A DNA stretch of 46,801 bases from Nitrospirota bacterium (GCA_040754455.1 JBFMCP010000026.1:1-46801), one strand, 5' to 3'; positions 1-46,801 are shown, numbered from the stretch's first letter. Numbers and translations: made by a program. Notes: generated by a model not told the origin, from the letters alone.

Positions 1-1107
1 CATGCCGACGGGTACCCGCAGTTCATCGACAATACGTTCGTGAAACAGGACAACTATGCAAACTATCGGACCATACGGAGCGATTACCTTTACTATCCAA
101 GCACCGGGAACTTCATCGGCAACCGCTTTGAGAACAGCGCCTCGATGGACAGCATCGATCTCCAGTTCAACAGTACTGCAAAAAAGGAGATCAAGGCGAG
201 CTGGCACCTCGATGTGAATGTAAAAAATGCCTCGGGCTCACCGCTGAGCGGGGCAACGGTCGTGGTAAAAGACAGTGCCGGTTCCGTCGTGTATAACGGA
301 TTTACGAATAGCGGCGGCAGCATCAGGACCGATGTATTTCAGCTACTCGACACCAATGTTTCAGGCAGCACGGTGGTAAGCAGGGAGATCAGGACATCAA
401 AAACCCCGCATACTATTGTTGTCACCAGAGATGGTCTGACCTCAACCAGAACCGTGGCGATTACCGGCAACCAGACCATCGATATTGTTCTCGGTGCACC
501 GGCGCCGGTGCCTGCACCAACGCCTGCACCGGTACCCGCTCCGACTCCGGTATCAGAACCGACACCGGCGACCGGGCTCACCTTCACCGATCTCGATCCG
601 AACCACTGGACCACGGCATACATCAAGGCGATAGCCGAAAAAGGTATCACCACAGGATGCGCGCCGGACAAATACTGCCCCTACAACAATATAACGAGGG
701 CACAGATGGCGGTCATGATCGTCCGGGCGAAATTCGGCGAGAACTTCACGTATACCCAGACGCCCTATTTCAGCGATGTCCCGTCAACAAGCTTTTTCTT
801 CAAGTATGTACAAAAGCTCAAAGACGCGGGGATCACCCAATCGAGCGGGACCTTCGGCGCCAATGACCTGTTGACAAGAGATGCAATGGCGGCGTTCATC
901 GTCGCTGCGAAATACGGCAGCGCCTTCACCTATCCCCAAACGCCCTACTTCAGCGATGTGCCGTCAACAAATTATTTTTTCAAGTATGTGCAGAAGCTCA
1001 AAGAAACCGGCATCACCAAAGCGAGCGGGACATACAATCCTCAAGGAAACATCACGCGGAGCGAAATCGCTGTGTTCCTCGCGAGAGCGTTCCTCGGGAT
1101 GCAGTAG
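1..1107 (+). CDS. Surface protein, 5'-truncated: beta-rich/carboxypeptidase-regulatory-like domain, Pro/Ala/Thr linker, three C-terminal SLH domains
   Basis: Frame open from base 1 (HADGYPQFIDNTFV...). PAPVPAPTP linker, then SLH motifs FTDL..HW...I..IAEKGITTG / ITRAQMA, FSDVP...YVQKL..GIT, ITRSEIA. Confidence 0.85.
   Translation, partial: HADGYPQFIDNTFVKQDNYANYRTIRSDYLYYPSTGNFIGNRFENSASMDSIDLQFNSTAKKEIKASWHLDVNVKNASGSPLSGATVVVKDSAGSVVYNGFTNSGGSIRTDVFQLLDTNVSGSTVVSREIRTSKTPHTIVVTRDGLTSTRTVAITGNQTIDIVLGAPAPVPAPTPAPVPAPTPVSEPTPATGLTFTDLDPNHWTTAYIKAIAEKGITTGCAPDKYCPYNNITRAQMAVMIVRAKFGENFTYTQTPYFSDVPSTSFFFKYVQKLKDAGITQSSGTFGANDLLTRDAMAAFIVAAKYGSAFTYPQTPYFSDVPSTNYFFKYVQKLKETGITKASGTYNPQGNITRSEIAVFLARAFLGMQ
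2..17 (+). repeat. 16-bp perfect inverted repeat, left copy (ATGCCGACGGGTACCC), start of a ~490-bp diverged inverted homology
   Basis: Reverse complement of 46785..46800 is identical; codon-aligned homology continues to ~492. Confidence 0.9.
751..1005 (+). repeat. Internal direct repeat with 180-bp period (SLH2/SLH3 duplication)
   Basis: tatacccagacgccctatttcagcgatgtcccgtcaacaa (751) vs tatccccaaacgccctacttcagcgatgtgccgtcaacaa (931). Confidence 0.85.
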
Positions 1108-1131
1108 CAGACCCTCTCACTACTACCCTCC

Positions 1132-1162
1132 GGGGCAGGACATTTCCTGCCCCTCTTTTTTT
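1132..1162 (+). terminator. Rho-independent terminator
   Basis: GGGGCAGGA-catt-TCCTGCCCC followed by TCTTTTTTT. Confidence 0.85.
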
Positions 1163-1358
1163 GCTTACTCCGTCCACCGGCGCTCCAGATCCAGCGCATT
1201 ATCTTCGTCGAGAGATACCGGCAAAGAGGATAGGAGGCCGTCTAAATTGCAGGCACAGGGAACAACAGTTGACTTTTCCCGGCATTGAGATAAACTCTGT
1301 TTAGAGCAGGTATCGGTTCTGCTCGCTTTTATCTACACCAATCAAATTGGAGGATCGT

Positions 1359-1796
1359 ATGCCGGTACGCAAGGCAGAAGCAGTCTGGAGTGGAACGTTA
1401 AAAAATGGTAAAGGGACGGTAAAGCTCGGCAGCGGCGCTTTTGAAGGGGCATATTCCTTCGCCTCACGGTTCGAAGAGGGGACCGGCACCAACCCCGAGG
1501 AGCTGATCGGCGCTGCACATGCAGGCTGCTTCTCCATGGCGCTCTCGCTCCTTCTGGAGCAGGCGGGGTACAAGCCCGAGCGTATTCACACCACCGCACG
1601 GGTGCGTATAGAGAAATCCGGAGAGGGGTTCAACATCACGTCGAGCGAGCTTGAAACCGAAGCCGAAGTTCCGGGTATTGACGAGAAGAAATTTATGGAG
1701 CAGGCGGAGGCAGCAAAAAAGGGCTGTCCTGTGTCGCAGGCCCTGGCGGGCACGGAGATCACCCTCAAGGCCAGACTGCTCGCCCGGTCCGTGTAG
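1359..1796 (+). CDS. osmC: OsmC family peroxiredoxin
   Basis: RKAEAVWSG.LK.GKG, YSFASRFEEG.GTNPEELIGAAHAGCFSMAL, AKKGCPVS; RBS GGAGG at 1349. Confidence 0.95.
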   Translation: MPVRKAEAVWSGTLKNGKGTVKLGSGAFEGAYSFASRFEEGTGTNPEELIGAAHAGCFSMALSLLLEQAGYKPERIHTTARVRIEKSGEGFNITSSELETEAEVPGIDEKKFMEQAEAAKKGCPVSQALAGTEITLKARLLARSV

Positions 1797-1855
1797 ATTA
1801 TAGTTCGGGATAATGACAGGGACTCGTGTGATTGCGGGGACACCTCCGGATGCTT

Positions 1856-2065
1856 CTATCTGCTGTATATTCTGCTCAGATTTTTCTGCACATGTGTTGC
1901 GTAATCACGTGCATCCTCTGCCATATCGGTGATTCTCCGGCGCATCCTTTTTCCCGAATGCGGAGTGAAAAGCATTGCCAGTCCGGCTCCGACGAGCCCT
2001 CCGACAAGAAGAGAGGTAATCACACTGCCTGCTTTGTGGTTGTTGCCGCCGTTCCTGCGAAACAT
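1856..2065 (-). CDS. YtxH-like small membrane/stress protein
   Basis: LLVGGLVGAGLAMLFTPHSGKRMRRRI is the YtxH signature; RBS AGGAGG. Confidence 0.85.
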   Translation of the reverse strand: MFRRNGGNNHKAGSVITSLLVGGLVGAGLAMLFTPHSGKRMRRRITDMAEDARDYATHVQKNLSRIYSR

Positions 2066-2136
2066 AGGTTTCCTCCTTTCATCGTTCGTTCTTACCTAAA
2101 GCGTAGCACTAAGTTGCTGAAGGGTCAACAAGCCCC

Positions 2137-2165
2137 TTGACGATCACCTTGGATCAACATACAAT
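2137..2165 (+). promoter_or_regulatory. sigma70-type promoter of the DsrC-like gene
   Basis: TTGACG-17nt-TACAAT; back-to-back with TTGACC-17nt-TACGCT on the minus strand for the YtxH gene. Confidence 0.65.
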
Positions 2166-2195
2166 TAATCATAACAACACTTCAGGAGGAAGACC

Positions 2196-2540
2196 ATGCC
2201 GATCATCGAGCACGCAGGAATAAAGATCGCGGTCGACGACGCGGGATATCTCGTCAACAGTGATGACTGGAATGAGGAGGTCGCCCGCGCCCTGGCAGCG
2301 CGTGAGGGGATCCCCGACCTCACCGGGGCGTGGATGGAAATCATAAGATTCATGAGGACCTACTACCAGACCCATCATGCCTTCCCCATCCTCCGGGCGG
2401 TCTGCAGAAATGTTCACATGTCAAAAGAATGTTTCAGCGAAAAATTTATCGATCCGCTCAAGGCCTGGAGAATCGCCGGCCTTCCGAAGCCCGACGAACA
2501 TGTTATCGCCGACATACGCGGCGAAGGCGGCGTCGCCTAG
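2196..2540 (+). CDS. TusE/DsrC-family protein lacking the C-terminal cysteines
   Basis: VDDAGYLVN.DDWNEEVA, IIRFMR.YY, AWRIAGLPKP; RBS AGGAGG. Confidence 0.85.
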   Translation: MPIIEHAGIKIAVDDAGYLVNSDDWNEEVARALAAREGIPDLTGAWMEIIRFMRTYYQTHHAFPILRAVCRNVHMSKECFSEKFIDPLKAWRIAGLPKPDEHVIADIRGEGGVA

Positions 2541-2593
2541 CAGCGCGCTCCTGGGCAATTGCATCACAAACGAATTATTTTCTCCCCTTTTGC

Positions 2594-2602
2594 TGTTATA
2601 AT
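2594..2602 (+). promoter_or_regulatory. Extended -10 promoter of the helicase gene
   Basis: TGTTATAAT 18 nt upstream of the TTG start. Confidence 0.6.
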
Positions 2603-2620
2603 ATCGTCGAGGGACGTATT

Positions 2621-4516
2621 TTGGTACTTGACGATTTAAACCCGCAACAGAGAGAAGCAGTAGAGCACTTCGGTTCCCCTCTTCTTGTACTGGCCGGTGC
2701 CGGTTCGGGAAAAACAAAGGTCATCACCCACAAGATCGCGTGGCTCATCAAGGAGAAGGGGATCAAGCCGCACCGCATTCTCGCCATTACCTTCACCAAA
2801 AAAGCTGCACGCGAGATGCAGGAGCGCGTCGAACATCTGCTCGGTATACGGCCGAAGTGGATATCGACCTTTCACGCCTTCTGCGTGAGAGTGCTCCGCG
2901 AGAGCATCGGCGCCCTCGAAAGGGGCTTTGATAGAAAATTCCTCATCTACGACGAGACCGACAGCATGAAGGTGCTCAAGGACATCCTGCGCGCGATGAA
3001 CAGGGACATGAAGGACGCCGACAAGGCGAAATCGGTCATATCAAGGGCGAAGCAGGAGTACCGCGACAACATCATCGATCACATCGCCCGCCTCCCCTTT
3101 CCCGCTTCGTCCTTTGCCCCGGTCGCCGGGCAGTACCAGGCGGCGCTCGAGCAGAGCAATGCCATGGACTACGACGACCTCATCTACTTTGTCGTCGATA
3201 TGTTCGTTAAAAAGCCCGAAATGCGGAAGATGTGGCAGGACCGCTTCGACTATATCCTCGTCGACGAGTACCAGGACACCAACAAGATCCAGTATACCCT
3301 CATTAACCTCCTCGTCGGCGACCGGGGTGATATCTGTGTTGTCGGCGATCCCCAGCAGTGCATCTACACGTGGCGCGGAGCCCATCCGATGAATATCCTC
3401 AATTTTGCCGAAGACCACACTGCGCGGGAGACGAAACTCGAAATCAACTATCGCTCGACAAAAAAAATCCTCGATATCGCCAATAAGATCATCGCCAGGG
3501 CCGACAGGATATGGGAAGGCAAGATCCTCGAGCTCTCGACTGTGAGAGACGATGAGGGAGAGGTGCTCTATACCAGGAGCTACGATGATACGACGGAGTG
3601 CTCCTTTATCGCTGAGAAGATCGGCGATCTGATAGACGCTGGATACGGGTATGGTGACATCGCCATCCTCATGAGGATGTCCTTCGTTTCGCGGGGCATC
3701 GAGCACACCTTCGTCGATTACGGCATCCCCTACGAGATTATCGGCGGCCCCGCGTTCTACGACAGGGCTGAAATCAAGGATATCCTTTCCTATCTGCGCG
3801 TGATCGCCAACAGGAGAGATAAGGCAGGCTTCGACCGGATCATCAATATCCCGCCGCGCTCAATCGGCGCACAGACGCTGGAAAAAATACGGAACAATTA
3901 CCGGATCGACTGGATACAGGCGCTGCGGGACACCAAACTCGCCGCGCGCCAGCGCGCCCATGCGGACAGCTTTGCAGGCATCATCGAATCCTATACGGAC
4001 GACATTGAGGAGAAGCCGTACACGGTGCTAATGGAGCTCCTCCGCGACCTGCACTACGACGACTATCTCTTGCGCCATTATAAGGACGACTACGAAGACC
4101 GGAGGGGGAGTATATCGGAATTGGCGAATGTGCTGAAGAGAATCGAATCGGAAGGCAAAAGCTTCTCCGAATTTCTCGAAGAAAACATCCTCACCCAGGA
4201 CCAGGACAGGATCGGCGGCGGCGATACGGTAAAGGTCATGACCATCCACGCCGCCAAAGGCCTCGAATTCCCGGCTGTCTTCGTTATGGCGATCGAAGAG
4301 GAGATATTCCCTTCGGGACGCGCACTCGACAGCGCGGCACAGCTCGAAGAGGAACGCCGTTTGTTCTACGTCGCCGTCACCCGCGCAAAAGAACGCCTCT
4401 ACCTCACCGCCGCCTCGCGCAGAATGCGCTTTGGCGAGGTGATGTTCAGCCTGGAGTCACGATATGTCGATGAAATACGGGATGAACTCAAGACGGTCGA
4501 AAAAGAAGTATTCTAA
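2621..4516 (+). CDS. pcrA: UvrD/PcrA-family ATP-dependent DNA helicase (probable TTG start at 2621; no C-terminal extension)
   Basis: LNPQQREAV, LAGAGSGKT, TFTKKAA, TFHAF, VDEYQDTN, VGDPQQCIY, NYRS, MTIHAAKGLEF, EERRLFYVAVTRA. Confidence 0.93.
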   Translation: MVLDDLNPQQREAVEHFGSPLLVLAGAGSGKTKVITHKIAWLIKEKGIKPHRILAITFTKKAAREMQERVEHLLGIRPKWISTFHAFCVRVLRESIGALERGFDRKFLIYDETDSMKVLKDILRAMNRDMKDADKAKSVISRAKQEYRDNIIDHIARLPFPASSFAPVAGQYQAALEQSNAMDYDDLIYFVVDMFVKKPEMRKMWQDRFDYILVDEYQDTNKIQYTLINLLVGDRGDICVVGDPQQCIYTWRGAHPMNILNFAEDHTARETKLEINYRSTKKILDIANKIIARADRIWEGKILELSTVRDDEGEVLYTRSYDDTTECSFIAEKIGDLIDAGYGYGDIAILMRMSFVSRGIEHTFVDYGIPYEIIGGPAFYDRAEIKDILSYLRVIANRRDKAGFDRIINIPPRSIGAQTLEKIRNNYRIDWIQALRDTKLAARQRAHADSFAGIIESYTDDIEEKPYTVLMELLRDLHYDDYLLRHYKDDYEDRRGSISELANVLKRIESEGKSFSEFLEENILTQDQDRIGGGDTVKVMTIHAAKGLEFPAVFVMAIEEEIFPSGRALDSAAQLEEERRLFYVAVTRAKERLYLTAASRRMRFGEVMFSLESRYVDEIRDELKTVEKEVF

Positions 4517-4524
4517 TAGGCGTT

Positions 4525-4946
4525 TTAAGCACCGGGTGTCAGTACATTCAGCCCTTCAGCCATAGCGGCTTTATCCAATTTCTCATCAAAGGATGGAAAA
4601 AAGAGCGTGATATTCTCATCGTCATTGAGTAATTTGGCCGAAGAAAGATGGACCGCGTCAAAACCCCTCAGTCCGTATCTTCTCACCAGAGCGCCGGCCT
4701 CGATTTCATCGAAATCGATGACTACATAATTGAGCCGATCCCTACCAAACACATTCATCAACAATGCATACTCTTTCTTGGACAGGTCTCCGATCGTGAA
4801 ACGCCGATCCAGAGCGGAGACTGTCTCAGGGTACGCTATACGGTAGCTACGATTTCGGCACCCCCGATCCATTCTCTTACTTTACTCGAATGGGCCTCCT
4901 CTACATAGAGCTTTACAAGGCTGCTGGTATCGAGATAAACAATCAA
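4525..4946 (-). pseudogene. VapC/PIN toxin, frameshifted near 4843
   Basis: TTG at 4946 overlaps the antitoxin stop and reads MIVYLDTSSLVKLYVEE...AEIVATV* (stop 4836-4838). The remainder (IAYPE...LRGFDAVHLSSA...SFDEKL) continues in another frame to 4525. Confidence 0.8.
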
Positions 4947-5203
4947 CGGCGCTCCTCAAGAACAGTCTCTGAAAGCGATTTCCTCTTTATCTTAGCGCCT
5001 TGCATCCCCTTCGGTTTCCCACACGACCATTTCGCCCTGCCTCCCTCCATAAGCGATTTCACGATTTTCCGCTCCTTTGACAGAGGCAGTATCAGCGCCA
5101 CATCTTTTCCGTGGTCAGTAATTACAATCTCTTCCCCCTTACTTGCCTTGGCAACATAGCTGCTCAATTTTGCTTTAAGCTCCTCTATGCCAACCGAAAT
5201 CAT
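4943..5203 (-). CDS. Phd/YefM family antitoxin
   Basis: VGIEELKAKLSSYV..A.KGEEIVITDHGKDVA; directly upstream of the PIN gene. Confidence 0.9.
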   Translation of the reverse strand: MISVGIEELKAKLSSYVAKASKGEEIVITDHGKDVALILPLSKERKIVKSLMEGGRAKWSCGKPKGMQGAKIKRKSLSETVLEERR

Positions 5204-5224
5204 AACAACTTCCCGCTTCTCAAT

Positions 5225-5254
5225 GTAGTTACAATTTAGTACAATAGTAACTAC
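5225..5254. promoter_or_regulatory. Palindromic operator of the toxin-antitoxin operon
   Basis: GTAGTTAC-N14-GTAACTAC inverted repeat just upstream of the antitoxin start. Confidence 0.65.
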
Positions 5255-5462
5255 TTTTACACTAGCAATAAATCAATCGCTCCGCCTCGCGCAGGTCAGG
5301 CGTGCTCGCAGCGGCGTGTACTTTTACTGGGAGAAGTCTTCTGATCAAAGCAGAGTGTAGCCATGAATTGGACCCTGCAGATCAGGCATCTGTCAGGAGT
5401 GACTGCGTATTACCCCCTGAAAAAAACGGCCGGGGCGTTAAAGAGGGTGTATTGAGCAGCGG

Positions 5463-5882
5463 TTACCTGCGTGAACGCCAGGCCAGGAATGAGGTTAAGA
5501 CCAGCAGAAGCGCTGAGAGGATGGTCGCGATTTCGAAGAATGTGGAGATGAAGCCCGCGCGATAGGGTGAAGCAAAGAGAATATCGTATCCATGTTCAAC
5601 CACGATCGCAGCGGCCCAGAAAATACCGGCAATGAAGTTCATGACATATCCCCCCGCGTAATTACGTGCCGCCAGCGCAATGAAGAACACATGAACGGCG
5701 TAGGCAGTGCCGGTCAGTGCTGCCGCCGATGCCGTAGTAAAGCCGAATTGTGCGGGCACGCCGTAGACGAAATCCTCGCATACATGGGCAATGCTGAAGC
5801 AGACGACAAGCGCTGCGCTCGCCGCGACATAGAGCCCCCACGTCCCCTGTACCTGAGCACTGCTGCTGAACCTGACTTCCAT
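5463..5882 (-). CDS. Hypothetical 4-TM membrane protein
   Basis: Four hydrophobic segments; AAGGA precedes the ATG at 5882 (alternative start 5894). Confidence 0.65.
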   Translation of the reverse strand: MEVRFSSSAQVQGTWGLYVAASAALVVCFSIAHVCEDFVYGVPAQFGFTTASAAALTGTAYAVHVFFIALAARNYAGGYVMNFIAGIFWAAAIVVEHGYDILFASPYRAGFISTFFEIATILSALLLVLTSFLAWRSRR

Positions 5883-6074
5883 AGTCCTTTCCATCGATAA
5901 TGAATGCGCCGTGGCAGTGAACCGCTATATAAACTTTATCTGCATTGCACCTCCTTGTCAATTGCCGCTCACCTGTATTTTTGATGCAACTTGACTCAAT
6001 AATATGCGCATTTACAATTTAAGTAAAAGACTCTCTTGGGATTTGGGTGGGTAAAAAGATAATGCAAGGTAAAC

Positions 6075-6183
6075 CACAGAGACACGGAGACACAGAGAAT
6101 AAATTCGAAATCCTAAGCACTAAATCCTAAACAAATCCAAAATTTGAAACAGATACATATGTTTTGGATTTTGAGCATTCGAA
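6075..6183. repeat. Compound short-period intergenic repeat (3x CAC[A/G]GAGA octamer, AAATCCT-type heptamers, hairpin)
   Basis: CACAGAGA CACGGAGA CACAGAGA; AAATTCG AAATCCT AAGCACT AAATCCT; AAATCCAAAA(6133)/TTTTGGATTT(6162). Confidence 0.75.
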
Positions 6184-6197
6184 AAGGAGGTACAACA

Positions 6198-6866
6198 ATG
6201 CTGGTAATTTTTGATATTGTCGGAACGCTCTTTTCGCTTGATACTATCGGCAGCGCCCTTCGTGAGGAGGGATTGGAGGCAGGAATGATGGAATGTTGGT
6301 TTGCAAAGCTGCTGCAAACCTCGATGGCGGCAACTCTCGCAGGCCGTTATATTCCCTTCAAGGAATCGGCAGAAGCAAGTCTGCGCCAGGTGCTCGTTGA
6401 GCGGGGCATCCCCTACGACCGCGGTGCCCGCTTCTTCCGTGCCCTCAGCGAACTCGAGCCGTATGACGATGCAAGGGAATGCCTTGCAACGCTCAGGGAG
6501 GAGGGCCATCGGCTCGCCGCACTCACCAACAGCAGCGAGGAGATAACACAGACGCTGCTCCAGAGGGCCGGGTTCAACGGTATGTTCGAGGCGGTCGTCT
6601 CCTGCGATGAGGTCATGGCCTGCAAGCCGCACCCTTCACCATACCGTATGGTAGTGGATCGGATGGAGGCCATGCCTGATGAATCGTGCATGGTCGCTGC
6701 GCACGGCTGGGATATCATCGGTGCACATGCAGTCGGGCTGCACACGATATGGATTTCAGAGCTCGAAAAAGGCTGGCCCTTTCCCGGCAGCCCGCCCGGA
6801 GCCTATGCCTCGCGGCTCGCCGAAGTCCCTGCAATCCTCTATCAACAGGCAGGTGTGCTGATGTAG
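6198..6866 (+). CDS. HAD-superfamily hydrolase, haloacid dehalogenase type II-like
   Basis: FDIVGTL, LTNS, KPHPSPY, VAAHGWDIIGA; RBS AAGGAGG at 6184. Confidence 0.9.
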   Translation: MLVIFDIVGTLFSLDTIGSALREEGLEAGMMECWFAKLLQTSMAATLAGRYIPFKESAEASLRQVLVERGIPYDRGARFFRALSELEPYDDARECLATLREEGHRLAALTNSSEEITQTLLQRAGFNGMFEAVVSCDEVMACKPHPSPYRMVVDRMEAMPDESCMVAAHGWDIIGAHAVGLHTIWISELEKGWPFPGSPPGAYASRLAEVPAILYQQAGVLM

Positions 6867-7075
6867 GCAAAGACAGAAGCACGTCGTGCAAGCATTCGTA
6901 TGGCCTTGTACACTGCTCCGCTCAGGCCCTTTCCCTTGTATGGCTCTGTCGTCATGCCGGTACTCAGCCATGATCGGACCACCTCCGGCATGACTGGCTA
7001 TCGAGTTAATAACTATTTGACGGGCGTGAGGGAAGCTCTCACACCTCATCACTTCACTATGAATAACCTGCCGCT

Positions 7076-7621
7076 CTAATTATCAATCCGTATAAAAGGA
7101 TAGCGCTGCAGCTGCTCCCGGGTCCATAGGGACAGCCCTGCACGCTGGCCAATCGTCTCGATGATAATGATGGCATCGGGATCTTCGAATGTCACCTGTG
7201 CGGAGTGGCCCTCTTTGTGCAGCGCTTCGAGAACAACCTTGTCGAGGAAGCGCTCTTCCTCAGGGCTAGAGAGTTTGCCTTTAAACCCCCGCCGGTGTAT
7301 GCGCACATGAAATCGCTTCCCGGCCAGTTGTGGAGCCCATTCCGTCACAATTGCACCTGCCTTTTGCTCGAACTCATCGGGAGATTGAAAGGAGAAGGTA
7401 TGGGTCACCGGTATCAGCCGGGAAAGGAACGACAGTGAGGAGGGATCAGCCTCTGACCGCTCACGGAGCGCCTCCATGAACTGCCCGGTGTCGTCCACTT
7501 TCATTGTCAGGACATTATAGAAGGCGGTCTTCTGCACAGCTCCGTAGGCGCGGAGCACCTCCCGCGCACGCTTGAATCCGAACTCATTGACGCTGACCAC
7601 CACATTCCATTCCATCATCAT
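7076..7621 (-). CDS. Stand-alone THUMP-domain protein
   Basis: FHVRIHRRG.KG.LSS.EEERFL, VTFEDPDAIIIIET; no catalytic domain attached. Confidence 0.75.
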   Translation of the reverse strand: MMMEWNVVVSVNEFGFKRAREVLRAYGAVQKTAFYNVLTMKVDDTGQFMEALRERSEADPSSLSFLSRLIPVTHTFSFQSPDEFEQKAGAIVTEWAPQLAGKRFHVRIHRRGFKGKLSSPEEERFLDKVVLEALHKEGHSAQVTFEDPDAIIIIETIGQRAGLSLWTREQLQRYPFIRIDN

Positions 7622-7705
7622 CCGCTCCCGCCGGCCGCCATTATCGCCTCCCGCTTCTCATGGTAGGCGCCCGGCTCCATGATCAAAAAGTGAGGAGGCG
7701 GGCAG

Positions 7706-9841
7706 TCAGCGTACGGAAACTACCGCTGTTGGTGACACCATGTCGAGAAGCACGCCCATCGCTTCCTGCACATAAGGGTCTTTGCTGACTTCCAGGACCC
7801 ACTGCTGCTTCCGTTCCTCTTCAGACAGGGACGTGTCCGTCTTCTTTGACTCGGATGCGCCATGAGGAGAACGGGCCTTCGCCTCTTTCCCTTTATGCTT
7901 CAGCGCCTCCTCGCGCTCCTTGCGCACGGCATCGATATGCAGCGGCTGGAGGGTCTTTGCCTGCAGCTCGCCGATCCGCACGCTCTCCTTCACCATATCG
8001 GTGAACTCCTGGTTCCCCTGCACCCGTGCGCTGCTCCTGGCTTTAAGCTGTGCGAGATCGGGCAACGCAGGCTGCCATTTCGTATACTGCACCGGAGCGA
8101 CCGTGTCCCAGGGGAGCGCATAGTCGAGGTACTGCTCTCCGGTCTTCAGGCTCTTCAGCGGGTCAGGGAGAACGATATCGGGCTCAACGCCGCGGTACTG
8201 GGTGGAGCCGCCGCTCACCCGATAGAATTTCTGGGTAGTGAGCATCAGCGCGCCGAGCGGTTTGTACTGTTCGCCGAAGCTGAATGGCAGTCCCTCACTG
8301 AGATCGAAGACGATCTGCACCGTTCCCTTGCCGTGGGTATGGTCGCTGCCCATGATGACCGCACGCCCGTAGTCTTGGAGCGCGCCGGCGAGGATTTCCG
8401 AAGCAGAAGCGCTGAACTTGTTGACGAGCACGACCAGCGGTCCCTTGTAATAGACGGCGGGATCTTCGTCGTAGTGGACCTTTACTTTTCCCGAGGCGCT
8501 CTTGACCTGCACAACTGGGCCCTCTTTGATGAAGAGCCCTGCAATGTTGATAGCGTCGGTCAGCGCCCCTCCGCCGTTGTTCCTGAGATCGAGGATAAGG
8601 CCGCTGATATTTTCCGATTCGAGCTTCTTCAGCTCGTTCTTCAGATCATCAGTGCAGTTGCGGCCCTCCTTTCCATGGCTGAAGCTGTCGAAATCCCTGT
8701 AGAAGCTCGGCAGCTTGATATAACCGAAGGTCTTGCCGTTCTTTTCATCCTTGATGGTCGTGCCCTTGGCAAAGGTCTCATCAATCTGGATCACATCGCG
8801 CACAATGGGGATCACGAATTGCGGCATGCCCTGCCGCTTGACGGTGATTTTGACCTCGGTTCCCTTCTTACCGCGGATCAGCCGCACGGCATCCCTGAGC
8901 TTCATATTCGTAACATCAACCGGCTCACTGTTCCCCTCTGCCACCTTGACGATCGTATCACCGGCAAGCAGTTGCCCCTGCCGCGCCGCCGGGCCGCCAG
9001 CCTTCACGCTCTCCACCTTTATGACGCCGTCCTCCTCGCGCAGCACGGCGCCGATCCCCTCGAGAGAGCCCTTCATGCTGATATCGAAATCCTCCTTGCT
9101 GGTCGGCGGCATATAATTGGTATGGGGATCGAAGGCCCTGGTAAGGGCGGTAAAGTAGCGGTCGAACTGCTCCGATCTCTTCTCCTGCTGCATGCGTGTA
9201 AACGTCTCTTCGTAGCTCTTCAGGGTCTTTTCGCGTGCCTTTTTCTGGAGATCTTCGGGCTTTGCGCTCTCTTTCGGTGCCTTCTCCGCGGCAGTTTCTG
9301 CGGTGCTGTCTTCCAGCAGGTTCAGATACTGGGAGAGCACCTGGTATTTCAACACCTTGCGCCAGCGGTCTTTCAATTCCGTCTCGGTGGTGCAGAAATC
9401 GATCTTGTCGATATCGGTCTCGATGAATTCGTCCTGGGTGAAGTCGAAATCTTTTGCCAGCAGCTCTTTGACCACCTGCTGGGTCTTGGCGACCCGCTCG
9501 GCGAGGATCTCCGCTCCCCTTTCCGGCAGCTCGATTTTCCCCGAGAGCACTTCATCGTCGATTTTATCGGCATAGGCCCTCAGCTTTTCGATATCCCCCT
9601 TCAGCAGGAAGCGTTTCTGGGGGTCGAGCTGCTTGATATAGAGATCAAAGGCCTTTTTCGAGAGACCGTCATCGATCTTCGTGTTGCTGAAATTGTGGTT
9701 TGCAAGATACTGGTACAGCCGGTATCCTACCAGCTGCGCACGATTGTAATCATGGTCGCCCGTGCTCTCAATGCCCTTTGCCGAAGCGGAACTGAGGCTC
9801 AGAAAGCCTATAAGGAGCACAACAAAAAAACGTTTCATCAT
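7706..9841 (-). CDS. prc: Carboxy-terminal processing (tail-specific) protease, S41A, with PDZ domain
   Basis: Signal peptide, DPHTNY, GSLEGIGAVL, DLRNNGGG, SASASEI, GKGTVQ, QKFYRVSGGSTQ. Confidence 0.95.
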   Translation of the reverse strand: MMKRFFVVLLIGFLSLSSASAKGIESTGDHDYNRAQLVGYRLYQYLANHNFSNTKIDDGLSKKAFDLYIKQLDPQKRFLLKGDIEKLRAYADKIDDEVLSGKIELPERGAEILAERVAKTQQVVKELLAKDFDFTQDEFIETDIDKIDFCTTETELKDRWRKVLKYQVLSQYLNLLEDSTAETAAEKAPKESAKPEDLQKKAREKTLKSYEETFTRMQQEKRSEQFDRYFTALTRAFDPHTNYMPPTSKEDFDISMKGSLEGIGAVLREEDGVIKVESVKAGGPAARQGQLLAGDTIVKVAEGNSEPVDVTNMKLRDAVRLIRGKKGTEVKITVKRQGMPQFVIPIVRDVIQIDETFAKGTTIKDEKNGKTFGYIKLPSFYRDFDSFSHGKEGRNCTDDLKNELKKLESENISGLILDLRNNGGGALTDAINIAGLFIKEGPVVQVKSASGKVKVHYDEDPAVYYKGPLVVLVNKFSASASEILAGALQDYGRAVIMGSDHTHGKGTVQIVFDLSEGLPFSFGEQYKPLGALMLTTQKFYRVSGGSTQYRGVEPDIVLPDPLKSLKTGEQYLDYALPWDTVAPVQYTKWQPALPDLAQLKARSSARVQGNQEFTDMVKESVRIGELQAKTLQPLHIDAVRKEREEALKHKGKEAKARSPHGASESKKTDTSLSEEERKQQWVLEVSKDPYVQEAMGVLLDMVSPTAVVSVR

Positions 9842-10094
9842 ACGATTACTACCTCACGATACACTGTTTTCCGGTCATACAGCACACGTACTGCCTAGGT
9901 TGACCTAAGCTCAATGATAACAAAATACACTGCGTTGTGGAAAGTTGCACGGACAGGGCTGTCAGAAAGTATTAAAAAATGCGCAAAAATCTTTTATAAT
10001 TGGAATAGAGATCAGAAGGAGTTCAGCAGCACCACGTTGTTGCTCGCCCCGTGGTTACTCAACCCTCACCCCTGCCTGCAAGGAGGCGCTTCCT

Positions 10095-10772
10095 ATGAAT
10101 AGAGAGCATATTCTCACACTATTCCTTATCATTGTAAGCCTTGCCGCCGGAGCAATTGCCGTCCGTCTGCTCCTCAGAAAGGCGGCGCTGGCAAAAAATG
10201 CAGACAACACCTATTCCTTGCGCATCCCCTTTTTAGGTACGCTTTCTTTCGATCCGTTCCCGCGCTGCAAGGGGATTGTCATTGATGAGCTCCTGGAATT
10301 AACGAAAAATCTTGATTATCTGAAGCAGTTTCTCGATATTCACTTCGTGCTCAGGTATGCCAGGGAGTTCAAAATCACGTATGTCGGTACCGAAGGAGAT
10401 AGGGAAGACGGCTCATGGAGTCCGGGCAGGCTCGCCTACTGCGAGGGAGGCTGCAACATTTATCTGAACCCCCACCTCGATATCCATAAAGTCTCATTGA
10501 GCTTGAGCTGGGAGTTGAAGACCATCATCGCACCTTCCGAGGTATATCCGTTTCTTTTCCTCCATGAGGTCGGTCATACCGCCCATGCCGGCAACCAGAA
10601 TTTCTATACCGCCGTCGTCAACCATGCTCTCTCCGGGGGGCGGCACTCCGCAAAGAGGAGAAAAGAGTTATCGAAGCTGAAGAACACGATCGAGCGGTTT
10701 GCCGATGCCTTCGCCCTAAAAGAGCTCGAGCGCTGGCGTGAGGAGAGAGCCAAAAACGACCCTATTCCTTAA
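10095..10772 (+). CDS. Membrane-anchored putative zinc metallopeptidase (HEXXH)
   Basis: N-terminal TM, FLFLHEVGH, downstream ERFADAFA; RBS AGGAGG. Confidence 0.6.
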   Translation: MNREHILTLFLIIVSLAAGAIAVRLLLRKAALAKNADNTYSLRIPFLGTLSFDPFPRCKGIVIDELLELTKNLDYLKQFLDIHFVLRYAREFKITYVGTEGDREDGSWSPGRLAYCEGGCNIYLNPHLDIHKVSLSLSWELKTIIAPSEVYPFLFLHEVGHTAHAGNQNFYTAVVNHALSGGRHSAKRRKELSKLKNTIERFADAFALKELERWREERAKNDPIP

Positions 10773-10968
10773 GTTTTTTGAGGCCGCGGTAGAAGACCAG
10801 CATGCCCACCGCGGTAAAAGCGACATCAAGGTAAGGGTAAAGCCGAAATGTGTAGCGATAGAGCACAGGAACTGTTTCGACAGGGCTAGAGTTTCCGATT
10901 GCCGCCCAATAATACGCCGAAGCGGCCGTCAGCAGCACGCCGATGATCAGCTCTCCATGTATTTTCAT
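10762..10968 (-). CDS. Small 2-TM hypothetical protein
   Basis: MKIHGELIIGVLL...; purine-rich RBS; two hydrophobic segments. Confidence 0.55.
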   Translation of the reverse strand: MKIHGELIIGVLLTAASAYYWAAIGNSSPVETVPVLYRYTFRLYPYLDVAFTAVGMLVFYRGLKKLKE

Positions 10969-11139
10969 TCCCTTTCTCCTCCTCAGCGCAATCTTGAAAT
11001 CATCATGAGCTGTGATCAATAGTATAAAGAAAGTGGGGAGACAAAGGGAATGCAGACACGTCGCGCTGACGACTGCAGGCAGGTGACGGTAAAAAGTGGC
11101 GAAACTTTTTCCGCCCCGGTTGAGGAATGTGGAAGCTTG

Positions 11140-11421
11140 TTATCCCTTACTGCCGGCCGGGTGAAATTCCGAAACCCATTTGCTGGCGCCTTTTCTCTGT
11201 TCCTTGATGGCAGGGCAATAAGTGATGATCGACTGCAATTTGGATTCAACCTCGTCTGATAGCTCATCCAGCAGAATGAAGATGTTTTCGGAAACCGCCC
11301 TCTTGTCCTCAGCCGAAAGATCCTCCGCGTGCTCTTGTATTGTATGGATCCTCTGTTTTATATCGGACAGTTCATTAAAAACGTAATCGCAATACCCGTT
11401 GATGTTTTTTTCCTCAAACAT
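11140..11421 (-). CDS. Hypothetical acidic helical protein
   Basis: 93 aa ORF with RBS AGGAGG. Confidence 0.65.
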   Translation of the reverse strand: MFEEKNINGYCDYVFNELSDIKQRIHTIQEHAEDLSAEDKRAVSENIFILLDELSDEVESKLQSIITYCPAIKEQRKGASKWVSEFHPAGSKG

Positions 11422-11571
11422 GGCGACCTCCTTCTATTTCGTTGATGTACATCAAAGGAGCCGCGGGGTACCCTCTGGTTCCGCGCAGATGGTATACCTG
11501 CAGCTACCTCCTTAATTCAATTGTATACCGTATGCCAATCAGGTTCAACACTGCAGAAAAGGGGATGGGGC

Positions 11572-11859
11572 CTAGAAGCCGAGGTCCTTGTCGACCGACC
11601 CATTCTCTCCCACAGGTCCTCCGGGCTCTTCAAGGCCGGGTTCCCGTGCAGCGACTCCTGCGTCGGTTTCCGTGAGCACTTTTTTGACGGCATTTTCAGT
11701 ATCCCTGAGCCGCCCTTTGCAGAAGTGGATAAGTTCTGCGGCCCGCTTCACTTTTGCGGCGAGGGCATCCACATCAATGTCGTCCGCTTCTATTTCACTG
11801 ACGATCTCCTCAAGCTCAGTCAAAGCCTGGGAGTAGGTAAGCGCCTTGTTTCTTCCCAT
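11572..11859 (-). CDS. xseB: Exodeoxyribonuclease VII small subunit
   Basis: YSQALTELEEIVSEIE..DIDVD.L..KVKRAAELI.FC; overlaps the xseA end. Confidence 0.92.
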   Translation of the reverse strand: MGRNKALTYSQALTELEEIVSEIEADDIDVDALAAKVKRAAELIHFCKGRLRDTENAVKKVLTETDAGVAAREPGLEEPGGPVGENGSVDKDLGF

Positions 11860-13123
11860 CTCGTTGTGCCTCCTCTTTCTGTCCTACAATACTGGTAATA
11901 CTCCCGTTATACAGCCTTGTCTCGAGGACGTCGCCACTCTTTGCCTGTGCGGTGTCTTTCAGGACTTTCCCGTTGCAGCGGGTGATACTGTACCCCCTCT
12001 TGAGCACCCGTGCCGGATCAAGGAGCATGACCGCCTGCTCGAGCTGCGCAAGTCTGCTCTGCTCCCGCTGCATGCGCCGCGCTGCTCGGTTGCTCAGGTC
12101 CTTCTCGAGGAGCAGCAGCCGGTTGGCCAGTGAGATGACCCGGACAGGGACCATGGCGAGCTGCTGTGCAAGCGCATCGAGCCGGTAGTTCTCATCGGTC
12201 ACGAGCCTCCCGGCAGCGAGGTGGAGCCTGTTCTGCAGGTCGAGCACCTTTTCTTCAAAGCTCCTTACTCCTGATATGAGGAATTCTGCGACAGCGGTCG
12301 GGGTCTTCATTCTGGTATGCGCCACCAGATCGACCACCGTATCGTCCTTTTCATGCCCGATACCGGTGATGACCGGCAGGGGGAATCGGGCAATACAGGC
12401 AGCGAGTGCATAGCTGTCAAAGCAGTTCAGGTCTATGGAAGAGCCTCCGCCCCTGATCACCACAACAACATCGAAATCGTCCTGTTGCCGTGTGATCTTG
12501 TCGAGTGCCGCAATGATCGAACGCTCCGACTCATCGCCCTGCATCACGGCAGGGAAGAGAACATGGCTGAAGGTATAACCGAAAACGTTGGTATCGAGCT
12601 GGCCGAAGAAATCGCCGTAGCCTGCTGCCGTGGGCGAGGAGACGACCGCTATCCTCTGGGGAACGAGCGGCAAGGGCACGCTCTTATTGAGATTGACAAG
12701 CCCTTCGCGGGTGAGCTGCTCGATGATCTCCTTTTTCCGGCGCGCCATCTCTCCCATGGTATAGGCGGGATCGATGTCTTTCACATTAAGGCTCAGGCCG
12801 TAGACTTCATGGAAGGTCACTGCAGCGAGGAGCAGTATCTTCATGCCCGGCTTCAGTGATTCGCCGGTGGTCATCTTGAACTTCAAGCCGAGCTTCCTGT
12901 ACTCATACGCCCAGATCGTTGCTTTTACCTGCGCTATGGTCCGGTCATCTTCCTTCTCCACCAGCTCCAGGTAGCAATGTCCCCGCTGGTTGCACTTGCA
13001 CTCGGCGATCTCCGCAACGACCCAATACATACCGGGGAATGCTTCATTGAGCGCAGTCCGTATGATGCTGTTCAGCTCACGGAGGCTGTAGGCCGGCCTT
13101 CTCATCAATAATTCGTCGATCAT
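11816..13123 (-). CDS. xseA: Exodeoxyribonuclease VII large subunit
   Basis: WVVAEI, GHCYLEL, RGGGS.IDL, TGIGHEKD, TPTAVA, VLKRGYSI; start set at ATG 13123. Confidence 0.95.
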   Translation of the reverse strand: MIDELLMRRPAYSLRELNSIIRTALNEAFPGMYWVVAEIAECKCNQRGHCYLELVEKEDDRTIAQVKATIWAYEYRKLGLKFKMTTGESLKPGMKILLLAAVTFHEVYGLSLNVKDIDPAYTMGEMARRKKEIIEQLTREGLVNLNKSVPLPLVPQRIAVVSSPTAAGYGDFFGQLDTNVFGYTFSHVLFPAVMQGDESERSIIAALDKITRQQDDFDVVVVIRGGGSSIDLNCFDSYALAACIARFPLPVITGIGHEKDDTVVDLVAHTRMKTPTAVAEFLISGVRSFEEKVLDLQNRLHLAAGRLVTDENYRLDALAQQLAMVPVRVISLANRLLLLEKDLSNRAARRMQREQSRLAQLEQAVMLLDPARVLKRGYSITRCNGKVLKDTAQAKSGDVLETRLYNGSITSIVGQKEEAQRDGKKQGAYLLPGFD

Positions 13124-13200
13124 GTCTTCATAATTATACCTAAAGGGAAAGAGAAGGTGGAAATGAAGGGCACAAAAATGGCACTTCTTGAGAACGCGAC

Positions 13201-13347
13201 GGGGTAGGAAAGGGTGCGAAAAGAAGCTTTCCAGCGCTTCCTTAGATTCCACCAAGGCCCACATTCTTAATAACAACTATTCTCAATGAAAAGAGAGGCA
13301 TTTCTATTTACAATAAATGCGCAAGAGAAAGTGCCCTTTCCTGCCTT
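13201..13347 (+). repeat. ~150-bp nested palindromic intergenic element, copy A
   Basis: Aligns with the reverse complement of 20979..21134; ends GGGGTAGGAAAGGGTGC / GTGCCCTTTCCTGCCTT pair when G-U is allowed. Confidence 0.8.
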
Positions 13348-13381
13348 TACGAGTTTGAAAACGTGGAAGAACTGGAAAACA

Positions 13382-13906
13382 TCAGACCGACCGATAGCTG
13401 ATGGTATGTGTGCCGTGGAGCTCCCGCAACACCATGACCACCCCATCCTCGAGAATACTCTTCTCCGGCGCATGCAGAAGCGCATCGAGGACGTCTTTTG
13501 CCTCGAGGACGGTAACGCCGATAAGCGGCTGGCGCACTGCCACAGAAGCGTTTTCATAGGCGACTACAGGAGTAATAGGTACATCCAGACCGATCCGTTC
13601 CCGTATGGTGGATTTCAGCCAGAACGTATCTTTCAGGGCCTTCTTTATAATGTCGGAGCGCTCTTTGTCGTTGATGAGCAGATGCTTTCCACTGCAGGTC
13701 ACTGTACCCCTCTCAGCAGGGGCATTGATGAGAAAAAGCCCCTGTTTTCTGCTGAATACGATATGGTCGATGCCGCTGTGGTCATAGAGCACGGCGTTGA
13801 AGACCATGTATGCCTCAGGCAATCCGGCAAGTGCCTGTGCAACGGTAATGCCCGGCTCGCGCTTCCGCCCAAAGACCTTTCTGATAAATTCTTTTACATT
13901 ACTCAT
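13382..13906 (-). CDS. NERD (nuclease-related domain) protein, catalytic E-x-K apparently lost
   Basis: LPEAYMVFN, GIDHIVFS..GLFLINA, ITPVVAY. Confidence 0.7.
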   Translation of the reverse strand: MSNVKEFIRKVFGRKREPGITVAQALAGLPEAYMVFNAVLYDHSGIDHIVFSRKQGLFLINAPAERGTVTCSGKHLLINDKERSDIIKKALKDTFWLKSTIRERIGLDVPITPVVAYENASVAVRQPLIGVTVLEAKDVLDALLHAPEKSILEDGVVMVLRELHGTHTISYRSV

Positions 13907-14001
13907 TTCTGATCCCTCTGAAAGGTGCGTAATGTTAATAAACCCTCCTCATTTTTTTCAACCCCTCTTCTCTGCGCGCGGTTTGCATCTGCGTAACGCA
14001 G

Positions 14002-14029
14002 TTGACAATATGGAGTATCCTGATAAAAT
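14002..14029 (+). promoter_or_regulatory. sigma70 promoter
   Basis: TTGACA-16nt-TAAAAT with TG extension. Confidence 0.65.
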
Positions 14030-14209
14030 GTAATTATCCATACAGACGGTCGTTACGGGTTGCCTTATAAACCATTCTGCCCTGATCATCACCGTTACCG
14101 CACCGGGAATCCCTCATGGAAGCCGCATGGCCGGACCGAGCAGTCGTGGTGCATTCAGGAGCACGCCTCATTCAACGTTCTCCTGACACGGGCAGCAGAG
14201 GAGAATCCC

Positions 14210-14392
14210 ATGAATACTACCATCCTGGACACACATCAGCGGCTCGAACAGTTCGACATGCTGATTCAGTGCGCCCTTGAGCACCTGGAACTCATGAAGG
14301 GGACCATCTATGAGCGATATGCCGAGGATATCCTGAATTCAATCGTTGCGGAAAAAGAAGAGTTTATCGCCCAGATCGTTCGCAGCAACTGA
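14210..14392 (+). CDS. Small helical hypothetical protein (60 aa)
   Basis: MNTTILDTHQRLEQ...; RBS AGGAGAA; downstream of the promoter and a long structured leader. Confidence 0.6.
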   Translation: MNTTILDTHQRLEQFDMLIQCALEHLELMKGTIYERYAEDILNSIVAEKEEFIAQIVRSN

Positions 14393-14485
14393 CGATGTCA
14401 GCGCGCGACTGCACAGGCTGTCCCTTTATCCGTCCCGGTGCCTTAACGCCAGCTGCCGAAGCCCATGCAGCAGCGGATCGAGCGT

Positions 14486-16759
14486 TCACAAGACTACTTC
14501 AACCCTGTTTCTTCCCTTATTCTTGGCCTGATAGAGGGCATTATCCGCTTTCCGGACCAGTTCATCCTCTTTTTTCATATGCTCCTGATACGAGGCAATG
14601 CCGATACTTACCGTGACCTCTGTCCGCTTCTCCACCGCCTTCCGTATTCTCTCGGCGACCTCGCAGGCCATGGCCGTGTCTGTTTCGGGGAGCAGGATGG
14701 TGAACTCCTCTCCGCCATACCTGAAGGCATAATCGGCTTCGCGCATATTTTCGGTAAAGAGGCCTGCAACCTTGGCGAGCACCGCATCACCGGCCGCATG
14801 TCCGTGACGATCGTTGTACTCCTTGAAATGATCGATATCCAGCATGAGGATGGAAAGCTGTTTGTCGTACCGCCGTGCCACGGCAAAGCTCCGCTCCAGC
14901 TCGATGTCCATGAGGCGCCTGTTGCCGATGCCGGTAAGGGGGTCACGGAGGGAGAGCGCACGCGTCTCCTCATAGAGCCGCGCGTTCTGGATGGCGATGC
15001 CGATCTGATTGCCGACCGAAGAAAGCAGCGCAAGGATCCTTTCCTCGACTTCCGTCTCGGGCGGCAGATAGAGGCAAAGGACGCCGAAGACCTTGTCCTT
15101 GGCTTTCAGCGGCAGTATAATGTGTCCGCATGGACTCAGACCGGGAACTTTTACCTGGTGACGGGCATCCTCATCAGAATTCTTCGAGATGATCGGTTCC
15201 CCGGAGGTAGCAACGAGACCGGAAAGGCTCTCTCCCATGGAGAGGTCCTTGTGACGCTCAATTGCTGTTTCAGACAGGCCGGTATGGGCCACGAGATGCA
15301 GCCTGCTGCCTTCAACGAGAAAGATCATGCCCTTCCGTTCCACCCTGAACATTTCCATGCCGGTAATCGTCTGGAGGATATCGGAAAGGAGCTTCTCCAG
15401 GTCCAGCGTCCTGCTGATCGCCTTGGAAACCTCATAGAGTGCATGCAGCTCGGCATTGATCTTCTGCAACTCCTTGCTCTGGTTGAAGACCTGCTCGCTC
15501 TTTTTCAGCAACCCCTCTTCGAGCACTTTACGCTCGGTAATGTCTTTTGAAATATGGACGAATTTAACGATTTCTCCTCTTTTATCCTTGAGAGGGTAGG
15601 CGCTCACCTCCACAAAGCGTCGGTTGCCGTCGCGGTCAAAGTGAATATGCTCCACGACTGAATTCCCGGACGCAATAAGCTCGTAGACAGGACAGGGATC
15701 ATAGGGCGGAACGCAGAGGTGGTCCGAGCGATGAGTCACTTCGTAACACGGTCTGTTCAAAATTTCCCCAAGGGGGAGACCCGTCTCTTCCAGTGCAGCT
15801 TTATTGGCCCAGAGAATCTTAAAGTCCTTCGAAAGGAGCAGGATACTCTCGGTGATGCCCTGGGCGATATCCTCGAGCATCTGCTTCGATTCACTCAGTT
15901 CCCGCTCCGCCTGCCTGCGCTCATTGATGGCAACAAGAAGGGGGCGCAACAAGAAGAAGTAAAAGGAAGGGGAGATCAATAAAACGAGCAGCGAGGCGTC
16001 GAGAACAGCCTTTGCCGGCACAGAGAGCGGTGGGAAAGCGGAGATGAGGAGCATGACGGCGATCTCGGCAACGAATATCGAGAGCGCCAGGACGAGAATC
16101 TGATAGGCAGGTGAAAGATACCTCGTCTTCGTCGCATCCTGCATGTATTCGGCTCCAGCCCTCTGCGCCTTGAAGAGGATGGCGACGATAACCACCAGGA
16201 ACCCCATCATCAAGACGAGCGGTATAAGCGAGGAGCGAAACACCAGGGTGTTGAGCGCCTGGTTCCGTTTGGTGATATCGTAATAGATCTCGAAGGCGCC
16301 GGCAAATCTGCCGTTGATCATAATCGGGGCGTACGTCTCGACCACATCGGCGACAATCGTCTGGCCCTCGAGGGATTTGGTGCCTTTCTGCACCACCTTG
16401 GTGTACGGCTTCCCCTGGGCGACGATCTCGAAAAAATAGGAGTTCTTGTTGCGTGTCCCGATGTCCTTCGGATCAGTAGAATAGATGATCTCTCCTGTGG
16501 GTGCAAAAACCTTCAGCTTCTCGAGATTGAATTCCCTGGCCAGGGTGCGTGCTTGAGCGGAAAACGCGTGGGGCTCTTTGAGTGTTCCTCCTTCCATCAC
16601 CAGCGGCGCCAGATGGTTCGCGAGCCGGACCGCTTCGTCCTCGGTGTTGCGAGTCAGAAAGTTTCGGAACGAAGGGAATATGAAGTAGACATTAACGAGA
16701 GGATAGAGCAGCGCGACGACGCAGGAAGCAATGAAGATATGTTTGAAAGCCCTGTTCAC
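14486..16759 (-). CDS. Membrane-bound diguanylate cyclase (periplasmic sensor, PAS, GAF, GGDEF)
   Basis: DPLTG..NRR, DIDHFKEYND.HGH..GD, READ I-site, RYGGEEF. Confidence 0.92.
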   Translation of the reverse strand: MNRAFKHIFIASCVVALLYPLVNVYFIFPSFRNFLTRNTEDEAVRLANHLAPLVMEGGTLKEPHAFSAQARTLAREFNLEKLKVFAPTGEIIYSTDPKDIGTRNKNSYFFEIVAQGKPYTKVVQKGTKSLEGQTIVADVVETYAPIMINGRFAGAFEIYYDITKRNQALNTLVFRSSLIPLVLMMGFLVVIVAILFKAQRAGAEYMQDATKTRYLSPAYQILVLALSIFVAEIAVMLLISAFPPLSVPAKAVLDASLLVLLISPSFYFFLLRPLLVAINERRQAERELSESKQMLEDIAQGITESILLLSKDFKILWANKAALEETGLPLGEILNRPCYEVTHRSDHLCVPPYDPCPVYELIASGNSVVEHIHFDRDGNRRFVEVSAYPLKDKRGEIVKFVHISKDITERKVLEEGLLKKSEQVFNQSKELQKINAELHALYEVSKAISRTLDLEKLLSDILQTITGMEMFRVERKGMIFLVEGSRLHLVAHTGLSETAIERHKDLSMGESLSGLVATSGEPIISKNSDEDARHQVKVPGLSPCGHIILPLKAKDKVFGVLCLYLPPETEVEERILALLSSVGNQIGIAIQNARLYEETRALSLRDPLTGIGNRRLMDIELERSFAVARRYDKQLSILMLDIDHFKEYNDRHGHAAGDAVLAKVAGLFTENMREADYAFRYGGEEFTILLPETDTAMACEVAERIRKAVEKRTEVTVSIGIASYQEHMKKEDELVRKADNALYQAKNKGRNRVEVVL

Positions 16760-17091
16760 TCCCGATCCTTTGGCTACCAGTTGTCCGGGACAGTGATCGC
16801 GAGCAAGGCCGCTTCATGGCTGCCGGATGTGCATCGGTCCTGCTGATAGTATGCTCGGTATATCTCCACGGCCATCGAAAACAACGCCGACATCAAATAC
16901 CCCCTCTGTACCGAATACCCCCCGCGCCTGCGTTATTATAGCAAATTTGTTTTTTAAAATGGATTTTTCCCGAGGACCTGTCAAGGCAATTGCATCAAAA
17001 AGGGAGTGGGGAGAGGCGAATGCTGCCGTTGCTCGCCTCCATAGCAGGTCGCGCGCGCAACGTACCGGGGGTATGGAGCGGCGCCGGGATG

Positions 17092-17310
17092 CTAATTGAG
17101 CGAGATTTCGATGTGGGAGAACCCGAAGCCAAAGGGATTGAAGGAGGGCGAGATGATCCTTACATCGATACCGTTTTCCCTGAGAAATTCGTAGAAACTG
17201 AGGGTTATATCGTAACGGTAGGCGTAGTAATCCTTCCAGTACCCTCTGATGGTATCCTCGCTCACGTTCGTCAGGACAAACTGCTCGCTGTCGACCATAA
17301 AGAAACGCAC
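17092..17310 (-). CDS. Small hypothetical protein (72 aa)
   Basis: RBS AAGGAGGTGA before GTG; follows the upstream gene in the same orientation. Confidence 0.6.
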   Translation of the reverse strand: MRFFMVDSEQFVLTNVSEDTIRGYWKDYYAYRYDITLSFYEFLRENGIDVRIISPSFNPFGFGFSHIEISLN

Positions 17311-17383
17311 GGAATGATCACCTCCTTGTTGCTCTTCAGCACCTCAGGTGCGGAGGCGTCGCCTCCTGATCATAAGCGGGGCA

Positions 17384-17842
17384 TCAGGAGCACCCTCCGG
17401 CATTGGGGTAATCAATAAAACGCTCTATTATTCGCGCTGCAAAGAGCTGCTTTTCGGCATCGTACCGGTCCATGATCAGTTTCATCGTCCTTTCGAACCT
17501 GCCGGTCACCAGCGCATCGACCGCCATGAGCGAGAGAATGGAGAGGATGACGACGAGCTCCACGACAAGGTAGAACGAAGGTTGTATGTTGAGCGCCAGA
17601 CATGCCGTCGTGAGCAGGAGGATGCCGATAAGGAACACCATGCCCTTGACCAGCAGGCTGTTGCATTTGATGAAGGCCTTTGTTTTCTTCAGCAACGTCA
17701 CCTCCATTTCCGCCTCGAACAGCTCCTCTGCATGGGTCCGGGCGATATCCATCTCGTTTCTCTTTATTCTGCATTCGACGAGCGCGAGGAGCCTTTTACG
17801 CTCGAAGTCCAGTTCCTCTTCGATGCGGTAAAGCCCTTTCAT
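17384..17842 (-). CDS. Hypothetical protein with coiled coil and 2 TM segments
   Basis: RBS GAGGAGGT; two hydrophobic segments. Confidence 0.65.
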   Translation of the reverse strand: MKGLYRIEEELDFERKRLLALVECRIKRNEMDIARTHAEELFEAEMEVTLLKKTKAFIKCNSLLVKGMVFLIGILLLTTACLALNIQPSFYLVVELVVILSILSLMAVDALVTGRFERTMKLIMDRYDAEKQLFAARIIERFIDYPNAGGCS

Positions 17843-18245
17843 TGCCGTTACCTCCTCGGGACGTAGTACTAAAGTATGTTCAGCTTAGTAATCGTGCCGG
17901 GATAAATAAACTTTAGAATTATCCGATGGAATTTTCAAATAAAATTATCTAATCCTCCCATTAAAACCGCAAGATTACCGTCGTGGTAACGGCGCCGCAG
18001 TATATGTGCTGATTATTTCAGGAGACAGGAGCTATCTGATGCGGTCCTTCGGGAACGGGTAGAGCAAACTACTCGAAGTCCTCTCGGCATGCTGCTCCGT
18101 TACCTCACACATCACCGGTCTTTACCAAAATGGTATCTTCTCGCTGCCTCCCTGTCAAGGACTCCCGCCCCTCGTATTCCCCTCATTTTTACAAATGCCG
18201 ATTTATGGGATATCCTTATGGTAAAAGGATTCATGGGAGGGTGTT

Positions 18246-19400
18246 ATGGCCAGATTTCTTTTTTCAGTGCTGTTACTGTTCGCTGCAGGATTATTGTTCC
18301 TGAACACTGCCGAGCCGCAGACGGGTGAGAAATGGCCCGGTATCACGACGAGGGTGCATGTACGGGGCCTTACGTCTCCCACACATATCACCCATGCCGG
18401 CGACGGCAGCAACCGGCTGTTCGTGACGGAACAGAGGGGCCGCATCATGATCGTAAAGAGCACTACCGTGGCGAAAACCCCTTTTCTCGACATAACCGGT
18501 AAGGTGAGCTGCTGCGGGGAGCGTGGCCTCCTCAGCATCGCCTTCCCGCCGGGCTATCGTGACAAGAGATATTTCTACATCAATTACACCAATAAATCAG
18601 GCGATACCGTTATCGCACGCTACCAGCTCAGCGCCGATCCCGATAGGGCAGACTCCGGGAGCGAGGAGATACTCCTGACGATCAAACAGCCCTATGCCAA
18701 CCACAACGGCGGTCAACTCGCCTTCGGTCCGGACGGCTATCTCTATATCGGTATGGGTGACGGCGGATCGAGAGGGGATCCCCATAACAACGGGCAGAAC
18801 CCAGCTGCTCTGCTGGGGAAAATACTCAGGATCGATGTCGAATCCGGCGCTTCGCCCTACGCGGTTCCCAAAAACAATCCTTATATGAACAAAAGAGGGT
18901 ACCGCCCCGAAATATGGGCGCTGGGACTGCGCAATCCCTGGCGCTTTTCCTTTGACCGTAAGACCGGCGACCTCTATATCGCCGATGTAGGCCAGGAGCT
19001 CTATGAAGAGATCGACTTCCAGCCCGCCTCGAGCCGGGGCGGGGAAAATTACGGATGGAACATCATGGAGGGAAACCACTGCTATCGCCCTGCTCCCTGC
19101 GACCGGTCGGGACTGACCGCGCCGGTTGCCGAATACGACCACTCACAGGGATGCTCGGTAACCGGCGGGATGGTCTATCGCGGACCCAAGTTTCCACAGT
19201 TGCAGGGCATCTACTTCTATGCCGACTATTGCTCCGGACGCATCTGGGGGCTGCGGCGGTCCAGAGCCGCATGGCAGACAAACCTGCTCTCCGATACCGA
19301 TCATGCAATCTCAACGTTCGGCGAGGATGAGGCGGGGAATCTCTATTTTGCCGACCACCGCAGCGGAACGGTGTATGCCATCGATGCGTCCTCTTCCTGA
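18246..19400 (+). CDS. PQQ-dependent sugar dehydrogenase (glucose/sorbosone dehydrogenase family)
   Basis: Signal peptide, GERGLLSIAF, NHNGGQLAFGPDGYLYIGMGDGG, GLRNPWRFSFD, DVGQ. Confidence 0.92.
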   Translation: MARFLFSVLLLFAAGLLFLNTAEPQTGEKWPGITTRVHVRGLTSPTHITHAGDGSNRLFVTEQRGRIMIVKSTTVAKTPFLDITGKVSCCGERGLLSIAFPPGYRDKRYFYINYTNKSGDTVIARYQLSADPDRADSGSEEILLTIKQPYANHNGGQLAFGPDGYLYIGMGDGGSRGDPHNNGQNPAALLGKILRIDVESGASPYAVPKNNPYMNKRGYRPEIWALGLRNPWRFSFDRKTGDLYIADVGQELYEEIDFQPASSRGGENYGWNIMEGNHCYRPAPCDRSGLTAPVAEYDHSQGCSVTGGMVYRGPKFPQLQGIYFYADYCSGRIWGLRRSRAAWQTNLLSDTDHAISTFGEDEAGNLYFADHRSGTVYAIDASSS

Positions 19401-19425
19401 TACGCTGTGTGACCCCGGCAGTGCA

Positions 19426-19791
19426 ATGGCCATCAAAAGAAGAATCTCGGGCAGCGTCATCGGCATTATCGGTTACCTGCTCTCCCCTCTCTCGTGGTGG
19501 AATGATCTGTTCCTCAATATCCCTCTTGCATATGCCTGCGCATGGCTGGTGAGCCTCGTCTATAAGCCCGCGTTCCTCTCGTCATTTGTCATCTCGTATT
19601 GGATCACCAACATAGCAGGGCTTGTCATAATGCATAAAGGGATAGAGAAAATAGTAAAGAAAGGAAACGGGGACACGCACTACACGAAACGGCAATTCCT
19701 GAAAGACCTTGCCGTCTCTCTGGCCTATACCGGGCTCATCATGCTGCTCGTCAAGCTGGGTATGATCAGGCCGATCGGTGATTACATCTGA
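19426..19791 (+). CDS. Conserved hypothetical membrane protein
   Basis: IGYLLSPLSWWNDLFLNIPLAY, YWITNIAGL; several TM segments. Confidence 0.75.
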   Translation: MAIKRRISGSVIGIIGYLLSPLSWWNDLFLNIPLAYACAWLVSLVYKPAFLSSFVISYWITNIAGLVIMHKGIEKIVKKGNGDTHYTKRQFLKDLAVSLAYTGLIMLLVKLGMIRPIGDYI

Positions 19792-19815
19792 TCTCCCCGT
19801 TTATTGCATTCTGCC

Positions 19816-20919
19816 TCAGCCTTGATCCTGGCCTACCCTTTGGAGCCGCAGGTACTCTTTGAGCAATGCAGGATACAACGCCGGATTGAATAAGATATTG
19901 GTCATAAAATAGCATTCGTGAGTGCAATAACAGTGATTCCGCCGTATTGAATCGATAATCTTTGCAGACTTTTCCGAGCCGATAAGCCTCTGCATATCGT
20001 AGTTATGTTCCCTGATATTACCAAGAGACGCATCGAGCATTTCACAGGGGAAGACTTCGCCGCTCTCGCTCAGCACGAGATTCAACCTGCCGGCATAGCA
20101 GGGAATAAGCCGTTGCCGCTCCTGCCGGGTGCGGTGGATAAGGCGGCGCTGCAGGATATCCTGTGCAGCCTTGAGCCGCGCGCCCCTGAAACGGTATGTT
20201 TTTGCACTGCCACACTTCAGGTTGTGCTCAAGCCGTTCTATTGCACGGCGGTACTTCTCAAAGTCCACCCGTGTGTAGTGTTCCCGTGCGAGGTCACCGC
20301 GGACCAACGAGATCGTGTGGGTCCTGATATGCTCCAGACGGCCCACATAGTCGATAACCTCATCCATGTGGTCCTGGTTTTCGGCACAGAAAACAGTATT
20401 GATGCCGAGCTCGAAGTTGGGATAGCGCCCGAGCAGGGGGGCGAGCAGCCAATAGGTTTGCATCGTCTTCTCGAAACTGCCCGGTGTTGCGCGGAGTGCG
20501 TCATGGGCATCGTGCAGCCCGTCAAGGGAAAGCTTCACGGCAATGGTGCTCTTCCTGCAGTGCATGACGATCTGTTCCGTCTTCTCTCTGATCACTTCAG
20601 GAAGCATACCGTTCGTCGGGAAGAGCATTATAGCAGGCTTGTTGGTGCGGTAGAACACCTTGCTGATCTCCACGAGATCATTGCGGAGATATATCTCTCC
20701 ACCCGAGAACGCAAGCCACAAAAGGCTGCCGAGGGTGCGTGAAATCTTTTCGATCTCGTCGAGAGAAAGCTCGGGACGGTCCTGCGCAGGTCTCTCCTTT
20801 TTCCCGAGATAAAAACAGAAGGGGCAGCGCGCATTGCACCTTCTCGTCAGGAAAAAGGTGAGATGGATCGGCCTCCCTTTGTGGAAAATACTTCCGACAT
20901 GTCGAACCGGTGAATACAT
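19816..20919 (-). CDS. Radical SAM protein with SPASM/twitch domain
   Basis: CNARCPFC, SGGE, C-terminal CYAG...GEVFPCE...LGNI and CYCTHEC. Confidence 0.92.
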   Translation of the reverse strand: MYSPVRHVGSIFHKGRPIHLTFFLTRRCNARCPFCFYLGKKERPAQDRPELSLDEIEKISRTLGSLLWLAFSGGEIYLRNDLVEISKVFYRTNKPAIMLFPTNGMLPEVIREKTEQIVMHCRKSTIAVKLSLDGLHDAHDALRATPGSFEKTMQTYWLLAPLLGRYPNFELGINTVFCAENQDHMDEVIDYVGRLEHIRTHTISLVRGDLAREHYTRVDFEKYRRAIERLEHNLKCGSAKTYRFRGARLKAAQDILQRRLIHRTRQERQRLIPCYAGRLNLVLSESGEVFPCEMLDASLGNIREHNYDMQRLIGSEKSAKIIDSIRRNHCYCTHECYFMTNILFNPALYPALLKEYLRLQRVGQDQG

Positions 20920-20978
20920 CCTTTATTTTAACTGAAATAGATATCAGGCGTGTTTTGAAGTTTATGCGGGGTGGGCGC

Positions 20979-21134
20979 AGGCAGGAACGGGTACCCCAAG
21001 AAGCTTTCTCATGCGCCTTTATTCTAGATCGATATGCCTCACCTCTCAATTAAAGAGCAGTTATCAAGAATGTGAGGTCTTGATGGAAGAATAAAGAAGC
21101 GCTAGAAAGCTTCTTTCTGCATCCATTCCAGCCT
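20979..21134 (-). repeat. ~150-bp nested palindromic intergenic element, copy B
   Basis: AAGAAGCTTTCT(20998)/AGAAAGCTTCTT(21104), CTTTATTCT/AGAATAAAG and CCTCAC/GTGAGG nested pairs; homologous to 13201..13347. Confidence 0.8.
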
Positions 21135-21161
21135 TTTCCTTGCGCAATTCCAGGAATAATA

Positions 21162-22157
21162 TCATTCGTGCTTTCCTAATAGGTATTTTTTCATTCCCAC
21201 GATCACCCCTATCCATATCGCTGCCGGGTAGACGAGCATGTAATATGCTGTCGCTTTGAGGGCAAAAAGCTTGCCCCCTGCCCTAAGAAACGCAGCAAGA
21301 AGAGCTCTGCTGACAGTACCGTTGGCTGCAAGTAGAAGAAGCGCGAGCACAAATGCAGCAGCAATACCCTTTCCGGTAGCAATGCCGAAGACGATGAGAG
21401 AGAGCATGATGAGATAGATGAAGCCATTGAATTTGAGCTCGAGAGAGGCAGTGCCCGAGTCGGCAAAGAGGTCGCGGTTTCTGAGTGAATAGAGCACCCA
21501 GTACGCAGTTTTCCTCATGGCGTTTCTGAGCGACGCGCCGAGAGAATAGTTGAAAATATGCTGCACGAGGAGGTGAGGGCTCATCATGAGCGTGTACCCG
21601 CGGCTGCGCAGGCGATGGCTGAATTCCACATCCTCCAGAATCGGCAGAAACTCCTCGGCGAAGCCGCCCGACGTCCGAAAGACCTGTGCATCAATCGCCA
21701 ATGCATGGGTGGCGATATAGTCAGGGGCATCAGCATGCTTCAACTCTGAATAGTTGATGAAAACAGACTGGAACATGCTGTAGAACCCTTTGTCGTAGGG
21801 CAGCGGCGTATAGGTGCCGCCCACCACCATCGCGGTACCTTTCTCCGCAATGATCGCACCGGCTACGGAGAGTGCGTCGGGGGTAAGGAGACAATCGGCA
21901 TCGGTAAAAAAAAGAATATCGCCTTTGCTGTGAAAGGCGCCGGTGTTCCGCGCCTTTGATGCCCCGCCGTGCCGGGAAAGCCGGATGAGCCTGCAGGGAT
22001 ACTGCGTAATGATTTCGACCGAGCCGTCCGTGGAGCAGTCGTCGACAACGATCACTTCGAAATGCGCATATGCCGACGCCAGCGCAGCCTCAATACAGCG
22101 GCCTATCGTAGCGCTGCCGTTATAGTTGGGGATTACGATCGATATGAATCTTTCCAT
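21162..22157 (-). CDS. Glycosyltransferase family 2 with C-terminal TM segments
   Basis: ISIVIPNYN, VIVVDDCSTDGS, ARNTG, FTDADC, EDVEFSHRL. Confidence 0.92.
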   Translation of the reverse strand: MERFISIVIPNYNGSATIGRCIEAALASAYAHFEVIVVDDCSTDGSVEIITQYPCRLIRLSRHGGASKARNTGAFHSKGDILFFTDADCLLTPDALSVAGAIIAEKGTAMVVGGTYTPLPYDKGFYSMFQSVFINYSELKHADAPDYIATHALAIDAQVFRTSGGFAEEFLPILEDVEFSHRLRSRGYTLMMSPHLLVQHIFNYSLGASLRNAMRKTAYWVLYSLRNRDLFADSGTASLELKFNGFIYLIMLSLIVFGIATGKGIAAAFVLALLLLAANGTVSRALLAAFLRAGGKLFALKATAYYMLVYPAAIWIGVIVGMKKYLLGKHE

Positions 22158-22240
22158 AGACAAGTAAGTTTACCATATCACCAACGCTCTTCTCGCAACG
22201 ATTTTGCTATACTTCTTTTATAGCTCATTGTGGAGGAGGC

Positions 22241-22510
22241 GTGAAGAAAAAGGTCGCTGTTATCGTTACCAACCGTCAGCAGGAGGCGCTGCGGATGGCC
22301 GTCGGCCTTACGCTTGCGGATAATCAGATAACCGTCTTCGTCATGGACCGGAGGCTCGAGATTGACGAGGGGGTCGCCATGAGCATAGAGGCTCTTCGAG
22401 AAATGAAGGCAACCATAATCACCAACACTCCCGAGAATAATTTCGAGCAGATGTCTACCGAAGAGATCGCCCGGGCATTAGTGGAGTATGACGCAGTGAT
22501 TCCTTATTAA
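22241..22510 (+). CDS. DsrE/DsrF(TusC)-like small protein, no cysteine
   Basis: KKVAVIV...EALRMAVGLTL..N.ITVF...EEIARAL.EYDAVIPY; RBS GGAGGAGG; TGCTATACT promoter at 22205. Confidence 0.65.
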   Translation: MKKKVAVIVTNRQQEALRMAVGLTLADNQITVFVMDRRLEIDEGVAMSIEALREMKATIITNTPENNFEQMSTEEIARALVEYDAVIPY

Positions 22511-22696
22511 CGACAAGGAAGCATCGAGCCAGCCGCGTGGAGCACATGCACACGTGCCTGCGACAGAGCACACTTCCGGACAGTTGACCCTGCCTGCACG
22601 TGATCCGGATCGGTATGTGGTTATGATGAGAGAGTTGTTCTGCTGCTCGGCAACTGCAAGGGGGAGAAAGGTGAGCATGAGAGATCGTACTCTTGG

Positions 22697-25432
22697 CTAT
22701 TTACCGTTCGCGATCAGCTCCCTGAACTCATCTGCCGGAAGTGGCTTGCTAAAGAAGAATCCCTGTATCTCCTGACAGCCTATCGATTTGAGAAACTCGA
22801 ACTGCTCTTCTGTCTCTACCCCTTCGGCGATCACCCTGAGCTTCATGTTCTGTGCCACGGCGGTCACTGCACTGATGATTGCCCGATCATCAGGATCGGT
22901 GGCTATATCCCTCACAAAGGACTGGTCTATTTTAAGTTTCTGTATGGGCAACTTCTTCAGATAACTGAGCGATGAGTAGCCAGTGCCGAAATCATCGATC
23001 GAAATTCTTACCCCTATCTCCGCTAACCTGTTCATATTGTGAATCGTCTGCTCCAGACTTTTCATCGCTGTACTTTCGGTGATCTCAAGGTCAAGCCGAT
23101 TCGGCTCCAGTCCGGTCTCCTTGAGGATCAAGGATATCCGCTCCACAAGATCGGTCTTCTGGAACTGTTCGGCAGAAAGGTTCACGGTGACACACATGCC
23201 AGGAATCCCTGATTCCTGCCATTCCCTGCATTGTGTGCAGGCGGTTCTGAGTACCCATTCATCAATGGCAGCAATGATTCCGGTCTCCTCGGCCAAAGGA
23301 ATAAAGTGCTTGGGATCAAGCATCCCCTGTTCAGGATGCCTCCAGCGGACCAAAGCCTCTGCGCAGATCATCTGCCTGGTTTCGATGCTTACCTGTGGCT
23401 GATAGTATACGACAAGTTCTCCCCCTTCAATGGTTCTGCGCAGCATACCTTCGAGCCTCATGCGCTCAAGGGACCGGGTATTGATTGCCGGATTGTAGAA
23501 CTGATAGGTATTTCTACCGGTCTCTTTGGCATGGTACATAGCCATATCCGAACACCTGAACAGTATGTCGATATCGTCGGTATCGTCGGGATAAATACTG
23601 ATGCCGATGCTGGTGGTAATATGCAGTTCTTTTCCGGCGATGCTGAAAGGCTTCTGGAAGGACTCCACGATCTTTCGGGCAACGTCACCTGCATCCTCTC
23701 CCCTGGCAATATCGGTAAGGACTATATTGAACTCATCGCCGCCGATGCGGGCGATGGTATCCGTCCGCCTGATGACGGCCTTGAGCCGGACCGAGACATG
23801 TTTCAGCAGTTCATCACCTGCTTCATGGCCGAGCGTATCGTTGACCTCCTTGAAGCGGTCAAGGTCCAGGAAAAGGAGCGCCAGTCTTTTCTTGTGTCTT
23901 CGGGCCTCAGCAAGCGCGAAAGTAATGATATCGATAAACAGCCTTCGATTGGGCAGGCCGGTAAGCGCATCATGGTGCGCCATGTGTTTGATTTCCTCTT
24001 CTATGCGCTTCCGCTCGGTGATATCGTTAAAGAGAACGGCGACCTGCCGGTCCTCCGGTTGCCCGAAGCGGAAGGCGTAAACGTCGAACCACCGTTGCAA
24101 CTGTTCGGCACGACTCTGAAAGCGAACAGGTTGTCCCGTCAAGGCGATGTTTCCGTATGTCTCGAACCAATACTCTTCGTGCTTCGGGGCAAGCTCGCGC
24201 ATTCTCTTGCCCTGCGCATCGATGAGCCCCGTTTGCTTTTCAAATGACGGGTTGATCTCCAGAAAGCGATAGTCGACCGGCTTTTCATGCTCATCGAACA
24301 TTACTTCGATAATGCAGAAGCCTTCGTCAATCGCATTGAACAGCGTGCGGTAACGATGCTCGGACTCTTGCAGTGACTTAAAGAGATGGGCATTCTTGAC
24401 TGCCAGTGAGACCGATGCAGAAACCTTATTGAAGAAGTCTATATGCCTCTCGTTGAAAACCTCCCCTTCTCTATGGGAATACAGCGCGAAATTGCCGATC
24501 ACGTCCTCCCCTGCGATCAGAGGCGCATCGAGGAGCGCTTTTACCCCGTATCCCTGTACAATACGAGTGTGGCATATTTCCTCATTGGCGGGAATATTAT
24601 TGATGACAACGGGCCTTCTCTCCTTGACCGCACGTACCGAATATTTTATATCGTCTGCAGTGATACGGGTCCCTTCGAATCCGGGCAATCCATAGACGTA
24701 CCGGGCCACCCACAAGTTCCCCTCGGGCATGTAAATCACGGCTGAGTCAGCCCCTGCCGCTTTGACAACCTCTTCGATAACCCTGTGCATTATTTCACCG
24801 AAATCGAGTGTTGAGAAGATCACTGCGTTGATCTGATTGACGGCATCGCTCAGCTCTTTGCTCTCTCGTAGTGCCTCCTCAACCCTTTTTCGCCGGGAGA
24901 TGTCTATGATCACCGTTCTCACATACAGGGGTGGTTCGTGATCTTCTACAATGATGCTTTGGAGTTCTGCATGGAAGGTGCCGCCGCGCAGCCTCTTGAG
25001 TCTGACCTCGCAGGATTGACGGGTCCGCTTTTTGAGGACATCGTCCATGTGGGCGGCAAAGATGTCGTGGTCCCGCCGGACAATATACGAGGAGAAGGGG
25101 CGTGAAATCAGTGATCGTTTGTTTCTTTCCAACATGGAGCCAGCGGTACGGTTGGCCTCGATGATTACACCATCAAGGTCGAGGGTGAGATACCCGACAG
25201 GAGCGAAGTCATAGAGATCGGCATACTTGCGGCGAGCTTCTTCGAACTCCTCCTGTGCTCTGCACAGCTCCTCGTTTTGCAGTTCGAGCTCAATCTGGTG
25301 GGTTCCCAGCTCGTGGACAAGACGTGCCATGTCCTGCTTTGATAAATCCTGCAACCGTTCGGTCTGGTCTTGAAGTTTTCGTTCCGCCCGCCTTCTCAGC
25401 CGATCGAGGTGTTCCTGCTCTGATAACGGCAC
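22697..25432 (-). CDS. PAS-GAF-PAS-GGDEF-EAL c-di-GMP signalling protein
   Basis: HDALTGLPNR, RIGGDEF, EALVRW, EITE, DDFGTGYSSL, KIDQSF, EGVE. Confidence 0.93.
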   Translation of the reverse strand: MPLSEQEHLDRLRRRAERKLQDQTERLQDLSKQDMARLVHELGTHQIELELQNEELCRAQEEFEEARRKYADLYDFAPVGYLTLDLDGVIIEANRTAGSMLERNKRSLISRPFSSYIVRRDHDIFAAHMDDVLKKRTRQSCEVRLKRLRGGTFHAELQSIIVEDHEPPLYVRTVIIDISRRKRVEEALRESKELSDAVNQINAVIFSTLDFGEIMHRVIEEVVKAAGADSAVIYMPEGNLWVARYVYGLPGFEGTRITADDIKYSVRAVKERRPVVINNIPANEEICHTRIVQGYGVKALLDAPLIAGEDVIGNFALYSHREGEVFNERHIDFFNKVSASVSLAVKNAHLFKSLQESEHRYRTLFNAIDEGFCIIEVMFDEHEKPVDYRFLEINPSFEKQTGLIDAQGKRMRELAPKHEEYWFETYGNIALTGQPVRFQSRAEQLQRWFDVYAFRFGQPEDRQVAVLFNDITERKRIEEEIKHMAHHDALTGLPNRRLFIDIITFALAEARRHKKRLALLFLDLDRFKEVNDTLGHEAGDELLKHVSVRLKAVIRRTDTIARIGGDEFNIVLTDIARGEDAGDVARKIVESFQKPFSIAGKELHITTSIGISIYPDDTDDIDILFRCSDMAMYHAKETGRNTYQFYNPAINTRSLERMRLEGMLRRTIEGGELVVYYQPQVSIETRQMICAEALVRWRHPEQGMLDPKHFIPLAEETGIIAAIDEWVLRTACTQCREWQESGIPGMCVTVNLSAEQFQKTDLVERISLILKETGLEPNRLDLEITESTAMKSLEQTIHNMNRLAEIGVRISIDDFGTGYSSLSYLKKLPIQKLKIDQSFVRDIATDPDDRAIISAVTAVAQNMKLRVIAEGVETEEQFEFLKSIGCQEIQGFFFSKPLPADEFRELIANGK

Positions 25433-25714
25433 TTCTAAGGCCCCCCTTCCCTTTGGGTCTCTCGGTACGGGTGTTTATCCTTCAATGGCTACTCCCTGGG
25501 ATGCTAGAGGACAGATGAACAGATGACACACGATATCGCCGTGTTTAGTTAAAGTATATCACTGGATATATAGAATAAGCTAAACAAGTTGCAACGCACG
25601 AGCACCCGTAGAGGGGAGTGCACTCTAACACATCTCAGAGGTCTTGCTGAAAGGCAATGCGCATATAAAATCATGCGTTCCGATCGACTACGGGGGCATG
25701 CATTCAAAGGCGGC

Positions 25715-28429
25715 TCACCGATTCACCGTCCTGCCCATTCTCCTCACGTAAAGTTTCCTTATTTCCTCTACCGCCAGCAAAAGAATACTGAAGGGGAAGA
25801 GCACCAGCCAGATCGACGGGTCCAGCGGCGTCGTCCCGAAAATGGCATTTCCCGGCGGCGTATAGATGATGAAGATCGAGATCGCGATCTCGAGGGCGAT
25901 ACCGAGCAGTATCAATCTGTTCGAGAAAAAACCGATACTGAACACCGACTCCCTGAACGAGCGGCAGGCAAAGACATTGCCGATCTGGGTAATAATGATC
26001 GCCCCCAGGCAAGCGGTCGTCGCTTTCAGGTAGAGCAGGTCATGAGCAGGCAGCATTTCGCCCCACTGCCATCCGCCTGCATTCAATACAAAGAAGAAGC
26101 CGTAGAGTCCCGCAAAGGCCTCGATCGGGCCGAGAAAGAGATAGGCGCGTCCGAGGACCGAAAAGTTCAGCAGTCGCTCCTCGCGCCGCCGAGGAGGCTG
26201 GCTCATCACCTCCTTCGACGGCTGTTCTGCGCCGAGGGCAAGGGCAGGAAACATATCGGTGCCCAGGTCAATGGCGAGGATCTGCATGATCGTGAGCGGG
26301 AGGGGAATGCTGAAAAGGACATAGGCGATATAAGGCACAATCTCCGGAATATTGGAAGCAAAGATATAGCTGATGAATTTTCTGATGTTCTCGAAAACAC
26401 CCCTGCCCTCCTCGATGGCATTCACAATCGTCGCGAAATTATCGTCGAGGAGGATGATATCAGCGGCCTCCCGCGCCACATCGGTTCCGGTCACCCCCAT
26501 GGCGATACCGATATCCGCCTTCTTGAGCGCCGGTGCATCGTTGACGCCGTCGCCGGTCACCGCAACGCGTTCTCCCTCATCCTTGAGCAGTGCGACGATC
26601 CTCATTTTATGTCCCGGGGTCATGCGCGAAAAGATAACCTCTCCGGAAAGGAGCCGCTCTCTCACGGCCCTGTCGGTCATGGCGTCCAATGCCGGCCCTT
26701 CGATTACGACCCCCCTCTCTTTGTGCGAGCGGCTCTCCTCGTCACTCACCAGACCTATCTGCCGTGCGATCGCAAGGGCGGTCCTGCTCGCATCTCCGGT
26801 AATCATGATCACCCTGACCCCGGCGCTGCGGCATTTCTGTATCGCCCCGGGCACTTCGGGTCGCGGCGGGTCTTCAAGCCCGATGAGCCCGGCAAAGATC
26901 ATATCCGTTTCGACCAGCATTTCAGAAGCCGCTGCTTCATCGGCGGGGATATTCTCCCTTTTGTAGGCAAAGGCGATCACCCTGAGTCCGGAATCCATCA
27001 TTGCGTGATAGGCGTGCAGGAGCGCTGCCCGCCCCTCATCATCCAATGCTCGCTCTCCCTCCTGATAGAGCATGCCGGAACAGCGCGGCAGCACCGTTTC
27101 GAGCGCCCCTTTGGTGAGGGCAAGCCGGTCCCCTTCAATCGCATGTATCGTGGTCATCCTCTTCCTCTCGGAATCGAACGGTATTTCGGCAATGCGCACG
27201 GCCCGCACGTCTCCGTACGACTCCCGCGCTGCCTTGAGCAGTGCCGTCTCGGTCGGGTCCCCCCTGTACTTCCCCTCTTCATAGACCGCATTGTTGCAAA
27301 GATAGGCAATCTTCATGAGCATCGCCACTTCACGGAGGGGCGGAGTTCCTCCGGAATCGCTCCTGCGGTATTCGATGGTACCTGTCCCCGGTCCCCAGAG
27401 CCTCGTCACCTCCATCTTATTCCGCGTAAGTGTGCCGGTCTTATCGGTGCAGATCACGGTAACCGATCCGAGCGTCTCCACAGAGGTGAGTGTTTTTATG
27501 AGGGCCTTTTTCTTTGCCATACGTTGACTTCCCATGGCCAGCGCGAGAGTGACCGTGGGGAGGAGCCCCTCAGGGACATTTGCGATGATAATGCCGACGG
27601 CAAAAAGAAAATTATGCCAGAAGCTCCTGCCGCTGAGCACTCCCACACTGAAGAATACGAATCCCGTGGTGACGGCAATGGTGGCGACGACCCTCGCCGC
27701 TTTTATGATCTCTTTCTGAAGGGGGCTCAATCCCGGTTCGACAGCGCTGGTGAGATGGGCGATCTTGCCAAACTCGGTCGACATGCCCGTCGAAAATACG
27801 ACTGCCCTGCCCGATCCGCTTGCGACAAGCGTGCCGGCAAAGACGATATTGGGGCTATCGAGATACTCCCCCGTAAACGGCTCATGTCCTCTCAGTCGTA
27901 ATGCGGACTCCCCGGTCAGGGGAGCATTATTCACCATTAAACGGTGCGCCTCGATCAGTCGTGCATCGGCAGGGACTTTGTCCCCCTCTCCCAGGAGGAT
28001 AACATCGCCGGGAACGATCTCTCTTGCAGGAAGCTCTTTCACCAAACCTTCTCTCAGCACCTTTACATTGAAAGGCAGGAGCTTTTCAAGGGCATGGATC
28101 GCCCTCTCCGCGCGGTATTCCTGGATGAAGGTGAAGATCGCATTGATCACGATCACCACAACAATCGCCAGGCCGAGAGAGAACATGCCCTCTCCGGGAT
28201 TCAGGTACTCCGACACAAAGCTGAGCGCAGCGGCAATCCAGAGGAGCACTGCCAGGAAGTGGGTGAACTGAGCAAGGAACCTCTGGTAGAGGGGCTTCCT
28301 CCTGACCTCTTTTATCTCATTGTATCCGTACTCGTGCAGACGACGCCGGGCACTCTCTTCCGAAAGTCCCTGGTCGGACGTGACGAGATAACTGGTGACC
28401 TCTTCGGGCGGCAGGGCATGTATCCTCAT
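25715..28429 (-). CDS. Cation-transporting P-type ATPase (type IIC, Na/K-ATPase-like motifs)
   Basis: TGES, ANVPEGLLPTVT, DKTGTLT, KGA, DPPR, TGDGVNDAPALKKADIG, SNIPEI, IDLGTDM. Confidence 0.95.
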   Translation of the reverse strand: MRIHALPPEEVTSYLVTSDQGLSEESARRRLHEYGYNEIKEVRRKPLYQRFLAQFTHFLAVLLWIAAALSFVSEYLNPGEGMFSLGLAIVVVIVINAIFTFIQEYRAERAIHALEKLLPFNVKVLREGLVKELPAREIVPGDVILLGEGDKVPADARLIEAHRLMVNNAPLTGESALRLRGHEPFTGEYLDSPNIVFAGTLVASGSGRAVVFSTGMSTEFGKIAHLTSAVEPGLSPLQKEIIKAARVVATIAVTTGFVFFSVGVLSGRSFWHNFLFAVGIIIANVPEGLLPTVTLALAMGSQRMAKKKALIKTLTSVETLGSVTVICTDKTGTLTRNKMEVTRLWGPGTGTIEYRRSDSGGTPPLREVAMLMKIAYLCNNAVYEEGKYRGDPTETALLKAARESYGDVRAVRIAEIPFDSERKRMTTIHAIEGDRLALTKGALETVLPRCSGMLYQEGERALDDEGRAALLHAYHAMMDSGLRVIAFAYKRENIPADEAAASEMLVETDMIFAGLIGLEDPPRPEVPGAIQKCRSAGVRVIMITGDASRTALAIARQIGLVSDEESRSHKERGVVIEGPALDAMTDRAVRERLLSGEVIFSRMTPGHKMRIVALLKDEGERVAVTGDGVNDAPALKKADIGIAMGVTGTDVAREAADIILLDDNFATIVNAIEEGRGVFENIRKFISYIFASNIPEIVPYIAYVLFSIPLPLTIMQILAIDLGTDMFPALALGAEQPSKEVMSQPPRRREERLLNFSVLGRAYLFLGPIEAFAGLYGFFFVLNAGGWQWGEMLPAHDLLYLKATTACLGAIIITQIGNVFACRSFRESVFSIGFFSNRLILLGIALEIAISIFIIYTPPGNAIFGTTPLDPSIWLVLFPFSILLLAVEEIRKLYVRRMGRTVNR

Positions 28430-28434
28430 AGCCC

Positions 28435-29292
28435 TCAGTGCTGCTCTCCCGCGCGATGCTCATGGTCGGGCCGTACTATGATGAGATTGCAGGGCGTCTC
28501 CCTGAGAACGGCCTCTACCGGGTTGCCGCTGATAAGGCTCCTGAGCAGGCTCCGCTCACTGGCGCCCATCACAATGAGATCGTTCCGCTTCAGCGCCGCC
28601 TCTATGGTGATCGAGCGTCCGATACTGCCGTGGCCCGTTCTCCGCTCATGGGCGATGCCGTACTGTTCTATTGCCTTCACAAACCGCTCGATGTCCTTGG
28701 GAAGGCGCCGCTCCCGTTCAACCGGCAGCAGCACCCGCTCTCCCTGGAAAAAGCTTGTGAGTGGTTTCAGCAGATGAAAGAGAGTCACCCGTGAACCGAG
28801 CCCCTCGGCGAGCTTTGCAATGAAATAGGCCCTTTCATCGATATGCGAGATATGGCCCTTGAGCGGAACCAGAATGTCCCGCGGGTGTATCCTTCCCATG
28901 TGCACCACTCTCACCATTGCGACTGAACAGGGCAGCTTTGTCATAAACTCGCGGGCATGGGTCCTCGCGAAGAACCGCCTTTTTACATCTTCTCTCCTCG
29001 TTGCGATAACCACGAGGTCGACCCCCCGCTCTTTCACTATTTCCTGTACCCTCATTACCGGACCACCCGTTTCGGTAATGCGCTCGACCTCGATTCCCTG
29101 TCGCTCTGCTTCGACAAAAAGCCGCTCTTGAGCCGCCTCCGCGTGTCTGAAAACAGCATGACGGAGAGTCTCCTCAGACACGAAGACGAGCAGCAGCTTT
29201 GCCCTGCATGCCTTCGCGAGCGCGAGCGCATAGTGGGCCGCCGTCTCGGAATTGGTAAATTCATTGACCGCAGCGAGGATTTTCTTATACAT
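28435..29292 (-). CDS. Tandem universal stress protein
   Basis: MYKKILAAV, DLIVMGAS...G.PVEAVLRETPCNLIIVR; two USP domains. Confidence 0.88.
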   Translation of the reverse strand: MYKKILAAVNEFTNSETAAHYALALAKACRAKLLLVFVSEETLRHAVFRHAEAAQERLFVEAERQGIEVERITETGGPVMRVQEIVKERGVDLVVIATRREDVKRRFFARTHAREFMTKLPCSVAMVRVVHMGRIHPRDILVPLKGHISHIDERAYFIAKLAEGLGSRVTLFHLLKPLTSFFQGERVLLPVERERRLPKDIERFVKAIEQYGIAHERRTGHGSIGRSITIEAALKRNDLIVMGASERSLLRSLISGNPVEAVLRETPCNLIIVRPDHEHRAGEQH

Positions 29293-29561
29293 CCTATTAA
29301 GAGGATATCAACAAAAAGTGGGCGAGGCAATCGGAGGAGCGATGCACTGCACCCGGTTGTCCCCTGATAAACAATGCAGCGCACGGCCGACCATTGTCCC
29401 TCCTGCAGAAAGAGTATGCCGGCAGAACGTCGCTACAAGCAGAGGGATTGCACCATGCTTGCGCGGCTGCTGCCGGCACCGCTATTCCTGCAGACAAGAA
29501 AATGCAGGGTATTGGACAAGCGAAAAGGTACGGCGCCTCAGGACACATGAACAGCAGCAGG

Positions 29562-29876
29562 CTATGGCTGAATAACGAGATTGGTCCTCACACTCTTGAC
29601 CCCTTCGGTGTTCCTCGCCAGGCTCACCAGTCTGTCCTGGGCCTCTTTGCTCGGAACCGTCCCTGAAAGTGTTACATTCCCCTGGAAGGTATCTACATCG
29701 ATCTTTAGATACTGCAGAGCGGGGTCCTGGACGATCTTTGCATTGATCTTAGCGGTTATCGCGGAATCATCCACGGTCTGCCCTGCCGTCCTCCCCGTTG
29801 CGGTCGAGCAGCCGGCGGCAAAAAATACTGCAAGCACCAGGAACACGCTGAGTTTCAACAACCAGGCTTCTCTCAT
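29562..29876 (-). CDS. BON-domain lipoprotein (OsmY-like)
   Basis: Lipobox AAGC, DDSAITAKI, IDVDTFQGNVTLSGTV, GVKSV; RBS AAGGAGG. Confidence 0.9.
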   Translation of the reverse strand: MREAWLLKLSVFLVLAVFFAAGCSTATGRTAGQTVDDSAITAKINAKIVQDPALQYLKIDVDTFQGNVTLSGTVPSKEAQDRLVSLARNTEGVKSVRTNLVIQP

Positions 29877-29930
29877 TCGTACGCCTCCTTTGTAATAAGA
29901 GGGAGACACGACGGCACGATGCGATGCGGA

Positions 29931-30284
29931 TTACTGCTGCTGTTGCTGTTGTTGCTGCTGCGGCCACTTCGGCGGCTCGATAACAAGATTCTGCTTGACA
30001 CTCTTGACACCTTCGGTGGCTTTCGCCAGGGCCACAAGCCTATCCCTCGCCTCCGCGCTGGGGACCTGTCCTGAAAGTGTTACATTGCCCTCAAAGGTAT
30101 CCACATCGATCTTCAGGTACGCCAGTTCGGGGTCCTGGACGATCTTGGCGTTGATTTTCGAAGTTATGGCAGTATCACTGGCGATCTGCCCTGCCGTCTT
30201 TCCGGTAAACGTGGCACAGCCCGCAGCAAAGAAAACGGCAACTACCAATACTACACAGGACTTCAACAAAAGCGACTTTCTCAT
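29931..30284 (-). CDS. BON-domain lipoprotein paralog with C-terminal poly-Gln
   Basis: Lipobox AAGC, DTAITSKI, IDVDTFEGNVTLSGQV; Q9 tail. Confidence 0.9.
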   Translation of the reverse strand: MRKSLLLKSCVVLVVAVFFAAGCATFTGKTAGQIASDTAITSKINAKIVQDPELAYLKIDVDTFEGNVTLSGQVPSAEARDRLVALAKATEGVKSVKQNLVIEPPKWPQQQQQQQQQ

Positions 30285-30325
30285 GTGCTGCCTCCTTTCA
30301 AAATAGTTTTATCTGCTTATGAAGG

Positions 30326-30341
30326 AGCAAGAGGTATGCCA
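30326..30341 (-). promoter_or_regulatory. sigma54 -24/-12 promoter of the BON operon
   Basis: TGGCAT-ACCTC-TTGCT on the minus strand. Confidence 0.8.
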
Positions 30342-30506
30342 GTAGGCGATACATCTCTCATGTGAGTGCCCTTTTGGGGAGGAGCCGGAGGAAGGCAATG
30401 ATAAATTTGTTTTCATATCAACGGCAATGATCCTCAGTGCGCCCTCGCGTGACCATATGATGACCATCGTATGCTCATACACATCGTGGAGCACAGGAAC
30501 GTTCTC

Positions 30507-30544
30507 CGTCGGGATGCTTAACAGAAGTGTAGTCGTTCATTACA
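30507..30544. promoter_or_regulatory. Tandem enhancer pair (YGT-N11-ACA x2)
   Basis: CGTCGGGATGCTTAACA and TGTAGTCGTTCATTACA, 21-bp period, ~170 bp upstream of the sigma54 site. Confidence 0.5.
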
Positions 30545-30579
30545 AAAAAGCGGCTGGCGTTTGCCGGACTGCCGCTTTT
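30544..30579 (-). terminator. Intrinsic terminator (possibly bidirectional)
   Basis: AAAAAAGCGGC...GCCGCTTTT. Confidence 0.65.
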
Positions 30580-30628
30580 ATCCGGACCGGCCTGAGCGTG
30601 CTAGCAGGGAGGCGGTACCCGGGACATC

Positions 30629-31093
30629 CTAATCATAATCCTCATAGCGGTTCTTCTCTTTCTTGTGCCGCGAGTCCTCTTTCTCGATCTTTTTGTGATG
30701 CTTCTTCACGACCTTTTCGTAGGGAACGGGCTTGCTTATATAGTACGACTCGTAGTAATCCTCGGGAAGGCTGACGAATACTCGGGGGACTCGCGCCGGC
30801 GGGAGGTATACCCAGGAGCCGCTGTAATGGCGTGACCAGAACCATTCTCCCCGGTGGCGGCGGTACCAATGTCCGTCATAATAGAAAAGTTCGGTTCCGG
30901 CGCCCGGTACAAAGTAGACATAGGTTCCGCGGATCAGAACGACGTCGGGCGGGGAGGAAAGCACCACCGGTGGCGGCGGAGTTCCGATAGCGACATTAAC
31001 AGACACCTCTGCAGCGCTCCTCTCCGGCAGCATGAACCCTGCTGCAGCCAGAAGCACCAGTCCCCAAAGAAAACAGCGCACGTTGTTATACAT
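30629..31093 (-). CDS. Secreted Pro/Trp/Tyr-rich hypothetical protein with charged C-terminus
   Basis: Signal peptide, VSVNVAIGTPPPP, FYYDGHWYR..GEWFWS..YSGSW; RBS AAGGAG. Confidence 0.8.
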   Translation of the reverse strand: MYNNVRCFLWGLVLLAAAGFMLPERSAAEVSVNVAIGTPPPPVVLSSPPDVVLIRGTYVYFVPGAGTELFYYDGHWYRRHRGEWFWSRHYSGSWVYLPPARVPRVFVSLPEDYYESYYISKPVPYEKVVKKHHKKIEKEDSRHKKEKNRYEDYD

Positions 31094-31231
31094 ACCATTT
31101 CTCCTTTAATAAACTCCCCGCAGCAGAAACGGCGGGCATCAACTCCCCCAGTGAGGGATGAGAACGAAGGGAGGGTGGAAACGGAACAATGCTCACCCCG
31201 CCTTTTTCGTGAACTACGTATGCAAGCGATG

Positions 31232-31247
31232 AGCAAAGGGCATGCCA
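31232..31247 (-). promoter_or_regulatory. sigma54 -24/-12 promoter
   Basis: TGGCAT-GCCCT-TTGCT on the minus strand. Confidence 0.8.
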
Positions 31248-31402
31248 CGCAGAAGATCTATTTGCAAGCCTTTGACTTTTCTTACTACTTTTCACTGGGC
31301 AGTACTTCTGAACAAAGGAGCCCTGAATGGAAAAACCTACATACCTTTTAAAGAAATTCAGACAATAGAGGCACTTGCGGGCTTTGCGGGGCACCTTCCG
31401 AC

Positions 31403-31443
31403 TGTATGTTTTACCCTACAGGCATTGTAGAAAAGGAGTGACA
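31403..31443. promoter_or_regulatory. Tandem enhancer pair (TGT-N12-ACA x2, GlrR-type spacing)
   Basis: TGTATGTTTTACCCTACA and TGTAGAAAAGGAGTGACA. Confidence 0.55.
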
Positions 31444-31609
31444 CTCCTTCCGGCCGGTGATCTCAGGCCGTGTCGGCTACCCGGTGCGCCGGCATCCCAC
31501 CGGCGCGGGGGAAGCATTTATCGGGCTGGAGCTCACTGCATCCTGATTTGCATTTCGATAGTATCACGTGTTATACGTAGAGAGCTAAAAACAGACAACG
31601 GCACCCTGC

Positions 31610-33343
31610 ATGAAAAAAGGCATATTCACACGAATCTTTCTCATTTACGGCATCATCATAGTTCTGTCCGCACTGTTCATCGAAATCTATATTGCCTCGG
31701 TCATCAGGAACAGCCATATCAGCGACCTTAAGAAGAGTCTTGCCGCCCAGATAAACCTCGTCGCCCACTCCATGCCGTTCGGGAAAGGAAATCTTGACGG
31801 CTTTTGCAGGCAGATGAGAGAAAAGACCGGAGCGAGGGTCACCATTATTGCCGCCGACGGGAGCGTTATGGGAGATTCCGACAAAGACTCTTCTCTTATG
31901 GGAAATCACTCCACGAGGCCGGAAATCGAGCATGCCCTCCGTTCCGGCATAGGGAGTTCGATCAGACACAGTGAAACCCTCAACTATGATTTCCTCTATA
32001 TCGCAAAAAAGGTCACCGGAGGAAAAAGCCCCGAGAGAATCATCAGGATGGCGATCCCGTTAAAGGAGATCGATAAAGCGATCGTACTGCTCAGGATAAA
32101 GATCATCATCGTCATCACGGCGGTCTTGCTGCTGTCGGGCATTGTGTTCATGTGGCACACCGATTATTTGAGGAGGCTGCTGAAACAGGTTACCTGGTTC
32201 TCCCAATCATTGGCACGCGGCGGGATCGAAAAACGACTCTTCATGGATGATGCTGAGTTCAATGAGATTGCCCGAAACTTAAATGCAATGGCCGAGAACC
32301 TTCAAGAAGTGATAACAAAAAACATTGAGGAGAAGGAGCGTCTCAGTGTAATCCTCAAAAGCATTCCCGATGTCCTTATTATCGTTGATTCACGCGGCGT
32401 TATCCAGATGACCAATCCGGCATCCGCTGAGCTTTTCAGAGATGAAACGATACTCGGAAAGCAGCTTATTGAGGTCGTAAGAAACCAGGAGCTGTCGAAT
32501 CTGGTCCACAAGGTACTCAGCAGTCGCGCACCGGGGATGGTCGAGTGCCGGTTCGATTACCCGCAGGAGCGGTATATGGTGATAAGGGTGTCCCCATTGC
32601 TTTACAGGGCTGATGAGCCCTCGGGCTTCGTAGCGATCTTCCATGATATCACCAAACTCAGAAAGCTCGAGCAGATGCGGAAGGACTTTGTCGCCAATGT
32701 CTCCCATGAGATTAAGACCCCCATAACGGCAATCGCGGGCTTTGCGGAAACACTGCTGGACGGTGCGCTCGCAGACAAGGAGCACGCGATCAAATTCCTC
32801 AGCGCGATCAAGTCCAACAGCATGAGGATAAACAGCCTCGTCAATGACCTAATGACCCTTTCCAAAATAGAGCTGGGGGCAATCAAGATTGAAAAGGCTC
32901 TGCTCTCCGTCGAGGATGTTATTGAGGACGTCCTTGCTGTCCTGGGCAATAAGGCGGCGGAAAAGAATCTTTCCATAGCGACTTCGGTTGTGGATGAGCT
33001 CAGGGAATTATACGCTGACAAGAACAGGCTGACCCAAATTCTGGTCAATCTCACCGATAATGCAATAAAGTTTACCGAAAAGGGCAGTGTAACCATCGGC
33101 ACTGCCAGGAGCAACGGCAAAGCCGTTCTGTTCGTCGAGGACACCGGCATCGGTATCCCGGAGGACCATCTCTCCCGGCTCGGCGAAAGATTCTACAGGG
33201 TAGATACCGCCCGCTCCAGGAAAATGGGGGGTACGGGACTCGGGCTCGCAATCGTCAAACACCTTGTCAGCGCCCACGGTTGGAATATGCGCATTGAGAG
33301 CACCCCTGGCAAGGGAACCAAAGTCGAGCTGGTTATAGCTTAA
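31610..33343 (+). CDS. PhoR-like sensor histidine kinase (periplasmic sensor, HAMP-like, PAS, HisKA, HATPase)
   Basis: DFVANVSHEIKTPIT, NLTDNAIKF, DTGIGIP, ERFYRVD.ARSRKMGGTGLGLAIVKH. Confidence 0.9.
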   Translation: MKKGIFTRIFLIYGIIIVLSALFIEIYIASVIRNSHISDLKKSLAAQINLVAHSMPFGKGNLDGFCRQMREKTGARVTIIAADGSVMGDSDKDSSLMGNHSTRPEIEHALRSGIGSSIRHSETLNYDFLYIAKKVTGGKSPERIIRMAIPLKEIDKAIVLLRIKIIIVITAVLLLSGIVFMWHTDYLRRLLKQVTWFSQSLARGGIEKRLFMDDAEFNEIARNLNAMAENLQEVITKNIEEKERLSVILKSIPDVLIIVDSRGVIQMTNPASAELFRDETILGKQLIEVVRNQELSNLVHKVLSSRAPGMVECRFDYPQERYMVIRVSPLLYRADEPSGFVAIFHDITKLRKLEQMRKDFVANVSHEIKTPITAIAGFAETLLDGALADKEHAIKFLSAIKSNSMRINSLVNDLMTLSKIELGAIKIEKALLSVEDVIEDVLAVLGNKAAEKNLSIATSVVDELRELYADKNRLTQILVNLTDNAIKFTEKGSVTIGTARSNGKAVLFVEDTGIGIPEDHLSRLGERFYRVDTARSRKMGGTGLGLAIVKHLVSAHGWNMRIESTPGKGTKVELVIA

Positions 33344-33349
33344 TACTTG

Positions 33350-33377
33350 CCTGCTCGGAAACAATTTCGAGCAGGAG
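33350..33377. terminator. Hairpin between convergent genes
   Basis: CCTGCTCGGAA-acaa-TTTCGAGCAGG. Confidence 0.5.
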
Positions 33378-33481
33378 CAGGCACTCTGTTTCCTGCCGCT
33401 ATCGAAGCGAATATTTCATCTCACAAAAGAGTCGCGTCCATTGCGCGATATCCCTGCGACGTTTCACGACCCTGAATATCT

Positions 33482-34855
33482 TCATTTGTTGATGGTGGTC
33501 TTCTTGAAGACCTCGGGATTGAGGTTGTACTTCTTGAGGAGATTATAGAAATCGGCCCGGTATTTCCCTGCCATCTGGGCCGCCCTGCTCACATTGCCCC
33601 TGCTGAATTCGAGGATGCGGATGAGATATCCCTTCTCGAAAGACTCGCGCGCCTCTTTGAGCGGCAGCAATTCCTCATTCTGGACCTCTTTTTTATGGAG
33701 GATCAGGTCGTCGGTGATCATATCCTGATGGGCCATTGCAGCAGCATATTCGATGGTGTTCCTCAGTTCGCGGACATTGCCCGGCCAATCATAGAGCATG
33801 AGCTTCTGCGTCGCCTCGGGGGTGAAGCCTTTCAGCTTTTTTCCCATCTCCTTGCTGAAATTGTTCAGATAATACTCGGCAAGAAGGGGGATATCCTCCC
33901 TCCTGTCCCTGAGCGGCGGCAGGTGGATGGGGATTACATGGATCCTGTAGAAAAGGTCCTCCCTGAACCGTCCTTCCCGAACTTCCACTTCGAGATTTTT
34001 ATTTGTTGCTACGATCACCCTGATATCGACCTCGATGGGCTTTTCGCTCCCCACGGGATAGAACTGTCGCTCCTGGAGTACCCTGAGCAGCTTGGCCTGT
34101 ATCGAGAGCGGCATATCGCCGATCTCGTCCAGAAGGATCGTACCCTCGTGCGCCCTTGCAAAGAGCCCCTTCGAGCTCTTGATCGCACCGGTAAAGGCGC
34201 CGCGCTCATGCCCGAAGAGCTCGCTCTCGAGGAGGTTCTCGGGAATCGCCGCGCAGTTGATCGCCACAAAAGGTTTTTCCTTCCTCGGGCTCGCCAGGTG
34301 GATCGCCTTGGCGATCAGCTCCTTTCCAGTGCCGCTCTCTCCATGCACATAGACGGTGCAGTCCGTCGCTGCAATGCGTGATACCTGCTCGAGCACCCTC
34401 CGCATACTGTCGCTCCTGGCAATGATGTTCGAAAAGTCGAAGCGCTCCTCCAGCAGTCCCTTCAGCCGCTTGATCTCGGCATTCAGCTTGCGGCTCTCGA
34501 GCGCCCGTTCGATCTGGAGCAGCAGCTCCTGGGGATCGAAGGGTTTCGTGACATAGTTGAATGCTCCCCGTTTCACCGCATCGACAGCGCTCTCGATGCT
34601 GCCGTGCGCGGTAAAAATAATGACCGGCATATCGGGATTGATCGCATGGAACTCTTCCATCAACGCAATCCCGTCCTGTCTGCCCAGTTGCAGATCGACG
34701 AGAGCAAGGTCAAAGGTCTGGCGCCGCATCGCGTCGAGCCCCTCCTCTTCACGGGGGGCGGTCGTGACCTCATACTGTGCCGATTCGAGCCGTATTTTCA
34801 CCAGCTCCAGAAGATTTTTGTCATCATCCACAACCAGGATGCTTGGCAACCCCAT
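33482..34855 (-). CDS. glrR: sigma54-dependent response regulator, GlrR/QseF-like
   Basis: REC domain (VVDDD, TAHGSI, TKP), GESGTGKE, GAFTGA, C-terminal GNVSRAAQMAGKYRADFYNLLKKY. Confidence 0.8.
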   Translation of the reverse strand: MGLPSILVVDDDKNLLELVKIRLESAQYEVTTAPREEEGLDAMRRQTFDLALVDLQLGRQDGIALMEEFHAINPDMPVIIFTAHGSIESAVDAVKRGAFNYVTKPFDPQELLLQIERALESRKLNAEIKRLKGLLEERFDFSNIIARSDSMRRVLEQVSRIAATDCTVYVHGESGTGKELIAKAIHLASPRKEKPFVAINCAAIPENLLESELFGHERGAFTGAIKSSKGLFARAHEGTILLDEIGDMPLSIQAKLLRVLQERQFYPVGSEKPIEVDIRVIVATNKNLEVEVREGRFREDLFYRIHVIPIHLPPLRDRREDIPLLAEYYLNNFSKEMGKKLKGFTPEATQKLMLYDWPGNVRELRNTIEYAAAMAHQDMITDDLILHKKEVQNEELLPLKEARESFEKGYLIRILEFSRGNVSRAAQMAGKYRADFYNLLKKYNLNPEVFKKTTINK

Positions 34856-34866
34856 TTCGTACCCCC

Positions 34867-35373
34867 TTATTTGGCAAGTCCTTTCTTCATCTCTTCGATC
34901 TCGATATCGACCTGTTTCGACTGTTCGATCACCCCGAGCACCCCTACCCAGACCCTCGCCTGTTCGGCGAGAGGGCTCTGCGGATACTCCCTGAGGAGCT
35001 TATTGAAGAGATCAAGGGACTGTTTGAAATCTTTTCGCGGATTCTTGTAATGGGCATAGACAAGTCCCATGGTAAACAGCGCCTCGTCGCCCGGGGCATT
35101 CCTGCCCGCCAGCGCCAGTGCCTTCTGGCTCTCTTTCAGGGAGCCCTCGTAATTGCCTTCGCTCATAAGCCTCTTTGCCTGCTGGAGATGGCCGGAGCCC
35201 GGCTTCGCACGAACCTCCTTCTTCTCCTCCTTCAGCCGTTCTTTCTTATACTCGTCCCCGTTCTCCACGCGCACGACATCGCCCAGCAGTGCGCAGCCCG
35301 ACAGGGCGAGCGCTACGAGACCGGCAGCACAAAAATGAAAGAGCTTCCCTGTCCCGGCGTGCTCTCTGCCCAT
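34867..35373 (-). CDS. TPR-like lipoprotein in the QseG/YfhG position
   Basis: Lipobox LSGC, TPR-like helices, located between kinase and regulator. Confidence 0.75.
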   Translation of the reverse strand: MGREHAGTGKLFHFCAAGLVALALSGCALLGDVVRVENGDEYKKERLKEEKKEVRAKPGSGHLQQAKRLMSEGNYEGSLKESQKALALAGRNAPGDEALFTMGLVYAHYKNPRKDFKQSLDLFNKLLREYPQSPLAEQARVWVGVLGVIEQSKQVDIEIEEMKKGLAK

Positions 35374-36767
35374 ACCCTTCCTCCGTGAGCTGTTATGATA
35401 TGTTTCACAATAGCCAGTCCTAGACCGGTCCCTTTTATCTGGCCCGTATCAGCGGTGGGCGCCTGCTGGAACTTTTCAAAAATAACCGGGAGGTTTTCCT
35501 GTTCGATCCCCGGTCCCGAATCCGACACCACCACCATGATACTCCCGGCGACAAGCCCTGCCGAGACAGTGATCTCACCACCATAGGGCGTAAACTTCAC
35601 CGCGTTCCCGATAAGGTTCCGCAGCACCTGCATAATGCGCTCCCTGTCCAGTCTGATCTCCGGCAATGCGGGCAGCGGCTCGACCGTAAGGGTGATCTGT
35701 TTTGCTCCTGCCAGGAGCTCGGCCTCCTCGGCGGCCTTGCGGATCAGCGGTGCGATGTCAGCCGGAGCGAAATCATACGTCATCATGCCGGCCTCCATCT
35801 TCGAAAGGTCCATGATGGAATTGACCATGCCGATCATGCGGTTGCTCTCTTCAGCGATGATGGTCAGAAGCCGTTTCTGCCGTTCGTTTGCCTCTCCCCC
35901 CACACCCTCCAGCAGAAGATTGGTCCCCTCCTTGATGGAAGCGAGGGGAGTGCGCAGCTCATGAGACATATAGGAGAAGAAATCGGATTTCATCTTGTCG
36001 AGCATCGAGAGCTTCTTGCACATGGAATTAAACGCCCTCGACAGTTCCCCTATTTCCGGAGGAGATGCAACAGCAAGATCGCTCTTCAGGTTCCCCTTCG
36101 CGATTTCCCTGGTCTTGTCTACCACGACCGAAAGAGGGCGGGTAATGCTCCGGGTAATAACGAATGCGACGCCGATACCGATCGTAAGGGACGTAAGCGC
36201 CATAGCCGCCACGACCCCCGCTGCAGCGTCCCCGCTCGCTCTCAACTCTTTTATCCTTTCGTAGGTGTGCTGCTGGTACACGCTCTTCAGTTTCCTGAGC
36301 TCCTCGGTGATCGCCTCGACCTTCCTCTGCTTCTCCTCCTTATACCACAGCTGCGGATAGGAACTGTTCCTCCTGACGAGCTCCGCCTCCTGCTGCACGA
36401 GCGCGCGGTAGCCTGCATGCCGGTCCCGTATTGCTCTGATGAGTATCTTCTTCTGGGGGGTATCCGCCACCGCCAATGCCGCATCGCAGGAGCGGGCGAA
36501 ATCGCCGGCGGTCGACAGAAACTGATCATAGAGCGCACTGTCTTTTATGATGATATACTTCCGCTCGTACCGTATCTGTGAAAAAAGGGAGTCGCTCAAC
36601 CTCTTTTCATAGTCGGCGAGCAGATTGTTCACCTCGAGGATGCTCCGGATCGTCCTGTTGAAATGGCGCAGCTGCACCACCGCGTAAACGCTGACCGCCA
36701 TGACGAGAATAAAGACAGCAAGATAACCGATAACCAGCCGGGAAAAAATACTTAATCTCATACTCAT
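35313..36767 (-). CDS. glrK: HAMP sensor histidine kinase, GlrK/QseE-like
   Basis: Two TM, HAMP, MSHELRTPLASIKEG.NLL, NLIGNAVKF, DSGPGI, GTGLGL. Confidence 0.78.
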   Translation of the reverse strand: MSMRLSIFSRLVIGYLAVFILVMAVSVYAVVQLRHFNRTIRSILEVNNLLADYEKRLSDSLFSQIRYERKYIIIKDSALYDQFLSTAGDFARSCDAALAVADTPQKKILIRAIRDRHAGYRALVQQEAELVRRNSSYPQLWYKEEKQRKVEAITEELRKLKSVYQQHTYERIKELRASGDAAAGVVAAMALTSLTIGIGVAFVITRSITRPLSVVVDKTREIAKGNLKSDLAVASPPEIGELSRAFNSMCKKLSMLDKMKSDFFSYMSHELRTPLASIKEGTNLLLEGVGGEANERQKRLLTIIAEESNRMIGMVNSIMDLSKMEAGMMTYDFAPADIAPLIRKAAEEAELLAGAKQITLTVEPLPALPEIRLDRERIMQVLRNLIGNAVKFTPYGGEITVSAGLVAGSIMVVVSDSGPGIEQENLPVIFEKFQQAPTADTGQIKGTGLGLAIVKHIITAHGGRVWAESTPGQGSSFIFVLPVS

Positions 36768-37207
36768 TCTGCTGCGCTGCGGATAGTCAAGGAAATCTTC
36801 GCTCGGAAATACCTATCGGACGAGTGCAACGTCATGTACTGCTTCAGGTGCGATTTCCTGTAGAGGTTAAAACAGCATCTTGCACTACCTATGCTCAAAA
36901 AAACGACACTATATAATAACATATTTTCACTCAAATGCCATACCTGCCTTTCGCTCAAAGATGCGGTACATAAAGGGTTTAGAGGCGCCTACCCTCACCA
37001 TAGCGCTCCGGATATCATTTGTAAAGGAAACTATTCCCTCGTGATTTTTTAAGGGCATCGCCCTGCTGAAAATGTTGCACGTCCTCTCTCATCAGGAGCG
37101 GGCGCCGCATGCGAGGACTGCGCGTGTACTGCAGGGGATAAGCATCCTGCCGCACGGAAGAAACGCATTGACGACAGACTCATTAACGGACAGAGCGAAG
37201 CATGCCG

Positions 37208-37244
37208 CGTCCCGTTATACGACACTCTGTCATGTTTCTTTACA
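37208..37244. promoter_or_regulatory. Tandem enhancer pair (YGT-N11-ACA x2), candidate PrsR box
   Basis: CGTCCCGTTATACGACA and TGTCATGTTTCTTTACA. Confidence 0.55.
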
Positions 37245-37307
37245 TCTCGGGGGAAAGCATGCGGCATCCGGCGAGAATGCGCTTTGATTTCAACACCGAC
37301 TTAAGAA

Positions 37308-37323
37308 TGGCATATCACTTGCA
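37308..37323 (+). promoter_or_regulatory. sigma54 -24/-12 promoter
   Basis: TGGCAT-ATCAC-TTGCA. Confidence 0.8.
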
Positions 37324-37406
37324 TATTTTTAAAATATGAAACGTCTGCTTCATTAACTATGATGCAACATCTCACCATACATCCTGAACAGGCGATGAGG
37401 CCAATG

Positions 37407-37526
37407 ATGAAGTACTTGATTTCCATACTGATGGATTCACCGCTCTACATGAAGCTCCCCGTAAAAGAGAGATTGCGGCTGCTCAAATACCTGGCGGACA
37501 AATACTGGCAATTGCTGAGCCGGTAA
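37407..37526 (+). CDS. Small protein (39 aa), below the ORF-track cutoff
   Basis: MKYLISILMDSPLYMKLPVKERLRLLKYLADKYWQLLSR; GAGG upstream; in-frame alternative starts back to 37359. Confidence 0.5.
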   Translation: MKYLISILMDSPLYMKLPVKERLRLLKYLADKYWQLLSR

Positions 37527-37613
37527 TTACCCGGATTTCTTCGTCCCTACACGACTGCCGTTCCGACAGTACACCCCCGCGCAAGGTGCGTTCTTTTATA
37601 GGAGGTGACCATA

Positions 37614-37835
37614 ATGTACCTGCGGACGATCTCCCTTTTGATCTCGGTGCCGGCCGTGCTCGCGCTCTCCCTCGGTCCAGTGTCGTCCGGAGCGATGATG
37701 GTCATACAAAGTACTGATGCAGGGGGCCCCGCTGCTAAGGAAGACGACATATTGTTTATCATACGCAAGCCGTCCACACTCCTACTGCTGGTGGCCGGGC
37801 TCCTCGGGTACGGTCTCTTGCAGATGAGAATGTGA
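37614..37835 (+). CDS. Miniature secreted protein with degenerate PEP-CTERM-like tail
   Basis: RBS AGGAGGTG; signal peptide; C-terminus IRKPSTLLLLVAGLLGYGLLQMRM. Confidence 0.6.
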   Translation: MYLRTISLLISVPAVLALSLGPVSSGAMMVIQSTDAGGPAAKEDDILFIIRKPSTLLLLVAGLLGYGLLQMRM

Positions 37836-37924
37836 AATTGATAAGACATGTACGTCCGGGGTCCCGTGTGCCGCGTGCAGCACGCGTTTTTTTCCGCTAT
37901 GATCGTAAAAGGGAGGGAAGTTCA

Positions 37925-38179
37925 ATGAGGAAGAGAGTGATCGTCGCCCTTTTAGCAGTGATCTACGGTCTCATCTGTCTCGGCATCGGCTGGATCGCAG
38001 GTATCGACAGCGGCTTTGATACCGGGTACAGGGTTGCCTATATCGAAATGGACAGACTCCTGCGGCAGGGAATGAAGGAGGGGGTGAATTTTTATGTTGA
38101 AGGCCTGAACATAAAATTCTCTCCCGGCGAAGAGAGCGTGCTCAAGATTTCGGCTGGAGGAAACCGGCAGTACCGATAG
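37925..38179 (+). CDS. Small single-TM hypothetical protein
   Basis: MRKRVIVALLAVIYGLICLGIGWIAG...; RBS GGGAGG. Confidence 0.65.
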   Translation: MRKRVIVALLAVIYGLICLGIGWIAGIDSGFDTGYRVAYIEMDRLLRQGMKEGVNFYVEGLNIKFSPGEESVLKISAGGNRQYR

Positions 38180-38217
38180 TGTAAAATCTCACAACAAAAG
38201 TGTCGCTAAAGTTTACA
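38180..38217. promoter_or_regulatory. Tandem enhancer pair (TGT-N11-ACA x2), candidate PrsR box
   Basis: TGTAAAATCTCACAACA and TGTCGCTAAAGTTTACA, 21-bp period. Confidence 0.6.
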
Positions 38218-38419
38218 GCACTACAGCAGCGCATCGCCCGAAGCATGTCTCCGGGACACGCCGCAGCACAGAGGAGCATGTCGTCACTGTGTTGCGCAAA
38301 AAAACAAGCACGCCCCCTTGGCCGCAGCGCATCGGGCTGAACATTGCACGCCGCCCCATCTCCTGCAGCATCCGCTGCAGAGGACCCCGAAACAGTGGGC
38401 AAGGGCTTTCTTCTGCTCC

Positions 38420-38435
38420 AGGCACAATTATTGCT
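38420..38435 (+). promoter_or_regulatory. sigma54 -24/-12 promoter
   Basis: AGGCAC-AATTA-TTGCT, ~200 bp downstream of the enhancer pair. Confidence 0.65.
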
Positions 38436-38496
38436 TTTTGATGGCGAAGCACCATTGCGCATACCGCGCAATGATGGCGATCGCACCAGGAGCGCA

Positions 38497-40803
38497 TTGA
38501 CGGCACCGGTCATGGACATGCACGAATTTATCACCACCAAGCTCTCGATCCTTCAGGACGTTCCGCGTGCCGTTGTGGCTACCGGCGGTGCCAGTGCCAT
38601 AACGAACCTTATGCTCGACCTTGCCATAAACTACGCTGCGGCAGAAAAAGGCTCGCTGATGCTCGTGGACGAGCACCATGAACTCTTCATCGCTGCTGCT
38701 AGGGGCATCGATACCCAGCTCATCAGAATCTGCCGCAGCAAGATAGGGGAAGGCATCGCCGGCACGGTTGCGGCGCAGCGCACTCCCGTACTGGTTGCAT
38801 CAATCGAGCAGGACCATCGGTTCAGAGGGGAAGGACGGGAGCAGCGGTATAGAACGAAGTCCTTCATATCCTGCCCGGTTATCAGCAAGAACAACAGGCT
38901 GTTGGGGGTTCTCAACATCAGTGATAAAAAGGACGGCGCCGCCTTCACCGAGCGTGAATTTGCATTCATAAAGATCATTGCCGATCAGACGGCTATCGTC
39001 CTCCGGAATGCCCTCCTGATACACCAGCTCAGGGCAAAGACAGCAGAGCTCGAAATGGTCAACAGCGCCCTTATCGAAACCGATGCTGCAAAGACCGAAT
39101 TTCTCGTCCGCATCTCCCATGAGCTGCGGACTCCCCTCAATTCGATCAAAGGTGCAGTATATTATCTCCAGAAATCGGAACTGCCGAAGGCCGGGGAACA
39201 GAAAGAATTCTATGATATCATCTCACACGAGACAGGCAAGCTCATTAGCACCGTCGAAGAACTGCTCGATTATCTCAGAACCGAAGACGAGGTACGCGTC
39301 ATCAGGACATCGATCATTCCGGTCGCCGGGCTCATGGAAGAAATCGCTGCCTCGAGGACGTTGAGAACGGCGCTCGCACAGAAAGAGCTTACCCTGGACC
39401 TCGATATCCAGAAAGGGATAGCGGATTTTCCCGGCAACAGGATACGAGCGGCCCAGTTCTTTACGACGCTCCTGGAAGCGCTGTGCCGTTATCTCAGGCG
39501 GGGAGATACCCTGCATCTCGCCGCACGGGATGCTGGCAACATCGAGATCACTATCACCCTCCCCCGCCGGATGCCCGAAACGGCCCCGCTCCTGTGCCAC
39601 CTCTTTCATCCTTCCTCTCCCTTTCAGAGGGGCCGGGCCGAGGAGCATCTCCGCCTCGCCATGGCGAGGAAGATCGCAGAAGCGCACCAGTGGTCGCTCA
39701 GCGCGAACAACAGCGCTGCCTCCTGCATTGTTTCTCTCGTCATACCCAAGGGTATGCGCCAGAAGACCGAGGTCGCCATCTCCGCAGCGGCCGACCTTTT
39801 TGCCGATGTCGCTGCAGAGATGATGGGACTGCACCGGTGCTCGCTGATGCTCGTGGACGACCTGACCGGAGAGCTCAGCATACGGGGTGCACGGGGAATA
39901 GATGACGAAACAGTAAGAAAGACGCGGATAAAGCTCGGCGAGAGGATAGCGGGGTGGGTTGCGGTGGAAGGCATGCCGCTCCTGATAGAGGACATCGAGC
40001 GGAATCACTACTTCGGCAAACGGAACGCTCCACAGTACAACACAGGATCGCTCGTTTCCCTGCCCCTGAACACCGGGGACCGGGTGATAGGGGTCCTGAA
40101 CCTGAGCAACAAAAAAGCGGCTTCCCCCCTTTCACGCGAAGAGCTCTATATAGGCTCTGTTCTGAGCGAGCGCATCGCCTTCTGCCTCGGCGACCTCCTT
40201 CGCAACGGGTATCGCGAAGATACCTTCAGGAATCTCCTCATGTCCTTCGATACCCTTTTGAGCGCACAGAAGCGGGACTGCAAGAGCAGCCCCCTCCTTT
40301 CCGGTCTGCTTCTGAGCACCATGGAGCTGCTGCATGCAACCGAGAGGGAGAAAGCGCTCGCCCTGTATATCTCCCGCCTCTACGATCTCGGTCTCGGCCT
40401 CGTGGATGAGGATGTCCTGAGCGAGGAAACGCTCCTCCCCTCGGATATGCGCATGCTGAAGGCGCATCCCTCTATGACCGTGGACCTCATCAGCTTCTTT
40501 GAGTATTCCGAGGAGGTGAAAAAGGCGCTGCTCCACCACCATGAACGGTATGACGGAAAGGGGTATCCCGATGGTCTGAAAGGGGAGGAAATACCGTTCA
40601 TTGCGCGATGTATCGCTGTCGTCGATGCCTTTTGCGCCCTCTCCTCGGATCGACCGTACCGGAAGGCCATAGAACGGGAGGCGGCGCTGCAGGAGATCAG
40701 GAGCGGTGCAGGTTCGCGCTATGACCCAGCCATCGTCGAGGCGTTCGATGCGGCCGCTGCACGGATGCTGAGCCGTACCGCAGCACAGGCCCTGCTTCAT
40801 TGA
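38497..40803 (+). CDS. GAF-HisKA-(degenerate HATPase)-GAF-(degenerate HD-GYP) signalling protein
   Basis: Two GAFs (GEGIAG.VA, GERIAGWVA), SHELRTPL, HHHERYDGKGYPDGLKGEEIP; start TTG 38497 (AGGAG) or ATG 38512. Confidence 0.85.
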   Translation: MTAPVMDMHEFITTKLSILQDVPRAVVATGGASAITNLMLDLAINYAAAEKGSLMLVDEHHELFIAAARGIDTQLIRICRSKIGEGIAGTVAAQRTPVLVASIEQDHRFRGEGREQRYRTKSFISCPVISKNNRLLGVLNISDKKDGAAFTEREFAFIKIIADQTAIVLRNALLIHQLRAKTAELEMVNSALIETDAAKTEFLVRISHELRTPLNSIKGAVYYLQKSELPKAGEQKEFYDIISHETGKLISTVEELLDYLRTEDEVRVIRTSIIPVAGLMEEIAASRTLRTALAQKELTLDLDIQKGIADFPGNRIRAAQFFTTLLEALCRYLRRGDTLHLAARDAGNIEITITLPRRMPETAPLLCHLFHPSSPFQRGRAEEHLRLAMARKIAEAHQWSLSANNSAASCIVSLVIPKGMRQKTEVAISAAADLFADVAAEMMGLHRCSLMLVDDLTGELSIRGARGIDDETVRKTRIKLGERIAGWVAVEGMPLLIEDIERNHYFGKRNAPQYNTGSLVSLPLNTGDRVIGVLNLSNKKAASPLSREELYIGSVLSERIAFCLGDLLRNGYREDTFRNLLMSFDTLLSAQKRDCKSSPLLSGLLLSTMELLHATEREKALALYISRLYDLGLGLVDEDVLSEETLLPSDMRMLKAHPSMTVDLISFFEYSEEVKKALLHHHERYDGKGYPDGLKGEEIPFIARCIAVVDAFCALSSDRPYRKAIEREAALQEIRSGAGSRYDPAIVEAFDAAAARMLSRTAAQALLH

Positions 40804-40879
40804 GCGCAGCGGCACGAACCCTGTGCAGCTCTAAAGGAAGGATGCCGCTGTTCAGGAGAGCGGCAGCGCTCTTCACCTT

Positions 40880-42283
40880 TTATTGTGAGATACTTTCTTT
40901 TAAGAGACCCGGCTGGCTGTTGTAGAGGCCGTGCTTTTTCATGATATCGTAGAGGGTAGGCCTGCTGATGCCCAGTTCTTCGGCAGCGCGGGCGATATTG
41001 CCGTTGTGCTTCTCAATGGCCGCGGTGACCATTTCCCGCTCGATCCTGTCCCGCGCCTCTTTGAGCGTAATATTTTCGACGACCGTCGCCTTCTGCATCG
41101 ACGACCGCTCCGAAAACCCGAGGTCATGGGGCTCGATGATCGAGAGCTCCGACATGATTACTGCACGCTGTATCCTGTTTTCAAGCTCCCTGACGTTGCC
41201 GGGCCACTCATACGATTCGAGCAGCTTGATCGATGCAGGGCTGAATCCTCTCACTTTCTTTTTGAACTCCTCACTGAACCTCCTCAGAAACAGGTTGGCG
41301 AGAAAGACGATATCCTCCCCGCGCTCTCTCAGCGGCGGGAGATTGATCACCAGCACACCGAGCCGGTAATAGAGGTCCTCCCTGAACCTCCCGTCCTGTA
41401 TCGCCTTCTGGATATCGATATTGGTTGCCGCCAATATCCTCGCATCCACATGGATGTCTTCACGCCCGCCGATGCGCTGCACGGTCTTTTCCTGCAGAAA
41501 GCGAAGCAGTTTCACCTGCAGCGCAGCGGAAAGCTCGCCGATCTCATCGAGGAAGAGCGTTCCCTTATGCGCAAATTCGACCTTGCCCTGCACCTGCAGG
41601 TGGGCCCCCGTAAAAGCGCCCTTTTCATGTCCGAAGAGCTCCGATTCGAGCAGGTTTTCGGGTATGGCGCCGCAGTTGATCGGTACAAAGGGTCCCTCCT
41701 TCCTCAAGCTCATGGAGTGGATCGCCCGCGCCACCAGCTCCTTGCCGGTGCCGCTATCGCCGACGATGAGAACCGAGATATCGGATGAGGCAACCTTTCT
41801 GATCGTTGCAAAGATCTTTACCATCTCGGGACACTGTCCGACCATACCGCACAGCTCCGTGGTCTTTTCGTCAAGCGAAAGGTGCAGCCTGCGGTTCTCC
41901 TCCTCGATGTTGTGCAGATAAAAGGCACGGTTGATAATGATCGTGAGTTCTTTCACATCGATAGGCTTCTGGTAATAATCGTAGGCCCCCATCTTTACCG
42001 CTCTGAGCGCATTCTCGCGCTCATGGTTTCCGGTGATGACGATCACCTTCGTCGAGGGGGCGAGCTTCAGCATCTCCTCGAGACACCTGAACCCCTCTGC
42101 CGTGCCGTGCCCGTCAGGCGGCAGACCGAGATCGAGCGTCACAACCTTGGGCTGGTGCCGCCTGAAAAGCGCCTGCGCCTCCTTGCCGTCTTCTGCCAAA
42201 AGGACAGCGTACTCCTTTCCCAAACCCCATTTGAGCTGCTTTCTTATCTCCTCGCTGTCGTCAACGACCAGTACCTTTTCCAT
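40880..42283 (-). CDS. prsR: PEP-CTERM-box sigma54 response regulator
   Basis: IRKQLKWGL, VTLDLGLPP, GAYDYYQKP, GAFTGA, ISRPTLY; adjacent to prsK and exosortase. Confidence 0.9.
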   Translation of the reverse strand: MEKVLVVDDSEEIRKQLKWGLGKEYAVLLAEDGKEAQALFRRHQPKVVTLDLGLPPDGHGTAEGFRCLEEMLKLAPSTKVIVITGNHERENALRAVKMGAYDYYQKPIDVKELTIIINRAFYLHNIEEENRRLHLSLDEKTTELCGMVGQCPEMVKIFATIRKVASSDISVLIVGDSGTGKELVARAIHSMSLRKEGPFVPINCGAIPENLLESELFGHEKGAFTGAHLQVQGKVEFAHKGTLFLDEIGELSAALQVKLLRFLQEKTVQRIGGREDIHVDARILAATNIDIQKAIQDGRFREDLYYRLGVLVINLPPLRERGEDIVFLANLFLRRFSEEFKKKVRGFSPASIKLLESYEWPGNVRELENRIQRAVIMSELSIIEPHDLGFSERSSMQKATVVENITLKEARDRIEREMVTAAIEKHNGNIARAAEELGISRPTLYDIMKKHGLYNSQPGLLKESISQ

Positions 42284-42471
42284 TGGGTGTGACAAGCCTC
42301 CTTTCTCGCAAATTCTCTGTTGGCGTTTTCTTTTTCCAGCCTACCGGCCGTCCCGCTGAGGACAACAGCTCAACCGGCGAGGGGCAACCCCGCGACCGCG
42401 TTTCTGCGGCGATCGGCTGCAGGATCACCGGTTGCCTCGGCCTGCTGCGTTGCAACGGATAAAGGACATCA

Positions 42472-44547
42472 TCAGGTACACTGGAGCGCAAGGTCCGGCG
42501 CGTGCGCCAGCGGGAGGTGGACAGTGAAGACCGACCCTTTCCCTATTTCGCTCGTCACCTCGATCCAGCCTCCGTGCGCCTCAACAATATGCTTGCATTG
42601 GTACAGACCGATCCCGAGCCCCTTCTTTTTCGTAGTACAGAAAGGCTTGAACAGCCGCTCCCGCATAAACTCATCGGTCATGCCGCAGCCGCTGTCCTTC
42701 ACCCGTATGAATGCCGTTTCATTACTGCCCACCTCGACAATGACCGGCGTCTTCCCTTCGGACGCCTCGAACGCATTGAGGACAAGGTTCAAGATGACCT
42801 TCTGGAGCTCATCCACATCAACATAGGAGAAGACGGAACTTATATTCAGCCGCACCTCTCCCTGGGTAATTCTGCCGACTGTTTCATAGGCAATCCGGCA
42901 CACATCAACAAGCTCCCGGTGCAGAGATTGTTTTTCCTCAAGGTTTTTCAAACGTGCTATCAGCCGCTTCATTTTATCCATAGTGGCACTCAGGGACTGG
43001 AGCATATCTTTCTGGAAATCGGGATCCCCCATATACTCCCGTGCATTATCGATCACGAGCGAGAGGGTGGTGACAAGGTTCTTCAGGTCATGCATGACAA
43101 AGGCGGACACCTTGCCCATCGCCTCCATTTCCCGTGCATTCGAGAGCTCATTGGTCAACTTCAGGTTGAGTAGCACAGAAGAGGCATGGCGGGCAAAGGT
43201 CTTCATTAGATCGTAATCCTCGCTGGTATACACCTCATTTTTATTCATGGGCCTGCCGAGGGCGATGAACCCCTCGAGTGTCGTCGCGCTGTAAAGGGGA
43301 ACCGCGAACGAGAGGGCGCGCTCGGCAAAAAAGGTCCGGTCCTCGGCAGCGGCACCGGAAAGCCCGTCGTTGATATTGAGGACCCAGTCTCTTTTTTTCA
43401 TCTGCAGGACCAGGGGACTCTGGTTGCTGAAGGACTCCGTGCCGGTGCTCACCCCGAAGGAAGCGGCATTATAGTATGCCTTCTTCCCGTCATCGTAAAG
43501 GAAAAGGACAGCCTCTTCCATACCGAAGGTATCACGGTATCCTGAAAGCACCGCTCTCAAGAGCTCGTCGATCGTCTTTGCTGAAGAGAGCCTGTCGGTA
43601 AACGTCAGCCATTGCATGCGATAGTCATACTTATTCGCATAGAAGTGCTTGTAGAGCATGATCCTCAACGCCCTCTGGGCTTTTTCCGAAAGGAGCACGG
43701 CGATAAGCCCCATGCCGCCCGCAAAGGCGAGGGAGATCAGCACTGCCTTCTGGAAGTACCCCCCGAAGTACCGCATCCCCTCCCCCATCAGCCCGAGGGC
43801 GATCAGGTAGAGACCGATAATGAAAATGACTGCTGACCGGTACGCCGATTGTTTTGAAACATAGACCCTGACGCCGCTCCCGCGCTTTCCATGCGAGTAC
43901 GCCATAAGCGCGACGGCAACCACGGCCATGATCGACCGCACCGGCATCAGGTTCATATTGAGCGAGCGGTAGAGCAGGCCCTGGCTGTAGTAAAAGAGCA
44001 GCGCCGCCAGTAAGCCCCCGGCGCCGAGCACCTCGAACTTGATCTTCCACCGTGAAGTCCTCGAAGCGGTCAGCAGCGTCACCTCGAGATTGAAAAGGGC
44101 CGCGATCATATACATCAGCGCTCCGAGATAAAAGATAAAGCCGGCGTTCCCCAGAAAGAGCATCCGCTCGTTGATAAAGTCAGGAGAACTGAAAAAAGCT
44201 TCGATAGGAATGATCGCTGCAGCAACGAGCAGTGCAGGGGCGCTGCAGAGCAGCAGACGCTGCGTTATCGGTATGCTCCTTGTGCCGCTCTCTCTCGAAA
44301 AGGTGAGCGAGAAGAGCAGCCAGGCCGGCAGCAGCACTGTCTCTGAGAACAGCGCCCCTTTTTTCCAGAAGAGGAATTGTTCCGGATAGATGAAGGAGAG
44401 GAGATCGCAGCTCTCAAGGACGGCAGTGGCGAGGAGCGCCGTGCAGAGCGATGATGTTGTCAGCGACCGTTCAATACGGAGGGCTCGGTAGACCGCATAG
44501 CCGGTCAGGACGGCAATGGCGCCTATGGACAGGATATTCTGGAGCAT
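42472..44547 (-). CDS. prsK: PEP-CTERM system multi-TM histidine kinase
   Basis: Multi-TM N-terminus, KHFYANKYDYR.QWL, GAF, AFVMHDLKN, GLGIGLYQC. Confidence 0.9.
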   Translation of the reverse strand: MLQNILSIGAIAVLTGYAVYRALRIERSLTTSSLCTALLATAVLESCDLLSFIYPEQFLFWKKGALFSETVLLPAWLLFSLTFSRESGTRSIPITQRLLLCSAPALLVAAAIIPIEAFFSSPDFINERMLFLGNAGFIFYLGALMYMIAALFNLEVTLLTASRTSRWKIKFEVLGAGGLLAALLFYYSQGLLYRSLNMNLMPVRSIMAVVAVALMAYSHGKRGSGVRVYVSKQSAYRSAVIFIIGLYLIALGLMGEGMRYFGGYFQKAVLISLAFAGGMGLIAVLLSEKAQRALRIMLYKHFYANKYDYRMQWLTFTDRLSSAKTIDELLRAVLSGYRDTFGMEEAVLFLYDDGKKAYYNAASFGVSTGTESFSNQSPLVLQMKKRDWVLNINDGLSGAAAEDRTFFAERALSFAVPLYSATTLEGFIALGRPMNKNEVYTSEDYDLMKTFARHASSVLLNLKLTNELSNAREMEAMGKVSAFVMHDLKNLVTTLSLVIDNAREYMGDPDFQKDMLQSLSATMDKMKRLIARLKNLEEKQSLHRELVDVCRIAYETVGRITQGEVRLNISSVFSYVDVDELQKVILNLVLNAFEASEGKTPVIVEVGSNETAFIRVKDSGCGMTDEFMRERLFKPFCTTKKKGLGIGLYQCKHIVEAHGGWIEVTSEIGKGSVFTVHLPLAHAPDLALQCT

Positions 44548-44548
44548 A

Positions 44549-45184
44549 CTATTCCGGCAAGAACTCCGCTATGCGGGGATAAAAGTCCCGTATAAACCTC
44601 ATCCCCCTCCGAAACACAGCTTCCTCCTCACCCTCAAGCGGCAGCGATATCCTTACGAAGGCGGAGTCCCGGCGGCGGTAAAGGGCGGAGTTCAGTATTT
44701 CGTGAGCTTTGAGGGCATACTCATTGGACAGCGTTCTGCCCTTTATCTGATACCAGTAAAGAAGCATCTCCTTGTTTTCATCTTTCTGGTATACCGCACG
44801 TACAAAACGCAGCACCCTGCCCCCGACATTCACCTGCATCGTCCTTTCCGCGATCCGGTACCATCCGCTACCCGGCAGGCAATGTTTGGGGGAATGTATC
44901 TCCCCGCTCTCCTTGCCGCCGCTATGGTAGCCGATATACAGCGAGATCTTTTCCCCGTCCGGTCCCCGGTACTCCCGCATAAGATAATCAGCCGGTCTCA
45001 GCACCTTCATGATGCTGTTGCTCAGCGTTGCCTGGGATATCATCACCCATTGCCCTTCGCGGAGGGGGAACTCGGTAAACGATCTCTTGATGGGTACTGC
45101 AACGTCGGTATGCAGGTGCAGATAGAGAAGGGCGAGTATGAGGAGCAGATACACAATGACGAATCTGCTGTTGCCGATTACCAT
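44549..45184 (-). CDS. epsI: EpsI-family exosortase-associated protein
   Basis: LYIGYH, IHSPKHCLPGSGW, LYWYQ, RRRDSAFVR. Confidence 0.9.
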   Translation of the reverse strand: MVIGNSRFVIVYLLLILALLYLHLHTDVAVPIKRSFTEFPLREGQWVMISQATLSNSIMKVLRPADYLMREYRGPDGEKISLYIGYHSGGKESGEIHSPKHCLPGSGWYRIAERTMQVNVGGRVLRFVRAVYQKDENKEMLLYWYQIKGRTLSNEYALKAHEILNSALYRRRDSAFVRISLPLEGEEEAVFRRGMRFIRDFYPRIAEFLPE

Positions 45185-46017
45185 TTGCTGCTCCTTACCA
45201 GCGCTCCCGTGATGATCAGCAGAACTACCGCAAGCCAGAAGACGACCATCCCCGCGAATTCATGAAAAAAGCCCTCGGCAGCGCGAGCGCCCCAGTGCTG
45301 GGCGAGAATACCCGTAACAACGACCCTGAGCCCGTTGGCAAAGAGGGCGATGGGGACCGCCGAAGCGATGACGACCACCCGCTTCAGGGTCGACTGCTGG
45401 GAGAAATAGGCAAAAGCAACGGCAAGCGCAATGAGCGACATGAGCGACCTGATCCCGCTGCAGGCATCGGCGACTTCGAGAACGGTTGAAGGAAACATGA
45501 TGATGTTTCCTTCTCTCCATACGATGATTCCCATCATTTTGAGAAAGAGCACCGAATACGTTGCGACGAGCAGTTTGAGCGGAAAGGCAAAGGTATCATA
45601 GGCGATATAGGGCAAAGGGATCATAAACATAAGGTAAGCCAGAGGAAAAAGAAGCGCCCTGAACACTTCGGAGCCGAAGAGGAAGAGCACCATGCCGGCA
45701 AGGAGCACGAGCAGTGACGAGCGCATCGTAAAGTATTCCGTACCCAGACATGCCGCAATGAGCAGCAGAAGACCGAAGAGGATGATGCATATCCCCACGT
45801 TCTGCGGCCTCACCGGCGCACGCTTCAATGCATCACGGTTCCGGTAGATGGCGTACGCCGAGATGAAAGGGATGATAAAACCATGGGAGTAGTTGGGATC
45901 ATCGATCCATACGTTTACCATGGCCGGGAGAATCGACCAGTACAACCCTCCGATCAGGAGAAGGGACAGGAGCAGGTGTGCACGATACCTGCAGAGTGCC
46001 TCACCGAAATACAGCAT
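45178..46017 (-). CDS. Exosortase (EpsH family)
   Basis: YSHGFIIP, EVADACSGIRS (Cys), ANGLRV (Arg), FFHE (His); RBS AAGGAGG. Confidence 0.93.
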   Translation of the reverse strand: MLYFGEALCRYRAHLLLSLLLIGGLYWSILPAMVNVWIDDPNYSHGFIIPFISAYAIYRNRDALKRAPVRPQNVGICIILFGLLLLIAACLGTEYFTMRSSLLVLLAGMVLFLFGSEVFRALLFPLAYLMFMIPLPYIAYDTFAFPLKLLVATYSVLFLKMMGIIVWREGNIIMFPSTVLEVADACSGIRSLMSLIALAVAFAYFSQQSTLKRVVVIASAVPIALFANGLRVVVTGILAQHWGARAAEGFFHEFAGMVVFWLAVVLLIITGALVRSSKW

Positions 46018-46227
46018 GGAGCGCTCTCCTCCTTGGGATGTCCGCAAACAGGAAGCGGCTGTTGTTGATGCGGCCGGCTATTGCAAATCATAGCTCACTC
46101 TTCAATGATCTGCAATGAAAATATACGCTGTAATGTCAGTTTCGGTTTCTTCGGGAATCGATCAGACAAATGGATGCTGCACCGCAAGCCGTAGAGATAC
46201 CGGCACTGAGAGAGACAATGAGATGGT

Positions 46228-46270
46228 GACACGGTGGCACGGAGAGATAAAATCTCCGCGCCACCGCGTC
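46228..46270 (-). repeat. Octamer-based intergenic hairpin
   Basis: GACACGGTGGCACGGAGA / TCTCCGCGCCACCGCGTC; 16/18 pairs, both mismatches become G-U on the minus strand. Confidence 0.7.
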
Positions 46271-46306
46271 TCTGACGTTCCGCGCTATGTAAAACCGTAG
46301 CGGCAA

Positions 46307-46801
46307 TTACAAAATAATGTTCAGGGCCTGGTTCCCTGTAATCGTTACTGTTCTTGTCACCGTCTTGCCGTTCCTGGTAACGACAACGGTATGCGGCGTT
46401 CTGGTTACCGCTGCCTCTTTTCTTACCACTGTTCCGCCGGAGACATTGGTTTTCACATACTGTGCGACATCCGTCCGGACGGTGCCGTTTCCGTTCGTCG
46501 TGCCGTTAAAGACCACGACTCCGGCATTGGTCTTCACCACAACGGAGGCGCCGCTCAACCCAGCTCCCGAGGCATCCCTTACGATGACATCGAGATGCCA
46601 GCCCGCCTTGATCTCCTTCTTACCGGAACCCCAGAACTCCATCTCGATAATGCTCATCGAGGCACCGTTCTCAAAGCGGTTGGCGATAAAGTCACCGGTG
46701 CTGACCACCGCTGCGTTCTGGCTCCGTATGGTACGATAGCTTGCGTGCGCATCCTGCCGCACAAAGGTGTTATCGACGAATTTAGGGTACCCGTCGGCAT
46801 A
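46307..46801 (-). CDS. Surface protein, 5'-truncated paralog of the gene at 1..1107, without linker or SLH
   Basis: Frame open to the window end (YADGYPKFVDNTFV...); ungapped alignment to the left-end protein; stops where the left copy enters its Pro linker. Confidence 0.85.
   Translation of the reverse strand, partial: YADGYPKFVDNTFVRQDAHASYRTIRSQNAAVVSTGDFIANRFENGASMSIIEMEFWGSGKKEIKAGWHLDVIVRDASGAGLSGASVVVKTNAGVVVFNGTTNGNGTVRTDVAQYVKTNVSGGTVVRKEAAVTRTPHTVVVTRNGKTVTRTVTITGNQALNIIL
46785..46800 (-). repeat. 16-bp perfect inverted repeat, right copy
   Basis: GGGTACCCGTCGGCAT is the reverse complement of 2..17. Confidence 0.9.

Follow-up and report, generated by a model that had tools for sequence, protein, structure and literature searches.

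Campylobacter fetus carries S-layer protein homologs with a conserved 5' region, the sap genes, which are switched by inversion; a single promoter lies on the invertible piece, and the locus contains silent cassettes. In Lactobacillus acidophilus an active S-layer gene and its silent counterpart, slpA and slpB, are reportedly interchanged by inversion of a chromosomal segment, which is about 6 kb long and has one expression site. For the sap locus, multiple copies of sapA and sapB and repeats that hamper assembly are described in PMC4943207. In Salmonella, by the account given in PMC6735719 (citing Hughes 2000), the inverted paralogs tufA and tufB co-evolve by RecA-dependent gene conversion, and the intervening region inverts as a by-product.

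The window analyzed here, 46,801 nt in length, is the entire contig C26 of a 92-contig draft genome of a Nitrospirota bacterium (G000; GCA_040754455.1). Its ends carry the 3' parts of two paralogous genes in inverted orientation, L on the left and R on the right. An earlier note, made from the sequence alone, had proposed that the two genes bracket an invertible segment that switches surface proteins. Our analysis favors a different explanation, which we consider probable: the contig ends are the edges of a collapsed inverted repeat, and the two paralogs are in concerted evolution by gene conversion.

L (1..1107, + strand; 368 aa) is open at its 5' end, the cut falling at codon ~406 out of about 780. 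It comprises the last beta-helix rungs and an Ig-like/CarboxypepD_reg-like sandwich (1-492), a Pro-rich linker (about 493-576), and three SLH domains followed by the stop codon (about 577-1104; PF00395, E 4.7e-23). The profile search placed the SLH match in three stretches, at 81.3 bits against a cut-off of 20.8, and the CarboxypepD_reg match was weak, its 24.1 bits falling short of the cut-off of 32.3. R (46307..46801, - strand; 164 aa and a stop codon), also open at its 5' end, has the domains of L 1-492 without the linker, and the profile search detected no SLH domains in it. Several observations of the earlier note were reproduced: base 1 on the + strand and base 46801 on the - strand fall at the same codon of two homologous open reading frames, the left copy adds a Pro linker and three SLH domains where the right copy stops, and 102 of 164 residues are identical without gaps (BLASTP, E 2e-73). 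The note had further placed the divergence in short patches. Those it named exist, but they hold only 10 of the 62 mismatches, which are spread over 36 runs with longest lengths of 6, 5, and 4. At the DNA level 333 of 492 bases agree (68%). Because 43 codons differ only synonymously and 62 non-synonymously, the divergence of the 3' parts is old. The 3' part is present in only two copies in the whole G000 genome. In the sister genome G001, L is 67% identical to a 780-aa protein over aa 407-780 of the latter, and R is 69% identical to its ortholog at the start of G001:C40.

At 126 of the 184 contig ends in the G000 assembly exactly 127 nt are held in common with another contig, which identifies it as a short-read draft built at k = 127. 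The ends of C26 have no 127-nt overlap with any contig and belong to the 42 of the 184 ends that lack one, and a k-mer search of the assembly found no contigs overlapping them. At a repeat, a plain k = 127 graph would leave such an overlap, a point that counts against the repeat. At the left end, the contig carrying window positions 1-1300 extended exactly 30 nt past base 1 in all four public runs (from three studies), whose contigs were built from 31-mers, too short to span ~1.2 kb. This overhang is read as a branch of the 31-mer graph at base 0/1, and the exact repeat therefore ends at base 0; base 1 is the first differing base, C in L and T in R. An exact look-up of L and R recovered a second NCBI assembly in which the same two proteins lie on a 46,804-nt contig that breaks at the same places. 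Symmetry and this second assembly would place the corresponding border at the right end. Over 1300 nt, the L parts of four populations differed by no more than 9 substitutions and 2 indels, and the repeat border was identical in all, a constancy that could mean that the border is maintained. The cut probably falls symmetrically at the same codon because the assembler cannot cross exact upstream copies of the two genes. The caveat, raised from the start, that the symmetric cut may reflect the assembly was justified, as both ends of the window are assembler-made.

Two 5' starts of 36 codons each were located, one running off the end of contig C69 and the other off the start of contig C48. The two contig ends are identical at 127 of 127 nt (19 nt upstream plus the 36 codons), unrelated further upstream, and converge on one k-mer; the ribosome site and the ATG are identical in both copies. 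The G000 assembly lacks the gene's middle; tblastn with the G001 proteins found in it only these 36-codon starts and both 3' parts. When the N-terminal 405 aa were used for a protein search, 101 matches resulted, and the G000 middle was not among the 12 examined in full, the other 89 having been compared by the identity column only. Two exact-pattern scans of metagenome_contigs for the missing middle gave 0 matches. The N-terminal domain of a third paralog on contig C14 was considered as the missing 5' part and rejected, as it is part of another gene's 968-codon open frame (stop to stop).

With its length taken from the sister-genome ortholog, the shared block, here called U, would reach from 19 nt before the ATG through about 405 codons, about 1.23 kb, and would contain the ribosome site, the start codon, a signal peptide, and most of the right-handed beta-helix. 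The order in the genome would be one flank (C69 or C48), U, 46.8 kb, U inverted, and the other flank, with 1..46801 as the unique segment between two inverted copies of U that lie outside the assembly. An exact inverted repeat probably covers about 1.2 kb of each gene; identity over the middle ~1.07 kb, absent from the assembly, is what we infer from its two edges, and U may instead be merely near-identical, or a mosaic. The proposed check for near-identical 5' parts was positive over the first 127 nt and, for L, over at least 30 exact nt before base 1, while the middle ~1.07 kb falls outside the data. Given a repeat of ~1.2 kb, we agree with the earlier statement that a crossover in the shared sequence would be in frame.

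An exact 16-nt inverted repeat had been pointed out at the termini of the window, and it is present as described (left arm 2..17, in conserved ADGYP codons; right arm 46785..46800). It was absent from the other contigs when all contigs of the genome were searched. The alignment of L and R contains a second identical run of 16 nt, and in 5000 codon-column shuffles of this alignment a run of at least 16 occurred in 41% and two such runs in 7%. The terminal repeat is at chance level for paralogs this alike (P = 0.41), as the note itself had suspected in calling it possible ordinary paralog homology, and it does not qualify as the specific short inverted repeat of a site-specific invertase of the Hin/Gin or tyrosine-recombinase type.

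In the sister genome the paralogs, L' and R', have 469 bp exactly in common, flanked by stretches of 82% and 74% identity, and their first 98 coding nt are identical. Over the first 108 nt the two G000 copies agree at 108/108 positions, G001 L' and R' at 104/108, and G000 and G001 at 83-84/108, a comparison within and between genomes that is limited to the short part visible in G000. Since the paralogs are closer within a genome than the orthologs are between genomes, they appear to have been homogenised within each genome, with differing borders. Along the G000 pair, identity is 100% in the first 127 nt and the last at least 30 nt of U versus 333/492 after base 1. This step from 100% to 68% would be the edge of a gene-conversion tract, and the abrupt change together with the within-genome likeness is consistent with tuf-type concerted evolution of inverted paralogs. 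U would also permit RecA-dependent inversion as a by-product, and a RecA gene is present.

The two 5' flanks, whose promoters upstream of the shared block differ, each carry a TGGCAY-N5-TTGCW site, which we take to be the sigma-54 promoter consensus, at -114 (C69) and -72 (C48) from the ATG. Each copy has its own predicted sigma-54-like promoter, ribosome site, and start codon, suggesting that neither is silent, and with a putative promoter on each copy a flip would do no more than swap two sigma-54-like promoters between the SLH-anchored protein and the free one. Local alignment to the G001 R' promoter scored 40 for C48 and 34 for C69, mostly over the sigma-54 core, which slightly opposes the assignment of C69 to R by gene order.

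R is located between exopolysaccharide-synthesis genes and xrtA. Downstream of it, all on the - strand, lie the genes for the exosortase XrtA (45178..46047, directly after R; PF09721, E 3.3e-75; TIGR03109, 226.2 bits, cut-off 208), the exosortase-associated EpsI (44549..45184; PF11984; TIGR02914, E 2.5e-38, 131.3 bits, cut-off 42.8), the histidine kinase PrsK (42472..44547; TIGR02916, 572.2 bits, cut-off 300), and the sigma-54-dependent response regulator PrsR (40880..42295; TIGR02915, 687.6 bits, cut-off 502.6), so that all four exceed the curated cut-offs of the XrtA/PEP-CTERM system. PrsR could be the activator of the sigma-54-like promoters at L and R. Neither L nor R matched a PEP-CTERM model; R ends after its Ig-like domain and L in SLH domains, and neither is predicted to be a PEP-CTERM substrate. 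The family is widespread, its 101 homologs are mostly of 560-610 aa, and members of that size end as R does. The "anchorless" form is the usual one, R being the ordinary ~570-aa form, to which L adds a Pro linker and three SLH wall-anchor domains. A search for longer proteins with R as query gave 1 match only. The structural model of the G001 ortholog (pLDDT 94.6) was matched by Foldseek, at E 3e-5 to 1e-3, to right-handed parallel beta-helix proteins such as tailspike depolymerases, AlgE4 epimerase, GH28, RbmB lyase, and PL6 lyases; with TM-scores of only 0.25-0.54 and identities of 10-14%, the likeness is one of fold. The adhesin PfbA was also among the fold matches, and the sole PDB match by sequence was a collagen adhesion protein (E 2.9e-6). 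Judging by these models, L and R are probably secreted beta-helix and Ig-like-domain proteins acting on exopolysaccharide, with a binding role possible, and the family looks enzyme-like, unlike the subunits of an S-layer lattice.

Among the described systems, tufA/tufB, as presented in PMC6735719, resembles this locus in that two inverted paralogs are kept identical by recombination, here probably over about 1.2 kb, and in that the same events can invert the intervening DNA and swap promoters between the copies. As this precedent couples conversion with inversion, inversions probably arise in the L/R pair as well. Unlike in tuf, only the 5' two-thirds of the genes would be homogenised here, the 3' parts being 68% identical with SLH domains in one; the segment measures 46.8 kb, the origin lies outside it, and the pair is known from sequence, with no inversion observed. 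With sap the pair has in common that the homologs lie in opposite orientation, with diverged 3' parts and a 5' block conserved where it is visible (127/127 nt, and at least 30 nt before base 1), the block in which sap recombines. However, the sap inversion is demonstrated, whereas at our locus inversion is a possibility; in place of a single expression site there is a predicted promoter at each copy, outside the segment, and in place of S-layer subunits what looks like an enzyme-like beta-helix protein. In slpA/slpB, too, two paralogous genes for envelope proteins, in opposite orientation, enclose an invertible piece, which here would be only potentially so, but our segment has a length of 46.8 kb, housekeeping genes, and two expression sites.

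A contrary view of the contig ends holds that there is no repeat, and that the contigs stop at dead ends from low coverage or a hypervariable upstream stretch with many variants in the population, behind which the 5' parts are merely similar. The missing overlaps at the ends of C26, the missing middle, and the failure of the protein search to return it (12 of 101 matches examined in full, 89 by identity column) would fit such dead ends. Coverage gaps would not recur to the base, however, and the breaks were found exactly 30 nt past base 1 in four independent contig sets and at the same places in the second assembly. As the 5' starts moreover agree exactly over 127 nt and meet in one k-mer, and a like break in G001 is fully explained by its exact 469-bp repeat, we regard this account as extremely unlikely. 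With a repeat accepted, the unprogrammed alternative is that RecA occasionally crosses over within U, so that both orientations occur in natural populations at low or strain-specific frequency, serving no dedicated function and possibly at a cost in fitness. An inverted identity of probably ~1.2 kb and the presence of RecA speak for it; the skew described below, by which one orientation dominates in the long term, and the fact that the second orientation was not seen in the data examined speak against it, and we consider it unlikely. It overlaps with concerted evolution in a collapsed repeat, from which only the frequency of persisting inversions sets it apart.

The proposal of the earlier note amounts to a programmed or high-frequency inversion of sap type, in which 46.8 kb would flip between the 5' modules and swap SLH-anchored and free C-terminal halves between two expression sites. 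The inverted paralogs with a 5' module exact where visible and diverged 3' halves do recall the sap layout, the differing promoters upstream of U mean that a flip would alter regulation, RecA is available, and the border is constant in four of four populations. Against it stands the lack of a silent copy, both genes having a sigma-54-like promoter, ribosome site, and start codon, and of a recombinase nearby. Resolvase (PF00239) had no match on C26, C69, or C48 (the 1 match in the genome is on C44), none of the 12 genome matches to Phage_integrase (PF00589) was on C26, C69, C48, C14, or C89, and a Pfam scan of 35 open reading frames on C26, 4 on C69, and 9 in the first 12 kb of C48 yielded no recombinase. 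The note had itself observed that the window lacks such a gene, and the invertase it suggested seeking in the flanks was found on neither C69 nor C48. The GC skew was +0.037 for reversed C26 and positive in 5/5 10-kb windows, +0.042 for C14, +0.051 for C48, and -0.007 for C69 (5.4 kb), with a genome median of |skew| of 0.039. It shows that over evolutionary time the segment has stayed in one orientation, matching its flanks, and being undiminished it opposes frequent balanced flipping. The shares of coding strand were 0.82 (C14), 0.60 (reversed C26), and 0.38 (C48) and carried no signal of orientation in either sense. The segment also carries housekeeping genes (uvrD, the exonuclease VII large subunit, a tail-specific protease, and a P-type ATPase). 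The comparison with a related genome went against the proposal as well, as G001 is without this bracket: its SLH copy is at another locus, and its R-side block continues into other genes. With the family apparently enzyme-like rather than S-layer-like, for all the three SLH domains of L, and its usual form anchorless, we consider a switch of the sap/slp kind very unlikely. Only a little more credit, and still a low one, is due to a variant in which the 5' module is kept as a crossover site and RecA flips, frequent enough in natural populations, re-wire the two differently regulated sigma-54 promoters between the anchored and the free protein, turning xrtA-prsKR too, without an invertase or a silent copy. 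Under concerted evolution in a collapsed repeat, flipping would be rare and not a programmed switch, though a population may be mixed in orientation.

A contig that starts and ends at the same codon of inverted paralogs marks the edge of a collapsed inverted repeat, and such a cut alone is no sign of a mobile or switching element. In this uncultured Nitrospirota lineage, a secreted beta-helix family beside an XrtA system appears to evolve in concert in its 5' part, while the SLH-anchored and free tails stay distinct. If both orientations prove true, the locus would offer a rare example in which a large inversion, made without an invertase, exchanges the sigma-54 control of two forms of an envelope enzyme; if a single orientation is true, L and R would be an ordinary tuf-like pair.

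Both ends of the window lie in reading frames with open 5' ends: L, the left-end gene (1-1107, + strand), encodes 368 aa and R, the right-end gene (46307-46801, - strand), 164 aa. The earlier note had described them as inverted homologs, and BLASTP confirmed this (102/164 identities, 0 gaps, E = 2e-73); at the DNA level 333 of 492 bases were identical. No further copy of the 3' part was found in the genome. L continues into a Pro-rich linker followed by three SLH stretches (PF00395, E = 4.7e-23), whereas R ends at the aligned position without a tail of this kind, also as described. The 16-bp terminal inverted repeat was exact (bases 2-17 and 46785-46800). A further 16-nt identical run was present in the L/R alignment, and when codon columns were shuffled (n = 5000) a run of at least 16 nt occurred in 41% of shuffles and two such runs in 7%. 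The terminal run is thus nothing special, in line with the caveat that it might be ordinary paralog homology. The proposed concentration of divergence in short patches held only mildly, as the 62 mismatches were dispersed over 36 runs, the longest of lengths 6, 5, and 4.

The symmetric cut was an assembly effect, as had been cautioned: the window is the complete contig C26 of a draft assembly of 92 contigs and 3.27 Mb. Exact 127-nt overlaps to another contig were found at 126 of the 184 contig ends, indicating a de Bruijn graph assembly with k = 127. Both C26 ends (positions 1 and 46801) belong to the 42/184 ends without any overlap; a repeat edge should leave a 127-nt overlap, yet none was present. 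A full-length relative (780 aa) from the sister genome G001 puts the window ends at its codon 406. Its first 36 codons were found twice in our genome, at the end of contig C69 and the start of contig C48. These contig ends were identical over exactly 127 nt (the 36 codons and the 19 nt before them) and unrelated further upstream, so that the suggested check of the 5' parts for near-identity gave 127/127 nt. Codons 37-405 were absent from the assembly when G001 proteins were searched against all contigs.

Contigs from four public runs of three studies (groundwater, biofilm, and hot spring) were compared with the left end only (window 1-1300), matching by 31-letter words. In 4/4 runs a single contig covering 1-1300 extended exactly 30 nt past base 1. 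We take this overhang to mean that the graph branches at base 0/1, with at least 30 nt upstream of base 1 common to another sequence. Base 1 is the first difference between the paralogs (C in L, T in R). The break is reproducible: in a second public assembly, a 46,804-nt contig encodes the same R protein together with an L protein of 368 aa from the same 90% cluster. On the simplest reading, both genes contain an inverted repeat, U, of about 1.23 kb (length by the G001 gene), whose two ends were seen and whose middle ~1.07 kb is presumed; C26 would then be the single-copy stretch flanked by the two U copies, with a right border that we infer. The inverted paralog pair is real, and the window cut reveals the probable inverted repeat behind it.

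The sister genome is likewise a k = 127 assembly. Collinear best matches for 17 of 35 window proteins were located in its contig C40 (1-33.4 kb) in reversed order, the R ortholog (R') first. The 5' part of R' forms the end of contig C22, where the upstream genes match our contigs C14-C89-C69; by gene order, C69 therefore pairs with R. The SLH ortholog, L', was found at a different locus (C5), head to head with a third paralog. The last 127 nt of C22 were identical to L' nt 876-1002 and the first 127 nt of C40 to L' nt 1218-1344, implying that L' and R' share an exact 469-bp tract, on either side of which identity was 82% and 74%. L' and R' also agreed completely over their first 98 coding nt, compared to 83-84/108 between the two genomes in that region. 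Since identity within a genome exceeds identity between genomes, the paralogs were homogenised separately in each, with differing tract borders. Judged from these alignments, this is apparent concerted evolution by gene conversion.

Within G001:C5:85000-104000 (positions 7358-14479), L' (780 aa, -) and the third paralog (895 aa, +, with an extra N-terminal domain) are 2.1 kb apart, with a BioW gene and a gene for 348 aa between them; windows of their 5' parts reach 57-60/60 identity. On a small scale, the pair forms an inverted-repeat bracket like that of C26. No such gene was present at the site matching the L' locus in our genome (contigs C33/C21). At the C33 end-C21 join, about 1.45 kb separates the orthologs of a 307-aa G001 gene and BioW; this DNA, in the place of the G001 SLH paralog, is unrelated and encodes two short ORFs of 136 and 105 aa. 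With L' elsewhere and no counterpart at C33/C21, the 46.8-kb bracket is specific to our genome's lineage, and the proposed comparison with related genomes found G001 without it.

The earlier note had hypothesized a surface-protein switch. A profile search gave no match to Resolvase or Phage_integrase on C26, C69, C48, C14, and C89, leaving the proposed flank search for a tyrosine or serine invertase empty on the last four, and no recombinase was found among the ORFs scanned for families on C26 and the flanks C69 and C48. Reversed C26 had a GC skew of +0.037, positive in 5/5 10-kb windows and akin to C14 (+0.042) and C48 (+0.051); the genome median |skew| was 0.039 and the short C69 gave -0.007. 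That C48 was positive despite mostly minus-strand coding shows the skew to reflect more than gene strand. Had the segment spent comparable periods in each orientation, its skew should have been lost. The lack of recombinase matches and the retained skew both argue against a true switch by inversion of the 46.8-kb segment, which we consider very improbable.

Our genome encodes RecA. PMC6735719 describes how concerted evolution of the inverted Salmonella tuf genes is accompanied by inversion in up to 50% of recombination events; such an inversion swaps promoters at a fitness cost. Given RecA and this precedent, inversions of the 46.8-kb segment probably arise; an unprogrammed inversion polymorphism, which the same two points favor, nevertheless seems unlikely to us. 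We liken the C26 pair to the Salmonella tuf genes, an inverted pair under concerted evolution (PMC6735719). The best explanation, and in our judgment a probable one, is a tuf-like pair homogenised by conversion that breaks short-read assemblies.

Neither L nor R appears to be a silent copy, judging by predicted promoters. The sigma-54 consensus is TGGCAY-N5-TTGCW, and matches were found in both 5' flanks, at -114 (C69) and -72 (C48) from the ATG, and at -60 and -76 in the G001 genes. Genome-wide, 41 consensus sites were observed where base composition predicts 6. Both copies are thus equipped with a predicted promoter, a ribosome site, and a start codon of their own. Three more matches lie inside the window, at 37308 (+), 31247 (-), and 30341 (-), one of them in a 1.6-kb stretch with no long ORF (36767-38344).

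XrtA, EpsI, PrsK, and PrsR, all exceeding curated cut-offs, are encoded directly downstream of R. For a PEP-CTERM gene, PMC9850573 reports dependence on RpoN, a -24 motif reading TGGCAC, and probable involvement of PrsK-PrsR. The xrtA and epsI genes (44549-46047) are placed between R and prsK; in G001, they were not found at the matching place of C40, the collinear contig, or elsewhere in its initial 80 kb. Flank genes on C69 encode a UDP-GlcNAc 2-epimerase, a GT4, a Wzy_C protein, and an acyltransferase. Contig C89 (1160 nt) has its final 127 nt in common with the C14 end and its initial 127 nt in common with the C69 start; the gene that lies at the C14 end occurs again on C89, which suggests a tandem duplication in this exopolysaccharide gene row. 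Signalling genes are dense in the segment (14486-16759, 22697-25432, 31610-36767, and 38344-40803), comprising GGDEF, GGDEF-EAL, a second sigma-54 response regulator with kinase, and GAF-HisKA-HD. A short ORF (4525-4872, -) with a weak PIN-domain match under the cut-off (20.5 bits) may form a toxin-antitoxin pair with the adjoining 89-aa ORF.

A protein search with the N-terminal region of that G001 ortholog as query returned 101 relatives, mostly of 560-610 aa, named in some sources as right-handed parallel beta-helix or carboxypeptidase-like regulatory-domain proteins. U and R together add up to this length, which makes the "anchorless" form typical of the family. An SLH-bearing form (779 aa) occurs in another genus, so both forms are old. 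Structure prediction for aa 1-569 of the G001 ortholog, from a 64-row alignment, gave a model (pLDDT 94.6) with a beta-helix at residues about 47-450, followed by a beta-sandwich; the repeat border (residue 405/406) thus falls within the helix and at no domain border. The Pfam match to the C-terminal domain of L and R was weak and under the cut-off. Foldseek matched the model to tailspike depolymerases, AlgE4 epimerase, a GH28 enzyme, RbmB lyase, and PL6 lyases (E 3e-5 to 1e-3, TM 0.25-0.54). We infer that the R-type protein is a polysaccharide-active or polysaccharide-binding envelope protein, and L the SLH-anchored version of the same protein.
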